Shown: positions 1 to 64,000, counted from the stretch's first letter. The stretch is DNA of 64,000 nucleotides from an uncultured Gemmatimonadaceae bacterium (GCA_963790305.1 CAWBOC010000008.1:86149-150148), one strand, 5' to 3'. Notes: generated by a model from the sequence alone, not told the origin. Program-made: numbers and translations.

Positions 1-422
1 TTGGTCCGGTCGATGTGCGTGCGGTAGGCAGTCGCCAACGCCGGGTGAGCGACGCCGTAGAGTCCCGCGAGCAGCTCGACCGTGTCGCGGGCACGGAGCA
101 GCTCCTCGAGAAATGCATCGAGTGCCGCATCCGGTGCCGCATCCAGACGCGGTGCGGGATTGCGCATCTCGGTGATGCGCGCCCGAAAGGCGTTGGCATG
201 GCCGACGTCGAGCCACTGATGGAGTGCGAGGCCGCACTTCACCTCCCACTCGGGCGCGGCGGGGAGGTGTGACACCGCGATCAGCATCAGACGTCGCTCG
301 GCCCAGTGATAGCGAACGAGGCGCCTGACATTCTCCTCGACCGGAAAGCCGACGCGCGCCGCGCCAGCGTACGACGCGATGCCGGCCAGCGGGGGGATAC
401 CTAACGACGGGATGGCGCTCAC
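1..422 (-). CDS. Ferritin-like (DUF455-type) protein, N-terminal part; runs off the window
   Basis: Not in the ORF track. GTG at 422 with GGAGG RBS; manual translation MSAIPSLGIPPLAGIASYAGAARVGFPVEENVRRLVRYHWAERRLM...EWEVKCGLALHQWLD... is open to position 1. Family by resemblance. Confidence 0.65.
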   Translation of the reverse strand, partial: MSAIPSLGIPPLAGIASYAGAARVGFPVEENVRRLVRYHWAERRLMLIAVSHLPAAPEWEVKCGLALHQWLDVGHANAFRARITEMRNPAPRLDAAPDAALDAFLEELLRARDTVELLAGLYGVAHPALATAYRTHIDRT

Positions 423-435
423 GGGACCTCCGGAC

Positions 436-1155
436 TCAGGGGTCGAACACCGACCCCACGATGCGAAATGCCGGGAGCACGACGGCGTCCCAGTCGATAT
501 CGAGGATCTGTGTCGAGCGCTCGACGGTGGCGTCGGCCAGTATCGCGCTGCGCCCGGTCGTGCAGGTGAAGTCATCGGTGTCGGCGACCCCGGGGCACGC
601 ACCGCCGAACGCGCTGCCGCTCACGCTGGCGGTCGCCGTCGTCGCCACGTACGGGTCCGGGACAGGCGCACCGGTCGAGAAGTCGATCCATCTGCCTTCG
701 CTGGTACCGCTGGTGCCCGGAAGGTCTCCGTCCTCGACCCCTCCCGAGAAGAGCAACACGAGGACACGCTGAGCGCGGAGCTGGACGACATCGAGTCCTT
801 CCCAGGCGAGCAGGAGATGGATGCGCGCCGGCCCTTCGTCCACTCGCAGGGTCATGCCGCGCATGTCGAGGTTGGCGACTGATCCGCCGCGAGGCTGTAC
901 GCGCACCGTCATGCGGCCCTGTTGGCCTTGGCGAGATACCAGCCCGCCGCCGATCCGAATCCAGTCGGCGAGGAGCTGGTCGGCGGGACGGCGTGTACTG
1001 TCGAGCGCTCGCGCCGCCTTCTCGAGCGCCGATCCGATTGCGACCTGCTCCTCCACCGTCATGCGCTCCCCGGCGGTGATGCCGGTAGGGTCATCCTCGC
1101 CGCAGGCGACCCCAAGGAGAAGGAGGGTGAGCGCGAAGAGCGATCGGACAGTCAT
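436..1155 (-). CDS. Hypothetical lipoprotein
   Basis: MTVRSLFALTLLLLGVAC signal peptide with lipobox; start trimmed from ORF 436..1269. Confidence 0.75.
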   Translation of the reverse strand: MTVRSLFALTLLLLGVACGEDDPTGITAGERMTVEEQVAIGSALEKAARALDSTRRPADQLLADWIRIGGGLVSRQGQQGRMTVRVQPRGGSVANLDMRGMTLRVDEGPARIHLLLAWEGLDVVQLRAQRVLVLLFSGGVEDGDLPGTSGTSEGRWIDFSTGAPVPDPYVATTATASVSGSAFGGACPGVADTDDFTCTTGRSAILADATVERSTQILDIDWDAVVLPAFRIVGSVFDP

Positions 1156-1284
1156 GTGGCGTCCTGAGATGTGAAACGCATGGGCGGGCAGGAATATCCG
1201 CCCCCACGCCAGGCGGGACAACCTGGCCCGCCGGATGCATACTGGGTGGCCACCAGGTTTGCTGGCCAACGATCGGAGGATGAC

Positions 1285-1745
1285 ATGCGCGTGACCACCG
1301 TGCTGTGCGCGATGGGATTGATCGGTTGTGCCTCACTCGGCGGCGGTACCGGTCGGGAGTCGGTCTCCCAGACCGTGGACGTTCCGGTCGATACCGCCGT
1401 GCGGATCGCGAGAACCCAGTTGGAGCTGCACAACTACAAGGTGGGAGCGACGGGTGGCAGCACGCTCATCACCGAGCCCCGAGCGGTTCCGGGCGAGGTG
1501 CGCGACGCGGCTGCCCGCCGGGAGGCCGAATACTGGGTGGTGAGGGTCGAAGTCGGGAGCAAGACGCTTGGCGGAACCGAGATCAAGGTTCGCGGGTTCC
1601 GACTTCCAGATGGACGTCCGACGACGCCGGGGGCTCAGGTGACGATGGTTCCGGTGACGGACGACGACCAGCGACTCTTCAACGAGCTCCAGGCGATCGC
1701 GGGCTGGATTGGGGACGCTGCCCGGCGGAAGGCGGGGGGAGCTAG
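1285..1745 (+). CDS. Hypothetical lipoprotein; stop restored if the G-run at 1734-1739 has one more G
   Basis: GGAGG RBS, MRVTTVLCAMGLIGC lipobox. As given it reads through to 2028 into the opposite gene; +1 G gives TAG at 1743-1745. Confidence 0.7.
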
Positions 1746-2925
1746 CCGCCTCGGCGGGACGAAGCGCGCCAAGCGTGTAGCGACTGCCCGGGTTCCACAG
1801 CATCCAGTCGTACACGCCATTGTCGTATCCGGCCTGCATTTGCGCGCGCACATGCTCGGCGCCGTATCGCGGGGCGCCGAGCGTGAAATCCTGGTACCAC
1901 GGGATGATCCGGGCGGCGTTGGCGACGCCCGCGCTCCGTCGCTTCGCGTCACGCAGGGCGCGGTCGATGACCTTGTAGGGCGCGGCGTTCGGCCGCTGAA
2001 GTCCGTAGTTGCCGGGGGAGTAGTGTGACGGGTACGTCATCGGCAGCACGGCGTCCACGGCATCGATGAACTTCTCCCAGAGCTGACCAATGCCCATGTC
2101 CGTCGAGTCCGACGTGGTGAGACCGAACACGTCCGCGGTGACGGGAACGCCATACGGCCTCAGGGATCCGCGCAGGAACCGGAGCTGATCGCGAATGACC
2201 GACGCGCGGTCGCGACCGCGCGCGAGGGGAAAGGTCGCCTCGGCCACGAGGCGCTTCTCGTCGGGAAAGCGCACGTAGTCGTACTGCACTTCGCTGAAGC
2301 CCAGATCGATCGCTTCACAGGCGAGGTCGACCGCGTACTGCCACGGGCCCCGGTGGTGTGGATCGAGCCACGGATTTCTGTTCTTGTCGAGCCATGGCTC
2401 TCCGTCGGCGGCGCGCTTGATCGACCAGTCGGGCCGCTTGCGCGCAAGCACCGGATCCTTCACGACGACGATACGCGCAATGGGATAGATGCCGTGCGCG
2501 CGCATGGTGTCGAGCACGGCGCGCATGCGCTCGGCGCGCATCGGCGCGACGGTGTCGGCACCGATCTCTCGAGCGAGCGGTACACGCGATCGATAGAGCA
2601 CGTAGCCGCGATCATCCTTGACATCAATGACGAGAGCGTTGACCTCGGTGCGCTTCGCCACGTCGATGAGCTCCCACATCCTCTGGCCGACCGCGGCCCA
2701 TCGAAGCACGTAGAGTCCGCGCAACGGCGAAGGCGTAGGAACGAGTGGCGCTGGCGGGATGAGAATGGAGTCGGCTGTCAGGGCGGCCGACGGGCGTGCC
2801 GCGCACGCCGCGGGTGAGTAGTCAGGCTCAGGTGCGCGAGCAGTCGTCGCGCGCACGGTGTCCTGCGCGAGCAACGCGGGCTGGATTGCGGCGAGCGCGA
2901 TCATCGCGACCAGAGATCTCGGCAT
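1679..2925 (-). CDS. Secreted putative glycoside hydrolase (DUF4015-like TIM barrel)
   Basis: Signal peptide; NALVIDVKDDRG, IYPIARIVVVKDP, EVQYDYVRFP, PMTYPSHY, PWYQDF and WMLWNP motifs. End inferred from the same +1 G correction (TGA 1679-1681). Confidence 0.8.
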
Positions 2926-3001
2926 GGCGCGCAATCTAAGCTGGGGATGGAAGACACAATCTCTCGACGATTCCTCCCAACCCTGATAACCCGGCGGGCC
3001 G

Positions 3002-3815
3002 CTACGGGACGTCCTCGTGAGATCGCACCGCGGCTGATGATCCCGGGAGAAGCAGGCTATCAACGGGCACGCTCGCGGAGCGTGCCCGAGCGCGTCGTAT
3101 CAGGCGCGCGAGGAAAGGACGATCGACGCGCGTGGTGTCGTAGCCGGCACTACTGAGCACCATCAGAGCGCGCGCTGCGGTGGGTCGATCCCGGCGATAG
3201 AAATCGCAATGGACGTACAGCCGCGCGTCGTTGATCTCGACCGTGACATAGACGACCGCAATCGGCACGGGCTCGAGGAGCTGCACGGTGGTCGTCAGCG
3301 AGGAGTCCGCTTCGATGACGTCGAGCGTGTCCTCTGACAGCTCTCCGCCGGCGAGGCGATTCACCACTCGAGCAAGCGCAAGCGCGTCGGCGTCATGCAT
3401 GCGCACACAGCCGTGCGAGGCGGCCTTGCCGATCGAGCTCTCGAGAGGTGTCCCGTGGAGAAAGTACAAGCTGCCGAACTGGAGCTTCACCGGCCCCATT
3501 GGATTGGCGGTTCCGGGTGGGTGAACCTTGTCCTTCCGCGCCCAGTCACTCGCCGGTGGATACCACCAGGGGTTCCAGGTGATGTGCGTGAGGGTGAACT
3601 CTCCCGCGGGCGTCGCATACCGCGGCTCGCCAACGGCGACCGGATACGAGGCGGTGACCACTTCCCGCCTGCAGGAGATCAAGCCGAAACGCGGGAATGT
3701 TGAGGCGCAGCGTGAGGTCGGCCTGACGAGCCGAACCGGCGATCAAGTCGCCGCCGCAGAGCGCGACGCCCGCGACGAGTAGCGAGAACATTTTCTTCCA
3801 CCGCGTGCTCCGCAC
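3002..3815 (-). CDS. L,D-transpeptidase (YkuD family), one frameshift near 3665
   Basis: LNIPAFRL in ORF 3546..3815 joins YPVAVG...TPAG...NPWWYPP...YFLHGT...SHGCVRM (catalytic His/Cys) in ORF 3002..3682. Confidence 0.88.
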
Positions 3816-3846
3816 AACGCCTCCCTCGCCGATTCAGGGAAAGTGC

Positions 3847-3905
3847 CCGGGCGACGGCTGACTCGCAGTCAGCACTTCCGCGAGATCTGGTCGGTGAATC
3901 CCTGA
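3847..3905. promoter_or_regulatory. Three degenerate 15-bp palindromic boxes at 22-bp period
   Basis: CCGGGCGACGGCTGA (3847), TCAGCACTTCCGCGA (3869), TCGGTGAATCCCTGA (3891) between divergent genes. Confidence 0.55.
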
Positions 3906-3994
3906 TGCGGTGTTTTCCCGACAGGGCATCGGGACGCCGCCGACAGACGCGCGAGCCCAGTGGCCGCACCATAAGGGTTTCTCGGGGAGTGTGG

Positions 3995-4669
3995 ATGAGA
4001 TATCGCGATCGCAGGGATGCCGGCAGACGCCTGGCGCTCGTTCTCGGCGCCTTCGAGGAACGTCTGGACGTCACGGTCCTCGGGTTGCCGCGCGGCGGAG
4101 TCCCGGTCGCCTACGAGGTAGCGCGCGCGCTGCACGTGGAGCTCGACATCGTCGCCGTTCGCAAGCTCGGGCTTCCGGGCCAGCCGGAATTCGCGATGGG
4201 CGCGATCGCGCTGGGTGGTATCGTGGTCCTCGACGAGGATCTCATCGCGATGATGGGCGTCCCGCCGGCTGCGCTCGAGCGAGTGATCACGGTAGAGCGG
4301 GCCGAGGTCGCGCGCCGCGAGCGCTTGTACCGCGGATCCCGTCCACCGCTCGACGTGCGGGGCCGCACTCTCATCCTCGTCGATGACGGTCTGGCGACAG
4401 GGGCGAGCGTGCAGGCTGCCGTCACCGCGCTCCGCCGTGGAAAGCCCGCGTCGATCGTGGTGGCCTCCCCCGTCGGCTCGAGGCAAGCCTGTCACGCGAT
4501 CGCGGACTGTACCGACGGATGTCTGTGCCCCGAGATGCCGGAGCCGTTCTACAGCGTCGGGTTGTGGTACGAGGACTTCAGCGACACGAGCGATGCCGGC
4601 GTGAAGGAGCTCCTCGCGCAGGCATGGGCGAATGGGAAAAGGCCCCACGCGCGAGCGGGTCATACCTGA
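3995..4669 (+). CDS. Phosphoribosyltransferase family protein (Rv0571c/Rv2030c N-domain-like)
   Basis: YRDRRDAGRRLA, LGLPRGGVPVA, VRKLG, PRPP motif ILVDDGLATG, FYSVGLWYEDF. Confidence 0.92.
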   Translation: MRYRDRRDAGRRLALVLGAFEERLDVTVLGLPRGGVPVAYEVARALHVELDIVAVRKLGLPGQPEFAMGAIALGGIVVLDEDLIAMMGVPPAALERVITVERAEVARRERLYRGSRPPLDVRGRTLILVDDGLATGASVQAAVTALRRGKPASIVVASPVGSRQACHAIADCTDGCLCPEMPEPFYSVGLWYEDFSDTSDAGVKELLAQAWANGKRPHARAGHT

Positions 4670-4745
4670 CAGACGAGGGCGCGAGTCCATCGCAGGTTGC
4701 CGCGAGGTTCTGAACTACTGCTCGAGCCCTGACCATGGAGGAGGC

Positions 4746-5177
4746 ATGCTCGCGTTCACGGAGCTGCATGAAGTCCAGCGCCGGTTGCAAAGCCGGAAGG
4801 TGCTCTCGGTGTTCGTCGACACCTCCGGCCCGGCGGACGGCCCGTCGTGGCGAGCAAAGCTCGACCGCGCCTTGGCCCGCCTGGACGGGAGCCCACCGCA
4901 GTTGCCGAGTGGAGAGCGCACCGCGCGCGAGCTGTGCGTGGCGCACCTTCGGACGGCCCTCGAAAATCTTCGGGGCACTCCCGGAGAGCCGGGATGGGTG
5001 GCCTACGTGACGACGGACGACGTCGTCGCTGCCTGGCCGCTCTACACTCCTGTCGAGACCGCCGTGTTCTGGCGGACCGGAATCGTGACGGCGCAGCCGC
5101 CGTCGCAGCGACGCTTCGCCCTGCAGCGGTCGACGGTGGCACGCCCGCTCATGCGGAATCACGCCTCGCCAGCCTGA
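4746..5177 (+). CDS. Hypothetical protein, weak resemblance to baeRF (release-factor-like) N-terminal domain
   Basis: Strong [18 protein letters not shown]...WRAKLDRAL...GWVAYVT pattern. Confidence 0.6.
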   Translation: MLAFTELHEVQRRLQSRKVLSVFVDTSGPADGPSWRAKLDRALARLDGSPPQLPSGERTARELCVAHLRTALENLRGTPGEPGWVAYVTTDDVVAAWPLYTPVETAVFWRTGIVTAQPPSQRRFALQRSTVARPLMRNHASPA

Positions 5178-5250
5178 GCACCTCCCATTGCGCTCTCGTT
5201 CGGGACCGAGGCGGTAGCTAGCTTCGGTAGCGGACCGAGGGCGCAACGGC

Positions 5251-7959
5251 ATGCCGCTTCAGGGGGATCACCACATAGCGTGGCACTCGCGCATGGCCAG
5301 CGCGGTGCTCGCCGAGCTCGAGTCGAGCCGGGACGGCCTGTCGGCGCAGGAGGCCGCCGCCCGGCTTCAGCGGTATGGAGCCAACCGGCTCGAGGTCACG
5401 CCGCCGGCGTCCGCGTGGTCGATCCTCGTCGCCCAGTTCCGAAGCGTGGTCGTGCTGCTGCTCGTCGTCGCGGCCGGCCTCGCTCTGGCGTTAGGCGACC
5501 CCGCCAATGCCATGGCCATCGCCGCCGTGCTGTTGATCAACGCGGCGCTCGGCTTCATCACCGAATTCCGGGCGCGTCGCGCAATGGACGCGCTGCGAGG
5601 CCTCGAGGTGCCTCGCGCCATCGTCGTACGCGAAGGGACGACACTCGAGATCAGCGCGCGCGACCTCGTGCCCGGTGACATCATCTCGCTCGAGAGTGGC
5701 CAGTCTGTTCCCGCCGACGCACGGTTGATCGACGCGATCAATGTCCGCGTCACCGAGGCCCCACTCACCGGCGAATCGCTTCCGGTGGAGAAGCGCGCTG
5801 ACGTCGCCCTCGCGGACGACACGGTACTCGCCGAGCGCATCAACATGGTCTACCAGGCGACGGCGCTGGTCTCGGGATCGGCGCACGCCGTCGTCGCTGC
5901 GACGGCCGGCAATACCGAGGTCGGCCGCATCGGCGGCCTCACGAGCTCGCTCAAAGATGAGCGGACGCCCCTGGAGCATCGGCTCGATGGGCTCGGTCGT
6001 CGACTCGTCGTGGTCGCCCTCGTCGTGGCGGCGATCGTCGCGTTGCTCGGTCTTTGGCGCGGCATACCGTGGGGCCTGGTGGTGCAAACGGCTGTCGCGC
6101 TCGCGATCGCGGCGGTGCCGGAAGGATTGCCCGCCGTCACCACGATCACGCTCGCGGTCGGGGTGTCGCGCATGGCGCGGCGACAGGCGCTCATCCGCCG
6201 GCTGCCGGCCGTGGAGACGCTCGGGTCCGCAACCGTCGTCTGCACCGACAAGACCGGGACGCTAACCGCGGGTGAGATGGCGGTGAGCGTCATCGTCGTG
6301 GATGGTCGCGAGATCGCGGTGACCGGTACGACCTACGAGCCAACGGGAGAGTTTCGTGACGGCGATCGAACGATCGGCGCGAGCGAGAACCCGGTTCTGC
6401 ATGAAGCGCTTCGCATTGGTACGCTGGCGAATCGTGCCGAGCTCGTGCACGACGAGGATCAATGGTACCCCGTGGGTGACCCAACCGAGGTCGCGTTGCT
6501 CGTGGCAGCAAGAAAGGCGGGGCTCGATCGCGACCGATTGCTCGAAGAGCTTCCGGAGGTCGCGGCGGTGCCATTCTCGAGCGAGCGACAGTGGATGGCG
6601 ACGTTCCATCGCGCACGGGATGGCGGGTCGATCGTCTGCGTGAAGGGCGCCCCCGGGCGCATCATCGAGCGCAGTACACGCGAGCTCACTGCGTCCGGCG
6701 AGCGTGCACTGGACGCAGCGGGCCGACAGCGGCTGCTCGATCGCAACCGGGCCTTGGCCGCGCGCGGCTTGCGCGTCCTCGCGACGGCGCGGGGCACCGC
6801 GCGTGACGCGAATGACGACGCAGTCCGTGAGCTCACGTTCGTCGGGCTGGCCGGCATCTCCGATCCACCGGCGGCGGGTGTGGCTGAAACGATCCAGTCG
6901 TTCCGCGAAGCGGGCGTGCGCACGGTGATGATCACCGGCGACCAGCGACTCACCGCCGTCGCCGTGGCGCAGCAGCTCGGGCTGGCCGAATCGGACGCAG
7001 GCGCGCTCGATGGCAAAGAGCTGGCGACCCTCGACAAGGCCACGCTCACGGCGAGACTGGAGCACACCGGAGTCTTCAATCGAGTGAGCCCGTCGGACAA
7101 GCTGCGCATCGTCGAGGCTCTCCAGGATCGCGGCGACATCGTGGCCATGCTCGGCGACGGTGTGAACGACGCCGCCGCGCTCAAGAAGGCGGACATCGGT
7201 GTCGCCATGGGACGCCGTGGGACCGACATCGCCAAGGAGGCGGCGGACGTCGTCCTGGCTGACGATCGCTTCTCGACGGTGGCCGCGGCAATCGAAGAAG
7301 GGCGGGTCATCTTCGACAACATCCGCAAGTTCGTCTTTTACCTGTTCTCCTGTAACCTCGCCGAAGTCATCGTTCTGCTCGCGGCAGGCCTAACGGGGCT
7401 TCCCCTCCCGCTCCTCCCCCTCCAGATCCTCTGGCTCAACATTGTGACCGACACCTTCCCCGCGCTGGCGCTGGCGATGGAGCCACGCGAAGGCGACGTC
7501 ATGAGACGACCTCCCCGCGATCCCGATGAGGCGATTCTCTCGCGGCCGTTTCTTGGTCAGATCGGACTGTACGCCGCATTGATCGCGGCGGCGACGCTCG
7601 GAGCGTTCGTCATCGCGCTCGACCGTGGGCCGCAGGAGCGCGCGATAACCATCGCGTTCGTGACGCTCGCGCTCGCCCAGGGATTCCACCTTGGCACGGC
7701 GCGCAGCGATGGCCCGGTGCTGTCGTGGGACCGCATTCGCGGGAATCCGTGGGCGTTAGGCGCGCTGGGGCTGGTCATCGCGCTCCAGCTCGCCGCGGTG
7801 TACATCCCTGTCCTCGCGTCTGTGCTTCGCACAGTGCCGTTGACGAGGGCCGACTGGGCACTCGTGCTCCCGGCCGCGCTCATACCGGCGGTCGTCGGGC
7901 AGCTCTTGCGGCTACTTCGTACGAAGGCGCCGTCGCCGTTACTGACTACCGATACCTGA
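5251..7959 (+). CDS. Cation-transporting P-type ATPase (P2 type, CtpF/PacL-like)
   Basis: LTGES, VPEGL, DKTGTLT, KGAP, MITGD, GDGVND and LWLNIVTD motifs; intact 902 aa. Confidence 0.96.
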   Translation: MPLQGDHHIAWHSRMASAVLAELESSRDGLSAQEAAARLQRYGANRLEVTPPASAWSILVAQFRSVVVLLLVVAAGLALALGDPANAMAIAAVLLINAALGFITEFRARRAMDALRGLEVPRAIVVREGTTLEISARDLVPGDIISLESGQSVPADARLIDAINVRVTEAPLTGESLPVEKRADVALADDTVLAERINMVYQATALVSGSAHAVVAATAGNTEVGRIGGLTSSLKDERTPLEHRLDGLGRRLVVVALVVAAIVALLGLWRGIPWGLVVQTAVALAIAAVPEGLPAVTTITLAVGVSRMARRQALIRRLPAVETLGSATVVCTDKTGTLTAGEMAVSVIVVDGREIAVTGTTYEPTGEFRDGDRTIGASENPVLHEALRIGTLANRAELVHDEDQWYPVGDPTEVALLVAARKAGLDRDRLLEELPEVAAVPFSSERQWMATFHRARDGGSIVCVKGAPGRIIERSTRELTASGERALDAAGRQRLLDRNRALAARGLRVLATARGTARDANDDAVRELTFVGLAGISDPPAAGVAETIQSFREAGVRTVMITGDQRLTAVAVAQQLGLAESDAGALDGKELATLDKATLTARLEHTGVFNRVSPSDKLRIVEALQDRGDIVAMLGDGVNDAAALKKADIGVAMGRRGTDIAKEAADVVLADDRFSTVAAAIEEGRVIFDNIRKFVFYLFSCNLAEVIVLLAAGLTGLPLPLLPLQILWLNIVTDTFPALALAMEPREGDVMRRPPRDPDEAILSRPFLGQIGLYAALIAAATLGAFVIALDRGPQERAITIAFVTLALAQGFHLGTARSDGPVLSWDRIRGNPWALGALGLVIALQLAAVYIPVLASVLRTVPLTRADWALVLPAALIPAVVGQLLRLLRTKAPSPLLTTDT

Positions 7960-8031
7960 AGTCACAAACCTGACGTCTGCAGAAGTTGATCTCTTTACCC
8001 TACATTACCGGCACCACTTCTCTCCAAGCCC

Positions 8032-9771
8032 GTGCTCGTCCCCAAGCTCGTCACGACGCTCCGCGCGTACGACCGCACCCAGTTCTCTGCTGATCTGACC
8101 GCCGGCGTCATCGTCGGCATTGTCGCGCTCCCCCTCGCGATCGCGTTCGCCATCGCCAGCGGCGTCACGCCCGAGCGCGGACTGTATACCGCCATCGTCG
8201 CCGGCTTCATCATCTCGGCGTTAGGTGGCTCGCGCGTCCAGATCGGCGGGCCAACCGGTGCGTTCATCGTCATCGTCTACGGCATCGTTCAGCAGTACGG
8301 CTATGGCGGACTCGCCATCGCGACGATCATGGCCGGACTGATGTTGATCGTGCTGGGCGTGGCGCGGCTGGGAACGGCCATCAAGTTCATTCCCTACCCG
8401 GTCATCACCGGATTCACGAGCGCGATCGCGCTCATCATCTTCTCCAGCCAGGTGAAGGATTTTCTCGGGCTTCGTATGGGCGACGTGCCCGCGGAGTTCG
8501 TCGACAAGTGGCGCGCCTTCGCTGAGGCGATCGCAACGGTCAATCCGTGGGCGCTCGTGCTCAGCAGCTTGGCGCTCGCGATCATCCTCCTCTGGCCCAA
8601 GGTCACGCAGCGCATCCCGGGTGCGTTCGTCGCCCTGATCGTCACGACCGTGTTGGCGCATCTTTTCAACCTGCCGGTGGAGACGATCGGGAGCCGGTTC
8701 GGCCAGATCCCCTCGGGGCTGCCCGTGCCGTCGATCCCCGACATGAATCCGGCGCAGATTGCGAGCCTCGTGGGCCCGGCGTTCACGATCGCGCTGCTGG
8801 CCGCGATCGAGTCACTGCTGTCCGCGGTCGTCGCGGATGGCATGATCGGCGGCCGGCATCGCTCGAACATGGAGCTGGTGGCGCAGGGGGTCGCGAACAT
8901 CGCGTCGCCGCTGTTCGGGGGAATTCCGGCGACGGGCGCCATCGCGCGCACCGCGACCAACGTCAAGAACGGCGGACGGACACCGGTCGCCGGGATCGTG
9001 CACGCGATCACGCTGCTGCTCATCACGCTTTTCTTCGCCCGGTGGGCCGCGCTCATTCCCATGGCGGCGCTCGCGGCGATTCTCGTCGTCGTGGCGTATC
9101 ACATGAGCGAGTGGCGGACCTTCCGCGCCGAGCTCCGCTCGCCGAAGAGCGACGTGGCCGTTTTGCTCACGACGTTCTTCCTCACTGTGCTCGTCGACCT
9201 GACGGTGGCCATCGAGGTCGGCATCGTGCTCGCCGCCCTCCTGTTCATGCGCCGCATGGCCGAGGTGACGAACGTCAGCGTGATCACGCAAGAGCTCGAC
9301 GACGAGGGAGATCTCTACTCGACCGATGCGAACGCGGTGCGCCGGCGCGCGATTCCGAAGGGGGTCGAGGTCTACGAGATCAACGGTCCCTTCTTCTTCG
9401 GTGCGGCCGAGCAGTTCAAGGACACGCTCGGGCGTGTCGCGCGGAAGCCGAAGGTGCTGATCATCCGCATGCGCAACGTGCCGGCGATCGACTCCACAGG
9501 CATTCGCGCGCTCGCCGACGTCACCCGACGCACGCGGAAGGAGGGCACCCTCGTGCTGCTCTCGGACGTCCACGCGCAGCCGCTCGTCGCACTCGGCCGC
9601 TCGGATCTGCTCGACGAGATCGGCGACGACAACATCTTCGGCAACCTGGATGACGCGCTCAATCGCGCGCGCGCGGAGGTGGGGGAGGCGCCGCTGCCGC
9701 CGCCGCCGGGCACGACACCGACGGTGAGGCGCGAGACACCGATCGGCGGGGTGCCTCAGGCGAACGAGTGA
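8032..9771 (+). CDS. sulP: SulP/SLC26 anion permease with STAS domain
   Basis: [38 protein letters not shown]-terminal STAS ([13 protein letters not shown]). Confidence 0.95.
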
Positions 9772-9911
9772 GCGTCGGCCAGCACCTGACACGCAGCCGG
9801 TCAGGGGTTTTCTACTCGCGAACCGGCATCGCGCCGACAGACTGTGGCGACCGTGCCGATGATCTTGCGAGCTGTCCGCGCGATAGTCGCGACGGCACCA
9901 CGGAGGGCGTG

Positions 9912-10576
9912 ATGACGACACTCCGAATTCGCCAAGGCCAGATCCTCCTGACGGCCGGTATTCTCTCTTCACTCCTGTACGCCGCCACCGATGTCCTCGG
10001 GGGAATGCGATACCCAGGGTACAGCTTCACCTCACAAGCGATCAGCGAGCTGATGGCCGTCGGCGCTCCCTCGGAAGGCTTCGTCGATCCCCTGTTCATC
10101 CTCTATGGTCTGCTCGTCCTGGCGTTCGGCGCAGGCGTCGTTAGGGAAGGGGCCGGCCGAAATCGACGGTTGCGAATCGCGGGAGGCCTGCTGATCGGAT
10201 ATGCGGCGCTCGGCTTCACCGGGCCTACGCTCTTCGAGATGCAGCAACGCGGTGCCGGCACGCCGAATGGCGACACCCCGCACATCGTTCTCACGGCGAT
10301 CCTCGTACTCCTCCAGCTCCTCGCCATTGGCTTCGCTGCCTTCGCGCTCGGCAAGCGATTTCGCGTCTATTCGTTCGCGACCCTCCTCATGCTCGTCGCG
10401 TTGGGCGTGATGTCCGCCCCCTACGGCGCCCGACTCGCCGCCGGGCAGCCCACGCCAGGCTTCGGGATCGTCGAACGCATCCTTATTTACTCCTCGCTGC
10501 TGTGGGTGGCGGTGTTTGCGATCGCGCTGCTGCGGCGGCACACACGGCCTCCTATGCAGCAGGCGCGCTCAATTGA
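9912..10576 (+). CDS. DUF998-like membrane protein; 3' end uncertain
   Basis: GYSFTSQAISEL, H in TM, GIVERI. The ORF as given runs to 10892 antisense to the CBS gene, but hydrophobic content ends ~10540. Confidence 0.75.
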
Positions 10577-11144
10577 CGTGGTGAGCCCTGTAGACGTAGC
10601 GCGGACCCTCGAGCATCCGCTGGGCGACCGCGCGCGCAATGTCCAGCGCGCTCACGATGCCGAGCAGACGGCCGCCGTCGATCACGAGGACGCGGTGGGC
10701 GTGCGCGCGCTGCATCGCGTCGGCCGCGGCGCGAGCATCGGCCGACGGCGGGAACGCCACCACGCCGCGGTTCATCGCATCGGCGACGGTGTGCACCGCC
10801 AGGAGATCCCACGCCGCGGTATTGACGTCGCTGAACCGCTCGGCGACGTCGGCGCCGGCGTCCGACCAGAAGTCGACGAAGTAGGCTGCTGACGTCTCCG
10901 CCGCACCGTCGAGCTCGCGGGGCTCCTCGTCTTCGCTGGTACCGGTGACGTCGGGGACGCCGGGTGTGGTCGCGAGGAACTCGATGATGTCCATCGCGGA
11001 CAGCACTCCCACGACCTTGTCCGCCTCGACGACCGGTGCCCCGCTAATCTGCCGCGCGGTGAGAATCTCCAGCGCGTCGCGTAGCGACATCCGCGGATCG
11101 AGCGTCACGACCTCGCGCGTCATGATGTCTTGTAGCCTGAGCAT
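10569..11144 (-). CDS. CBS-domain protein
   Basis: DIMTREVVTL, ISGAPVV, VGVLSAMDI, LLGIVSALDI: tandem CBS pair. Confidence 0.92.
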   Translation of the reverse strand: MLRLQDIMTREVVTLDPRMSLRDALEILTARQISGAPVVEADKVVGVLSAMDIIEFLATTPGVPDVTGTSEDEEPRELDGAAETSAAYFVDFWSDAGADVAERFSDVNTAAWDLLAVHTVADAMNRGVVAFPPSADARAAADAMQRAHAHRVLVIDGGRLLGIVSALDIARAVAQRMLEGPRYVYRAHHVN

Positions 11145-11278
11145 GTGGATCTCCCGCTGTCGGTGAAGGAGCAGCTTCCACATCGCAAGCTAGACCCCGG
11201 GCGTCGTCCGTCTGTCGGCGAAAGGGCGCCGTGTCGTAGGGGAATGTCAGGCTCTACTCCGCGCGCGATGCCCGCATG

Positions 11279-11315
11279 TCAGCAGAACCCCGAGGCGTAC
11301 TCCGGCAATCACTGA
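11279..11315. promoter_or_regulatory. Two degenerate palindromic boxes 22 bp apart
   Basis: TCAGCAGAACCCCGA (11279) and TCCGGCAATCACTGA (11301) in a divergent intergenic region. Confidence 0.5.
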
Positions 11316-11382
11316 TAACACCAGGCGATCAGCGAACGCATCGTGGCAGAGAATGGCGACTGATCCCCCACCGGAGGCTCGT

Positions 11383-11874
11383 ATGAGAAGGATTTTCCTG
11401 TCACTCGCGGCGATGTCCACGCTGGCGTGCGTTACGCTCCCGCGTCCGATTTCCGTGGCGCACCGTCCGACCGACGTCCTCATGCTCGGGGGCGAATGGC
11501 GCGGTGACTTCACGAGCGAGGATGGGCAGCGGGGTGGCACCATTGCGTTCGTCCTCGAGGTGAACAACGACACCGCGCGTGGCCCGGCGGTTCTGAAGCC
11601 GGTGGCGTACCTGCCAGCACTGGCAGGGGCATCGGCTCCGATGCGCACGGAAGCGCGGACGATCGTCGAGAGCCCGATGCATTTCGTCAGTGTCACCGCC
11701 GGCGTCGTCGCCGGCGTCGTGCCCGCGTTCTTCGACGCCGATCGCCTCACGGTCGTGCAGATGACGTTCGTGGGACGGATGCGCAGCTGGGACATCCTGG
11801 AGGGAACGTACGTGACCCTGGGCACCAGCGCCCGCGTCGAGGAGCGCGGCACGTGGCGTGTCGTGCGGCAGTAA
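11383..11874 (+). CDS. Hypothetical lipoprotein, paralogue of 35444..35932
   Basis: GGAGG RBS, TLAC lipobox; GEWRGDF...RGGTIAF...DTARG...TFVG...EGTY...GTWRV. Confidence 0.8.
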   Translation: MRRIFLSLAAMSTLACVTLPRPISVAHRPTDVLMLGGEWRGDFTSEDGQRGGTIAFVLEVNNDTARGPAVLKPVAYLPALAGASAPMRTEARTIVESPMHFVSVTAGVVAGVVPAFFDADRLTVVQMTFVGRMRSWDILEGTYVTLGTSARVEERGTWRVVRQ

Positions 11875-11893
11875 TCGAGACCGAGGAGGAAAC

Positions 11894-12391
11894 ATGAACG
11901 GCGTTCACATACATCTGCTGCTGAATCACATTCCGGTGATCGGCATTCTCATTGGGTCGGTGGTGTTCGCGCTCGGTGTCTGGCGCCGGAATGATTCGTG
12001 GACACGGCTTGCGCTGGGCCTCTTCGTGGTCGTCGCTCTGGCGTCGTTGGCGACGATGCTGACCGGCGAAGGCGCGGAGGAAGCGGTGGAGCGGCTGCCG
12101 GGCGTGACGGATGCGATCATCGAGCCGCACGAGGACGCGGCGAAGCTGGCCGCGATCGCCGCGTACGTGTTAGGCGCGGTCTCGCTGGCGAGCCTGATCT
12201 GGGTGCGTGGGCGAGTGCTGCCGCGCGCGCTCGCGGTAACGGTGGTGCCACTCGTCCTGCTCGTCACCGGGCTCATGGCGTACACGGCGAATCTGGGCGG
12301 GCAGATCCGCCACACGGAGATTCGCGCCGGCGCGGTCGGCGACGCGGCTGACGACCGTGGCCGTCGCGAACGGGAGGACATCGAGCACTGA
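11894..12391 (+). CDS. DUF2231-like 4-TM membrane protein
   Basis: [39 protein letters not shown]. Confidence 0.8.
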   Translation: MNGVHIHLLLNHIPVIGILIGSVVFALGVWRRNDSWTRLALGLFVVVALASLATMLTGEGAEEAVERLPGVTDAIIEPHEDAAKLAAIAAYVLGAVSLASLIWVRGRVLPRALAVTVVPLVLLVTGLMAYTANLGGQIRHTEIRAGAVGDAADDRGRREREDIEH

Positions 12392-12439
12392 CGCAGAGCA
12401 TGGCCACTGCACGGAGTTCCGGGAGAGACCCGGGTGGCG

Positions 12440-12567
12440 GGGCCACGGACAGCCGAACTGCCGAATGACACGAATTGCACGAATAACACGAATACGGCAG
12501 CGCCTTTCAAAGGCGGTGCCGTATTCGTGTCATTCGTGTCATTCGGCATTTCAGCAGTCCGTGGCCC
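12440..12567. repeat. Long hairpin with 9-bp tandem-unit arms between convergent genes
   Basis: GGGCCACGGAC...(ACACGAATN)n...CGCCTTT C AAAGGCG...(ATTCGTGTC)n...GTCCGTGGCCC. Confidence 0.9.
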
Positions 12568-12591
12568 TGGCGGCTCGAAGCCGTGCGCCGT

Positions 12592-13245
12592 TCAAGTCAC
12601 GTGGCGGTCGCGAGAAGTCGCTCCTCGCCTCGAGAACAGTATGATCGGCACCGCTATCATGGCGGCTGTGGTGAGGCCGAAATCCTGAGGCACTCCCAGC
12701 TGCACCGCGGCGACGGTGGCAATGGCCGACCAAAGCGCCGGGATAATCACAACGGCCCTTGGCAGAGGGGGCTCGGCCCAGAGCAGCAGACCAAGGGTAA
12801 AGATGGTCGTCGGGCATGGTACGCCGAACGTCGGCGCCGCGGGATACCGATGGCCGGTGAAAAGCCCAACGACAGGGTAGAGCACGAACGCATAGAGGAT
12901 GAGCAACGCACCGGTAGCTCCCACACCGTCGTATCGGACGCGGATCGTGACGTGCTTTGCGCGAGTGCCCAACCAGACGAAGAGCGCTGCCTGCACGCCA
13001 GACACAAGGGCAAACAGTGAGGCGGCGGGGTTGATGAGACGGAAGAAGGCAAAGTGGTACACCACGCCCATCCATACCCAGAGCAGCGCCGTGACGAGCA
13101 TTGCGATCCGACCGGCATTTGGATGCGACCGGATTGCGAGTACCACCACGACGAGGCCGGCAGCCACGAGTAGAAACTGAAGTGGCCACACGGCCTCGTT
13201 GTAGCGGCGGAATACGTCGAAGAACTCGGCCGCCGTGAATGGCAT
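12592..13245 (-). CDS. DUF6064-like membrane protein
   Basis: MPFTAAEFFDVFRRYNEAVWPLQ, INPAA, FGVPCPTTIFT. Confidence 0.85.
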   Translation of the reverse strand: MPFTAAEFFDVFRRYNEAVWPLQFLLVAAGLVVVVLAIRSHPNAGRIAMLVTALLWVWMGVVYHFAFFRLINPAASLFALVSGVQAALFVWLGTRAKHVTIRVRYDGVGATGALLILYAFVLYPVVGLFTGHRYPAAPTFGVPCPTTIFTLGLLLWAEPPLPRAVVIIPALWSAIATVAAVQLGVPQDFGLTTAAMIAVPIILFSRRGATSRDRHVT

Positions 13246-13254
13246 GGCCTACCC

Positions 13255-13626
13255 TCAGACGAATCCCAGCTGGCGTCCCACGAGCAGCGTGGCAATCAGT
13301 ACCGCGTTGACGGCAACGCCGATCCGTGACTCGGGCCACCAGATCAGGCTGAGCACGAGCGAGGAGACGGCCGTGGGCATCGCCATCGACACCCACCACT
13401 GCGTGTTCATCAGGGCCCCGGCAGCAACCAGGCCGAACGCCAGCGCGGCGAGCAGCCACAACACCCCGCCGAGGCGGATCCCCACGAAGCCAAGATTCAG
13501 ACGGCCGCTCAGCACCGTGGTCTTGAAGGGCACGCTTTCCGTCGCGGCCAGCTGCCACGATTCGGCGAAACCGACGAGATGGGCCGCACCGTGCAGCACC
13601 ATCGCGAGAGCGATTGCGATTCTCAT
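13255..13626 (-). CDS. Hypothetical 4-TM membrane protein
   Basis: HGAAHLVGF, WWPESRIGVAVN; ATG overlaps the upstream gene's stop. Confidence 0.8.
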   Translation of the reverse strand: MRIAIALAMVLHGAAHLVGFAESWQLAATESVPFKTTVLSGRLNLGFVGIRLGGVLWLLAALAFGLVAAGALMNTQWWVSMAMPTAVSSLVLSLIWWPESRIGVAVNAVLIATLLVGRQLGFV

Positions 13627-14344
13627 AGGCCCGCCTCCGCCATGGCAGTGTCGCGCGTGCCGCGCGCCCGTCGCTCGGCATCGGCCCTAACGAGCCGCAT
13701 GCCCTCGAAGCGAATGAGACCGAACGCCGGGGGAGACGAAAGTCCAATACCGGCGGAAGCGTTCGCGCGCGTATCGGTCGGTCGTCACGACCCGCGTCTC
13801 CGTCCTCACCAGCGAGGTGCCGGCATCGATCGGGTCCGCCGCCAGGGTAAACGCGATCTTGACGTAGCCCGGGCGATCGAACGCCGCGAACTCGTCGGCC
13901 GCGAGTCCCTGGAACTTGACGTTGGCCACCCAGGGCTGCGTCACTGCACCGAGGACGATCTCTCGGCCCGGCTCCTCCGCGAGCACGCGCCAGCCAAGCG
14001 CCTGCGTCTCCTCGAGCAACGGGCGAGGAGGCGATGCCGAGTCCGTCTCCACCGAGCGCCAGCTGACGCGCGCGGAAAATCCCTTTGACGAGCGGCGAGC
14101 GGTTGATGTCCATGGCTCGTACGGCATCGTACGCGACGTCCAGCCGCGCCGCGACGCGAGTCTCGTTGTACTCACGCACCTCGTATGTCGGCATGAACCG
14201 ATCGAGCAGCGCATCCGGTACGCCCTTCGTGGACACTTTCCCATAGCCGTACCAGTTCTTCGCCAGGTACCCGACTCCGAGCAGCACGAGGGCGCCGGCG
14301 CCACCAGCAAGGATCCTCGCCGCTCTGTGTTTCGACGTCCGCAT
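13623..14344 (-). CDS. DUF2867-like protein with frameshifts (~14040, ~13724); paralogue of 53394..54065
   Basis: LLDRFMPTYEVRE, then WRVLAEEPGREIVLG...PW...PGYVKI...TETRV.TTD...FRRYW across frames; AAGGAGG RBS. Confidence 0.78.
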
Positions 14345-14355
14345 GACGACCTCCT

Positions 14356-15318
14356 TTACTGTGGCTCGCCGTGGTACGGAGGAATCACGAGCACCGGACA
14401 GCGCGCCGCGCGCAACAGCTTCGTCGTCACGCTCCCGATCAGCATCCGTTCGACGAGTGTCCGACCGTGCGCACCAGTCACCAACAGATCCGCGCGGTGA
14501 CTCGCGGCGAACGCGAGCAGCTCCTCGGCGGTCTTCCCCTCCAGAATGACCGGTCTCACTTCGAGCAGGTCCACCTTCTCGAGCCGCTCCTCGATCTTCT
14601 TGAACGCGGCAAGGAGGCCCTGCTTGTAGATCATCGTCGTGCCTTCGTACGCCTCGCTCGGGATCTCGAGCGGAGGCTTCACGTGCGCCAGCCAGACGTG
14701 ACCGGGAGGCGTCGTCATGGTGACGGCGGCTCGAGCGGCCCGCACACTGGCGCGGGAGAAGTCCATCCCCACCACGGCGCGGCGCAGCGGGGCGGTTGCG
14801 TCAGACGGAACGGCCAGGATCGGGCACGTTGCGCGTCGCGCCACCTGGGCCGCGATCTCGTCGCCGAGCAGGCGATCGATCGGCCGGTGCTTTCCTAGAC
14901 CGAGCACGATGAGTGATGCCTCGATCTCGGTCGCCACCTCCACGACCGACGCCGCGACCTGACCGACTTTCACCTGAACCTTCCAGGAGTCGGCAGTCCG
15001 AAGCGTCTTGCGGACGCGGTCGTGCACCTCCCTCCATCGCATCTCGGTCCGCGCTACGTCGCTGATCGTCGGCGGAAGGGTCACCATCAACCCGTCTACC
15101 GGTGCGTACATGCTTGCAAGCGGCTCGAGCACCGAGATGACGTGCATCGAGAGCCCATGATCCCTGGCGATCGCTTCGGCGACGCGCAACGGTGCGTTGC
15201 TCGTCTCCTGCCCGTCGGTCGCGACGAGAATCGGTCCGGTAAGAACCCAGGGATACACCCGCGTCGATGGCTCAGCAGTGACTTCCGATTGCACAAGCTC
15301 CGTCGTATTGGTCGTCAT
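14356..15318 (-). CDS. Universal stress protein (tandem Usp domains)
   Basis: ILVATDG, LIVLG, VVGMDFS, LLVTGAHG, IGSVTTKLLRAARCPVLVIP. Confidence 0.92.
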   Translation of the reverse strand: MTTNTTELVQSEVTAEPSTRVYPWVLTGPILVATDGQETSNAPLRVAEAIARDHGLSMHVISVLEPLASMYAPVDGLMVTLPPTISDVARTEMRWREVHDRVRKTLRTADSWKVQVKVGQVAASVVEVATEIEASLIVLGLGKHRPIDRLLGDEIAAQVARRATCPILAVPSDATAPLRRAVVGMDFSRASVRAARAAVTMTTPPGHVWLAHVKPPLEIPSEAYEGTTMIYKQGLLAAFKKIEERLEKVDLLEVRPVILEGKTAEELLAFAASHRADLLVTGAHGRTLVERMLIGSVTTKLLRAARCPVLVIPPYHGEPQ

Positions 15319-15374
15319 GGCACGCTCCGAAAAGGACCTGTGTTCACGGTATGGCCGTGGCGACCGCAGATCAG

Positions 15375-15411
15375 TCAGCCAATGTGCCGAGATCCGTAAG
15401 ACAATCCCTGA
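15375..15411. promoter_or_regulatory. Two degenerate palindromic boxes 22 bp apart
   Basis: TCAGCCAATGTGCCG (15375) and TAAGACAATCCCTGA (15397) between divergent USP and kinase genes. Confidence 0.5.
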
Positions 15412-15448
15412 CGATTGACGCGCATCGCTTACCGCACATGTTTCTGGA

Positions 15449-16648
15449 ATGCACACTCCAATTGGTGGCTTTCCCGACGGGCGGGACATCACCGAGCACC
15501 GCGCGGCGATGGAGGCGTTGCGCACCTCGGAGTTTCGCTTCGCGTCGATCGTCGACATTGCCGCCGACGCCATCGTCTCGGTGGACGATGAGCAGGTGAT
15601 CACCCTCTTCAATCAGGGCGCGGAACGGATTTTCGGGTACACCGCGGCGGAGGTCATCGGGAAACCGCTCGACCTGCTGCTTCCGACCGACGTGCACGAG
15701 ATCCATCGCGAGCACATCCGACAGTTCTCGCGAACGGGCGAATCGGCTCGCCGCATGGGTGAGCGGAGCGAAGTGCGCGGGCGCCGAAAGAACGGCGAGA
15801 TCTTTCCCGCCGAAGCCTCGATCTCGAAGTTCGATCTCGGTGACCGGCGCGTGTTCACCGCGGTCTTGCGCGACATCACCGATCGCCGCGCGGCCGAGCA
15901 GGAACGCGCTCGCCTGCTCGACGCCGAGCGTTCAGCGCGGGCGGCCGCGGAGGTGGCGCTGCGTACCCGCGACGAGGTGCTGGCGGTGGTGTCGCACGAC
16001 CTGCGCAACCCGCTCAGCGTGATCGACATGTGCGCGGCATCGTTGTCGGACAAGCTCCCGCCTGACGACGCCGCCGCGCACGGCCTCGTCAGGACGATCG
16101 AGAGCTCGACCGCCTGGATGAACCGTCTCATCGAGGACCTGCTGGATGTGGCGCGCGTGGAGGCGGGCCGGCTCGCGCTCGAGCGGAATCCCCAGGACCT
16201 GGTGCGGGTGATCAGTGAAGCGACGGTGATGCTCGAGCCACTCATCGCCGAAAAGTCGCTCACCCTGCGCGAACATCTGCCCGAGTATCTGCCTCGCGCG
16301 TACGTCGACGCACGCCGCATCGTCCAGGTCCTCGAGAACCTCGTGTCGAATGCGGTGAAGCACACCGCTGCCGGCGGTGAAATTCACATTCGCGCCGCGG
16401 CCGCTGATGGCGAGGTGCACATCACGGTGCGCGATACCGGGGCCGGCATTCCGGCGGAAAATCTCCCGCATCTGTTCGACCGATTCTGGCAAGCGCGCGG
16501 GGCTCGGCGTGGCGGCGCCGGACTGGGCCTCGCGATCGCGAAGGGAATCGTCGAAGCCCATGGTGGCCGCATCTGGGTCGAGAGCGAAGTCGGGCTGGGG
16601 AGCACGTTCGCCTTCTCCCTTCCGATCGAGAGACGCGGAGACGCATAG
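15449..16648 (+). CDS. Cytoplasmic PAS sensor histidine kinase (FixL-like PAS); start may be 15509
   Basis: FNQGAERIFGY, LLPTDVHEIH, GRRKNGEIFP; H-box SHDLRNPL, N-box NLVSNAVKH, DTGAGI, GAGLGL. Confidence 0.92.
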   Translation: MHTPIGGFPDGRDITEHRAAMEALRTSEFRFASIVDIAADAIVSVDDEQVITLFNQGAERIFGYTAAEVIGKPLDLLLPTDVHEIHREHIRQFSRTGESARRMGERSEVRGRRKNGEIFPAEASISKFDLGDRRVFTAVLRDITDRRAAEQERARLLDAERSARAAAEVALRTRDEVLAVVSHDLRNPLSVIDMCAASLSDKLPPDDAAAHGLVRTIESSTAWMNRLIEDLLDVARVEAGRLALERNPQDLVRVISEATVMLEPLIAEKSLTLREHLPEYLPRAYVDARRIVQVLENLVSNAVKHTAAGGEIHIRAAAADGEVHITVRDTGAGIPAENLPHLFDRFWQARGARRGGAGLGLAIAKGIVEAHGGRIWVESEVGLGSTFAFSLPIERRGDA

Positions 16649-16790
16649 GCCACTGGGCGCACGTCCGGCTTTCGCCGACAAGAGCGCGGCGCCTCCCCGA
16701 TATTCGGCCGTCTGCTGACGGGCTAGCCTGAGAGCCGAGAGCGGCGAAGTCCTCGTTTTACGCTGCTCGGTCCCTCGCAGGAGCACCCCA

Positions 16791-17691
16791 ATGCGCGAAA
16801 TCCTCGACTTGCCGACCGGCGCGTCACCACTAGATGAAAGAGCGTCCTTCACCGGCCGCGAACGCGCTGGTCTCCTCATCGCCACTGACGGCCGGCCAGC
16901 CGCCGATGGGGCGATCATTGTCGGCCGCTCGATCGCCAACCGCGACGGTGAGGTGCAGGAGCTCGTGGCGGTCGAGGCACTCGAGCGGCTTCGCGAAGTT
17001 GCCGGGCGAGACGATCGTCCAGACCGACCTCCCGCTGCGACTCGCACAGCAGCGAGCCCGCACGACCAACGTCGGGCGCGACAGCTGGCCGCTGTCGATC
17101 GCCTATGGATCACCGAGCAATACCATCGCGGAGCTGGCGGATCACACGCAGCGACGACTCATCGTCATGGGACTGCATGTTCATCCCCGACGCGATCGGT
17201 GGCTGGGACGCGAAACGGCTCTCCAGGTAATGCGGCGGGCCAACTGCCCGGTGCTCGCGGTGGACAGCAACCGTCGCACGATTCCCCGGCGCACGCTCCT
17301 CGCGATCGACTTCAGCCCGTCGAGCATCGCAGCGGCGGCCGAGGCGCTCCGTGTGATCGGCGATACCGGTCCGGTGTATTTCGCGCACGTCGTTCCGCGC
17401 ACCGCCGTGCCGTTCGACGCTGGCCCGCAACCCATGTACGAGCCTGCTGTCCAACTGCGGCTCGCTTTCGTCGAACGCGGTCTCGAAATCCCGCCACACG
17501 TTGAAACGCGCATCGTGGTACTGCGCGGCGATCCCGCGACCGAGCTGCTGGCGTTCGCCGAGCAGGAGGGTATCGAGCTGATCGCGACTGGCAGTCATGG
17601 TGTGAGCGCGTTCCGCGGTTCGGTGATCGGGAGTGTGCCCACCGTGTTGGTGCGGGCGGCTCGGTGCTCGGTGCTGGTGGTGCCGACGTAG
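16791..17691 (+). CDS. Universal stress protein (tandem Usp), frameshift near 16990
   Basis: AGGAG RBS; LLIATDG in one frame, then LIVMG...LLAIDFS...IATGSHG...IGSVPTVLVRAARCSVLVVP in the next. Confidence 0.88.
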
Positions 17692-17794
17692 TCGAGGTGG
17701 TCGAGGTCATCGAGGTGATCGAGGTGATCGAGGTGATCGAGGAACGTCGGTTGCTCTCGATCACCTCGACGTCCTTGCCCACCTCGATCACCTC
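17692..17794. repeat. Inverted array of 9-bp units (TCGAGGTGA)n / (TCACCTCGA)n
   Basis: About six units forward and about four degenerate reverse units directly after the USP stop. Confidence 0.85.
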
Positions 17795-17802
17795 TCTTCC
17801 AG

Positions 17803-17817
17803 TCAGGGAAACCCTGA
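17803..17817. promoter_or_regulatory. Palindromic box with perfect arms upstream of nosZ
   Basis: TCAGGGAAACCCTGA, ~90 bp before the nosZ ATG. Confidence 0.7.
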
Positions 17818-17906
17818 GCACAATCGAGGGTCAGTCCCGACTGCTACCGGATGCCGAGCCCACGATACTGCCGGCACTCCTTTGTCGACTCTCTCGTGAG
17901 GTATCC

Positions 17907-19954
17907 ATGAACGCCAACGTCAGGACGGTCGTGCTCACCGCGGGGATCGCGGCGCTCGTGGCCGGATTCGCCTTTGCCTGCCGGCCGACCGGTCGCCAGG
18001 TGCTCTCTGCCGGCAATGCCGCAGGAAAGGTGTATGTCCCACCGGGGCAGTACGATGAGTACTACGCCTTTCTCTCCGGTGGGTTTACCGGACAGATCGG
18101 TGTCTACGGGATCCCCTCCGGGCGTTTGCTGAAGGTCATTCCCGTCTTTTCGCAGAACGCGGAGAACGGCTATGGCTACAACGACGAAACCAAGGCCGCT
18201 GCTCGAGACATCGTTCGGCGAGATCCCGTGGGACGACACGCACCATCCGTCTCTGTCACAAACGGGCGGCATGCACGACGGCCGGTGGCTCTTCATCAAT
18301 GCCAACAACACGCCGCGGTTTGCGCGCATCGATCTGTCGAAGTTCGAGACAATCGAAACGCTCGAGGTGCCGAACACCGGCGGGAACCATGGCGTCGCCG
18401 TTCGTCACGGAGAACACGGAGATACGTGATCGGCGCCACGCGGTTCTGGGTCCCGATCCCGCAGGCCGACGTCGCGATCGAGACGATTTCGAGAAGGAGT
18501 TCAAGGGCACCATTTCGTTTGTGAAGGCCAACGAGGCCGGCAAGATGGACATCGCCTTCCAGCTTCTCGTGCCCGGCTTCAACTATGACCTCGGTCACGC
18601 CGGGCAAGGGCCCGTCCCATGGCTGGGTGTTCTTCACGTCGTATAACACCGAGCAGGCCTTCACTCGGCTCGAAGTCAACGCGTCGAAGAATGACAATGA
18701 CTATCATCGCCGCGGTGAACTGGAAGCGGCTCGAGCGGTGCGTGGCGCGAGGGCAAGGCAAAATCGATGGCGCGCCAGACTACGCGCACAACTACGACGA
18801 CGCCACGCATTCGCGCATGCGACGGAAATGAAGAAGACGAGCGTGAAGGTGCATGGAGCCTGAGCGACTGTGAAGGCGAGCATCTACTATCTCCCGACCC
18901 CCAAGTCTCCGCACGGCGTCGACATCGATCCCGACCGGCGAATACATCGTCGGGGGTGGCAAGCTCGCCACGGTCATCCCGGTGCACTCCTTCTCGAAGA
19001 TGCGAAGGCGATCGAGAACAAGGCGTTCGAGGAGAAGATCGAAGGGATTCACGTGCTCAAGTACGACGCGATCGATGGCCGGCGAAGTGCAGAATCCCGG
19101 GCTCGGTCCGCTGCATAACGAGTTCGATGACAAGGGATGCGCCTACACATCGGTCTTCATTTCGCTCCGAGATCGTGAAATGGATGCTGGCACGTGGGAT
19201 AGTCGTCGATCGCGTACCGACCTATTACTCGATCGGGCACCTGATGGTGCTGGGCGGCGACACGAAGAAGCCGTACGGCCGGTACATGCTGGCGCTGAAC
19301 AAGATCACGAAGGATCGCTATCTGCCCACGGGTCCCGAGCTCGCGCAGTCGGCGCAGCTCTATCGACATCTCCGGTGCGAAGATGAAGTTGCTGCTCGAC
19401 TTCCCGACGATCGGCGAGCCGCACTACGCACAGGCGCATTCATGCGACGCTGATCCGGGACAAGCAGGTGCGGTTCTACTCAAGCTCGCCGAGAACAGTC
19501 ACCCGTACGTCGTCAAAGAGCGAGAAAGGAGACCGGTATCTAGCGCAGTCGGGAAGAACGTGCATGTCAGGATGACCGCCATTCGCTCGCACTTCGCGCC
19601 GGACAACATCGAGGGCGTGCAGGTCGGCGACACCGTGCTGTTTCATGTCACGAACCTCGAGCAGGACTGGGATATGCTCCACGGCTTCGCCGTCGATGGG
19701 AGTGGAACGACGCCGAACTGCTGATGCATGCCGGGCGAGACGCGCACGCTGAAGTGGGTGCCGAAGCTACCCCGGTGTCTATCCGTTCTACTGCACGGAC
19801 TTCTGCAGCGCGCTGCACCAGGAGATGTCAGGGATATGTCCGCGTCTCACCGGCAGGCTCACGCGTTCCGCTGGTGGCGAACGTGAGTCCGCGCGCCGCG
19901 ACGCAAGCGGCACGCGCTCGCGAGCTGCCCACGGCACGGCCGGTGGAGCGATAG
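17907..19954 (+). CDS. nosZ: Clade II (Sec/lipoprotein-type) nitrous oxide reductase; many frameshifts, likely sequencing errors
   Basis: AFAC lipobox and no twin-Arg; YYAFLSGG, WDDTHHP, GGNHG, PKSPHG, LGPLH, KITKDRYLPTGP, IGEPHY, IRSHFAPD, DMLHGF and CuA CTDFCSALHQEM, spread over frames. Confidence 0.95.
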
Positions 19955-19958
19955 GGCC

Positions 19959-21901
19959 GTGAAGCCTGCCACGAGCCTCTCGGATACTGGTCGCCGCGGC
20001 GGCGGTGCTCCTGCTCAGCGTCTTTGTCTTTCCGCTGTGGAGCATCTACCTCACCGCGCCCCAGTATCCCGAGGGGATCGGGATGTACATCCGGGTCAAC
20101 ACCATTGTCGGCTTGACGGAGTTCGACCTCACCAAGATCAACAACCTCAACCATTACATCGGGATGCGGGCGATCGAGCCCGACGCCATCCCCGAGCTGC
20201 GCTTCATGCCCTGGCTGGTCGGGGCACTCTCGGCGGCTGGGCTCGTCGTGGCGGCGCTCGGCCGGCGGCGTGGGCTGTACGCGTGGCTCGGCTCGTTCGC
20301 GCTGTTAGGCATCGCCGGGCTCGACCGATTTCTATCGGTGGGCGTACGACTACGGGCACAACCTCGATGTCGAGACGGCGATCATCACCATTCCGGGGAT
20401 GAGCTACCAGCCACCGCTCATCGGCACCAAGCAGCTGCTCAACTTCACGGCCACGTCGTGGCCGGCGTTAGGTGGCTGGCTGGCCTTTGTGGCGCTCGGG
20501 CTGGGAGTTGTGGCGGCAGTAATCGCAGTCCGAGCCGGGCGGCGGCGCCGTGCGGCCCACCCTGTCACGGCGGCCGCGGCCGCCCTCGCCGTCGCCTGCG
20601 CCGGCCAGGGCACCGTTCCATCGGCGCATGATCAGCACGCGCATCGCCAGGCGCCCGCGGCGGTAGAGGCATCCCCGCCCACGCGCGTCTCCTCCTCAGG
20701 AAACAGAGAGGGCGTACAGCGCGTCACCGTCTCGCCAACGGGTGAAGTCCGCACCGTCGCGGCCGCGATCGCACGCGTGCGCCCGGGGGGCGAGATCACC
20801 GTCGAGCCCGGCGTCTATCGCGAGCCCACCATTGTCGTCGACAAGCCGGTGACGATCGTGGGCCTTGCTGGCGCCGTGCTCGATGGCGAACGCCAGCGCC
20901 CGATCATGACCATCACCGCCGATGACGTCACCGTGCGAGGGCTCGAGCTCCGCAACGTGGGCACGAGCTTTCTCGAGGATCACGCGGCCATTCGCGTCGC
21001 GAAGGCAAGCCGCTGCGTGATCGAGAACAATCGCATCGACGAAGCGTTCTTCGCCATCTACCTCGCCGGCGTGTCCGGCTGCCGCGTCGCCGGCAACATC
21101 ATTCGCGCGACGCCACGCACCGAAGCCACATTGGGGAACGGCATTCACCTCTGGAGCACGAGCGACACCGAGATCTCGGGGAATCACATCAGCGGCCACC
21201 GCGATGGGATCTACTTCGAGTTCGTCCACAACACGACCGTGCGCCAGAACGTCAGCGAGCAGAACCTTCGCTACGGCCTCCACTTCATGTACTCCGACGA
21301 CTGCGTCTACACGCAGAACAGGTTTCGGAAAAACATGGGCGGCGTTGCGGTCATGTACACGAAGCGCGTCACGATGACGGGCAACCGCTTCGAGGACAAC
21401 TGGGGCAGCGCGTCGTATGGCCTTCTTCTCAAAGAGATCTACGACTCGGAGATCCACGGGAACCGCTTCGACCGCAACACCGTCGGCATCGTGGCCGACG
21501 GCGCCGTCCGCGCCGTCATCTCCGGAAACGACTTCGTGCGCAACGGGTGGGCGCTGCGGCTCCTCGGCAGCACCTACGACGGCCGCGTGGAGCAGAACAA
21601 CTTCGTCGGCAACACGTTCGACCTGACGACCAATGGTGCCGGCGGAGCGGCGCTCGCCGGGAACTACTTCGACTCGTATCGCGGCTACGACCTCGATCGG
21701 GATGGGCTGGGCGATGTCCCGCACCACCCGGTCCGGCTGTTCTCGGTGATCGTCGAACACAACCCTCCAGCCATCGTCCTTCTTCGCGGGTTTTTCGTCG
21801 ACGTGCTCGATGTCGCGGAGCGGGTGCTCCCTTCCCTCACGCCGGCAACACTCGTCGATGACCGGCCGGCCATGGGTCATCTGCCCCGGAGCGCGTCATG
21901 A
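19959..21901 (+). CDS. nosD: NosB-like membrane domain fused to NosD (frameshifts within the NosB part)
   Basis: PLW.I.L.APQYPEG, INNLNHYIGM, YGHNLD and PGMSYQPPLIG.KQLLNF (NosB) continue in frame into NosD GNGIHLW, HRDGIYFEF, RYGLHFMYS, GVAVMY, GYDLDRDGLGDVP. Confidence 0.88.
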
Positions 21902-22614
21902 TCGGCATTCGCGACCTGGGCAAACGGTTCGGCCGATCCGAGGTGCTCCGCGCGATCGACCTCGAGGTTCGTCGTGGCCGAGTGACGGCGATCGTCGGGC
22001 CTAACGCGGCGGGGAAGACGACGCTGCTCAAGATGATCCTCGGCCTCACCCGCCCCGACCGTGGAGAGCTCATCTTCGACGGCGTGCGGGTGAACGGCGA
22101 TCCCGCCTATCGAAGCCGCATTGGGTACATGCCACAGAGCCCGCGCTTTCCCGATCACCTCACCGGCAACGAGCTGATCGCGCTCATGACCGATCTGCGC
22201 GCTCCGGCGACTCGCCCGCTCGACCGCGAGCTCATCGATCTGTTCGGCTTGCGACCCGAGCTCGACAAGCCATTGCGCACGCTCTCCGGCGGCACCCGGC
22301 AAAAGGTCAACGCCGTTCTCGCCTTTCTCTTCGATCCGGAGCTGCTGATTCTCGACGAGCCCACGGCGGGTCTCGATCCCGTCGCCAGCGGCGTCCTCAA
22401 GAGCAAGATCGCGCGCAGCCGCACGGCCGGGAAAACGTTCATCCTCACGTCGCACATCATGAGCGAGCTCGAGGAGCTCGCCGATGACGTCGCGTTCCTG
22501 CTCGATGGACGGGTCCAGTTCGTCGGCGCCCTGCACGATCTCAAGCTGCACACTCGCGAATTCACGCTGGAGCGCGCCGTCGCCAGCATCATGACCTCCA
22601 TGCAAGCGGCCTAG
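21898..22614 (+). CDS. nosF: ABC ATPase NosF
   Basis: GPNAAGKTT, LSGGTRQK, ILDEPTAGLD; follows nosD. Confidence 0.92.
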   Translation: MIGIRDLGKRFGRSEVLRAIDLEVRRGRVTAIVGPNAAGKTTLLKMILGLTRPDRGELIFDGVRVNGDPAYRSRIGYMPQSPRFPDHLTGNELIALMTDLRAPATRPLDRELIDLFGLRPELDKPLRTLSGGTRQKVNAVLAFLFDPELLILDEPTAGLDPVASGVLKSKIARSRTAGKTFILTSHIMSELEELADDVAFLLDGRVQFVGALHDLKLHTREFTLERAVASIMTSMQAA

Positions 22615-22626
22615 CCGCCCAACGCG

Positions 22627-23427
22627 ATGACCGCACTCACGACCGCGATCAAAGTGGTGAAGTTCGAGCTGAGCGACCTGGCGCGAAGCCGCTGGCTGCT
22701 CGCCTACGTCATCAGTGTCGCGCTCGTCACCGACGCATTGCTCCGCTTCAACGGGGCCGACCAGCGCGCCGTCCTCGGTCTGGTCAACGTCGTGCTCCTG
22801 ATCGTCCCGCTCGTCGCCGTGACGTTCGGGACCATGCACCTGTACGCGCGACGGGACTTCATCGAGCTCCTCCTCGCCCAACCGCTCCGCCGGCCACACA
22901 TCTTCCTCGGCCTCTACCTCGGCCTAACGATTCCGGTGGGTCTGGGCATGGTCGTGGGCGTCGCGGTGCCCGCGGCGTGGCACGGGGCGTGGACGGCATT
23001 GCTCGCCGGAGCCCTCGTGACGCTCCTCGCGGTTGCGCTGGCGCTCACCGCGGTGTTCGTGGCGCTCGCGTTCTGCATTGCGGTCCGATGCGAGGACAAA
23101 GTGCGCGGGCTCGCCATTGCCATGGCGGTCTGGATGGCGTTCGCCGTGCTGTACGACGGAGCGGTGCTGCTGCTGGTGTCGATCTTCGCCGATGCGCCGC
23201 TCGAGCGTCCGGTCCTCGCCGCGATGCTCGCGAATCCGGTCGACCTCGCTCGCGTGCTGCTCCTGCTGCAACTCGACATCTCGGCGCTCATGGGCTACAC
23301 CGGCGCCGTTCTCAAGAACGCGTTCGGAAGCGTGCAGGGCGTGGTCCTCGCGACCGCCGCCCTGTCGCTATGGGTCGCCGTGCCACTCTGGCTCGGCGGC
23401 AGATCGTTCGTCCGGAAGGACTTCTAA
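22627..23427 (+). CDS. nosY: ABC permease NosY
   Basis: IELLLAQP, NPVDLAR, LDISALMGYTGA, ends RKDF. Confidence 0.92.
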   Translation: MTALTTAIKVVKFELSDLARSRWLLAYVISVALVTDALLRFNGADQRAVLGLVNVVLLIVPLVAVTFGTMHLYARRDFIELLLAQPLRRPHIFLGLYLGLTIPVGLGMVVGVAVPAAWHGAWTALLAGALVTLLAVALALTAVFVALAFCIAVRCEDKVRGLAIAMAVWMAFAVLYDGAVLLLVSIFADAPLERPVLAAMLANPVDLARVLLLLQLDISALMGYTGAVLKNAFGSVQGVVLATAALSLWVAVPLWLGGRSFVRKDF

Positions 23428-23452
23428 CTCACGAAATGGAGACTGTGATCGT

Positions 23453-23905
23453 ATGAAGAGGCAATGGTGGTACGCGCTCGCCGCGGCTGGAACGGTGATG
23501 GTGACGGCTTGCGGCGGGGACCGCGCTCCAGCCGATGAGCCGGCCACATCTCAACCGGCCGGGAGCGTGACGTCGGCCAGCGGCCCCGCGAGCCCCGATG
23601 CCGGTGGCAAGATCATCCTCGTCGAGATGGAGACCGACGCGGCCGGCGTGAACAAGTTCGAGCCGGCCAACTTCGAGGCCAAACGGGGCGACGTGATTCG
23701 GTTCACGCTGATCAGCGGCGTGCATAACGTGCATTTCCTGGCGGATTCCAATCCCGGAAAGGCGGGACTTCCCACCGCCGGCCCGTTGCTCCAGCTCCCG
23801 CACAGACGTACGACGTCAAGGTCACGATGGGAGCCCGGCTCGTACTACTACCAATGCGATCCGCACGCCCTGCTTGGCATGACGGGACGGGTAACGGTGA
23901 TGTAG
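23453..23905 (+). CDS. Plastocyanin/azurin-type cupredoxin lipoprotein
   Basis: VTAC lipobox; HNVHF and YQCDPHALLGM (His, Cys, His, Met type-1 Cu ligands); two compensating indels ~23800-23830. Confidence 0.88.
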   Translation: MKRQWWYALAAAGTVMVTACGGDRAPADEPATSQPAGSVTSASGPASPDAGGKIILVEMETDAAGVNKFEPANFEAKRGDVIRFTLISGVHNVHFLADSNPGKAGLPTAGPLLQLPHRRTTSRSRWEPGSYYYQCDPHALLGMTGRVTVM

Positions 23906-23909
23906 GGCA

Positions 23910-24013
23910 GAGGTCGTCGAGGGTGCTCAGGGTGCTCAGGGTGCTCAGGTCAAAGCGGTTTCCCCCTGAGCACCCTGAGCACCCTGAGCACCCTGAGCAC
24001 CCTCGACGACCTC
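23910..24013. repeat. Hairpin with 9-bp tandem arms (AGGGTGCTC)n / (GAGCACCCT)n between convergent genes
   Basis: GAGGTCGTCG-(AGGGTGCTC)x3 ... (GAGCACCCT)x4-CGACGACCTC. Confidence 0.92.
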
Positions 24014-25137
24014 ACTCCACCACCAGAAACCCGATCGCGCCTTTCTGTCCGTGCCCGAAGCCGTGATTGACGAACGGGAATTCTCCGGGGATGTCGCAGA
24101 CGAGCTCGAACACCATCCCCTCCACCGGCGGGCACGGCAAAGGTCTGCGCACCTCGGATAGGCACCTCCGGCGGAGCACCCAGATACACCCGATCGAATT
24201 GCTCACCGACGACATGGAAGGCGCACTGATGCGTCGGCCCCGCGCTGATCACGTACATCCGCACGCGATCGCCCACCTTCACGCGGATCGGCTCGGCCAC
24301 GTACTGTGACGGTCGACCATTGAACGCCACGTAGTCGGGCATCGTCGACTAGCATCTCTGACGTAGTCGAAAGCCTGAACTCCGCCGGCCGCGGGACTGA
24401 GGTAGTACTCCGACTGCACGAGCACGAATTCCTTCGCCGGCGAGAGAGGCGTCGGCGGATCGACGATGATCGCGCCATACATGCCGCTGCCGATGTGCAT
24501 CAGCACGGGCGCCGAGCCGCAGTGATACTTGAATGCGCCCGCGTATTTCGGCCGAAAGGTGAATGAGACGGATTCTCCGGGAACGACTGACCGAAACGCG
24601 GTCTTGGGATCGAGCTGCGCCGCGTGAAAGTCCATCGAGTGCGGGAGCTTTCCGCGATTCGTCAACGTGAACTCGACGGTGTCGCCAACGCGGCATTGCA
24701 CCGTCGGGCCAGGGATGTCACTCTCGAACGTCCATGCGGCGACAACGACCTCGGGCGTGATATGGATGGGAACCTCCGTCGCACTCCAGGCAAGGCGGTG
24801 CGTGCGGCTCGACGAGGGCGGAGGCAGCACGGGATCCCAGCGACGATATGCGATCGGTTGAACACCCGTGGCCGCGCCCTCGGCGGTGGACGTCGTGTGG
24901 CCGCGAACGTCGTGCGTATCGAGACGGCTGTTCGGGTTTTGCAGCGTGATGGTCGAGGGCTGTTGCGCGCCCGACGTGTCGGACCTCGTGCGATCCTCAC
25001 CCTTATCACTGCACCCCGCGAGCGCCCCTGCGAGCCGGAATCACCAGCCCCAGCTTCGACGCGCGCGCCAGAAACGCCCGGCGATCGGTCGATTCGGAGA
25101 CGACATCGGAGAGCAACGTCAGTGACTCGTTCGGCAT
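24012..25137 (-). CDS. nirK: Copper nitrite reductase NirK (Tat signal; several frameshifts)
   Basis: TDRRAFL twin-Arg; HSMDFH (catalytic Asp), YHCGSAPVLMHIGSGM, AFHVVG (catalytic His), FPFVNH. Confidence 0.82.
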
Positions 25138-25166
25138 GGGGCGCTCCTGAGTGGCGAGTGGCGGTG

Positions 25167-25181
25167 TGAGGGAAACCCCTA
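25167..25181. promoter_or_regulatory. Palindromic box between divergent nirK and 2dMCO genes
   Basis: TGAGGGAAACCCCTA with TG...CA flanks. Confidence 0.6.
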
Positions 25182-25297
25182 CAGCGATGTCACGCATCTG
25201 CCGCGCGGACGGCCCCCGTTACCCGACAGATGTGCGCGGATGCTCTCCATAGGTTGGGGCAGCAGGAAAACGCCACCGACCTCGAGAGAACAGCACC

Positions 25298-26395
25298 ATG
25301 TCGAATACAAAACCGACGATGACTTCCGACGCCGGCCGCACCCGCCGGGATTTTCTTCGCAAGAGCGTGATGACGGCCATCGCGGCGCCAGTGGCCGTGT
25401 CGGCACTGGCAAGCTGCAAAGACAGCGCCGCGCAACGCACCGCCACGGCGAGCGACAGCGACCATAGCGGTGGCGCCACGGCACCGCATCCGTCCACACC
25501 GGCCGCTGCGCCGGTCGATCCACGCGCGCGTGCCGATCAGATGGACGCAATGCACGAGAAGGGGATCAAGGCATTTCCCGCCAAGACCGAAGGCAAGGGG
25601 AATCAGCTTCTCACCCCCCGCGTCGTGAATGGCGTGAAGGTCTTCGACATCACCTGCAAGGTCGTGCAATGGGAAGTCGAGCCCGGAAAGAAGGTCGAGG
25701 CCTGGACATTCAACGGCGTCGTCCCAGGGCCACAGATTCGCGTCACCGAAGGCGACCGGATCCGGATGATCGTGAAGAACGAGCTGCCGGAGTCCACGGC
25801 CGTCCACTTTCACGGCGTGGAGATGCCTAACGCCATGGATGGCGTACCGTTCATCACCCAGCCGCCGATCAAGCCCGGTGAGACGTTCACCTACGAGTTC
25901 GTCGTTCCGAATGCCGGCTCGCACATGTACCACTCGCACCACAACGCCGCCAAACAGGTCGGCATGGGGATGCTCGGCGCCTTCATCGTCGCGCCGAAGC
26001 GGGCGCGCGCCATCGAAAAGGTGGACGTGGACTACGTGATGATTCTGAACGATGGCTTCCACGGATACACGCTCAACGGCAAAGGCTTTCCCGCCACGGA
26101 GCCGGTCGTGGCGAAGCTCGGCCAGAAGGTGCGTCTCCGCTTCATGAACGAGGGGATGATGATTCACCCCATGCACCTTCATGGGATGCACATGACCGTC
26201 ATCGACAAGGACGGCTGGGCGCAGCCTGCGCCGTGGAAGTGCGACACGCTCAACATCGCGCCGGGCGAGCGGTGGGACGTCATCGTCCACTGCAACAATC
26301 CCGGCACCTGGGCCTTCCACTGCCACATCCTCCCGCACGCGGAGTCGGAGCATGGGATGTTCGGGATGGTGACGGCGCTCGTGGTCCAGCCGTGA
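25298..26395 (+). CDS. Tat-exported two-domain multicopper oxidase (type-1 Cu in domain 2)
   Basis: TRRDFLRK and LASC; HFHG, YHSH, HPMHLHG, HCHILPHAESEHGMFGM. Confidence 0.92.
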   Translation: MSNTKPTMTSDAGRTRRDFLRKSVMTAIAAPVAVSALASCKDSAAQRTATASDSDHSGGATAPHPSTPAAAPVDPRARADQMDAMHEKGIKAFPAKTEGKGNQLLTPRVVNGVKVFDITCKVVQWEVEPGKKVEAWTFNGVVPGPQIRVTEGDRIRMIVKNELPESTAVHFHGVEMPNAMDGVPFITQPPIKPGETFTYEFVVPNAGSHMYHSHHNAAKQVGMGMLGAFIVAPKRARAIEKVDVDYVMILNDGFHGYTLNGKGFPATEPVVAKLGQKVRLRFMNEGMMIHPMHLHGMHMTVIDKDGWAQPAPWKCDTLNIAPGERWDVIVHCNNPGTWAFHCHILPHAESEHGMFGMVTALVVQP

Positions 26396-26400
26396 AGGCG

Positions 26401-27477
26401 ATGGGCATTCAGGGGATGACGCTGGTGCTGCCGGTGCGACGGACCACGAATGGGCGGCGCGCGGCGCACCTCCCACGGCCGGTCGTCGCGTTCCTGCGAG
26501 TTCCGCTCGTGCTCAAGCTGGTGGGAGCGAACCTCGTCATCGCGCTGGCGACGGTGGTCGCGGCAATGCTGGCGTACGGGACGACACTCGCCGACAGCCG
26601 GGTCGTAACGCTCCTCATCGGGGCTTTGATCATCGCCCAGGTGGTCAATGCCGCGCTCGTGATCATCGCGCTCCGCCCCCTGCATGCTCTCGAGGATGCG
26701 GCTGAGCGGATCGTGTCGGGCGATACCAGGGCCCGCGTTCCCTACTCGCCCCTCGCCGATCGCGACATCGTGCGAACGGGCCGAGCTTTGAACCAGCTGC
26801 TCGACGAGCTCATGCAGGAGCGCGATCGTATCCGCGGCATGGCCACGAAGGTCATCCGGGCGCAGGATGAGGAGCGCGCACGCATCGCTCGCGAGCTGCA
26901 CGACGCGACCGCCCAGACGATGGCCGCCGTGGTGCTACAGCTCAGCGTCGCCGAGAGCGCGTGTGATGACGAGGAGCTGGCGACGAAGCTGCACGAGACC
27001 CGCGACACGGCCACTGAGGCGCTCGAGGAGATTCGGACGCTGTCGCACACGATTTATCCGCGCGTGCTCGAGGACCTCGGCTTGCGCGCCGCGCTCGATT
27101 GGCTGGCGCGACGGACGCGGGAGACGAGCAGCCTCGAGGTGGGCGTCACGCTGCGCGGCGCTGGCAGCGTTCCCGCCACCATCGCATCGGCGCTCTATCG
27201 GGTCGCGCAGGAAGCGCTGCTCAATGCGGTGCGACACGCGTCGGCGACGACGGTCGAGCTTCGGCTCGATGTGGAGCCGGAATACGTTTCGCTGGAGATC
27301 GAGGACAATGGCAACGGGTTCGTCGTGCGTGATGGAGAGGCCCGGCGACCCGGGATGGGTATATTTTCCATGCGGGAGCGCGTGGCACTGGTCGATGGCG
27401 TGCTGGACATTGATAGCGCGCCCGGGCGAGGCTGCTGCGTGCGCGCGCATATTCCCCTGGACGAACAGAGGCTCTGA
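26401..27477 (+). CDS. Membrane HAMP + HisKA_3 sensor kinase (NarX/UhpB/NreB class); start may be 26416
   Basis: Two TM segments, HAMP, QDEERARIARELHD, QEALLNAVRHA, DNGNGF, GMGIFSMRER. Confidence 0.92.
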   Translation: MGIQGMTLVLPVRRTTNGRRAAHLPRPVVAFLRVPLVLKLVGANLVIALATVVAAMLAYGTTLADSRVVTLLIGALIIAQVVNAALVIIALRPLHALEDAAERIVSGDTRARVPYSPLADRDIVRTGRALNQLLDELMQERDRIRGMATKVIRAQDEERARIARELHDATAQTMAAVVLQLSVAESACDDEELATKLHETRDTATEALEEIRTLSHTIYPRVLEDLGLRAALDWLARRTRETSSLEVGVTLRGAGSVPATIASALYRVAQEALLNAVRHASATTVELRLDVEPEYVSLEIEDNGNGFVVRDGEARRPGMGIFSMRERVALVDGVLDIDSAPGRGCCVRAHIPLDEQRL

Positions 27478-28172
27478 TGACTGGTGACCTGATTCGCGTC
27501 GTGCTCGCCGATGACCACACGATCGTCCGCGCCGGGCTCAAGGCAGTGCTCGGCAGCGCCAAGGACATCTCCGTCATCGGAGAGGCATCGAACGGCGTCG
27601 AGGCGATCGCGCTCGCCGAGCGATTTCATCCCGACGTCATCGTGATGGACCTGTCGATGGGCGAGATGGATGGGATCCAGGCAACCAAGGCGCTGGCGGC
27701 CAAGGGCCCGACCCCGCGCGTGCTCATCCTCACGATGCACGCCGAGGAGGAGTATCTCGTTCCGCTCCTCGAGGCCGGTGCCGCAGGCTATCTGGTGAAG
27801 AGCGCCGCCGATCGCGAGCTCGTGGATGCGGTGCGTGCCGTCGCGCGTGGCGATCTGTACGTGCGTCCCGCCGCCGCCCGCGTCCTCGCCAGGGGAATCA
27901 AGAAAAAGGACGAGCACGCCGATGAGCGCACGCGCTTCGAGAAGCTGACCGACCGCGAGCGTGACGTCCTGCGCCTGATCGCCGAAGGCTACACGGCGCC
28001 GGAAATCGGCGAGAAGCTCAACATCAGCCCGAAGACAGTCGACACCTACAAGCAGCGCATCAACGAGAAGCTGGGCCTGACGCACCGCGCCGACTACGTG
28101 AAGTTCGCGCTCAAGCTCGGCATTCTGCACAGCGACGACGCGCCGACGCGGCCGGCGGGGCCGAGCCACTGA
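27477..28172 (+). CDS. NarL/FixJ-family (LuxR HTH) response regulator
   Basis: LADDH, MDLSM, ILTMH, GYLVK, LTDRERDVL, ISPKTVDTY. Confidence 0.96.
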   Translation: MTGDLIRVVLADDHTIVRAGLKAVLGSAKDISVIGEASNGVEAIALAERFHPDVIVMDLSMGEMDGIQATKALAAKGPTPRVLILTMHAEEEYLVPLLEAGAAGYLVKSAADRELVDAVRAVARGDLYVRPAAARVLARGIKKKDEHADERTRFEKLTDRERDVLRLIAEGYTAPEIGEKLNISPKTVDTYKQRINEKLGLTHRADYVKFALKLGILHSDDAPTRPAGPSH

Positions 28173-28178
28173 GGACGG

Positions 28179-28222
28179 CGAGGTAATCGAGGTCGTCGAG
28201 GCTGTCGACATCGATTACCTCG
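28179..28222. repeat. Small hairpin of the same TCGAGGTnn family as 17692
   Basis: CGAGGTAATCGA...TCGATTACCTCG between convergent genes. Confidence 0.7.
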
Positions 28223-29421
28223 ACGTACTCATCATCTGCGGCAGCCGAAGCGTGAACACGGCGCTCGGTTCCTTTACCCACGCCCTCGACCGTGATCTCC
28301 CCGCCCATGAGCCGCGCCAGCTGCCGCGCCACGGCGAGCTCGAAGCCAAACCCTCGACCGCGCGCATGCACCCCGACCGCGATCGGCGGATCGAACAACG
28401 ACTCGACATCCGAGGCCGCCACCGACGGCCCGGCGTCTCGCACGCGCAACTCGGCGGCGCCGTTAGGTGCGGACGTCAGCTCCGCGGACACTTGCGACCG
28501 CTCGGGGCTCATCGCGATCGCATGAGCCAGGAGGTTGAGCAGAAGCTGTCGCGTGCATGCGCCATCGAGCTCGACGAACAGCGGCCCCTCGGCGAGCACA
28601 TCGAGCGAGACGCCGCGCGCCCCTGACTCGGTCTGAAGATCGAGGGCCGACTTCCGCACGAGGTCGGCGAGATCCACGCGCTCGGCGTGAAGGACGATGC
28701 CCCCTTCCTGGATGCGGGTGAGCGTGACGAGATCTTCCACCAGGCGCGCCGACTGCGCGGCGCTCCCGGCGATGTGCGTCACCCCCGCGATCCACTCCGC
28801 CTGCGACGAGGGGGGCGTGTGCAGCAGCGTCCCCGCCCAGAGCCGCACGCCCGCCAGCGCGTTTCCCAGCGCGTGGCTCGCGGCAGAGGTGAGACGCTCA
28901 CTTCCCGCGCGCAATCGCGCCCGCTCGATGGCGACGGCTGCCTGCGTCGCCAGCACCTCCAGGAGCGCGAGGTCCTCCTCGCTGAACTCGTCGGCGCCGA
29001 TCTTCTCGGTCACATAGAGATTTCCAAACACGCGCCCCTGCGCCATGACCGGAACGCCCATGAATGAGCGCATGCGCGGGTGATTGGGCGGCACGCCCGC
29101 GGACGCGGGATGCTGGCTGAGATCGCGAAGCCGCAGGGGACGCGCATCGGTGATGAGAAGCCCAAGAATCCCCTTTCCCTTCGGAAGAGCGCCGATCCGC
29201 GCATGCAGCTCTTTGGGCATCCCCGACGTCAGGAAGTCGGAGAGCCCCGTTCCTTCGGCATTGATGACGCCGAGCGCCGCATAACGGGCGCCCACGATCT
29301 CGCGGGTAACGTCGACGAGGATCTGAAGCACCTGTCCGAGCGACAGCGCCGAGCCGAGCGCGAGGCCGGCCTCGATGAGCGCGCTTCGGAGGCGTGTGGG
29401 ATCCTGATCGGCGGAGGGCAC
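28215..29421 (-). CDS. DosS/DosT-like GAF domain + degenerate HisKA/HATPase; frameshift near 28265
   Basis: ARYAALGV, GKGILGLLI, HPASAGVPPNHPRMRSFMGVP, FGNLYVTEK; the C-terminal AVFTLRLP is in ORF 28215..28409. Confidence 0.85.
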
Positions 29422-29462
29422 GGCCGGGATTCTATGCGGTTGAGGACCGAACGGCGAGACGT

Positions 29463-31286
29463 CTAACGACTGGCACGCAGGGCATTGAGAATGACGGCGA
29501 CGTCGATCGCCTCCTGCAACAGCGCACCGATGGTGGGAGTAATCATTCCCAGCGCGGCAAAGACCATCGCGACAGCGCTGGCGCCGAGTCCCGCGATGAT
29601 GCTCTGCCGCGCGATGCGCATGGTGCGCTTGCTGATGCGGATCGCGCGGGCGACGTCGGCAATGTCGTCGCTGAGCAGCACGACATCGGCCGCTTCGGCT
29701 GTGACGCCCCCGTGGCGCGCCATGGCGATGCCGACGGTCGCGGCGGTGAGCGCGGGCGCGTCGTTCGTCCCATCACCGACCATCACGACCTGCGCCCCCG
29801 ACTCCTCGAGCTCGGTGACGGCGGCGACCTTGCCCTCCGGCAGGAGATCGCCGCGCGCCTCGGTGATCCCCACCGCATCAGCGACGGTGCGCGTGGTGAG
29901 ACTGTCGTCACCCGACAGGAGAATCACCCGCTGGATCCCGTCCCGCCGCAAATCAGCGATCGTCCTGGGAGCTCCGCTCCGAACGCGGTCGGCGAACTCG
30001 ATGACCCCGGCGTGCACACCGTCGATCGCGACATGCGCGGAGAGCATCCCCGTCGCCGGGGTCTTCCATCCGCTGCGCAACGCAGCGTAGCGATCCTCCA
30101 GGTACGCCCGTGAGCCGACGGCGACTTCCCGGCCACCCACCGTCCCGACGACGCCACGGCCAGGCGTCTCGATGATTCCCTGGACGTCGGAGATGGGAAG
30201 CCCTCGCGCACGAGCCGCCGCGACGACGGAGCGGGCGAGGAGATGCCCCGACCGCTCTTCGACCGCCGCTGCCAGCGCGAGCAGTGAGCTCGGATCGGTT
30301 CCGTTGACGGGCACCACCTCACTCACTTCGGGACGCCCGATCGTCAGCGTTCCGGTTTTGTCGAAGACGGCGGCGGTCGCATCAGCCAGCTGCTCGAGCG
30401 CGCCACCGTGCCTGACGATGATGCCCGAGCGCGCCGCGCGATTGATGCCCCCGATGATCGCGACCGGTGTCGCAATGATGAGCGGACACGGGGTCGCCAC
30501 GACGAGAACCGCGAGCACCCTCGTCGCATCCCGCGTCAGGAGGTACGTGACGATGCAGACGGCGATGGTAAGAGGCGTGAACCACACGGCGTAGCGATCG
30601 GCGAGCCGCTGGAGTGGCGCCTTGCTCGCCTGAGCGGTGCGTACCATCTCGACGATGCGGGCGTATTGGCTCTCTCCGGCACGCGCCGTCGCTCGGATGT
30701 GGATGGCCCCCTCCTGATTGAAGCTTCCGCTCAGGAGCTCGACCCCCGGGAGCGCGGACAGCGGCACCGGCTCGCCGGTGATCGTCGATGCATCTACGTG
30801 CGAGTGGCCATCGACCACGACGCCGTCGCACGGCACCGTTTCGCCCGGCCGCACGAGCAGCTCGTCGCCCACCGCGATCGCATCGACGGTCACGTCTTCG
30901 GTGTGGCCGTCGCGTACACGATGCGCGATGCGCGGCGCCGCATCCTCCAGCATCCGCAGCGCCCTTGATGCGCGTCCCTCGGCGTACCGCTCGAGTGCTT
31001 CCCCGCCCGTCTGCATGAGCACGACGACCAGTCCCGCGATCGGCTGCTGCAGCGCGACGGCGGTTGCGACGGCCAGGGCGGCGACGATGTCGGCCGCGAA
31101 CCGCCCGCGCAGCGCACCCACCGCGGTGCGGACGATGAGCGGGACGCCGGTCACCACGAGTCCGGCGAACAGGATCCGGTGCGCCGTTGCCGGATCGCCG
31201 AACAGCGCGATCGCGCCGCCGACGGCCAGGACGAGCAGCGTCAGCGTCGGAATCACGAGCCAGAGTCGGCGTGGAGTGTCGGGCAT
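29463..31286 (-). CDS. Heavy-metal P1B-type ATPase (P1B-5-like)
   Basis: TGEP, ATPCPL, DKTGTLT, GDGTND, LLQEAIDVAVILNALR. Confidence 0.93.
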   Translation of the reverse strand: MPDTPRRLWLVIPTLTLLVLAVGGAIALFGDPATAHRILFAGLVVTGVPLIVRTAVGALRGRFAADIVAALAVATAVALQQPIAGLVVVLMQTGGEALERYAEGRASRALRMLEDAAPRIAHRVRDGHTEDVTVDAIAVGDELLVRPGETVPCDGVVVDGHSHVDASTITGEPVPLSALPGVELLSGSFNQEGAIHIRATARAGESQYARIVEMVRTAQASKAPLQRLADRYAVWFTPLTIAVCIVTYLLTRDATRVLAVLVVATPCPLIIATPVAIIGGINRAARSGIIVRHGGALEQLADATAAVFDKTGTLTIGRPEVSEVVPVNGTDPSSLLALAAAVEERSGHLLARSVVAAARARGLPISDVQGIIETPGRGVVGTVGGREVAVGSRAYLEDRYAALRSGWKTPATGMLSAHVAIDGVHAGVIEFADRVRSGAPRTIADLRRDGIQRVILLSGDDSLTTRTVADAVGITEARGDLLPEGKVAAVTELEESGAQVVMVGDGTNDAPALTAATVGIAMARHGGVTAEAADVVLLSDDIADVARAIRISKRTMRIARQSIIAGLGASAVAMVFAALGMITPTIGALLQEAIDVAVILNALRASR

Positions 31287-31343
31287 GCAATAACATCCCA
31301 CTCGTGGTGCGCGACGACCAGTCGGCGCGCCTACGCTATCATA

Positions 31344-31358
31344 TCAGGGATTCCCTGA
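31344..31358. promoter_or_regulatory. Palindromic box with perfect arms between divergent genes
   Basis: TCAGGGATTCCCTGA. Confidence 0.7.
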
Positions 31359-31444
31359 CAAAAACTGCCGACCGTTCCGGTAGCACGGGCAAGGGCTCCG
31401 AGTACATGATGACAGCAGGCTCCTAACGCGATGAGGAGGACGTA

Positions 31445-31954
31445 ATGATGAACCCGCCCGAGACCGCCCCTGGTTCGGAGATCGAGGTGCCGCTGAGCCC
31501 CACCAGATCCTCACGCGCGAGGCCGCCGCGCACGGTGGCGCTGTCGCGTGCACAGTGCATGAAGCTGCTGGCGCGAAATCATGTCGGACGGCTCGCGTAC
31601 ACCTTTCGGGATGCGGTCGACATCGTGCCGCTCCACTATGCCTACGAGGATGAGTGGATCTACGTCCGCACCTCGGGCCCGAAGCTCGCCAAGCTGCGGC
31701 ATCACCGCTGGGTAGCATTCGAGGTGGACGAGATCTTCGCCATGTACGACTGGAGCAGCGTCGTAGTGCATGGGGCCGTATATCTGCTCGATCGTTCCAG
31801 CGTCGTCACCGAGACGTGGGAGACCGCGGTACGAGTTCTTCAACGCCACTTCCCCGACGCGTTCACCGATCGGGATCCGGTTCCGTTCCGGACGGCGGTC
31901 TTTCGCATTCACGTGGACTCGGTGAGTGGGCGGAGGACGACGCCGGTGCGGTAG
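31445..31954 (+). CDS. Pyridoxamine 5'-phosphate oxidase-like flavin-binding protein
   Basis: [42 protein letters not shown]. Confidence 0.9.
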   Translation: MMNPPETAPGSEIEVPLSPTRSSRARPPRTVALSRAQCMKLLARNHVGRLAYTFRDAVDIVPLHYAYEDEWIYVRTSGPKLAKLRHHRWVAFEVDEIFAMYDWSSVVVHGAVYLLDRSSVVTETWETAVRVLQRHFPDAFTDRDPVPFRTAVFRIHVDSVSGRRTTPVR

Positions 31955-31960
31955 GAGGTA

Positions 31961-32111
31961 GGGGTCAGGAGTCAGGAGTCAGGGGTCAGGGGTGGTAATG
32001 CAAACGGCAGCGCGTAAGCGCTGCCGTTTGCTCATCTGATGAGGGGCCGCTCGCGCGAAGCGCGGCGGCCCCCTTTCCATCCCTGACCCCTGACTCCTGA
32101 CTCCTGACCCC
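31961..32111. repeat. Heptamer-armed MITE/REP-like element, copy 1 (arms only; different core with two hairpins)
   Basis: GGGGTCAGGAGTCAGGAGTCAGGGGTCAGGGG ... CCCTGACCCCTGACTCCTGACTCCTGACCCC. Confidence 0.9.
32000..32077. terminator. Two stem-loops, probable terminators for convergent genes
   Basis: GCAAACGGCAGCGC-GTAA-GCGCTGCCGTTTGC and GGGGCCGC...GCGGCCCC followed by CTTT. Confidence 0.55.
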
Positions 32112-32115
32112 AAGT

Positions 32116-33504
32116 TCAGAAGCTCACGACGCCCTCGACGACGAACCCGTCGAACTTCCCGCCATTCCGGATATCAGTCGCCGGGAAGTCATGGTACTTC
32201 TGCGCCACCCACTCGCCCTTGAGCATGATGCCCGGCGTCAGGAACCAGCCGGCACTGAGCTGCCCACGGTGCGTCGTGACATCGGTCGCGATCCCCTGCA
32301 GACGGCCCGAGACCTCGTTCCACCGCGCGCCGACGAAGAGCTTGTCGTCCGCCAGGAAGCGATACACCACCTCGGCCGCATACTGATCGACGGTCCGGAG
32401 GGCCGTCTCGTTCGACGCACGACCCTTCGCCTTCTCGACCACGCCGAACAGCTCGACGTCGCCGTACTTGACGAACGGGTTGATCATGTACGACTTGACC
32501 TTGTCGGAGAAATTCGGGTTGATCATGCCCGACCGGAACTGCGCCGACTCCGTCGCTGTGCTGTTCTCGAGAACGTAGTAGTAGCGCGAGCCGGCGCGGT
32601 CGCCTGCATACAACGTGTTGCTGATCGCGCTCTTCTGTTGGAAGGTGGAGCCGGTGAGGCGCAGGCGCAGCTTGTCGGACATCTGCCGATCAAAGCCGAG
32701 CTTGCCAAGGAACGCGAGCGAGCGATCCTTGGGCCGCAGCACGTTGCCGCGCACCTCCCCACCGGTGAGCCCGCCCATGGCCATCAGCGGCCCCATGCGG
32801 ACGTACACCTCACCACCGATCTCCGTCGTGAACGCATCCATGATCAGGTTGCCGACGAAGGGATTGTACATCGCGTTTCCGTTGTCGGTGCGACGGAAGT
32901 GCGCATCCCCGTAGTTGACCTCGAAGTGACCGGCTTTGATGGTCACGAAGGCCATGAGGAGGTTGAGCAGGTCGTGGTCGATCGGCGACGCATCGATCAG
33001 GAGGTAGCCGTCCTTGACCCACGTCTCGTTATGGTGCCGCGACGAGAGATACGACGTGAGTGACACGCGGATCCCCTTCGCCAGCTGCGCGTCGAGATAC
33101 AGGTTGGCGTTGGCATTGTTGAAGCCGCCGCCGATCTCGATCAGCTGATTCTGGTTCACGCCGCCGACGATGGTCGGCGTGGCCGTGTTCTCGTGATCCA
33201 GGCCCTGGTACTGCTGCGTGAACGACGCGCCCCACATCAGCGCGAAGCCCTTGTAGACGGTGCCGTCATCCTTCGGCGCCTCGAACATGTTGATCCCGCG
33301 CTGGTCGACGGGGCGGTAGTTCTGCACCTCGATCTTCTTCTGGGTGCTCAATACCGACTTGAGTGTAGTCTTCTCGACGGTATCGGTCGCCTGTGCCTCC
33401 GGCGCCCCCGTCGTGTTGGCGTCGCCGCCGCCTGACTGTGCCATCGTCGGCGCAGACATGATCGCGAGCCCGAGCAGGGCGGAAAGTGACCGGACGGTTC
33501 TCAT
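32116..33504 (-). CDS. Probable outer-membrane beta-barrel protein of unknown function
   Basis: Signal peptide, alternating aromatic beta-strands, C-terminal Phe (EGVVSF); intact ORF. Confidence 0.75.
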   Translation of the reverse strand: MRTVRSLSALLGLAIMSAPTMAQSGGGDANTTGAPEAQATDTVEKTTLKSVLSTQKKIEVQNYRPVDQRGINMFEAPKDDGTVYKGFALMWGASFTQQYQGLDHENTATPTIVGGVNQNQLIEIGGGFNNANANLYLDAQLAKGIRVSLTSYLSSRHHNETWVKDGYLLIDASPIDHDLLNLLMAFVTIKAGHFEVNYGDAHFRRTDNGNAMYNPFVGNLIMDAFTTEIGGEVYVRMGPLMAMGGLTGGEVRGNVLRPKDRSLAFLGKLGFDRQMSDKLRLRLTGSTFQQKSAISNTLYAGDRAGSRYYYVLENSTATESAQFRSGMINPNFSDKVKSYMINPFVKYGDVELFGVVEKAKGRASNETALRTVDQYAAEVVYRFLADDKLFVGARWNEVSGRLQGIATDVTTHRGQLSAGWFLTPGIMLKGEWVAQKYHDFPATDIRNGGKFDGFVVEGVVSF

Positions 33505-33578
33505 CGTGATATCTCCCGAGGTAGGCCGGCCGCGCACGCGGCCGGGATTGCTGACGCCACGGAACTGCGAGGCGGAGT

Positions 33579-34178
33579 TCATTCTTTGAGGAGCAGGTCG
33601 AAGTGGACCTGCACGACGTCACTCACCTTGAGCGTTCCCATCATCAGCGTCGGCGCCTTCAGGCCGTACTCGCTGAGCGTGATGTCCTTCGTGCCGGTCA
33701 CCTTCAGCGCGCCGTCTTCGGCGGACGTCGCTTTGGCGTTCATCGTGATCGCCTTCTTGACGCCGCCGAGGGTGAGATCACCACTGAGCTTCACATTCAC
33801 GCTTGCGGCAGCGGTCGCCAGCTCGTACGACGTCAGGTCGAACGCGATCTCCGGAAACTCTGGCCCTTTCAGTGCCTTGAGCATGTGGGAGTTCATCTTG
33901 CCGTTCTTGCAGTCGAGCTGTGCCGCCGGAACGCGGACGTTGACGCCGGTGACACCCTTTTCCCCGGCGGCGACCAGCGCGACCGCGCCTGGAAGCGCGC
34001 TGACGTCGACGGTCAGTGACGTCGCGGTGCACTCGAAATCGCGAACGTTCGATGTCCCGCTGACCCACAGCTTGCTCTCCGGCTGCAGCGTCAGCGTTCC
34101 CGCGATGGTAGTCCAGGCGATCGTCGCGGGCGCGAGCACCAGCGCGGCGACGAGAGCGGTGTACGAGGTCCTGCGCAT
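33579..34178 (-). CDS. YceI-family secreted protein
   Basis: SKLWVSGTSNVRDF, LDCKNGKMN, GDLTLGGV, YGLKAP, V.VHFDL. Confidence 0.88.
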   Translation of the reverse strand: MRRTSYTALVAALVLAPATIAWTTIAGTLTLQPESKLWVSGTSNVRDFECTATSLTVDVSALPGAVALVAAGEKGVTGVNVRVPAAQLDCKNGKMNSHMLKALKGPEFPEIAFDLTSYELATAAASVNVKLSGDLTLGGVKKAITMNAKATSAEDGALKVTGTKDITLSEYGLKAPTLMMGTLKVSDVVQVHFDLLLKE

Positions 34179-34302
34179 AGTCATTCTCCGGTGAGGTGCC
34201 AGCCGTCGCGTCTCTCGCGACGTTGACACACGATGCGTCGGGCGGTGCGTTCGATCAGTCGGAGGAGAGCCGAAGATTCGTGAGGAGGCCGGCCCGGTCT
34301 TG

Positions 34303-34317
34303 TGAGGGAAACGCTGA
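34303..34317. promoter_or_regulatory. Palindromic box upstream of yceI-barrel genes
   Basis: TGAGGGAAACGCTGA. Confidence 0.55.
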
Positions 34318-34322
34318 CCGAG

Positions 34323-34460
34323 TAACGAGTGAGGAGTGGGGAGTGGGGAGTGGGGAGTGAGGAGCAATTCCTGCGGGTGGCTTTCAATTCCAACCGAAGT
34401 CCTCACCCCTCACTCCTCACTCCCCACTCCTCACTCCCACTCCCCACTCCTCACTCGTTA
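34323..34460. repeat. Hairpin with heptamer arms (GAGTGRG)n / (CYCACTC)n
   Basis: TAACGAGTGAGGAGTGGGG... / ...CCCCACTCCTCACTCGTTA; contains the stop codon of the DUF3108 gene. Confidence 0.9.
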
Positions 34461-35215
34461 TAGCACCGCCCACGATCGTGGCTGTGCGACTCGAGCGTCA
34501 GCACGGTCGTTCCGAAGACAGGCATCGTGCTCTCGATGCGCACCGGGAGCCTGCACCGGTCATCGGTGAAGTGGATGCGAACGACTCCTTCGCCCTTGTA
34601 GCGACGCGGATCTTTCACGCGCATCTCGACCACGATCGTGGCGAACTCGCCGGCGTGGGTGGCGAGCCGCTCGCGTCCGACCACGCGCACCGTGGTCGGA
34701 TTGCGCTCGACGTCGAAGTGTCGGTTGAACTCGAGGGTCGTGTCGCGGTCGAGCGAGAGCGTACGGAGGAAGTAGAGAAACGAGAGCTCATCGAGCGGCG
34801 CGTCGGTCGCGCTCTCGCCCGATCCTGCGCGCCCGGCGTCCCACCGCCGCTCATCGGGAAAGAGCTCGACGACCTCGCGGTGGCTCGCCAAGGGGTGACG
34901 CTCCTGTTTCGCGTAGCGCAGAGACGTCAGGCGATCATGATCGAGCCATGAATCGGTGCGGTCCGTTCCCTGAATGGGCCCGAGGCCCGCTTTCATGACG
35001 GAGCGCAGCAGATAGGTCGGTGTGCCGCGAACTACCACCGGTCCTTCGATCCACATCGTGCCACGTCCGGATGCGCGCATCTGCGACATGCGAACCCGGT
35101 ACGTGAGCCGCTCACCGACAGTGAATGGCAGGCCATCGTGGGACTGCGCCGCGGCCATCGGCGGACGGCCCAATGCGAGTGCCACCAATACGATTCCAGT
35201 CAACCCGTTCCGCAT
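34451..35215 (-). CDS. DUF3108-like secreted protein
   Basis: Signal peptide; PFTVGERLTYRV, DELSFLYFLR, FTDDRCRLPVRI. Confidence 0.82.
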   Translation of the reverse strand: MRNGLTGIVLVALALGRPPMAAAQSHDGLPFTVGERLTYRVRMSQMRASGRGTMWIEGPVVVRGTPTYLLRSVMKAGLGPIQGTDRTDSWLDHDRLTSLRYAKQERHPLASHREVVELFPDERRWDAGRAGSGESATDAPLDELSFLYFLRTLSLDRDTTLEFNRHFDVERNPTTVRVVGRERLATHAGEFATIVVEMRVKDPRRYKGEGVVRIHFTDDRCRLPVRIESTMPVFGTTVLTLESHSHDRGRCYNE

Positions 35216-35279
35216 TCGCTACTCGGTATGAGGACGTGCGACTGCGATGAAGCTGATGAGCGCACGTGGCGACCGCGTG

Positions 35280-35337
35280 TCAGCGAGAGCCGGAATTTTC
35301 CAGGGGATTTCCGCGGGAGGCGTCGGGGGATGTCTGA
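35280..35337. promoter_or_regulatory. Three degenerate boxes at 21-22 bp spacing
   Basis: TCAGCGAGAGCCGGA (35280), CAGGGGATTTCCGCG (35301), TCGGGGGATGTCTGA (35323). Confidence 0.45.
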
Positions 35338-35443
35338 CAGCCACCGCGGTGTAAGGAGCCTGTACGGAACGCTTGCGATGCGCGGCCGCCGGTCCGCACG
35401 TTGTTGGACCGACTACGCCATTCGCCTACAACAGGGGGAGTTC

Positions 35444-35932
35444 ATGCCTCGCTGGACGTTTCTCGTTCTTCTCGCATCACTCGCCTGCGCATCGGCGCCG
35501 CCTGAAACCGTTCCCCTCGTGGGCAGCGCGAGCGATGTCTCGTCGCTGGTCGGCGAGTGGAGCGGCGACTATGACGGTGGCGCGAGCGGACGATCGGGAA
35601 GCATCGTCTTCGTGCTGCGCAGCGCCGCGGATACCGCTCGCGGCGACGTGATGATGATTCCACGCGCACTGGGCGAGACGGCGACGGGCGACGCTCGCCG
35701 CGCGCCACTCGCGCTCCGCTCGAGTCAGGTGCTGCGCATCGCGTTCGTGCGCATCGCCGGCGGGGCAGTCGCCGGGACGCTCGACCCGTATACCGACCCC
35801 GACTGCCAGTGCACGGTGCAGACGACGTTCACCGGCACGCTTCGCGGCAACACGATCGAGGGGACGTTCGTGACGCGGGGGTCTCAGCTGCCGAGCGAGC
35901 AGACGGGACGGTGGAAGGTGCTGAGGCGCTAG
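35444..35932 (+). CDS. Hypothetical lipoprotein with a PYxDPDCQC motif
   Basis: SLAC lipobox; paralogue of 11383..11874. Confidence 0.82.
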   Translation: MPRWTFLVLLASLACASAPPETVPLVGSASDVSSLVGEWSGDYDGGASGRSGSIVFVLRSAADTARGDVMMIPRALGETATGDARRAPLALRSSQVLRIAFVRIAGGAVAGTLDPYTDPDCQCTVQTTFTGTLRGNTIEGTFVTRGSQLPSEQTGRWKVLRR

Positions 35933-36017
35933 AGGCGCTAGAGGCGCTAAAGGCGCTAGAGGCGCTAAAGGCGAGCCCCTTAGCGCCTTTAGCGCCTTTA
36001 GCGCCTCTAGCGCCTCA
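35922..36017. repeat. Hairpin of 9-bp units (RAGGCGCTA)n / (TAGCGCCTY)n supplying both convergent stop codons
   Basis: Five units forward and four reverse; both flanking proteins end L-R-R-TAG inside the arms. Confidence 0.92.
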
Positions 36018-37392
36018 AGACCACCTGCCCCTTCCTCGCGTAATCGATCGCGTGCCCTAACAAGCGCGCCGCTTCCTGCGGGGCGTGGAAGCCCATCGAG
36101 TTCTCCGCTTCCACGAAATCTGTCAGAAACTGCGCCTTGCGCTGGAAGTTGCGCGCAGTGGCGAGGCGCGGGCTCGCGCTGTCCGCGCGCGCCGCGGCGG
36201 CGATGTCACGCGTGAGCTCGAGCACGGCGTCCAGCGCGAGGTTGCGGAGCTCGAACGTGCGATCCTGAATGCGCTCGACGCGCGCGCGCATCTCGTCCTC
36301 GCTGAAGCGATGACAGGTCTGACAGGCGCGGTTGATGTTGAGCATCGGGCTGCGCACGTGATGGTCGCTGACCTTCATCGCCCCGGTGCGCGTGTACGGC
36401 ATGTGGCAGTCCGCGCAGGCGACCCCCGCACGCGCATGAATGCCCTGATTGTACGTCTCGAACTCGGGGTGCTGGGCCTTGAGCGTGGGCGCGCCGCTCG
36501 TCGCGTGCACCCAGTCGCGGTGCCCGTTCGCCTCGTAGTACGCGAGGATGCTGTCGCCGGTGAGCCCCTTCGCCCAGGGATAGACGAGACGTTTCTCCGG
36601 GCCCTGGAAGTAGTACTCGACGTGACACTGCCCACACACGAAGGTGCGCATCTCCTGGCGCGACGCATTCGTGTTGACATCGTAGTTGGGAATCCCCTCA
36701 CTGGCGCGCAGGGCGCGGATTCCTTCCATGAACGCGGGACGTGTCACCCGCAGCTGCATGCTGCCGGGGTCATGACAATCGATACACGCGACGGGATGCT
36801 CGACCAGCTTTCGCGCTTCGGCGTACGGCATCGCGTTCACCCGCTGGAAACCCTGCACAATGTTGCCGCCACCCGTTCGCATGTACGCCGCGTACATCGA
36901 CGCGTGACAGTTGAGACAGGTGCCCGGCTGCTTCGCGACGATCTGACGCTCGGTGTACGTCTGATCCTGGAGCATGTACGCGTGTCCGCGCTCTTCGCGG
37001 AAGTCGTGGGCGAACGCGTAGCCCGCCCAGAATTCACGCAGACGCGGATCTTCCTCGAGCCGCGACTGCGCCACCACCGTCCGCGGGTCCGCATCACTTG
37101 GCGTGCGCGGCAGGGCCTCGCTTCCCCCGTACCGCGTGCGCACCTGATCGACGGTGCGACGGTAGGCATCGTACTGGATGGGAAAGTTCTTTCCCCATTC
37201 CGCCGGATCGGTCGTGCTGTCGGTGAGCGCGACAACACGATAGAAGGGATCCCGCGCTTCCTGCTTCCGCTCGAAGATGTTCGTCAGCAGCGCCGCGAGC
37301 CCAATCGTCACCGCGGCGGCGCCGAGGATGAGCGCTGCCCAGGTGAGCAGCCGGCTCCGGTTCCGTGGCGGCTCGCTCGAAGGCTCTGTCAT
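36007..37392 (-). CDS. nrfA: Ammonia-forming cytochrome c nitrite reductase, CXXCH-type first heme
   Basis: WAGYAF..DF.EERGH; hemes CLNCH, CIDCH, CGQCHVEYY, CADCH, CQTCH; KAQHPEFE; AENSMGFHAP. Confidence 0.97.
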   Translation of the reverse strand: MTEPSSEPPRNRSRLLTWAALILGAAAVTIGLAALLTNIFERKQEARDPFYRVVALTDSTTDPAEWGKNFPIQYDAYRRTVDQVRTRYGGSEALPRTPSDADPRTVVAQSRLEEDPRLREFWAGYAFAHDFREERGHAYMLQDQTYTERQIVAKQPGTCLNCHASMYAAYMRTGGGNIVQGFQRVNAMPYAEARKLVEHPVACIDCHDPGSMQLRVTRPAFMEGIRALRASEGIPNYDVNTNASRQEMRTFVCGQCHVEYYFQGPEKRLVYPWAKGLTGDSILAYYEANGHRDWVHATSGAPTLKAQHPEFETYNQGIHARAGVACADCHMPYTRTGAMKVSDHHVRSPMLNINRACQTCHRFSEDEMRARVERIQDRTFELRNLALDAVLELTRDIAAAARADSASPRLATARNFQRKAQFLTDFVEAENSMGFHAPQEAARLLGHAIDYARKGQVVLRR

Positions 37393-37424
37393 CGGGCAAC
37401 CCTCCCTTCAGCGGAGATCATCGA

Positions 37425-37874
37425 TCACCTCACCCAGTGCCCAACGGTGGCGTGACAGCGAACGCACGACAACCGCTCCCGATCCTCGTCCGCGCCCCCG
37501 TGGTCGATCGATGCGACGATGTCTTCATGGCAGTAGCGACACGCGCCCTCCGTCACTTCATGATTGCCGGGCGTGATGCGCAACGGATCGGGATAGCGTC
37601 CGGTCGTGAAATAGAAGGAGTGCCAGAATCCGTTGCGCGCCTTCGTCGCATACTTGCCGAAGAAGGTGTGTGGCGCATGACAGTCGTTGCACACCGCGGC
37701 CTGCCGGTGACTCGACTTCATCCATGCCGCGAAGTGCTCGCTCATGATGTGGCAATTCGCGCACGCGGCGGGATCGTTGGTGAGATACGACGCCCCCCGC
37801 GCGTAGCCAAACGTGAACAGCCCGAGGCCGAGCATGGCCCCGAAGAGAAGAGTGAACGCCGCTTTGGCGAGCAT
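37425..37874 (-). CDS. nrfH: Tetraheme quinol dehydrogenase NrfH
   Basis: N-terminal TM; CANCH, CNDCH, CRYCH, CVRCH; KARNG.WHS; upstream of nrfA. Confidence 0.96.
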   Translation of the reverse strand: MLAKAAFTLLFGAMLGLGLFTFGYARGASYLTNDPAACANCHIMSEHFAAWMKSSHRQAAVCNDCHAPHTFFGKYATKARNGFWHSFYFTTGRYPDPLRITPGNHEVTEGACRYCHEDIVASIDHGGADEDRERLSCVRCHATVGHWVR

Positions 37875-37941
37875 CGTCTTCGGGCGCGTGCGGATTTCGT
37901 GCCATTAGTCTGACGCGCCGATCTCGGCCGCAAATGACTGC

Positions 37942-38057
37942 AACTGCATTTTAGAACGCAGAGGGCGCAGAGGAACTACAACAGCAGGTGTTTTTTCAAG
38001 AGCCCATGCCGTTGCAGTCCTCCGCGCCCTCTGCGCCCTCTGCGTTCAAATGCAGTT
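37942..38057. repeat. Hairpin with 9-bp arms (CGCAGAGGG)n between divergent nrfH and ccm operon
   Basis: AACTGCATTTTAGAACGCAGAGGGCGCAGAGG ... CCTCTGCGCCCTCTGCGTTCAAATGCAGTT. Confidence 0.88.
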
Positions 38058-38126
38058 CCAGTTGAAGTCGCTGTCATCGCGATGATCCGCTTCCCGCACC
38101 CGGCGCCGATGACGTAGATTCTTGCC

Positions 38127-38912
38127 GTGACCGCCACCCAAACCGCGACCTGCCCCGCCTGCGGCGCCTCCGCGAGCGGACGCTTCTGCTCCACGTGCGG
38201 CTACGCCCTCGAGGGCGCGCAATGCGCCGCGTGCAAGGGAGCGCTCGTCGCCGGTGCGCGGTTCTGCCATCGCTGCGGCTCCCCGACCGGCGCGGCGGTC
38301 GCTGGCGGGGTCGCGAGCGGTCGTCCATCGCAAGGCTCGCTCGTGCCGTGGGCCGTCGCCGGGTTTGCCTTCCTTGCATTGATTGCGCTGGTGCTCACGC
38401 GAAGCGCGCGCTCCGATGCGGGAACCAGCCAGGCAGTCGCGACCCCACTCGGCTCTCCAACCGGCGTGATGCGCGGGCCCGATCTCTCCACCATGTCGCC
38501 GCGCGAGCGCGCCGACCGTCTCTTCAACCGCGTGATGTCGTACCAGGAGCGCGGCGTCACCGACAGCGTCCAGTTCTTCGCCGACATGGGCATCCGCGCC
38601 TTTCAAATGCTTCCCTCGCTCGATCACGACGCCCGCTACGACATGGGCCGCATCGCCGAAGCCGCCGGCAGCGCCTCGCTCGCCAAGGCGCAAGCCGACA
38701 CGATCCTCCGCGAATCGCCCACGCACCTTCTCGGCCTCGCGCTTGCCGCCCGCGCGGCGCGCCTAACGAACGATCAGGCCTCGGCACGTACCTTCGATCG
38801 CCGGCTCGTCGCCGCGGAGGCCGCCGAGCGTCGCAAGAGCCTGCCGGAGTACGAGCGTCACGCCACGGATATCGACGAGGCATTGCGCATCGCGCGGCGG
38901 CAGTCTCCGTAA
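38127..38912 (+). CDS. Double zinc-ribbon + TM + helical domain protein, first gene of the ccm operon
   Basis: [36 protein letters not shown]. Confidence 0.8.
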
Positions 38913-38928
38913 ACCCCTGAATCTCCCG

Positions 38929-39610
38929 GTGTCGTCCGCGTCCTCCGCCGTTGAGCTGACAGGCATCGCCCGGCGCTTCGGGAGCCGCTGGGTGCTCAGG
39001 GGTGCCGATCTGCTGGTTGGCCGGGGTGAAACGGTCGCCATCCTCGGGAGAAATGGAAGTGGCAAGACGACGTTGCTGCGCATCGTCGCCACGCTGCTGC
39101 CGCTCGAGTCGTGGGACGGGCACCGTCTTCGGCCACGATCTCTCACGCGACGCGGACTCGGTGCGGAGTCGCATCGGCCTGCTCGGTCACAGCAACGCCG
39201 TCTACCCTGACCTGACCGCGGCGGAGAATCTGGGATTCACCCTGCGAATGCTCGGACGCCCATTCGATCCGCGCTCGGTCGACGCCACCCTCGATGCCGT
39301 CGGGCTGGGGCCGCAGGCAAACACCCGTACTCGCGGCTTCTCCGCGGGCATGCAGCGTCGCCTCGCGCTCGCGCGGCTCAGAGTCATCGGGCCCTAGCTG
39401 TTGCTCCTCGACGAGCCCTACTCGAGTCTCGATCCGGAAGGCGTTGACCTGATCACCGCGCTGATCTCGGACACGAGGAGCGCGGGCGGAGCCGCGATCC
39501 TCATCACGCATGACATCTCGCGCGCCGCGAGCGATCGCGGACCGCGTGGTCGTGCTCGACGATGGACGAATCGCCCCCTGGATGCGACTGGCGACGGGGT
39601 GGCCGAGTGA
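38929..39610 (+). CDS. ccmA: Heme exporter ATPase CcmA (frameshifts and an internal TAG at 39395)
   Basis: [36 protein letters not shown]. Confidence 0.88.
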
Positions 39611-40299
39611 GCATCCACCTCGCCTGTGCACTCTCGCGCGTGATGGCGGTCGCGTGGAAGGACCTAACGACCGAGCGTCGGAGCAAGGCCGGATTCAATG
39701 GCGTGGTCTTCATGGCGGCCATCACGCTTCTCATGTTCGGATTCGCGCTGGGGCCGGATCCCGCCGCGCTGCGGACGGCGGCGGCCGGTCTGCTGTGGCT
39801 CACCGTACTCTTGAGCGGCGTGCTGGCGTTCAACCGCTCGTACGAGCTCGAGATCGAAGCTGGCGCGCTCGACGCGCTGTTGCTGTATCCCGGCGGCCGC
39901 TGGCCCATCTTCGCCGGGAAGCTGCTGGCCAACCTCGCGTTCGTCCTCCTGGTCGAGGTGATCACCGTCCCGATCGCGGGCGTACTGTACGACCTGCCAT
40001 TGCTGACGCCACTCCCGGGGCTCGCCGGGGTATTGTTCCTTGGGACGCTCGGCTTCGTCACGCTCGGGACGTACTATGCGGCAATGGCCAGCCGCGTCCG
40101 TGCACGCGAGGTGCTGCTTCCACTGCTGCTCTTTCCCATGCTCGTCCCGCTCCTGGTGGCCGCCGTCGGCGCGACAAAAGCGGTGCTGGCGGGCGACCCC
40201 ATGGGGTACGGCGGGGCGTGGATCAGGCTGCTGGCGGCTTTCGATATTGTTTTCCTGGCCGCAACGTTCATGACCTTCGACTACGTGATCGGCGAATGA
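39607..40299 (+). CDS. ccmB: Heme exporter permease CcmB
   Basis: WKDLTTERRSK, GKLLAN, REVLLPLLLFP, LLAAFD. Confidence 0.92.
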   Translation: MSIHLACALSRVMAVAWKDLTTERRSKAGFNGVVFMAAITLLMFGFALGPDPAALRTAAAGLLWLTVLLSGVLAFNRSYELEIEAGALDALLLYPGGRWPIFAGKLLANLAFVLLVEVITVPIAGVLYDLPLLTPLPGLAGVLFLGTLGFVTLGTYYAAMASRVRAREVLLPLLLFPMLVPLLVAAVGATKAVLAGDPMGYGGAWIRLLAAFDIVFLAATFMTFDYVIGE

Positions 40300-41036
40300 C
40301 GCACACGATGGAGCCGGGTGAGCACGGCCGACTGCGCCACGAGCGAAGGCATCGACGGCGCTGATCGGCGCGCTCGTCGTGCTGGCAGCCGTCGCCGCGG
40401 CGCAGGCGTTCGGCGTCCTCACATCGCCGCCCGATCGCGACATGGGGCATCTGCAGAAGATCATGTACGTGCACGTGCCGGCGGCATGGAACGCCTTTCT
40501 CGCGTTCGTCGTCGTGCTCGTCGGGAGCGTGATGTATCTCTGGAAGCGCGAGGAGAAATGGGACCTGCTCGCCGCCTCCGCGGCCGAGGTGGCGGCCGTG
40601 CTCACCGCGCTGACGATCGCGCTCGGCTCGATCTGGGGACGCCCGACGTGGGGAGTGTGGTGGACGTGGGATCCGCGCCTGACGTCGACCGCCATTCTGC
40701 TCGTCATCATCGTCGGCTATCTCGCGTTGCGGAGCTTCGTCGATGAGCCGGAGCGCCGAGCGCGATGGAGCGCGGCGTTGGCATCCTCGGCGCGCTCAAC
40801 GTTCCGATCGTGTACATGTCGGTGCGCTGGTGGCGAACGCTGCACCAGCCGCAGTCGTCGCCCGAGCACCGTCGATCCCGCCTATGCGTGGGGATTGCGA
40901 CTCAATGCGATCGCGTTTCTCTTGGTGCATGATCTGGCTCGTGCGCACGCGGTACCGTGCCGCGCGCCTCGAGCGCGTTGCGGAGCTGGCCGCCGAGCGC
41001 GAGGCGCTCGGCGGGAGGAGTCATGCATGCGGCTGA
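40296..41036 (+). CDS. ccmC: CcmC (frameshifts)
   Basis: IMYVHVPAAW, GSIWGRPTWGVWWTWDPRLT, WWRTLHQ. Confidence 0.93.
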
Positions 41037-41165
41037 GCGGTACATCTACGCCGCCTACGGTCTCACCTGGGTGGTGCTGATCGTGTTCACCGTGGCGACG
41101 GTGCGTCGCGTGCGCCGCGCGCAGCGGGCGGCGCGCGCGGTCGCGCTGAGGGAGACGAGCTATGA
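41023..41165 (+). CDS. ccmD: CcmD-like small membrane protein; end approximate
   Basis: [23 protein letters not shown] then basic RRVRR; located between ccmC and ccmE. Confidence 0.75.
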
Positions 41166-41618
41166 GCACGGCGCGGGCCGACGGGTCGGGCATGGCGATC
41201 GCGGCCGCGGCGATCCTCGGGAACGTTCGCCTATCTCGTGTACGGCGGGATCGGCGAGAACCTCGTGTATTTCCTCACCCCCGAGGAGCTCGTGGCGCGA
41301 GGCGACCGCGGCGTACGACGTCCCCGTGCGGCTCGGGGGACAGGTCGTCCCCGGGTCGGTGGTGTGGAATGCCGAGGCGGTGGACCTGCGATTCGCGATC
41401 AGCGACGGCGCGAAGACGGTGCCGGTGCACTCGAGCGGCGCGCCACCGCAGATGTTCCGCGACGGCATCGGCGTCGTCGTCGAAGGGCGCTACCACCGCG
41501 CCGGCGTCTTCGAGTCGACGAGCGTGATGGTGAAGCACTCGAACGAGTATCGCGCGCCGAAGCCGGGGAGAAGCCGGCCGAGATGTACAAGAGCCTGACG
41601 ACCGGGAGCGAGGAGTGA
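41162..41618 (+). CDS. ccmE: Heme chaperone CcmE (frameshifts)
   Basis: NLVYFLTPEE, VRLGGQV, PPQMFRDG.GVVVEG, KHSNEY (HxxxY). Confidence 0.92.
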
Positions 41619-43708
41619 CGCGCATCCTCGGCGCAAGCGCGGTGATGGTCGCGTTCGGCGTCGCGCATCGCCGGGATGGTGATGGCGGTCGTCGGCACTC
41701 GCCTGCGGCGCGCCGGACATCGTGCGCGGGCGCGTACGCGGCCGCGTACGTCAACTTCGGCGCTGCTCGTGCTGGCCGCGCTGGCGATGGTGTGGGCGCT
41801 CGTCACGCACGACTTCAGCGTCTCGTACGTGGCGCAGGTCGGAAGCCGCTCGACGCCGCTCTTCTACACGATCATCTCGCTCTGGGGCGCGCTCGAGGGA
41901 TCGATCCTTTTCTGGGGACTCGTGCTCGCCGGCTTCAGCGCCGCGGCGGTGTGGCGCGGAACGCGGGGCACGCACGGCGCGGCGAACGCCGACGTCGAGC
42001 GACTGATGCCGTACGCGACGGCGATTCTGCTCGGCATCGGCGCGTTCTTCTATCTGCTGCTCGTGATGCCGGCGAATCCGTTCCGCGCGGTGTGTCCCGG
42101 TGCCGGCCGACGGCCCGGGGCCGAATCCGCTGCTCCAGAATCACATTCTGATGGGCGTGCATCCGCCGCTCCTGTATCTCGGCTACGTGGGGATGTCGGT
42201 GCCGTTCGCGTTCGCGATGGGCGCGCTGATCGCCGGCGTGAAGGGCGGCGCGTGGATTCAGCTCACGCGGCGCTGGACGACGGTGGCGTGGATGTTCCTC
42301 ACGCGCGGCGATCATCGCCGGCATGTGGTGGTCGTACGAAGTGCTCGGCTGGGGCGGGTACTGGGCGTGGGATCCGGTCGAGAACGCGTCCTTTCTTCCC
42401 TGGCTCACGGCGACGGCGTTCCTCCACTCGGCGATGGTCGAGGAGCGGCGCGGGATGCTGCGCGTGTGGAACCTCAGCCTGATCATGGCGACGTTCGCGC
42501 TCACCATCCTCGGCACGTTCCTCACGCGCAGCGGCATGCTGTCGTCGGTGCACGCGTTCGCCGAAGGCGAGATCGGGTACTGGTTCCTCGGCTTCATCGC
42601 GATCGTGCTCGTCTTCTCGCTCTCGCTGGTGGCGGGGCGGAGCGATCAGCTGCGCACCGAAGGGCGTCTGGATGCGGTGGCGTCGCGCGAGACGGCGTTT
42701 CTGCTCAACAACCTGTTGTTCACGGTGTTCACCTTCACCGTGCTGTTCGGCACGCTCTTCCCGCTCGTCGCCGAGGCGGTGCGCGGGGTGAAGGTCAGCG
42801 TCGGGGAGCCGTTCTTCAACAGCATGACGCTCCCGCTGTGCATGGCGCTTCTGTTTCTCATGGGCGTCGGGCCTGCCCTGCCCTGGCGCGTGGCGCCGAC
42901 GCGATGTCGTCCGGCGCGAGCTCGCGGTGCCGGCGGCGCTGGCGGTGCTGGTCGCGCTCGCGGTCGGGTTGCTCGTCGGCGGCGGAATGGCTACGCGATC
43001 GTGACGTTCGCGTTCGGGACGTTCGCGCTCGCGGTGAACCTGCGGCAGTTCTCGATCGGTGCGCGCGCGCGAATGCGCGCGCATGGCGAAGCGGCGCCGG
43101 TGGCGCTCGCGCAGGCTCGTCGGCGGCAATCGGCGGCAGATATGGCGGATACCTCGCCCACATTGGGGCGATCATCGTCGCGGTCGCCGTCGGCGCGTCG
43201 TCGGCGTACAAGTCCGAGACCGAGGCGACGCTTCGCAAGGGCGAGACGATGTCGCTGCGCGGCCACACGATTCGGCTCGATGAGCTGTGGGGACGGCAGG
43301 AGCCGCAGCGATTCGTGCTCGGCGCCGACGTGTCGGTGCTTCGCGACGGCGAGCCCGCCGGGCGCATGGATCCGCGCCTCAACTTCTACCAGACGTCGGA
43401 GCAGCCGATCACCACGCCGGCCGTGCGCAGCCGAGCGTCGGGCGATCTCTACTTGAATCTGATGGCGTCGAGCGTGACGGATCGACGGCGACGATCCGCA
43501 TGATCGTCGAGCCGCTGGTGCCGTGGATCTGGGCCGGAGGGCTGATCATCGTGCTCGGCGCGCTGATCACCGTCGCACCGTCACGCGCGCCGCGAGCGCA
43601 GGACGTGCTCCCGTCCCGGTGCCAGCGCGGCCGCCGCTCGCTCCCGCGCCGGCGCCCGCGCGACCGCTCGTCATCGCCGATCCCGACACGCGAGGCGCAG
43701 CGCCATGA
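41615..43708 (+). CDS. ccmF: Heme lyase CcmF (many frameshifts)
   Basis: [23 protein letters not shown]...[53 protein letters not shown]. Confidence 0.94.
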
Positions 43709-44284
43709 ACTGGCGTCGCGCCGCGATCGCGACCGCGTGCGCGGTCCCCCTCGTCGCCCTGTTCGGCTACGGGATGACGCGCAATCCGCGCGACATTCCG
43801 TCGCCGTTGCCGGGCAGGCCCGCGCCTGACTTCGCGCTCGAGGTCATTCGCGCCGGCGACGGATCGGCGGGCGGCGTGGTCGCAGCCAGGCGACACGCTC
43901 CGCTTCGCCGATCTCAAGGGCGAGGTCGTCGTCGTGAACTTCTGGGCATCGTGGTGCCTGGCGTGTCGCGACGAGCACGAGGTGCTGTCGTCGGTCGCGC
44001 AGCTCGTACGCCGGTCGAGGAGTGCGCTTCGTCGGCATCCTCTACAACGATCGCCCCGCGAACGGCGTCGCAGTGGATCAAGGACATGGGCGGCCAGAGC
44101 TATGCGTCGGTGAACGATCGCGGCGCGCGCACCGCGATCGATTTCGGCGTGTACGGCGTGCCGGAGACGTTCTTCATCGGCCCCGACGGCGTCGTCGCGT
44201 ACAAGCACATCGGCCCGGTCACCGAGCGCGTGCTGCATCGAGCAGATCGAGCGAATCCGTCCGCCAACGCTCACGACGCAGTGA
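43705..44284 (+). CDS. ccmG: Thiol-disulfide oxidoreductase CcmG/DsbE (frameshifts)
   Basis: IPSPL.GRPAPDF, NFWASWCLACRDE, FGVYGVPETFFI, YKHIGPV. Confidence 0.9.
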
Positions 44285-44760
44285 ACTTCTGCGGTCTGGG
44301 CCATTCTTGCGCTCTTCGGATGGGGCCCGCGATCCACCGCTTGTAGGGGAATCCCCGGCTAGCGGCGCACTCCTGCTGCGCAAATTGGGCAAGCCTCGGA
44401 CTCGGTCCTCGACGCACGCGTGCGCGAGGTCGCGTCGGAGCTGCGCTGTCCCGTGTGCCAGGGCGAGTCGATTCAGGATTCGCCGGCGGCGCTCGCGCAG
44501 GAAATGAAAGCGATCGTGCGCGAGCAGCTCGCCGCCGGACGGACGCCTGACGAGGTGAAGAGCTACTTCGTCGAGAAGTACGGCGAGTGGATTCTGCTGC
44601 GACCGAAGGCGCGCGGCTGGAACGTGATGGTGTACGTCGCTGCCGCTGCTCGCTCTCCTGGGCGGCGCAGTCGGTGATCGCTCGAGCGACACGACGCTGG
44701 TCGACGACGGGAGACACGACGGCGGCGGAGCAGGTGCAGCAGGAGACGGCGGACACGTAG
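44281..44760 (+). CDS. ccmH: CcmH; start approximate, frameshifts
   Basis: LRCPVCQGESIQDS, FVEKYGEWILLRP. Confidence 0.88.
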
Positions 44761-44792
44761 AAGGCGAGGGATCCACGGGGGGGGCGCCGGTG

Positions 44793-46239
44793 ATGAGACA
44801 CGTGGCATCGCAATGGGTGGCATGTCTCGCCGGTGTGTTAGGCGGCCTCGGCGTTCGTCGCTTGCACCGACGTGACGTACCGTGACCGCCCCCTCTTCGA
44901 GACTCCTTCCACCGCCGCGGCGGGATTCCTCGGATTCCGCGACCGACTGCAAAACGAGACCGTCTGCGGCAACTGCCACGTCGGCCAGCAGGCCGAGTGG
45001 GAGGAGACCGCGCACGCCGACGCGTTCACGACGCTCGAGCAGAGCGGCTCCATGCAGGCGGCTCTGTCAGGGGTGTCACACGGTCAACCAGCGCGGCAAC
45101 GCATCGCCGGATTCCACCGGCGGCTGGATCGGGACGCAGGATCCTCGCTACCACGACGTGCAGTGCGAGAACTGCCACGGTCCCGGGACTGACCCACGTG
45201 CAGAACCCCGACGCCACGCAGCCGCTCGCGCCGCTTTCGGTCGGGCTCGAACCTAACGGTTGGGTGCGGCGAATGTCACAACGGCGTGCATCACCCGTTC
45301 GTCGAGGAGTGGGAGCAGTCGGGGCACTCCAACGTGCAGGCGAGTCCCGCGGGACGCGCCGAGTGTCAGGGGTGCCACACGGGACAGGCGGCGCTCCGCG
45401 CGTGGGGCGTCACCGCCGACTACCTCGAGAAGAATTCGGCGACGCATCTTCCGATCGTCTGCGGTGTCTGCCACGATCCGCACAGCAACCGCGCCAGTCG
45501 CCGGCTGCCGGCGACGCAGGACGTCGACGATCCGATTCACAACCCCGAGTCCGGCGGCCAGCTTCGCTACTCGATCGACGTGCCGAACGAGGAAGAGAAC
45601 CTGTGCATGAAGTGTCACCACAAGCGCGCACAGCCGGACATCGATCCGGCGACGCAGACGTCGCGCGGTCCGCATTCGCCGGAGGGGCCACTGCTCCTCG
45701 GCGAGAACGTGGGCTTCTGGTTCGGTGACTCGCTCGCCGACCTCGATCGCATCGTCGGCACGCACGGCACGGGGCGCAACCCGCGAGCTGTGCGCGGGCT
45801 GCCACATGCCGCGCTTCCAGGTGACCGATCCGCAGAGCGGCAACTTCGTATTCCAGGCGACCGGGCACCTGTTCCTGGCGATCCCCTGTCTGGTCAACGG
45901 CATTCCCGACCGCCGATACGACCGTGCGCGCTCACCGCCCGGACGTTCCGCAGCTGCACCGCCACGGGTTGCCACGGCGACGAGAACGCGGCCCGCTCCG
46001 TGTTCTCGACGACCCGCAACGAGGTCCTGGACGACGCCGCCGAGCTCAAGCGACTCGTGGATCAGGTGCGGGCGACGGCGATCAACGCCAACGACAAGAA
46101 GTGGACGACCGCCGAAGGCGCCGACTTCAACTACCAGCTCGCCGTCAAGAAGGGATCGTTCGTCCACAATCCCTACCTCATCAAGGAGCTGATACGCGTG
46201 AGCATCGCCGAGATGAAGGAGGAGTACGGCATACAATGA
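44793..46239 (+). CDS. Multiheme c-type cytochrome, probable lipoprotein, ~9 hemes (frameshifts)
   Basis: FVAC lipobox-like; CGNCH, CQGCH, CENCH, CGECH, CQGCH, CGVCH, CMKCH, CAGCH, CTATGCH across frames; helical C-terminus with GSFVHNP. Confidence 0.85.
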
Positions 46240-46256
46240 CGACTTGACAACCGAGG

Positions 46257-48139
46257 ATGGTCGGGCTCGCGCTCGCGATGCTCCAGGGCCGCGTGGGCGG
46301 CGCGCGGACACGTTCGCGGCGCCGCCACGCGGCCCGATGCGTCTCCGCTCGATTCGGTAACGCTCAACAACCCGCCGCTGCCGGGCGGCGTCGCCGCGAT
46401 CGCCCGGTGGTTCTTCCACGTTCCGCAGTGGATTCAGATCGGCGGCGCCATCCTCGCCGCGATCGTCGCCGTCGCGGTGCTCGTCCTCGCCTGGAAGCGC
46501 CGCGACCGGATACGCGGCTGGCTCACCACCAGGTCGCGCGGCGCCAAGATCGCGCTCGGCACCGCCGCCGCCGTCGTGCTGCTCACCGCGGCGGGATTTG
46601 GCGCGGCGACCTGGAACTACATGATGCACGACAACGACTTCTGCAGCGGTTGTCACATCATGGCGCCGTCGTTCGGCCGCTTCCAGACGAGCGAGCACAA
46701 GAACCTGAACTGCCATGACTGTCACCAGCAGCCGCTCACCGCGAGCGCGCGGCAGCTCTACCTGTGGGTGCTCGACCGGCCGGAGGAGATCGGGCCACAC
46801 GCCAAGGTACGCACGGAGGTCTGCGCCGAATGCCACATCCAGGAGCAGCCGGACAGCGTGTGGCAGCGCATCTCGGCGACGGCGGGCCATCGCCTCCACC
46901 TCGAGTCCGATTCGGCATCACTGCGCGACGTCCAGTGTGTGACCTGCCACGGTCTCACCGTGCACCAGTTCGTGCCCGCCGACTCCACCTGCGGGCAGTC
47001 GTCCTGCCATCAGGAGACGGAGATCCGGCTCGCCGGGATGCGCGACCAGACCGACTTGCACTGCACGCTCTGTCACCAGTTCACCGCCCCCGTCTCCGAG
47101 CAGACGGCTCTCGACACGTCGCGCGCGTTGCTCGTACCGCGAGAGCAGGAGTGTCTGGGGTGCCATGAGAATGCGCCAGCGACTGGCGGACTTCGATCCG
47201 GAGGCCGAGCCTCACGACGCGGTGTGCGGCACCTGTCACAATCCTCACGAGCAGGAGACGCCCGCTGCCGCGTTCGAGACGTGCGGCACATCGGGCTGCC
47301 ATGCGCGGGCCGACACGATCACTCCCTTCCACCGTGGCCTGAGAGCGGGCGTGCTCCAGGACTGCGCCAGCTGCCACAAGGCGCACAGCTGGCATGTCGA
47401 GTCCGGGCAGTGTCTCACCTGCCATCAGGGGATTCTGGAAGACCGGCCGATGCCGCGGCCACGCGCGAGCGCGGATATCGAGCCACACGGAGTGGCGCCC
47501 ATCGTCATGCGCCTGGCGCAGGCGACCCAGACACCCGCGCAGCAGCCCGTGGCGACACTCGACATCTCGCACCGCCGACATCGCAACGTGGTGTGCACCG
47601 CCTGCCATCGCAGCGGGGAGCGTCACGGCGAGATCACCGTGCGCACCGTTCGCGACTGTCAGAGCTGCCATCACGCCGCCGAGCAAAAGGCGTCCTGTGG
47701 CGCCTGCCATCAGGCAGCCGAGCTGCGCGAAGGGTTCGACATCGCGACACGATTCGCGGTGTCGGTGCGGCGCGACGCAGAGATGCGGCCGGTGCCCTTC
47801 CGTCACGCGTGGCATACCGAGGTGCAGTGCGCCACCTGCCACACGACGCCGGTCACGCTCGCGTCGACGGCCAACTGCGCTTCCTGCCACACGCAGCATC
47901 ACGTGGCGACGGCGGAGTGCCGTTTCTGCCACGTGGGCACCAAGGCCGACCACACTCGTCAGGCGCATCTGGGGTGCGCCGGATCGGGATGCCACAGCAT
48001 GCAGCAACCCGTGGCGCTTCAGGAGACGCGGAACGTCTGCCTGACCTGTCACGTGGACATGGTGAACCATCGCGCGGGCCGGGAATGCGCGGCCTGCCAC
48101 GAGGTGCGATGGCTCGCGGAGCGGCGGCCGGGGCAATGA
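46257..48139 (+). CDS. Membrane-anchored ~20-heme cytochrome with NapC/NirT-like N-terminus (frameshift ~47168; start may be 46236)
   Basis: TM helices, then HDNDFCSGCHIM...H..LNCHDCH; 7 motifs in the frame of ORF 46477 and 13 in ORF 47165..48139 (17 CX2CH + 3 CX4CH). Confidence 0.85.
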
Positions 48140-49608
48140 GGCCAACGCGCGCTGGCGCCGCGATCGTCATCGCGGTCGCGTTCGCGAGCCCAGGTGGTGC
48201 GCAGGGCGTGCGCATCACCGGCACCACGATCACTCGCTACGTCGAGATTCGTCCGCTGGTGCGGGACAGCGTGCCGCTCGATTCGACGCGTGGCACGGGG
48301 ATCGTTCGCGAGGCGGTCACTCGGGGCGTCGCGGTGCAATGCGCGCCGGGAGACTTCCATTGTCGCTACCTGCGGTCGGCGGATGAGAGTGCCTCGACAA
48401 TGTCGCTCATCCAGGATCTCGAGGCGAGCGCCTGGGGCTTTGGCGCCGGCATTCGCGCCTATGCGCATCTCCGCGGTCGTGCGTCGAACGACGCGGGCAG
48501 CGACCTCTGGCCGCAGGCCGACGATCCCATGGATGTCCTCGACGCGTATCTCGAGGTCGATCGCGGCCGACTGCGCGGGCGCGCCGGACGCCAGTGGCGA
48601 ACATCCGGACTCGGCTACTACAACTTCGACGGCCTGTCGCTGCTCGTTAGGCCGATCGAGCGGCTCAGCGTGGATGCCTACGGAGGCTGGAGCCTCGTCC
48701 GCGGGCTGAACGAGTCGCACACGAGCGGAGCCATCGCCGCGGTGGAAGGCATTCCCCCCGATGATCGCGCGCTGCTCTTCGGCGTCGAGGTGCGAGGCCG
48801 GCCCACCCCGGCGCTGTCGCTCGCGGGCACCTACCAACGCGAGTTCCGCAGCGACCAGACCGCGTTCTACTCCGACCGGGTGAGCGCGGACGCGGACCTG
48901 CGCATCGGCCGCGCGGCATCGGTGAGCGCCTCACTCGAGGCGGACCTCGCGACGGCCGAGCTCAACGAGGCACTGCTGCGCGGCCGCGTGCCGCTCCCGC
49001 GACGGATCACCCTCATCGCCGAGGCGCGGCGTCACGTTCCCTTCTTCGAGCTCTGGACGATCTGGGGCGCATTCTCGCCGATTGGCTATACCGAAGCGAA
49101 CGGGACGCTGTCGTGGAGCAATGCGCCCTCACGTCTCACCCTCCAGGCACGCGGGGGTTGGCGCCGGTACGACGAGACCGACGCCGGGCTCGCCTTTCTC
49201 CCTCTCGAGCGCACCGGGTGGCGCATGGGTGCCAATGGAACGTGGCGGGCGGCCGAGCAATGGACGGTGTTCGCCGCGACGCATGCGGAGCTTGGGTTTG
49301 GGGCCGCGCGCTCGGACGTCGATGCCGGTGTGCGGTGGGAGCCATCGCCGCGCGTGTTCGCGGGCGCCCGTGTCGCCGGCTTCCAGAGCGCCTACGAGCT
49401 GCGCGTTGGCGAAGGGCGCGTGTTCGCGTTCGGCCTCAATGGCGGGGTGCGCCTCGGCGCCGAGACGCGGATCGCCGGCGACGTCACCATGTATCGGCAT
49501 GGGTACTCCGACGGCGCCCCCTCGACCGACTGGAGCCAGACGCGCGCGTCGCTGCGCATCGAGTGGACGATCGGGCGCGACCCGGGTGAGCCGGAGGACG
49601 ACTCGTGA
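48136..49608 (+). CDS. Probable outer-membrane beta-barrel (porin of a porin-cytochrome complex)
   Basis: ATG overlaps the upstream TGA; signal peptide MRPTRAGAAIVIAVAFASPGGAQ; AYLEV, GRAGRQW, NFDG and many amphipathic strands; no CXXCH. Confidence 0.72.
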   Translation: MRPTRAGAAIVIAVAFASPGGAQGVRITGTTITRYVEIRPLVRDSVPLDSTRGTGIVREAVTRGVAVQCAPGDFHCRYLRSADESASTMSLIQDLEASAWGFGAGIRAYAHLRGRASNDAGSDLWPQADDPMDVLDAYLEVDRGRLRGRAGRQWRTSGLGYYNFDGLSLLVRPIERLSVDAYGGWSLVRGLNESHTSGAIAAVEGIPPDDRALLFGVEVRGRPTPALSLAGTYQREFRSDQTAFYSDRVSADADLRIGRAASVSASLEADLATAELNEALLRGRVPLPRRITLIAEARRHVPFFELWTIWGAFSPIGYTEANGTLSWSNAPSRLTLQARGGWRRYDETDAGLAFLPLERTGWRMGANGTWRAAEQWTVFAATHAELGFGAARSDVDAGVRWEPSPRVFAGARVAGFQSAYELRVGEGRVFAFGLNGGVRLGAETRIAGDVTMYRHGYSDGAPSTDWSQTRASLRIEWTIGRDPGEPEDDS

Positions 49609-51092
49609 GGTGGCGTCTCGGGGCGACCGTCGTCCTCGCACTCGCGGGGGCCACGGCGGGACTCGCGTTCTCGCGCAGCGATGAGGCTCGCTTTCCGCAC
49701 GCGAAACACAAGGGCCTCTTTCCGACGTGCATTGGCTGCCATGCGGGCGTGCTCGAGGAGCGTGCGGAAGAACGCTATCCGCGCCTCGAGCAATGCGCCG
49801 GCTGTCACGATGGGCGTGAGGTCGCGCGAGTCGAATGGGACGGCTCGCGGCGAGAGCCATCCAATCTTCGGTTCTCTCATGCCGAGCACAATCGGGAGGC
49901 CGACCTCGGCGTCAATGCGGCGCTCAACTGCCGGAGCTGTCACGCGCAGTCGGGTGACACGGCGTTCATGGCGGTGCAGCGGGAGCGCGCCACGTTATGC
50001 ATCGCCTGTCACGAGCATCGCGCCACGGCGCACCTCGTCGATGCGCAGTGCCGCACCTGTCATGTGACGCTGGCGCAGGCGCGTGCCCTTCCCGATTCCA
50101 CCATCGCGGCGTTTCGCAAACCTCCCTCGCACGAGCGACCCGATTTCCTCCAGGCGCACGGCGCGACGGCTGCCGAGTCGCAAGCGCGCTGCTCGGTATG
50201 CCACGCACGCGAGAGCTGCGCGCGGTGCCACGTGAACGCCGCCAACGTCCCCGCGATCGCCGCGCTCGAGAGCGATCCGCGCGTGGGGCGCCTCGTGGCG
50301 ATGCGAGGCGCATCGTATCCCGTTCCGCCAAGCCACACGCATCCCGACTTCGTCTACGCGCACGGGAGCGAGGCGCGAGCGCGCGTCCAGAGCTGCGGAA
50401 CCTGTCACACGCAGCCGAGCTGTCGCGCGTGTCATACCGGGCGCGGGGCGTCGGGCACGATCGCGAAGCTCCCACCGGCAGGGCCGGGCGCGCCGTTAGG
50501 CGTGCAGCTGCCGCGGCCGGGATCCCAACGATCGACCGGCACCGGTTCCCGCCGCGGACCGGGCAATGGGAGGAAATGGCGGTGGCGTCCATCCGGCGGG
50601 ATTCCTGGCGACGCACGGCCCGTCGAGCAGCGAGCGGCCAGCTCACCTGCGAGGGATGCCACGCGCGAAAGTTCTGCAGCGATTGCCATGGCGGCGAAGG
50701 AGAGCGTCGATTCCATCCCGCCGAACTTCGTCGTCAGGCACGCGCCCGAGGGGTACTGGCGCCAGCGCGATTGCGCGAGCTGCCACAACACCGAGGTCTT
50801 TTGCAAGGACTGTCACCAGGCGAACGGCGCCGCCGCGACCGGCCGCCGCGACGTGGCCTTCCACAACGCCCAACCACTCTGGCTTCTTCAGCACGGACAG
50901 GCAGCGCGACAAGGACTCGAGAGCTGTGCCGGCTGCCACGCGCAGCGCGATTGCATGCAGTGCCACTCGACGCTGGGATGGGGGATCAGCCCGCACGGGC
51001 CCGGCTTCGACCCGAGCCGCATGTCGAGCAAGAACAACCAGACCTGCGGGTACTGCCACGTCGGTGGTGCGCCGCCGTCGTCGCGCGAGTGA
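49605..51092 (+). CDS. Periplasmic ~16-heme cytochrome c (c3-like; compensating frameshifts ~50520-50715)
   Basis: Signal peptide; FPHAKH, FSHAEH; 14 CXXCH in the main frame plus CEGCH and CSDCH in the frame of ORF 49997. Confidence 0.87.
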   Translation: MRWRLGATVVLALAGATAGLAFSRSDEARFPHAKHKGLFPTCIGCHAGVLEERAEERYPRLEQCAGCHDGREVARVEWDGSRREPSNLRFSHAEHNREADLGVNAALNCRSCHAQSGDTAFMAVQRERATLCIACHEHRATAHLVDAQCRTCHVTLAQARALPDSTIAAFRKPPSHERPDFLQAHGATAAESQARCSVCHARESCARCHVNAANVPAIAALESDPRVGRLVAMRGASYPVPPSHTHPDFVYAHGSEARARVQSCGTCHTQPSCRACHTGRGASGTIAKLPPAGPGAPLGVQLPRPGSQRSTGTGSRRGPGNGRKWRWRPSGGIPGDARPVEQRAASSPARDATRESSAAIAMAAKESVDSIPPNFVVRHAPEGYWRQRDCASCHNTEVFCKDCHQANGAAATGRRDVAFHNAQPLWLLQHGQAARQGLESCAGCHAQRDCMQCHSTLGWGISPHGPGFDPSRMSSKNNQTCGYCHVGGAPPSSRE

Positions 51093-51095
51093 ACT

Positions 51096-51221
51096 GGCGT
51101 CAGGAGTCAGGAGGCAGGGATCAGGGGGTGTCAGGGTGAAGGTTGCCGGAGAACCGCGTACATTCTCCTGACACCCTCGACCCTGGAACCCCCTGATCCC
51201 TGACTCCTGACTCCTGACCCC
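51096..51221. repeat. Heptamer-armed MITE/REP-like element, copy 2
   Basis: (GTCAGGR)n-GGGGGTGTCAGGG core CCCCCTGATC-(CCTGACT)n-CCTGACCCC then TA. Confidence 0.9.
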
Positions 51222-51241
51222 TAGTCACTCCGGAGCTCACA

Positions 51242-53200
51242 ATGCGCCTCAAAGCGCTCGCAGTCTCGCTCGTCTTCGCGTCGTCCGCGCTACCCGTCCT
51301 CGCGCAGCGCACTCCCCCAAGCCCGGAGCTCGAGGCGCTCCGCGCTCGACGCGATTCCCTCGAGCGTGAGCTCCAGTCGGTGGCGATCGTCGAGCGAAAG
51401 CTCATGATCCCAATGCGCGATGGCGTGCGCATGCAGTTCGACGTCTACCGTCCGAAGAACAGTGCCGCGCCGGTGCCCACGATCTTCGTGCGCACCCCGT
51501 ACAACATGAATTTCTGGGACGTCACCAACGGGGCGCCCGCGGACATGACCGCGCAGCTCACGGCGGTGAAGCGCGGATACGCCTACGTGGGCGCCAACGA
51601 GCGCGGGCATTTCTTCTCCGAAGGGAGCTACGACATCCTCGGTCCGCCGATCACCGATGGCGTCGACGAGATCAACTGGATTGCGTCGCAGCCATGGTCC
51701 AACGGCAAGGTCGGCCTCATCGGCTGCTCCTCGACCGCGGAGTGGCAGATGGCCGTCGCTGCTCAGGCGCCGAAGGGATTGGGGACGATCATCCCGCAGG
51801 GGTTCGGCGCCGGCGTCGGACGAGTGAAGCCGTATTACGAGCAGGGCAACTGGTATCGCGGCGGCGCGGTGCAGATGCTCTTCATCGACTGGATCTTCGG
51901 TCAGCAGAACCAGGTGAGGCCGATGTTCCCCGCCGGTACATCACGCGAAGACCTGATCCGCGCCGCCAAGTCCTTCGATCTCGCGCAGCGCCTGCCGCCC
52001 GTCGATTGGGCGAAGGCGTTCTGGCACCTTCCGACGCAGGACCTGATCAAGGCACTCGATGGGCCGCGCGGCATCTTCGCCGACTCGATGCCCGGCATCG
52101 CCACCGGCGGCGCGATGATCAAGCGGACACCTAACGACTCGGCCTGGTATCGCGGCGGGCTCTTTCACGACGACATGAAGATCAACGTCCCCGGACTGTG
52201 GTTCATGTCGTGGTACGACGTGAGCGTGGGGCCGAATCTCGCGACCTTCAACCATGTGCGGCGCACCGCCGACCCGGCCGTCGCCGAGCAGCAGTACGCG
52301 TTCATCGCGCCAACGCTCCACTGCGCGTATCGTCGCGCGACGGAGAATACGGTCGTTGGCGAGCGGAGCATGGGCGACGCGCGCTACGACTACGACGCGC
52401 TCACCTACGGGTGGTTCGACCACTTCCTCAAGGGAGACGCGAACGGTCTGCTCGACACGATGCCGAAGGTCCGCTACTACACGATGGGCATCAACAAGTG
52501 GAACTCCAGCGACACGTGGCCGCCGCGCGGCGCCCAGCCGATGACGTTCTACCTGTCGAGCAACGGGCGCGCGAACAGCCGCAGCGGCGATGGCAAGCTC
52601 ACGCTGCAGCCGCCATCCAGAAACCGCCCCGACAACTTCACCTATGATCCAATGCGGCCCGTGCCCTCACTCGGCGGCAACGTCTGCTGTCAGGCGAACG
52701 CACTCGTCGGCGGCTCGATGGATCAGCAGAAGCTCGAGGATCGCCCGGACATTCTCGTCTACTCGTCCGAGCCCCTCACCGAGGGGCTGGAGGTGAGCGG
52801 TCCAATCGAGGTCGTCGTGTACGTCTCCTCCGATCGCAAGGACACGGACATCACCGTCAAGCTCGTCGACGTCTACCCCGATGGTCGGGCCTACAATCTC
52901 GACGAGACGATTCAGCGGCTGCGCTACCGGGATGGTTACGACAAGCAGGTATTCATGGAGCCCGGGAAGACGTACAAGGTCACGCTGCAGCCGATGACGA
53001 CGAGCAACTACTTCGACGTCGGCCATCGCATCCGCATCGAGATCTCGAGCTCGAACTTTCCCCGCTTCGACCGCAACCTGAACACCGGCGGAAAGAACTA
53101 CGACGAGACGACGGGCCTGGTGGCCCACAATACGGTGCACCATTCGCGGCAGTACCCGTCGAGCGTCACGGTCTCGGTGGTGAGGAGGCCGCTGCCCTGA
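51242..53200 (+). CDS. CocE/NonD family secreted serine hydrolase
   Basis: PMRDGVR, RTPYN, WSNGKVG, nucleophile [29 protein letters not shown]. Confidence 0.95.
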
Positions 53201-53201
53201 A

Positions 53202-53329
53202 GGGGTCAGGAGTCAGGAGTCAGGGGTCAGGGGGTGTCAGGGTAAAGAGGTGCAGGGATGCGCGTGCCGTTCTCTCCTGCAACCTTCTCCCTGACACCCC
53301 CTGATCCCTGATCCCTGACTCCTGACCCC
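53202..53329. repeat. Heptamer-armed MITE/REP-like element, copy 3
   Basis: GGGGTCAGGAGTCAGG... core GCCGTTCTCTCCTG ...CCTGACCCC then TA. Confidence 0.92.
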
Positions 53330-53393
53330 TAGGTTCTCCGACAGACCTCCCCTCCGCACCGCATAGAATAGGAAGTGCGGGCTCAACAGGGGA

Positions 53394-54065
53394 ATGGAAA
53401 TGCGCACAGCAAGGTCACGCCGCGATCGCTTCGTGCCGCGGCACAAGCCCATCATCTACAAGGCGCCGCGGGTGGGCGGAGCGCTCATCAACGAGCAGCT
53501 CCCGCGCTACGACTTTCGCGATGCCTACCAGGTGGTCGTCCTCGCGCCGCCGGACGTCGTCTACCAGGCGGTCATGGACCGCGACTTCCTGCGCGTGCCG
53601 CTGGTCCGCGCGTTCTTCGCCATTCGCGAGCTGCCAGCGCGCGCATGGCATCGCCTTACCGGCGCGCCGCCACTGGCCGCGACGCCACGCGCGACGCTCG
53701 CGGACCTGACGCGCATCGGCGCCTTCACGCTGCTCGCCGAGCGTCCTGGTCGGGAGCTGGTGCTCGGCGCAGTCGGGCGCCCGTGGCGGCCGGACTACGC
53801 GTCCACCCGAATCTCCGCGACTGCCTTCGCCGAGTTCGAGGAGCCCGGCTACGCCAAGATCGCGTGGAGCTGGATCGTCAAACCGCTTGGCGCGGGCCAG
53901 ACGCTGCTCGTCTGCGAATGGCGCACGCAGCTGACGGACGATGATGCGCGCGCCCACTTCGCGCGCTATTGGACCGTGGTCTCGAGAGGTGTGCGACTGC
54001 TGGCGCGGATCGGGCTGTCGCGGATCAAGGTCGACTGCGAGCTCGATGCGATGCGTCTCGAATAG
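53394..54065 (+). CDS. DUF2867-like protein
   Basis: LPRYDFRD, LLAERPGRELVLG...PW, PGYAKI, TDDDARAHFARYW. Confidence 0.8.
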   Translation: MEMRTARSRRDRFVPRHKPIIYKAPRVGGALINEQLPRYDFRDAYQVVVLAPPDVVYQAVMDRDFLRVPLVRAFFAIRELPARAWHRLTGAPPLAATPRATLADLTRIGAFTLLAERPGRELVLGAVGRPWRPDYASTRISATAFAEFEEPGYAKIAWSWIVKPLGAGQTLLVCEWRTQLTDDDARAHFARYWTVVSRGVRLLARIGLSRIKVDCELDAMRLE

Positions 54066-54193
54066 GGGTCAGGAGTCAGGGGTCAGGGATCAGGGGGTGT
54101 CGGGGAATGGGTTTCAGGAGAGAACGGCAATGGCGCTCTCCTACAACCCAACCCCTGACACCCCCTGACCCCTGACTCCTGACTCCTGACCCC
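54065..54193. repeat. Heptamer-armed MITE/REP-like element, copy 4, flanked by TA on both sides
   Basis: TA|GGGGTCAGG...CAGGAGAGAACGGC...CCTGACCCC|TA. Confidence 0.92.
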
Positions 54194-54218
54194 TATTTGT
54201 CCCACCACCGTCCCGGCT

Positions 54219-54674
54219 CTACAACCGGTGCAGCGACTCGATGACCGGCCCCCAGGCCGCGGCTTGCTTCTTCGCGGTCACGTCGACGAAGGTGACGACG
54301 GCGCCGTCCGGACCGTTCGCATCGCCCCGGATCGGCGTGGCGCTGACACTCAGCCAGCGACGTGTCCCATCCGACATGACGACGTCGATCTCCTCGTCCC
54401 GCACGACCTCCCCGAGCAGAAGCGCGCGCGCCATCGGCCACTCCGCCTTCGCCGGATCGCTCACCCGGATCCGCTGAGCGAGCTCGTTCTCGTAGAGGAT
54501 CACGATGCGCCCCTTCCCATTCGCCACGACGACGCCGACCGGGAGCTGCTCCAGCAGTGCGTGGAGAACGGCCAATCCCAGGCGCGAGTCTTTCACCGGA
54601 GCCGACTTCACCGGGGCGGCCGAATAGGCCAGAGGGGACTTCGCCTTCCCGGAGTCGTTGACCGTGGCTTCCAT
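54219..54674 (-). CDS. Small stand-alone PAS-domain protein
   Basis: GGAGG RBS; LLEQLPVGVVVA, WPMARAL.GEVV, DGTRRWLSVSATPI, FVDVT. Confidence 0.82.
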   Translation of the reverse strand: MEATVNDSGKAKSPLAYSAAPVKSAPVKDSRLGLAVLHALLEQLPVGVVVANGKGRIVILYENELAQRIRVSDPAKAEWPMARALLLGEVVRDEEIDVVMSDGTRRWLSVSATPIRGDANGPDGAVVTFVDVTAKKQAAAWGPVIESLHRL

Positions 54675-54744
54675 GGATCCTCCCGCGGCGATGGAACGCG
54701 TTGAGTGACGCATCCAGGATGGAGACCGACAGTCTGCGCCGCGA

Positions 54745-54781
54745 TCGGGGAATGCAGTGGACTGTGTCAGCACTTACCTGA
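54745..54781. promoter_or_regulatory. Palindromic box plus half-site 22 bp away, upstream of the PAS gene
   Basis: TCGGGGAATGCAGTG (54745) and TG-TCAGCACTTACCTGA-CA (54767). Confidence 0.55.
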
Positions 54782-54828
54782 CATGGGGGCGAGACGCTTA
54801 CGTCGCACGAGCCAGCGGCCGGTGGGCC

Positions 54829-55034
54829 GGCATCCAGGTTCAAAGTTGGGACGCGGATTACGCGGATGCAGCGGATCAGGCGGATCGCTCCCTGGCGCCA
54901 AAAACTCTCCACGCGAAACAACAAAAAAAAGTTGTTTAGTGAGGTGTAGAGGAGGGATCAATGCGCCCAGAAGCGATCCGGCCTGTTTCCGCTAAATCCG
55001 CGAAATCCGCGTCCCAACTTTGAACCTGGATGCC
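54829..55034. repeat. 206-bp element with 31-bp perfect terminal inverted repeats and internal 9-bp (CGCGGAT) units
   Basis: GGCATCCAGGTTCAAAGTTGGGACGCGGATT and its exact reverse complement; AT-rich centre. Confidence 0.9.
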
Positions 55035-55058
55035 CGAATGCCGGGCTCGTTCGCAGTA

Positions 55059-55156
55059 GGGGGTGTCAGGGAGAAGGTGCCAGGAGAGCGCAGCCGTTCT
55101 CTCCTGAAACCCATTCCCCGACACCCCCTGACCCCTGACTCCTGACTCCTGACCCC
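55059..55156. repeat. Heptamer-armed MITE/REP-like element, copy 5 (left arm short; inverted relative to copy 4)
   Basis: Core GCCGTTCTCTCCTGAAACCCATTCCCCGACA is the reverse complement of copy 4's core. Confidence 0.88.
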
Positions 55157-55160
55157 TCTG

Positions 55161-56915
<1,755 letters not shown>

Positions 56916-56921
56916 CGACCA

Positions 56922-58885
<1,964 letters not shown>

Positions 58886-59188
58886 AGAAAGGTTCCAACG
58901 GCAGAGAGGAGAGAGAGTTAGAGTGTAGCACCTTAGACGGTTTAAGAAAAGCCGATGAGGGGCTGAACGGCGCGCCCGCGTGGCAGGATGACTACGCCGA
59001 TTCGGCCCGGAAAAGTTGCGAGTCCTGCCCGCATGGCGTAACTCATGGGCGTTGCGCGCGCCAAGGGAACCGCGGTACGCGTCGTAAGAGCTTGAGAGAC
59101 GCATGGTGGGCGTGTGCCCACTCGGAACGAACCGTGCGGAATCCCGAGGAATCGCGATCCGCAGGGCAGCCCTCTCGCAGGATGGACA

Positions 59189-59565
59189 ATGGCACAGCGT
59201 CAGACACTTCCGGTTCTCCCGCTTCGCGGAACGGTCATCTTTCCCGGTCTCACCGCGCCGATCGCGGCTGGCCGGCCCGGAACGTTGCGGGCGATCGAGT
59301 CCGCGCTCCGTGGTGATCGGCTTGTGTTCGCCGTCGCCCAGCGCGACAACACCGACGAGCCGTCGCCCGAGATCCTGTACTCGATGGGCGTCATCGCCAA
59401 GATCGGGCAGGTGCAGCGCGGACTCGGCGGCGTGCAGCTCTTGCTTCAGGGCGAGCAGCGCGCGACGGCCCTTCAGTACACGCAGACCGACAACTATTTG
59501 AGCGCGGTCATCATGCCCGTCGAGGAGATGTCGCCGATCGACGAGCACGACGCCGCCTTCGAGGC
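59189..59565 (+). pseudogene. lon: Lon protease, N-terminal fragment only (truncated at a probable assembly junction)
   Basis: MAQRQTLPVLPLRGTVIFPG...AGRPGTLRAIE...VFAVAQR; Lon sequence stops after DAAFEA. Confidence 0.88.
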
Positions 59566-60130
<565 letters not shown>

Positions 60131-60378
60131 TCCTGGAACGTCGATGGCGGGCGCGCGCGCGGTCCGACCCGGACGGCGCCACCTCGACAGCCGCCTACGT
60201 GCGCGAGCTCAACGAGGCGTACAACCACTTCTTCTTTCATTACACCGCCACACCCTTGCTGGTGGTCGAGACGTCGCAGCTCGACCTCGAGTGGGGCGAT
60301 GAAGCGCTCGACGATCTGATCAAACAGCTCGCGGGGATGGGCCGCGGCACCCGCTACTACGTGCCCCGCACGAAATAA
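60131..60378 (+). pseudogene. Deoxynucleoside kinase, C-terminal fragment
   Basis: [30 protein letters not shown]...GTRYYVP. Confidence 0.75.
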
Positions 60379-60416
60379 CGATGCCGGTCTACCGTCGCTG
60401 CTTAGCTCACCTGTAT

Positions 60417-60475
60417 GTAGGGGCACGCCGCCGGCGTGCCCCTACTGCTTTCATCCACGCCGCCGGCGTGCCCCT
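60417..60475. repeat. GTAG-type REP palindrome plus a partial second copy
   Basis: GTAGGGGCACGCCG-C-CGGCGTGCCCCTAC (60417-60445); CACGCCGCCGGCGTGCCCCT repeated at ~60456. Confidence 0.8.
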
Positions 60476-60517
60476 GCCGCTCTGATGCCCCGCGCCTGAT
60501 AGTGCGATAATCACGCG

Positions 60518-61429
60518 ATGAGTTGGTTCAAGAAGGACCGGAAGCCGATCGCTCCCGCAGGCGAGCGGTCCAGCCGCGTCCCTGAAGGTCTCTGGGTCAA
60601 GTGTCCCGGACTGCAGCAAGATCATCTACAACAAGGACCTCGCGGCAAACCTCAACGTCTGCCCGAAGTGCGCGCATCACTTCCGGCTTTCGGCCGCCGA
60701 TCGCCTTCGCGCGCTGTTCGACGACGAGCGGTGGGAGGAGCACGATCGCGAGCTCGCCTCCACCGACCCGCTGAAGTTCACCGACACGCAAGCCGTACGC
60801 GGAGCGGCTCACGCGAGCCAGGCCGCGACCGGCCTCAAGGACGCCATGATCGTCGCCACCGGCCGGATCGAGGGCATCCGCGCCGTCGTGGCGGCGATGG
60901 AATACAGCTTCATCGGCGGCAGCATGGGCGTGGTCGTGGGCGAGAAGATCACGCGCGCCATCGAGCGCGCACTCGACCGAACGCCGGCCGCTGATCGTCG
61001 TGTCCTGCTCGGGCGGCGCGCGAATGATGGAAGGGGCGCTGTCGCTGATGCAGATGGCGAAGATCTGCGCGGCGCTGGCGCGGCTCGATCGGGCGCGGCT
61101 GCCGTACATCTCGGTGCTCACCGATCCGACCACGGGCGGCGTCACGGCGAGCTTTGCCATGCTCGGCGACCTGAACATCGCCGAGCCGAAGGCGCTGATC
61201 GGCTTCGCCGGGCCCGCGCGTCATCGAGCAGACGATCCGCCAGAAGCTCCCCGAAGGCTTCCAGCGCAGCGAGTTCCTGCTCGAGCACGGCATGCTCGAC
61301 GTCGTGGTCGATCGCCGCGAGCTGAAGGCGACCATCGCGCGCGCGCTGCGGTTCATGGGCAGCCGCGTCGCAGGCGTCCGGGACGGCGGCGGAAGTCGTC
61401 GCATCCGGCGTCCGCCGACCGCGGCCTGA
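60518..61429 (+). CDS. accD: Acetyl-CoA carboxylase carboxyltransferase beta (frameshifts; end approximate)
   Basis: [59 protein letters not shown]. Confidence 0.93.
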
Positions 61430-61462
61430 CGGCGTGCGACGGCGAAGACCCCGGCCGCACGA

Positions 61463-62747
61463 ATGCGATGCGCTCGACGGCTGCTCGCCCTCGAGACAGC
61501 TCGGCATCAAGTTCGGTCTCGACAACATCCGGCGCTCTGCGCGGCGCTCGGGCATCCTGAGCGCGCGTACCGCTCCGTCCTCATCGCCGGCACCAACGGC
61601 AAAGGCTCGGTCACGGCGATGGTCGAAGCGGCGCTGCGCGCCGCCGGTCATCGCACCGCCCGCTACACGTCCCCGCATCTGATCGACCTCGACGAGCGCT
61701 TCGCGTCGGCGGACGGCCCGTTGAGCGAGCGCGAGCTCGCGCGGTCGCCGTCCGAAGTGTTGCGACGTCGCGGCGAGCGCTGCACGCAGCAGACCGAGGG
61801 CCGCGTCACCCCGACGTTTTTCGAGGTCACGACGGCGCGTGGCGTTCGAGCTGTTTCGGCGCGCCGCGCGTGGAGGTGGCGGTGCTCGAGGTCGGCCTGG
61901 GCGGCCGCCTCGATGCGACGAACGTGGCGGCGCCGGTGGCGGCGCGATCACGTCGATCGCGCTTCGATCACGAGCAGCTATCTCGGGGACACGCTCGAAG
62001 CGATCGCCTTCGAGAAGGCGGGCATCATCAAGCCGGCATGCCGGTCGTGGTCGGAGACGCTCCCCGGCGACGCGCTGCGCGTGGTCGCGAGCAGGCTGCC
62101 GACCGCGGGCGCGTCGCGTCGTCGGTGGCCGAAGAGCGGCTTCGGCTGACGTCACGGTGGACGACGGCGAGACCATGCTGCGCTGGCGACGCCGCTGCGC
62201 ACGTACGGCGCGTACGCTCGGCGCTGCGCGGACGGCACCAGGTTGGCAACGCGATCGTGGCGGCGCGGCTGCTCGAAACGCTCGATGCGTGCGGCATCGC
62301 GCGTGCCGACCGCGGCGATCGAGTGCGGGCCTGCGCGACGCTGCGTGGCCGCGGCCGGCTGGAGTGGGTCGCCGTCCGGACGGCAGCGGCTGCTGCTCGA
62401 CGCGGCGCACAACCCCGCGGGCGCGCGCGCGCTGGCCGCGTACCTCGGCGAGGCATGCCGGCAGCGAGTGCCGCTCGTGTTCGGCGCCATGCGAGACAAG
62501 GACACGGCGGGCATGCTCGAAGCACTGCTGCCGCATGCCAGCCGGCTCGATCCTGACGCGGGCGGCGAACGCCCCGGGCGGAAGAGCCGGCGGCGCTCGC
62601 CGCGCTCGCCGCGGCGATGGCGCCGGGGCTGCCGCTGGACGTCGACGCCGACGTCGCCGTCGGCGCTCGCCGGCGCAGGCGCGCTCGGCCGACGGATCGT
62701 CGTGGGCCGGCTCGATTTTCCTGCTCGGTGAGGTGATCGCATCGTGA
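61463..62747 (+). CDS. folC: Folylpolyglutamate/dihydrofolate synthase (many frameshifts; start approximate)
   Basis: [58 protein letters not shown]. Confidence 0.9.
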
Positions 62748-62838
62748 GCTCGAGCGGCGTCGCGTTGAAGGGCCTGCAGGCCGCGTGCTATTCTGCGAAC
62801 GTCCTGCACCGATCGGCGTCGCTGTCCGTCCGCTCATC

Positions 62839-64000
62839 ATGCTTCGATTTCCGCAGTCTGATTCTGATCTGCACTCGCGCTGCTGCGCGCGTCACCCGCC
62901 GCCGCGCAGCTCCCGGTCTCGAGCGGCCTCGCCAAGGCGTTCAGGCTGGAGCAGATCGACGACAACCACTACGCAGCTGACGGGGCCACGTCGAGGTCGA
63001 TCTACGACGACCGTCGAGTTCTTCGCCGACCAGATCGAGTTCTTCACGGACAAGCACTGCTGTCGGCGCCGGCAACGTGGTCTTCACGTCCGGGCACGCA
63101 GCCGGATCGCCGCCGATCGCGTCGAGTTCGACACCGAGACGCAGGACCGGCACGTTCCACAACGCGTACGGCATCGCCGTCGCTCGGCGAGCGGGCTCGA
63201 TCCGCAGCATGTTCGGCACCCAGGAGCCCGACGCCTATTTCTACGGCGAGACGATCGAGAAGCTCGGACCGAAGAGTACCGGATCACCCGCGGCGCTTCA
63301 CCACCTGCGTGCAGCCGACGCCGCGCTGGGAGCTGTCGTCCAGCACCGTCACTCAACCTCGACGACTACGCGCTGCTGCGCAACACGGTGCTGCAGCGTC
63401 AAGGGCGTGCCGATCTTCTACCTGCCGATCATGTACTACCCGATCCAGGAGGACGATCGGGCGACCGGGTTCCTGATGCCGACCTACGGCACGTCGACGT
63501 TCGCGGCCAGAGCTTCAGCAACGCGTTCTTCTGGGCGATCAACCGCAGCCAGGACGCGACGCTGCTCCACGACTGGTTCTCGAAGACCGGGCAGGGGGTC
63601 GGCGGCGAGTACCGATACATCGCGGGCCCGGGTTCCGAGGGCAACACCAAGTTCTACTATCTGCGAGAGAACAGGCCCTCTTCAACGTCGGCGACACCTC
63701 CACGACGGCGCCTTCACGGCGCAGCTACCAGATCCAGTCAGGCATTGCGCAGGTGCTGCCGGGCCGGCTGCGCGCCCGCGGACGCATCGATTACTTCTCC
63801 GACGCCACGGTTCAGCAGGTCTACCAGCAGAACATCTACGATCAGTCACAGCGGTCACGTTCGTTCACGGCCAACGTGACCGGCGCCCGGGCGGGTATCA
63901 ATTTCAGCGGCACCTACGATCGCCGGGAGATTTTCTTCGGGCCCAGCTATTACGGCCTGTACGGCGCGGCGCCCCGGGTCACCGTGTCGCGCGGCGCCCG
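62839..64000 (+). CDS. lptD: LPS-assembly protein LptD-like, partial (frameshifts)
   Basis: FFADQIE, FTTCVQPTPRW-like segment, KGVPIFYLP, TGFLMPTYG, NAFFWAINRSQDAT, GGEYRY. Confidence 0.8.

Follow-up and report, generated by a model that had tools for sequence, protein, structure and literature searches.

Introduction

In the FixL-FixJ system of rhizobia and Caulobacter, a haem-type PAS + HisKA kinase is paired with a regulator carrying a LuxR-type HTH. The FixJ site, of even symmetry (16-18 bp), is given as TAAGTAATTTCCCTTA, and FixJ is described as acting mostly via fixK (PMC4999443). In DosR/DevR of Mycobacterium tuberculosis and OsdR of Streptomyces the regulator is of NarL type, and the DosR system has GAF-haem HisKA_3 sensors (DosS/DosT). 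CBS, phosphoribosyltransferase, cation-ATPase, SulP and pyridoxamine-oxidase-like genes are known targets of DosR. DosR/DevR is described as filling strong and weak sites that lie close together, with the final one over the -35 element, and as autoregulated (PMC3029386); the DosR/OsdR sites are reported to cluster around the regulator and before USP genes, and the OsdR box is given as GGG-N8-CCC, AGGGCCGATCGGCCCT (PMC5069765). The UvrY box of the UvrY/SirA/GacA family is given as TGTAAG-N6-CTTACA, 18 bp (PMC4682653), and the main UvrY targets are sRNA genes with far-upstream sites. In staphylococci, NreBC is described as an O2-responsive system with a NarL-type activator and a GC-rich palindrome before nitrate/nitrite respiration genes, in which NreB senses via a [4Fe-4S] cluster (PMC8139620).

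NosZ is the only biological N2O sink. In four soils, Gemmatimonadetes nosZ mRNA was reported to track N2O reduction (R2 0.91 versus 0.36 for nosZ DNA; PMC9530729), and since mRNA tracks the process better than DNA, the switch of this gene matters. Few studies have looked at clade II nosZ in detail, and its named regulators are Crp/Fnr proteins; for FnrP/NNR, ANR/DNR, Wolinella NssABC and Nitrosophilus Crp/Fnr, the output is described as tied to oxygen/nitrogen-oxide status (PMC11539149).

In our study, a window of 64,000 nucleotides from an uncultured Gemmatimonadaceae bacterium (GCA_963790305.1, CAWBOC010000008.1:86149-150148) was analysed. An original prediction for this window had proposed an operator, TCAGGG-N3-CCCTGA, bound by the NarL-family regulator at 27477 and controlling nos, nirK and stress genes. 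For nosZ, the outcome is a candidate for each of regulator, operator, promoter geometry and sensor. The component parts are all of known kinds, whereas the operator and the wiring are new; neither the operator nor two-component control of clade II nosZ was found described in searches of the open-access literature.

Results and discussion

A conserved 17-bp operator

All 16 sequences listed in the original prediction are present where it placed them, and the perfect copies of TCAGGG-N3-CCCTGA at 17803 and 31344 are the sole two in the 4.31-Mb genome. As a matrix built from the sites of the original prediction would be circular, a relatives-only matrix was used instead, derived by de novo motif discovery in intergenic DNA from 12 relatives, the window's own genome being excluded. 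In this DNA, motif widths of 17 and 21 outperform even widths. In 41 genomes, the four-base-centre version of the pattern has 13 matches versus 65 for the three-base centre. The operator is a 17-bp palindrome, GT(C/A)(A/G)GGG-W3-CCC(T/C)(G/T)AC. Compared with the proposed consensus, it has a flanking G/C and arms that are often TAGGGG or TCGGGG.

Seven of the ten proposed sites fall in the top 57 of 4,312,770 genome positions (31344 first, 25167 second, 15397 fifth, 35323 13th, 34303 23rd, 3891 40th and 17803 57th), whereas 54767 (166th), 11279 (983rd) and 9775 (4799th) are placed lower. Intergenic sites of at least 14 bits are 49-fold denser in the window than outside it. Further, loci outside the training set gave 29 intergenic matches in 43.8 kb versus 3 coding matches in 286.5 kb. 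The motif is kept in relatives, as shown by its rediscovery de novo and its conservation across genera with unrelated flanks. Enrichment against background was obtained for the matrix sites in intergenic DNA and not for the bare 12-base consensus genome-wide (11 matches with at most one mismatch versus a median of 14 for permuted half-sites), which is uninformative as a genome-wide enrichment test. The strict 17-bp pattern is in modest excess genome-wide (66 matches versus 46 for the reversed control, 37 genomes); in 19 genomes the counts were 51 versus 22 for the control. Over 201 genomes of the phylum the contrast is weak, with about half of the genomes carrying a chance match, and these counts were not used as main evidence.

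Phased sites and promoter geometry

The sites of the window, with their scores and genome ranks, are the following.

3840..3906, minus strand: array of 3891 (primary) and 3869 with predicted -10 CACTTT at 3845 (13.0 and 2.5 bits), facing an L,D-transpeptidase gene (3002-3661)
3906..3972, plus strand: tentative weaker array of 3907 and 3929 with predicted -10 CACCAT (7.7 and 1.9 bits), facing phosphoribosyltransferase, cation-ATPase and SulP genes
11187..11252, minus strand: tentative weak array of 11237 and a partner with predicted -10 TAGCTT (6.4 and 2.6 bits), facing a CBS-domain gene (10569-11183)
11278..11344, plus strand: tentative pair 11279/11301 with predicted -10 CATCGT (7.6 and 8.9 bits), facing the gene at 11383
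15346..15412, minus strand: array of 15397 and 15375 with predicted -10 TACCGT (17.7 bits, rank 5), facing a USP gene (14356-15318), 38 bp before the divergent PAS kinase
16663..16729, plus strand: array of 16664 and a partner (+22) with predicted -10 TAGCCT (15.6 bits, rank 10), facing a second USP gene
17802..17818, unstranded: nosZ primary operator (12.6 bits, rank 57), kept in G004 and G008
17825..17841, plus strand: weak promoter-proximal site of nosZ (+23; 2.9 bits)
17864..17869, plus strand: predicted -10 hexamer of nosZ, GATACT (+54)
25166..25182, unstranded: primary operator of the oxidase-kinase-regulator operon, predicted autoregulatory (20.7 bits, rank 2)
25189..25227, plus strand: two weak phased sites (+23, +45) of the 25167 array (-1.7 and 2.0 bits)
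25250..25255, plus strand: predicted -10 hexamer of the regulator operon, TAGGTT (+76)
31343..31410, plus strand: strongest site, 31344, with predicted -10 CATGAT (21.1 bits, rank 1), facing a pyridoxamine-oxidase-like gene, 58 bp before a divergent P1B-type ATPase (29463-31286)
34230..34318, minus strand: array of 34303 and a partner (+44) with predicted -10 CATCGT (14.1 and 2.8 bits), facing yceI (33579-34178)
35250..35338, minus strand: array of 35323, 35301 and a partner (+43) with predicted -10 CAGCTT (14.6, 0.4 and 4.4 bits), facing a DUF3108 gene
54716..54782, minus strand: array of 54767 and 54745 with predicted -10 CATCCT (10.9 and 3.3 bits), facing a small PAS-domain gene (54219-54674)

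Site 15397 is identical at 17/17, 17/17 and 15/17 positions in three same-genus genomes, site 16664 is conserved in three same-genus genomes, and 31344 is identical at 17/17 positions in G004 and G008. Array 16664 and the weaker arrays 11237 and 3907 are additions to the original prediction. Two of its sites found no support: 9775 has no phased partner and no -10, and the score of 3847 does not reach the 95th percentile of flanking DNA. Site 44344 (rank 6) is coding sequence (VGESPA) of a ccmH-like gene, intact in an orthologue, and was rejected.

The spacing had been put at exactly 22 bp; it is periodic, with a copy at each second turn of the DNA, but at 22 or 23 bp, as in the +23 partner of 17803 and the +23 and +45 partners of 25167. 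The weaker copies lie 22-23 and 44-45 bp from the main site, on the gene side. Partners were present at 22 and 23 bp in 23 and 25 of 128 positions versus 6.4 expected and, among fresh sites, at 22, 23, 44 and 45 bp in 10, 10, 10 and 7 of 56 versus 2.8 expected. They are one-sided (19 and 21 of 44 gene-ward versus 3 and 1 on the far side). Peaks at 13-14 bp were treated as artefacts because they overlap the primary site. Moreover, 34 of 44 leaders have a -10-like hexamer (TA-N3-T) 52-56 or 74-78 bp from the main site, versus one leader on the other strand. A composite model matched 9 times in the window and 5 times elsewhere in the genome, while shifted controls gave 0-3 matches in the window. 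Phased weaker sites together with a fixed -10 distance point to an activator's geometry, covering the -35 region.

The palindromes make up a phased 17-bp promoter element that is conserved in Gemmatimonadaceae and is almost certainly a real activator operator. If the copies were matches by chance, or a mobile/REP-like repeat without regulatory function, this would agree with the unenriched bare consensus and with the degenerate copies having been picked by eye, of which 9775 and 3847 fail; such an explanation is refuted by the independent rediscovery, intergenic bias, one-sided phasing, fixed -10 distance and cross-genus conservation, and its probability is negligible.

The regulator at 27477 and its targets

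The genes concerned are the following.

17907..19925 (end approximate), plus strand: clade II (Sec-dependent) nosZ (TIGR04246 pieces, ATG; Pfam)
23950..25137, minus strand: NirK-like copper enzyme gene, frameshifted, with the 25167 site 30 bp before its ATG
25298..26395, plus strand: Tat-signal two-domain multicopper oxidase, first gene of the operon
26392..27477, plus strand: membrane HAMP-HisKA_3 kinase, predicted phosphatase/modulator
27477..28172, plus strand: NarL/LuxR-type response regulator (REC + GerE), predicted binder

The regulator matches PF00072 and PF00196 above cut-off, has the acidic pocket and phospho-Asp of a receiver, with its ADDH and VMDL motifs conserved, and it is the only canonical REC+GerE protein among the four GerE matches of the genome. 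Its recognition helix, SPKTVDTYKQRI, is found in 77/79 orthologues. A site precedes its own operon in 14 of 22 untrained genomes versus 0.97% of 2171 background leaders; the other eight fresh leaders are without a site at threshold, and two of the 40 loci (G202, G085) were excluded from this test as the regulator gene was not called. In a larger set of 80 loci, seven without a scoreable leader, 59/73 orthologous leaders have the site. Among 16 distant homologues (49-55% identity) from other families, four are preceded by the site, and each of these four has the helix SPKTVDTYRSRI.

In this assembly nosZ is in frameshifted pieces and is intact in G008; nosD, ABC ATPase, permease and cupredoxin genes follow downstream, up to 23905. 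The site was found in 12 of 16 nosZ leaders of regulator-bearing genomes, the other four having none at threshold, versus 2 of 20 in genomes without the regulator, four of which have a Crp-type box instead. G063 has the regulator, yet a Crp-type box at nosZ. These contrasts support the original choice of regulator, which probably binds the palindrome.

The regulator is present in 36/40 genomes of family f1, so its presence nearly follows f1 membership and any family-wide factor would produce the nosZ contrast; the genomes compared are kin, hence the counts are non-independent. Another family-wide transcription factor, encoded elsewhere, might bind the palindrome, with the two-component genes merely members of its regulon. 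Besides this confounding, such a reading could draw on G001, which has four intergenic sites and no regulator found (its nosZ contig ends beside the position where the regulator lies in G006), and on Rrf2-type genes, recognised by eye, that adjoin nosZ in many genomes. However, Rrf2-type genes are also beside motif-less nosZ leaders, and 7 of 10 family genomes without the regulator have no strict matches (G122 has one; G016 has two, both coding). The sites before distant regulator homologues and a half-site like those of UvrY and FixJ, described as having the same DNA-binding domain (PMC4682653, PMC4999443), also argue against it, and we regard it as improbable. In G090, of another family, with five strict matches, no regulator above 39% identity was found, and a Crp-type box lies in the leader of its nosZ.

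Control by an FNR/CRP-family factor would fit the regulators known for clade II nosZ (PMC11539149), four genes of the genome exceed the Pfam cut-off for the Crp family, and outside the window there are 9 perfect CRP boxes in intergenic DNA. On the other hand, the intergenic DNA of the window has no enrichment of FNR, FixK or CRP boxes; in agreement with the original prediction, FNR boxes gave 0 matches with at most one mismatch and 1 with at most two, versus 3.5 expected. Neither TTGAT-N4-ATCAA nor TGTGA-N6-TCACA was found at the window promoters. The odd symmetry of the 17-bp motif differs from the Crp-type 5-6-5, and Crp-type boxes occur at nosZ in genomes without this motif. Such control is accordingly very improbable.

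The 25167 array had been assigned to both flanking genes. It has partners and a -10 towards the oxidase-kinase-regulator operon and none towards the nirK-like gene of the window. Elsewhere in the family, 8 of 16 nirK leaders have the site (3 of 29 nirK loci were not scored). The intact G008 orthologue of the nirK-like gene reaches 174 bits versus a TIGR02376 cut-off of 296, and its copper-ligand and catalytic Asp/His columns match NirK. Targets include haem-copper oxidase subunit I, cytochrome b, USP, CBS, BON and nirK genes. A preprint on G. aurantiaca describes nosZ expression in the presence of O2 (10.1101/2022.10.27.514152), an observation that counts against low-oxygen activation.

Sensor kinases and proposed mechanism

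Two further kinases are encoded in the window.

15449..16648, plus strand: FixL-like haem-type PAS + HisKA kinase, predicted gas sensor
28111..29421, minus strand: DosT/DevS GAF-A-like domain on a degenerate HisKA-type kinase (E 3e-36 to 2vzw)

The GAF kinase was rejected as sensor of the system because it is unconserved (5 homologues among all loci examined). The best PDB matches of the PAS domain at 15449 are FixL and DosP; its His86 aligns with the conserved FixL His, which is kept in 78/78 homologues. This PAS kinase was found in 42/46 regulator-bearing genomes versus 2/10 other family genomes, and was not found in the other four (E<=1e-24). An oxygen/haem-gas input to the regulator through it appears reasonably likely.

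According to the mechanism that we consider probable, the regulator at 27477 would act through the 17-bp operators to turn on nosZ, its own operon and stress genes when the PAS kinase senses low O2. Low oxygen would lead this kinase to switch on the regulator, whose phosphorylated dimers would bind the strong site at about -66 or -88. Further dimers would fill the weaker sites on the same helix face, and the last, centred near -44 at the upstream edge of the -35 region, would recruit RNA polymerase. Autoregulation of the operon may provide positive feedback, and the co-transcribed HisKA_3 kinase may be mainly a phosphatase or modulator.

Alternatively, the true kinase of the same regulator could be the HisKA_3 protein, which, perhaps together with the two-domain copper oxidase, would sense copper, membrane redox or NO. 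NarL-type receivers usually partner HisKA_3 kinases, and the PAS kinase here is HisKA-type. The HisKA_3 gene, encoding two hydrophobic segments with a very short loop, overlaps the regulator start and adjoins the regulator in 76/80 loci, with the oxidase near in 29/80. Copper proteins are frequent among the targets (NosZ, NirK, oxidases, cupredoxins), and G065, G101 and G135 have this kinase with no PAS kinase found. However, it was found in only 31/46 regulator-bearing genomes (not in the other 15), and the nosZ site is kept without it in G092, G179, G222, G080, G112 and G128. Its His is retained in 93/103 homologues and replaced in 10, while the phosphatase-type Gln of (D/E)xxxQ is invariant (103/103); further, the USP, CBS and BON targets are non-copper genes. 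This input is rather unlikely, and sensing by the PAS kinase is preferred.

In wider terms, we lean slightly towards FNR/Crp control having been replaced in Gemmatimonadaceae by a FixL-like kinase/NarL-type hypoxia switch that would directly activate clade II nosZ, nirK, oxidases of high affinity and dormancy genes like those of DosR by way of the phased 17-bp boxes. The switch so conceived includes a dispensable membrane phosphatase, and some sister lineages would drive the same nosZ from a Crp-type box.

Comparison with known systems

The locus resembles FixLJ in its kinase and regulator types and in a TAAGGGA-type arm common to both sites. Unlike FixLJ, the proteins score below the family cut-offs (FixL 172/850, FixJ 80/255 bits), the operator is 17 bp, its copies stand immediately in front of nosZ, oxidase and stress genes, and there is often a second kinase, of the membrane HisKA_3 type. 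The symmetrised FixJ box has 0 matches in the window with at most three mismatches.

The packed strong and weak sites (with the start placed from the predicted -10), the predicted autoregulation and the clustering around the regulator and before USP genes are all as in DosR/OsdR. Whereas the DosR recognition helix reads KTVKNYVSR, it is KTVDTYKQR here; the conserved sensor is a PAS kinase and not a GAF kinase, the phylum is different and the targets include clade II nosZ and nirK. The OsdR geometry is unlike the 17-bp operator, and the window has 0 matches with at most three mismatches to a DosR consensus or to the OsdR consensus given in PMC5069765. A DosR box and DosR identity are ruled out by box geometry and recognition helix.

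Of the named families, UvrY/SirA/GacA is one of the two that fit the 27477 protein best (166 bits, below the cut-off of 280); the protein has 35% identity to E. coli UvrY. The recognition helices, SPKTVDTYKQR here and SPKTVNSYRYR in UvrY, are near-identical at the start, and the outer arms of the two boxes are the same. The main difference is one central base: against a UvrY-type box, 64 sites have 4.2 mismatches of 12 with an N7 spacer versus 6.2 with N6. Unlike UvrY/GacA, no BarA-type hybrid kinase lies beside the regulator, and the targets are of another kind. With TAGGG-N4-CCCTA as its operator, NreC would have a site one base shorter than the TAGGG-N5-CCCTA found here, and in place of the NreB cluster there is a His-type PAS without cysteine. 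While nosZ elsewhere is under one-component Crp/Fnr factors, a two-component NarL-type activator is predicted here.

Conclusion

If true, our reading would mean two-component control of clade II nosZ, with a promoter signature that could be read from metagenomes. The hypoxia switch would then belong to an abundant soil lineage of N2O reducers, the Gemmatimonadaceae.

Operator motif and its conservation

The originally predicted copies of TCAGGG-N3-CCCTGA were all found to be present, and the two perfect ones (17803 and 31344, named by start coordinate) are the sole perfect copies in the 4.31-Mb genome; the bare consensus showed no genome-wide enrichment. Palindromic EM was applied to 12 relatives, with 147 intergenic regions taken from around their regulator orthologues and the genome under study (G000) excluded to avoid circularity. 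This palindrome-mode search recovered the operator, and the best de novo motifs (widths 21 and 17) read GTcGGGGaatCCCCgAC. With the relatives-only matrix, the ten predicted primary sites (31344, 25167, 15397, 35323, 34303, 3891, 17803, 54767, 11279 and 9775) rank 1, 2, 5, 13, 23, 40, 57, 166, 983 and 4799 of 4,312,770 positions. The matrix also added 16664 (rank 10), absent from the original list. The copies at 9775 and 3847 are unsupported. In same-genus alignments, primary sites are better conserved (84% identical, 201/238) than other intergenic bases (69%, 1355/1950). The observation of the operator copies is thus confirmed with small corrections.

The rank 6 position, 44344, is coding and was rejected as an operator. 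Outside the window, the site ranked third in the genome (G000:C8:41628, locus L087) has a partner and a -10 and precedes a ScdA_N (DUF542) gene; in genomes G001, G004, G006 and G008 its equivalent lies ahead of a gene for a NirK-like copper enzyme, with the small ScdA_N gene coming next. Short tandem repeats were seen at 17697-17745 before the nosZ site (GAGGTGATC-type 9-mers) and at about 34330-34355 after 34303 (GAGTGGG 7-mers), and similar runs lie near operator sites in G002, G004 and G006.

Genes of the window

The window corresponds to G000:C8:86149-150148. Gene calls were made with a custom hexamer-based caller built for this analysis, and gene starts are therefore approximate. Between 3 and 38 kb lie genes for an L,D-transpeptidase, a phosphoribosyltransferase, a cation ATPase, SulP, a CBS protein, two USPs, a pyridoxamine-oxidase-like protein and YceI, together with the following:

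15449..16648 (+), FixL-like PAS kinase
17907..19925 (+), nosZ of a clade II nos operon
23950..25137 (-), NirK-like gene
25298..26395, two-domain copper oxidase
26392..27477, HisKA_3 kinase
27477..28172 (+), NarL-type regulator (REC+GerE)
28111..29421 (-), GAF kinase
29463-31286 (-), P1B-type ATPase with transmembrane motif TPCP, not CPC
36007-37874 (-), nrfHA (ammonifying nitrite reductase), sharing the island with nosZ and the NirK-like gene

Many frameshifts were found in nosZ, the NirK-like gene, and the ccm and multihaem cytochrome genes (39000-51100); these are probably assembly indels, because the orthologues in same-genus G004 and G008 are intact. In G004 and G008, the genes lying between nosZ and nosD (19959-21901) seem to be fused with nosD into a single frame of ~645 aa. 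No operator was found upstream of nrfHA or the ccm operon in the relatives-only matrix scan, and nrfHA is therefore probably under separate control.

Phasing and promoter geometry

Weaker partner copies had been noted 22 bp from the primary sites. The relatives supplied 64 dereplicated sites, some of them used in training. Of the 128 positions flanking these at each distance, 23 (at 22 bp) and 25 (at 23 bp) exceeded the 95th percentile, where 6.4 would be expected, and 16 did so in an echo at 44 bp. The phasing recurs in genomes outside training, where 28 sites gave 10, 10, 10 and 7 of 56 positions at 22, 23, 44 and 45 bp (2.8 expected), the spacing being 22 or 23 bp.

For the regulator operon, 44 dereplicated leaders were examined: gene-side partners occur in 19 at +22 and 21 at +23, compared with 3 and 1 on the opposite side. 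In 34 of these 44, the distance from the primary centre to the start of a TA-N3-T hexamer is 52-56 or 74-78 bp, whereas the opposite strand gave 1 and shifted windows average 0.8. Placing the start of the hexamer at -12 would centre the last site at about -44 and the primary at about -66 or -88; this predicted layout is an activator geometry over the -35 region, and a like geometry is described for DevR (PMC3029386).

A composite rule (primary of at least 10 bits, phased partner and NA-N3-T hexamer) gave 9 matches within the window and 5 elsewhere in the genome, against 0-3 and 3-10 for nine shifted controls. It directs the sites as follows:

3891, L,D-transpeptidase
15397 and 16664, the two USPs
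17803, nosZ
25167, oxidase-kinase-regulator operon
31344, pyridoxamine-oxidase-like gene
34303, yceI
35323, DUF3108
54767, PAS gene

Site 25167 had been assigned to both nirK and the oxidase; the operon side holds, and the NirK-like gene drops out, having neither partner nor -10 on its side.

The candidate binder

G000 has four GerE hits, and the canonical receiver+GerE arrangement occurs only in the regulator at 27477, whose closest named relatives are in Gemmatimonadaceae genomes. Of 22 untrained loci, 14 have a site of at least 12 bits in the leader of its operon, whereas such sites occur in 0.97% of 2171 background leaders; in a larger set of 80 loci, a few of which may coincide with training records, a site is present in 59 of the 73 that could be scored. 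The recognition helix SPKTVDTYKQRI is found in 77/79 orthologues and is close to that of UvrY. The UvrY box shares the operator's outer arms around a spacer that is shorter by one base (PMC4682653), and an arm resembling the operator's occurs in the FixJ site (PMC4999443).

In regulator-bearing untrained genomes, 12 of 16 nosZ leaders (8/11 genera) have a site of at least 11 bits; these sites all fall at -237 to -271 relative to the model start, and most of them have a phased partner. Among 20 regulator-less genomes (19 of the 54 nosZ-bearing genomes of family f2 and one of f7; absence judged by scoring 14 candidates per genome, two genomes being re-checked), 2 reach 11 bits, both without -10 and +22 partner. 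This contrast is confounded with kinship, because regulator presence nearly equals family f1 (36/40, with a single close orthologue among 97 f2 genomes). Strict-pattern counts, raised only modestly, also speak against the regulator as binder, as does G063, in which the regulator coexists with a Crp-type box at nosZ. No operator was found near the regulator in G127 and G101. In G001, the regulator was searched for and not found, and four intergenic sites are present, two in gene context matching that of G006; its nosZ contig ends inside nosZ, adjoining the place where G006 has the regulator, and the absence is read as an assembly gap. FNR/CRP boxes are not enriched at the window promoters, in line with the original proposal. 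The interpretation of a regulon under the NarL-type regulator as predicted binder is, at the level of sequence, supported by its being the sole canonical protein, the site at its own operon and the nosZ-leader contrast.

In G011, the regulator orthologue (C138, L059-L060) directly follows a restriction-modification-like gene, apart from both kinases (C164) and with no operator nearby, possibly through rearrangement or misassembly.

Candidate sensor kinases and signal

The PAS domain at 15449 best matches FixL and DosP, and its His86, invariant in 78/78 homologues, aligns with the conserved, haem-binding His of FixL. The PAS kinase was found in 42/46 regulator-bearing family genomes against 2/10 without the regulator, namely G001 (fragmented) and G007 (71% complete). 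The co-transcribed membrane HisKA_3 kinase was found in 31/46 and 0/10, respectively; its homologues have lost the His in 10/103 and never the Gln of (D/E)xxxQ, the phosphatase motif of HisKA_3 kinases. Since the nosZ site is kept in genomes missing this kinase, the PAS kinase is predicted to be the likelier activator input.

The GAF kinase adjoining the regulator, in which a DosT/DevS GAF-A homologue is joined to a HisKA-type kinase, was rejected as the sensor, being rare and degenerate. Its N, G1 and G2 boxes are altered (LLNLLAHA, DAGPSV, GRGFG) identically in three same-genus genomes, and it is possibly a haem-gas pseudo-kinase.

Oxygen is the likeliest predicted ligand because of the targets and the likeness to FixL. 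However, haem sensors bind NO and CO too, and many targets are copper enzymes. Moreover, one preprint reports nosZ expression by G. aurantiaca in air (10.1101/2022.10.27.514152).

Comparison with known systems

Promoter logic and regulon content are DosR-like and the sensor is FixLJ-like, but the system does not pass the tests that define DosR, FixJ, UvrY and NreB. Searches of open-access full texts turned up neither this operator nor any two-component regulator for the nosZ of Gemmatimonadota, and both appear undescribed in that literature.

Family-wide regulon and nosZ control in the phylum

Throughout the family, sites lie ahead of nosZ or of the cupredoxin/cytochrome gene that precedes it. 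Leaders of true nirK have a site of at least 12 bits in 8/16, with four more at 11.0-11.6, and NirK-like leaders carry a site in 7/10. Sites also precede haem-copper oxidase subunit I in two genomes, and genes for cytochrome b, a ccm ABC protein, USP, CBS, BON, YceI, P-type ATPases, FeoB and ScdA_N. Downstream proteins scanned numbered 61 (57 from 139 downstream genes, those unnamed by eye, and four from other loci). Among the targets, some divergent neighbours are probably bystanders, and no claim depends on G015, which enters some tallies as single rows.

Whether or not the regulator is present, many genomes have Rrf2-type genes, recognized by eye from N-termini, adjoining nosZ (L290-L297, L303-L326); these are a possible second (NO) layer. 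Outside the window, G000 has nine perfect intergenic TGTGA-N6-TCACA boxes against one coding, and a CRP-like protein at C9:186787.

Crp boxes of TGTGAC-N4-GTCACA type were found at nosZ leaders in 4/20 genomes without the regulator; G063 has the regulator, yet its nosZ leader has such a box. These near-perfect boxes, in nosZ leaders outside the family (L309 of G131, L311 of G170, L321 of G090, L326 of G140 and L302 of G063), lie mostly about 155-185 bp before the scanned-leader end. They would form a second nosZ regulon, of Crp/Fnr type, within the phylum.
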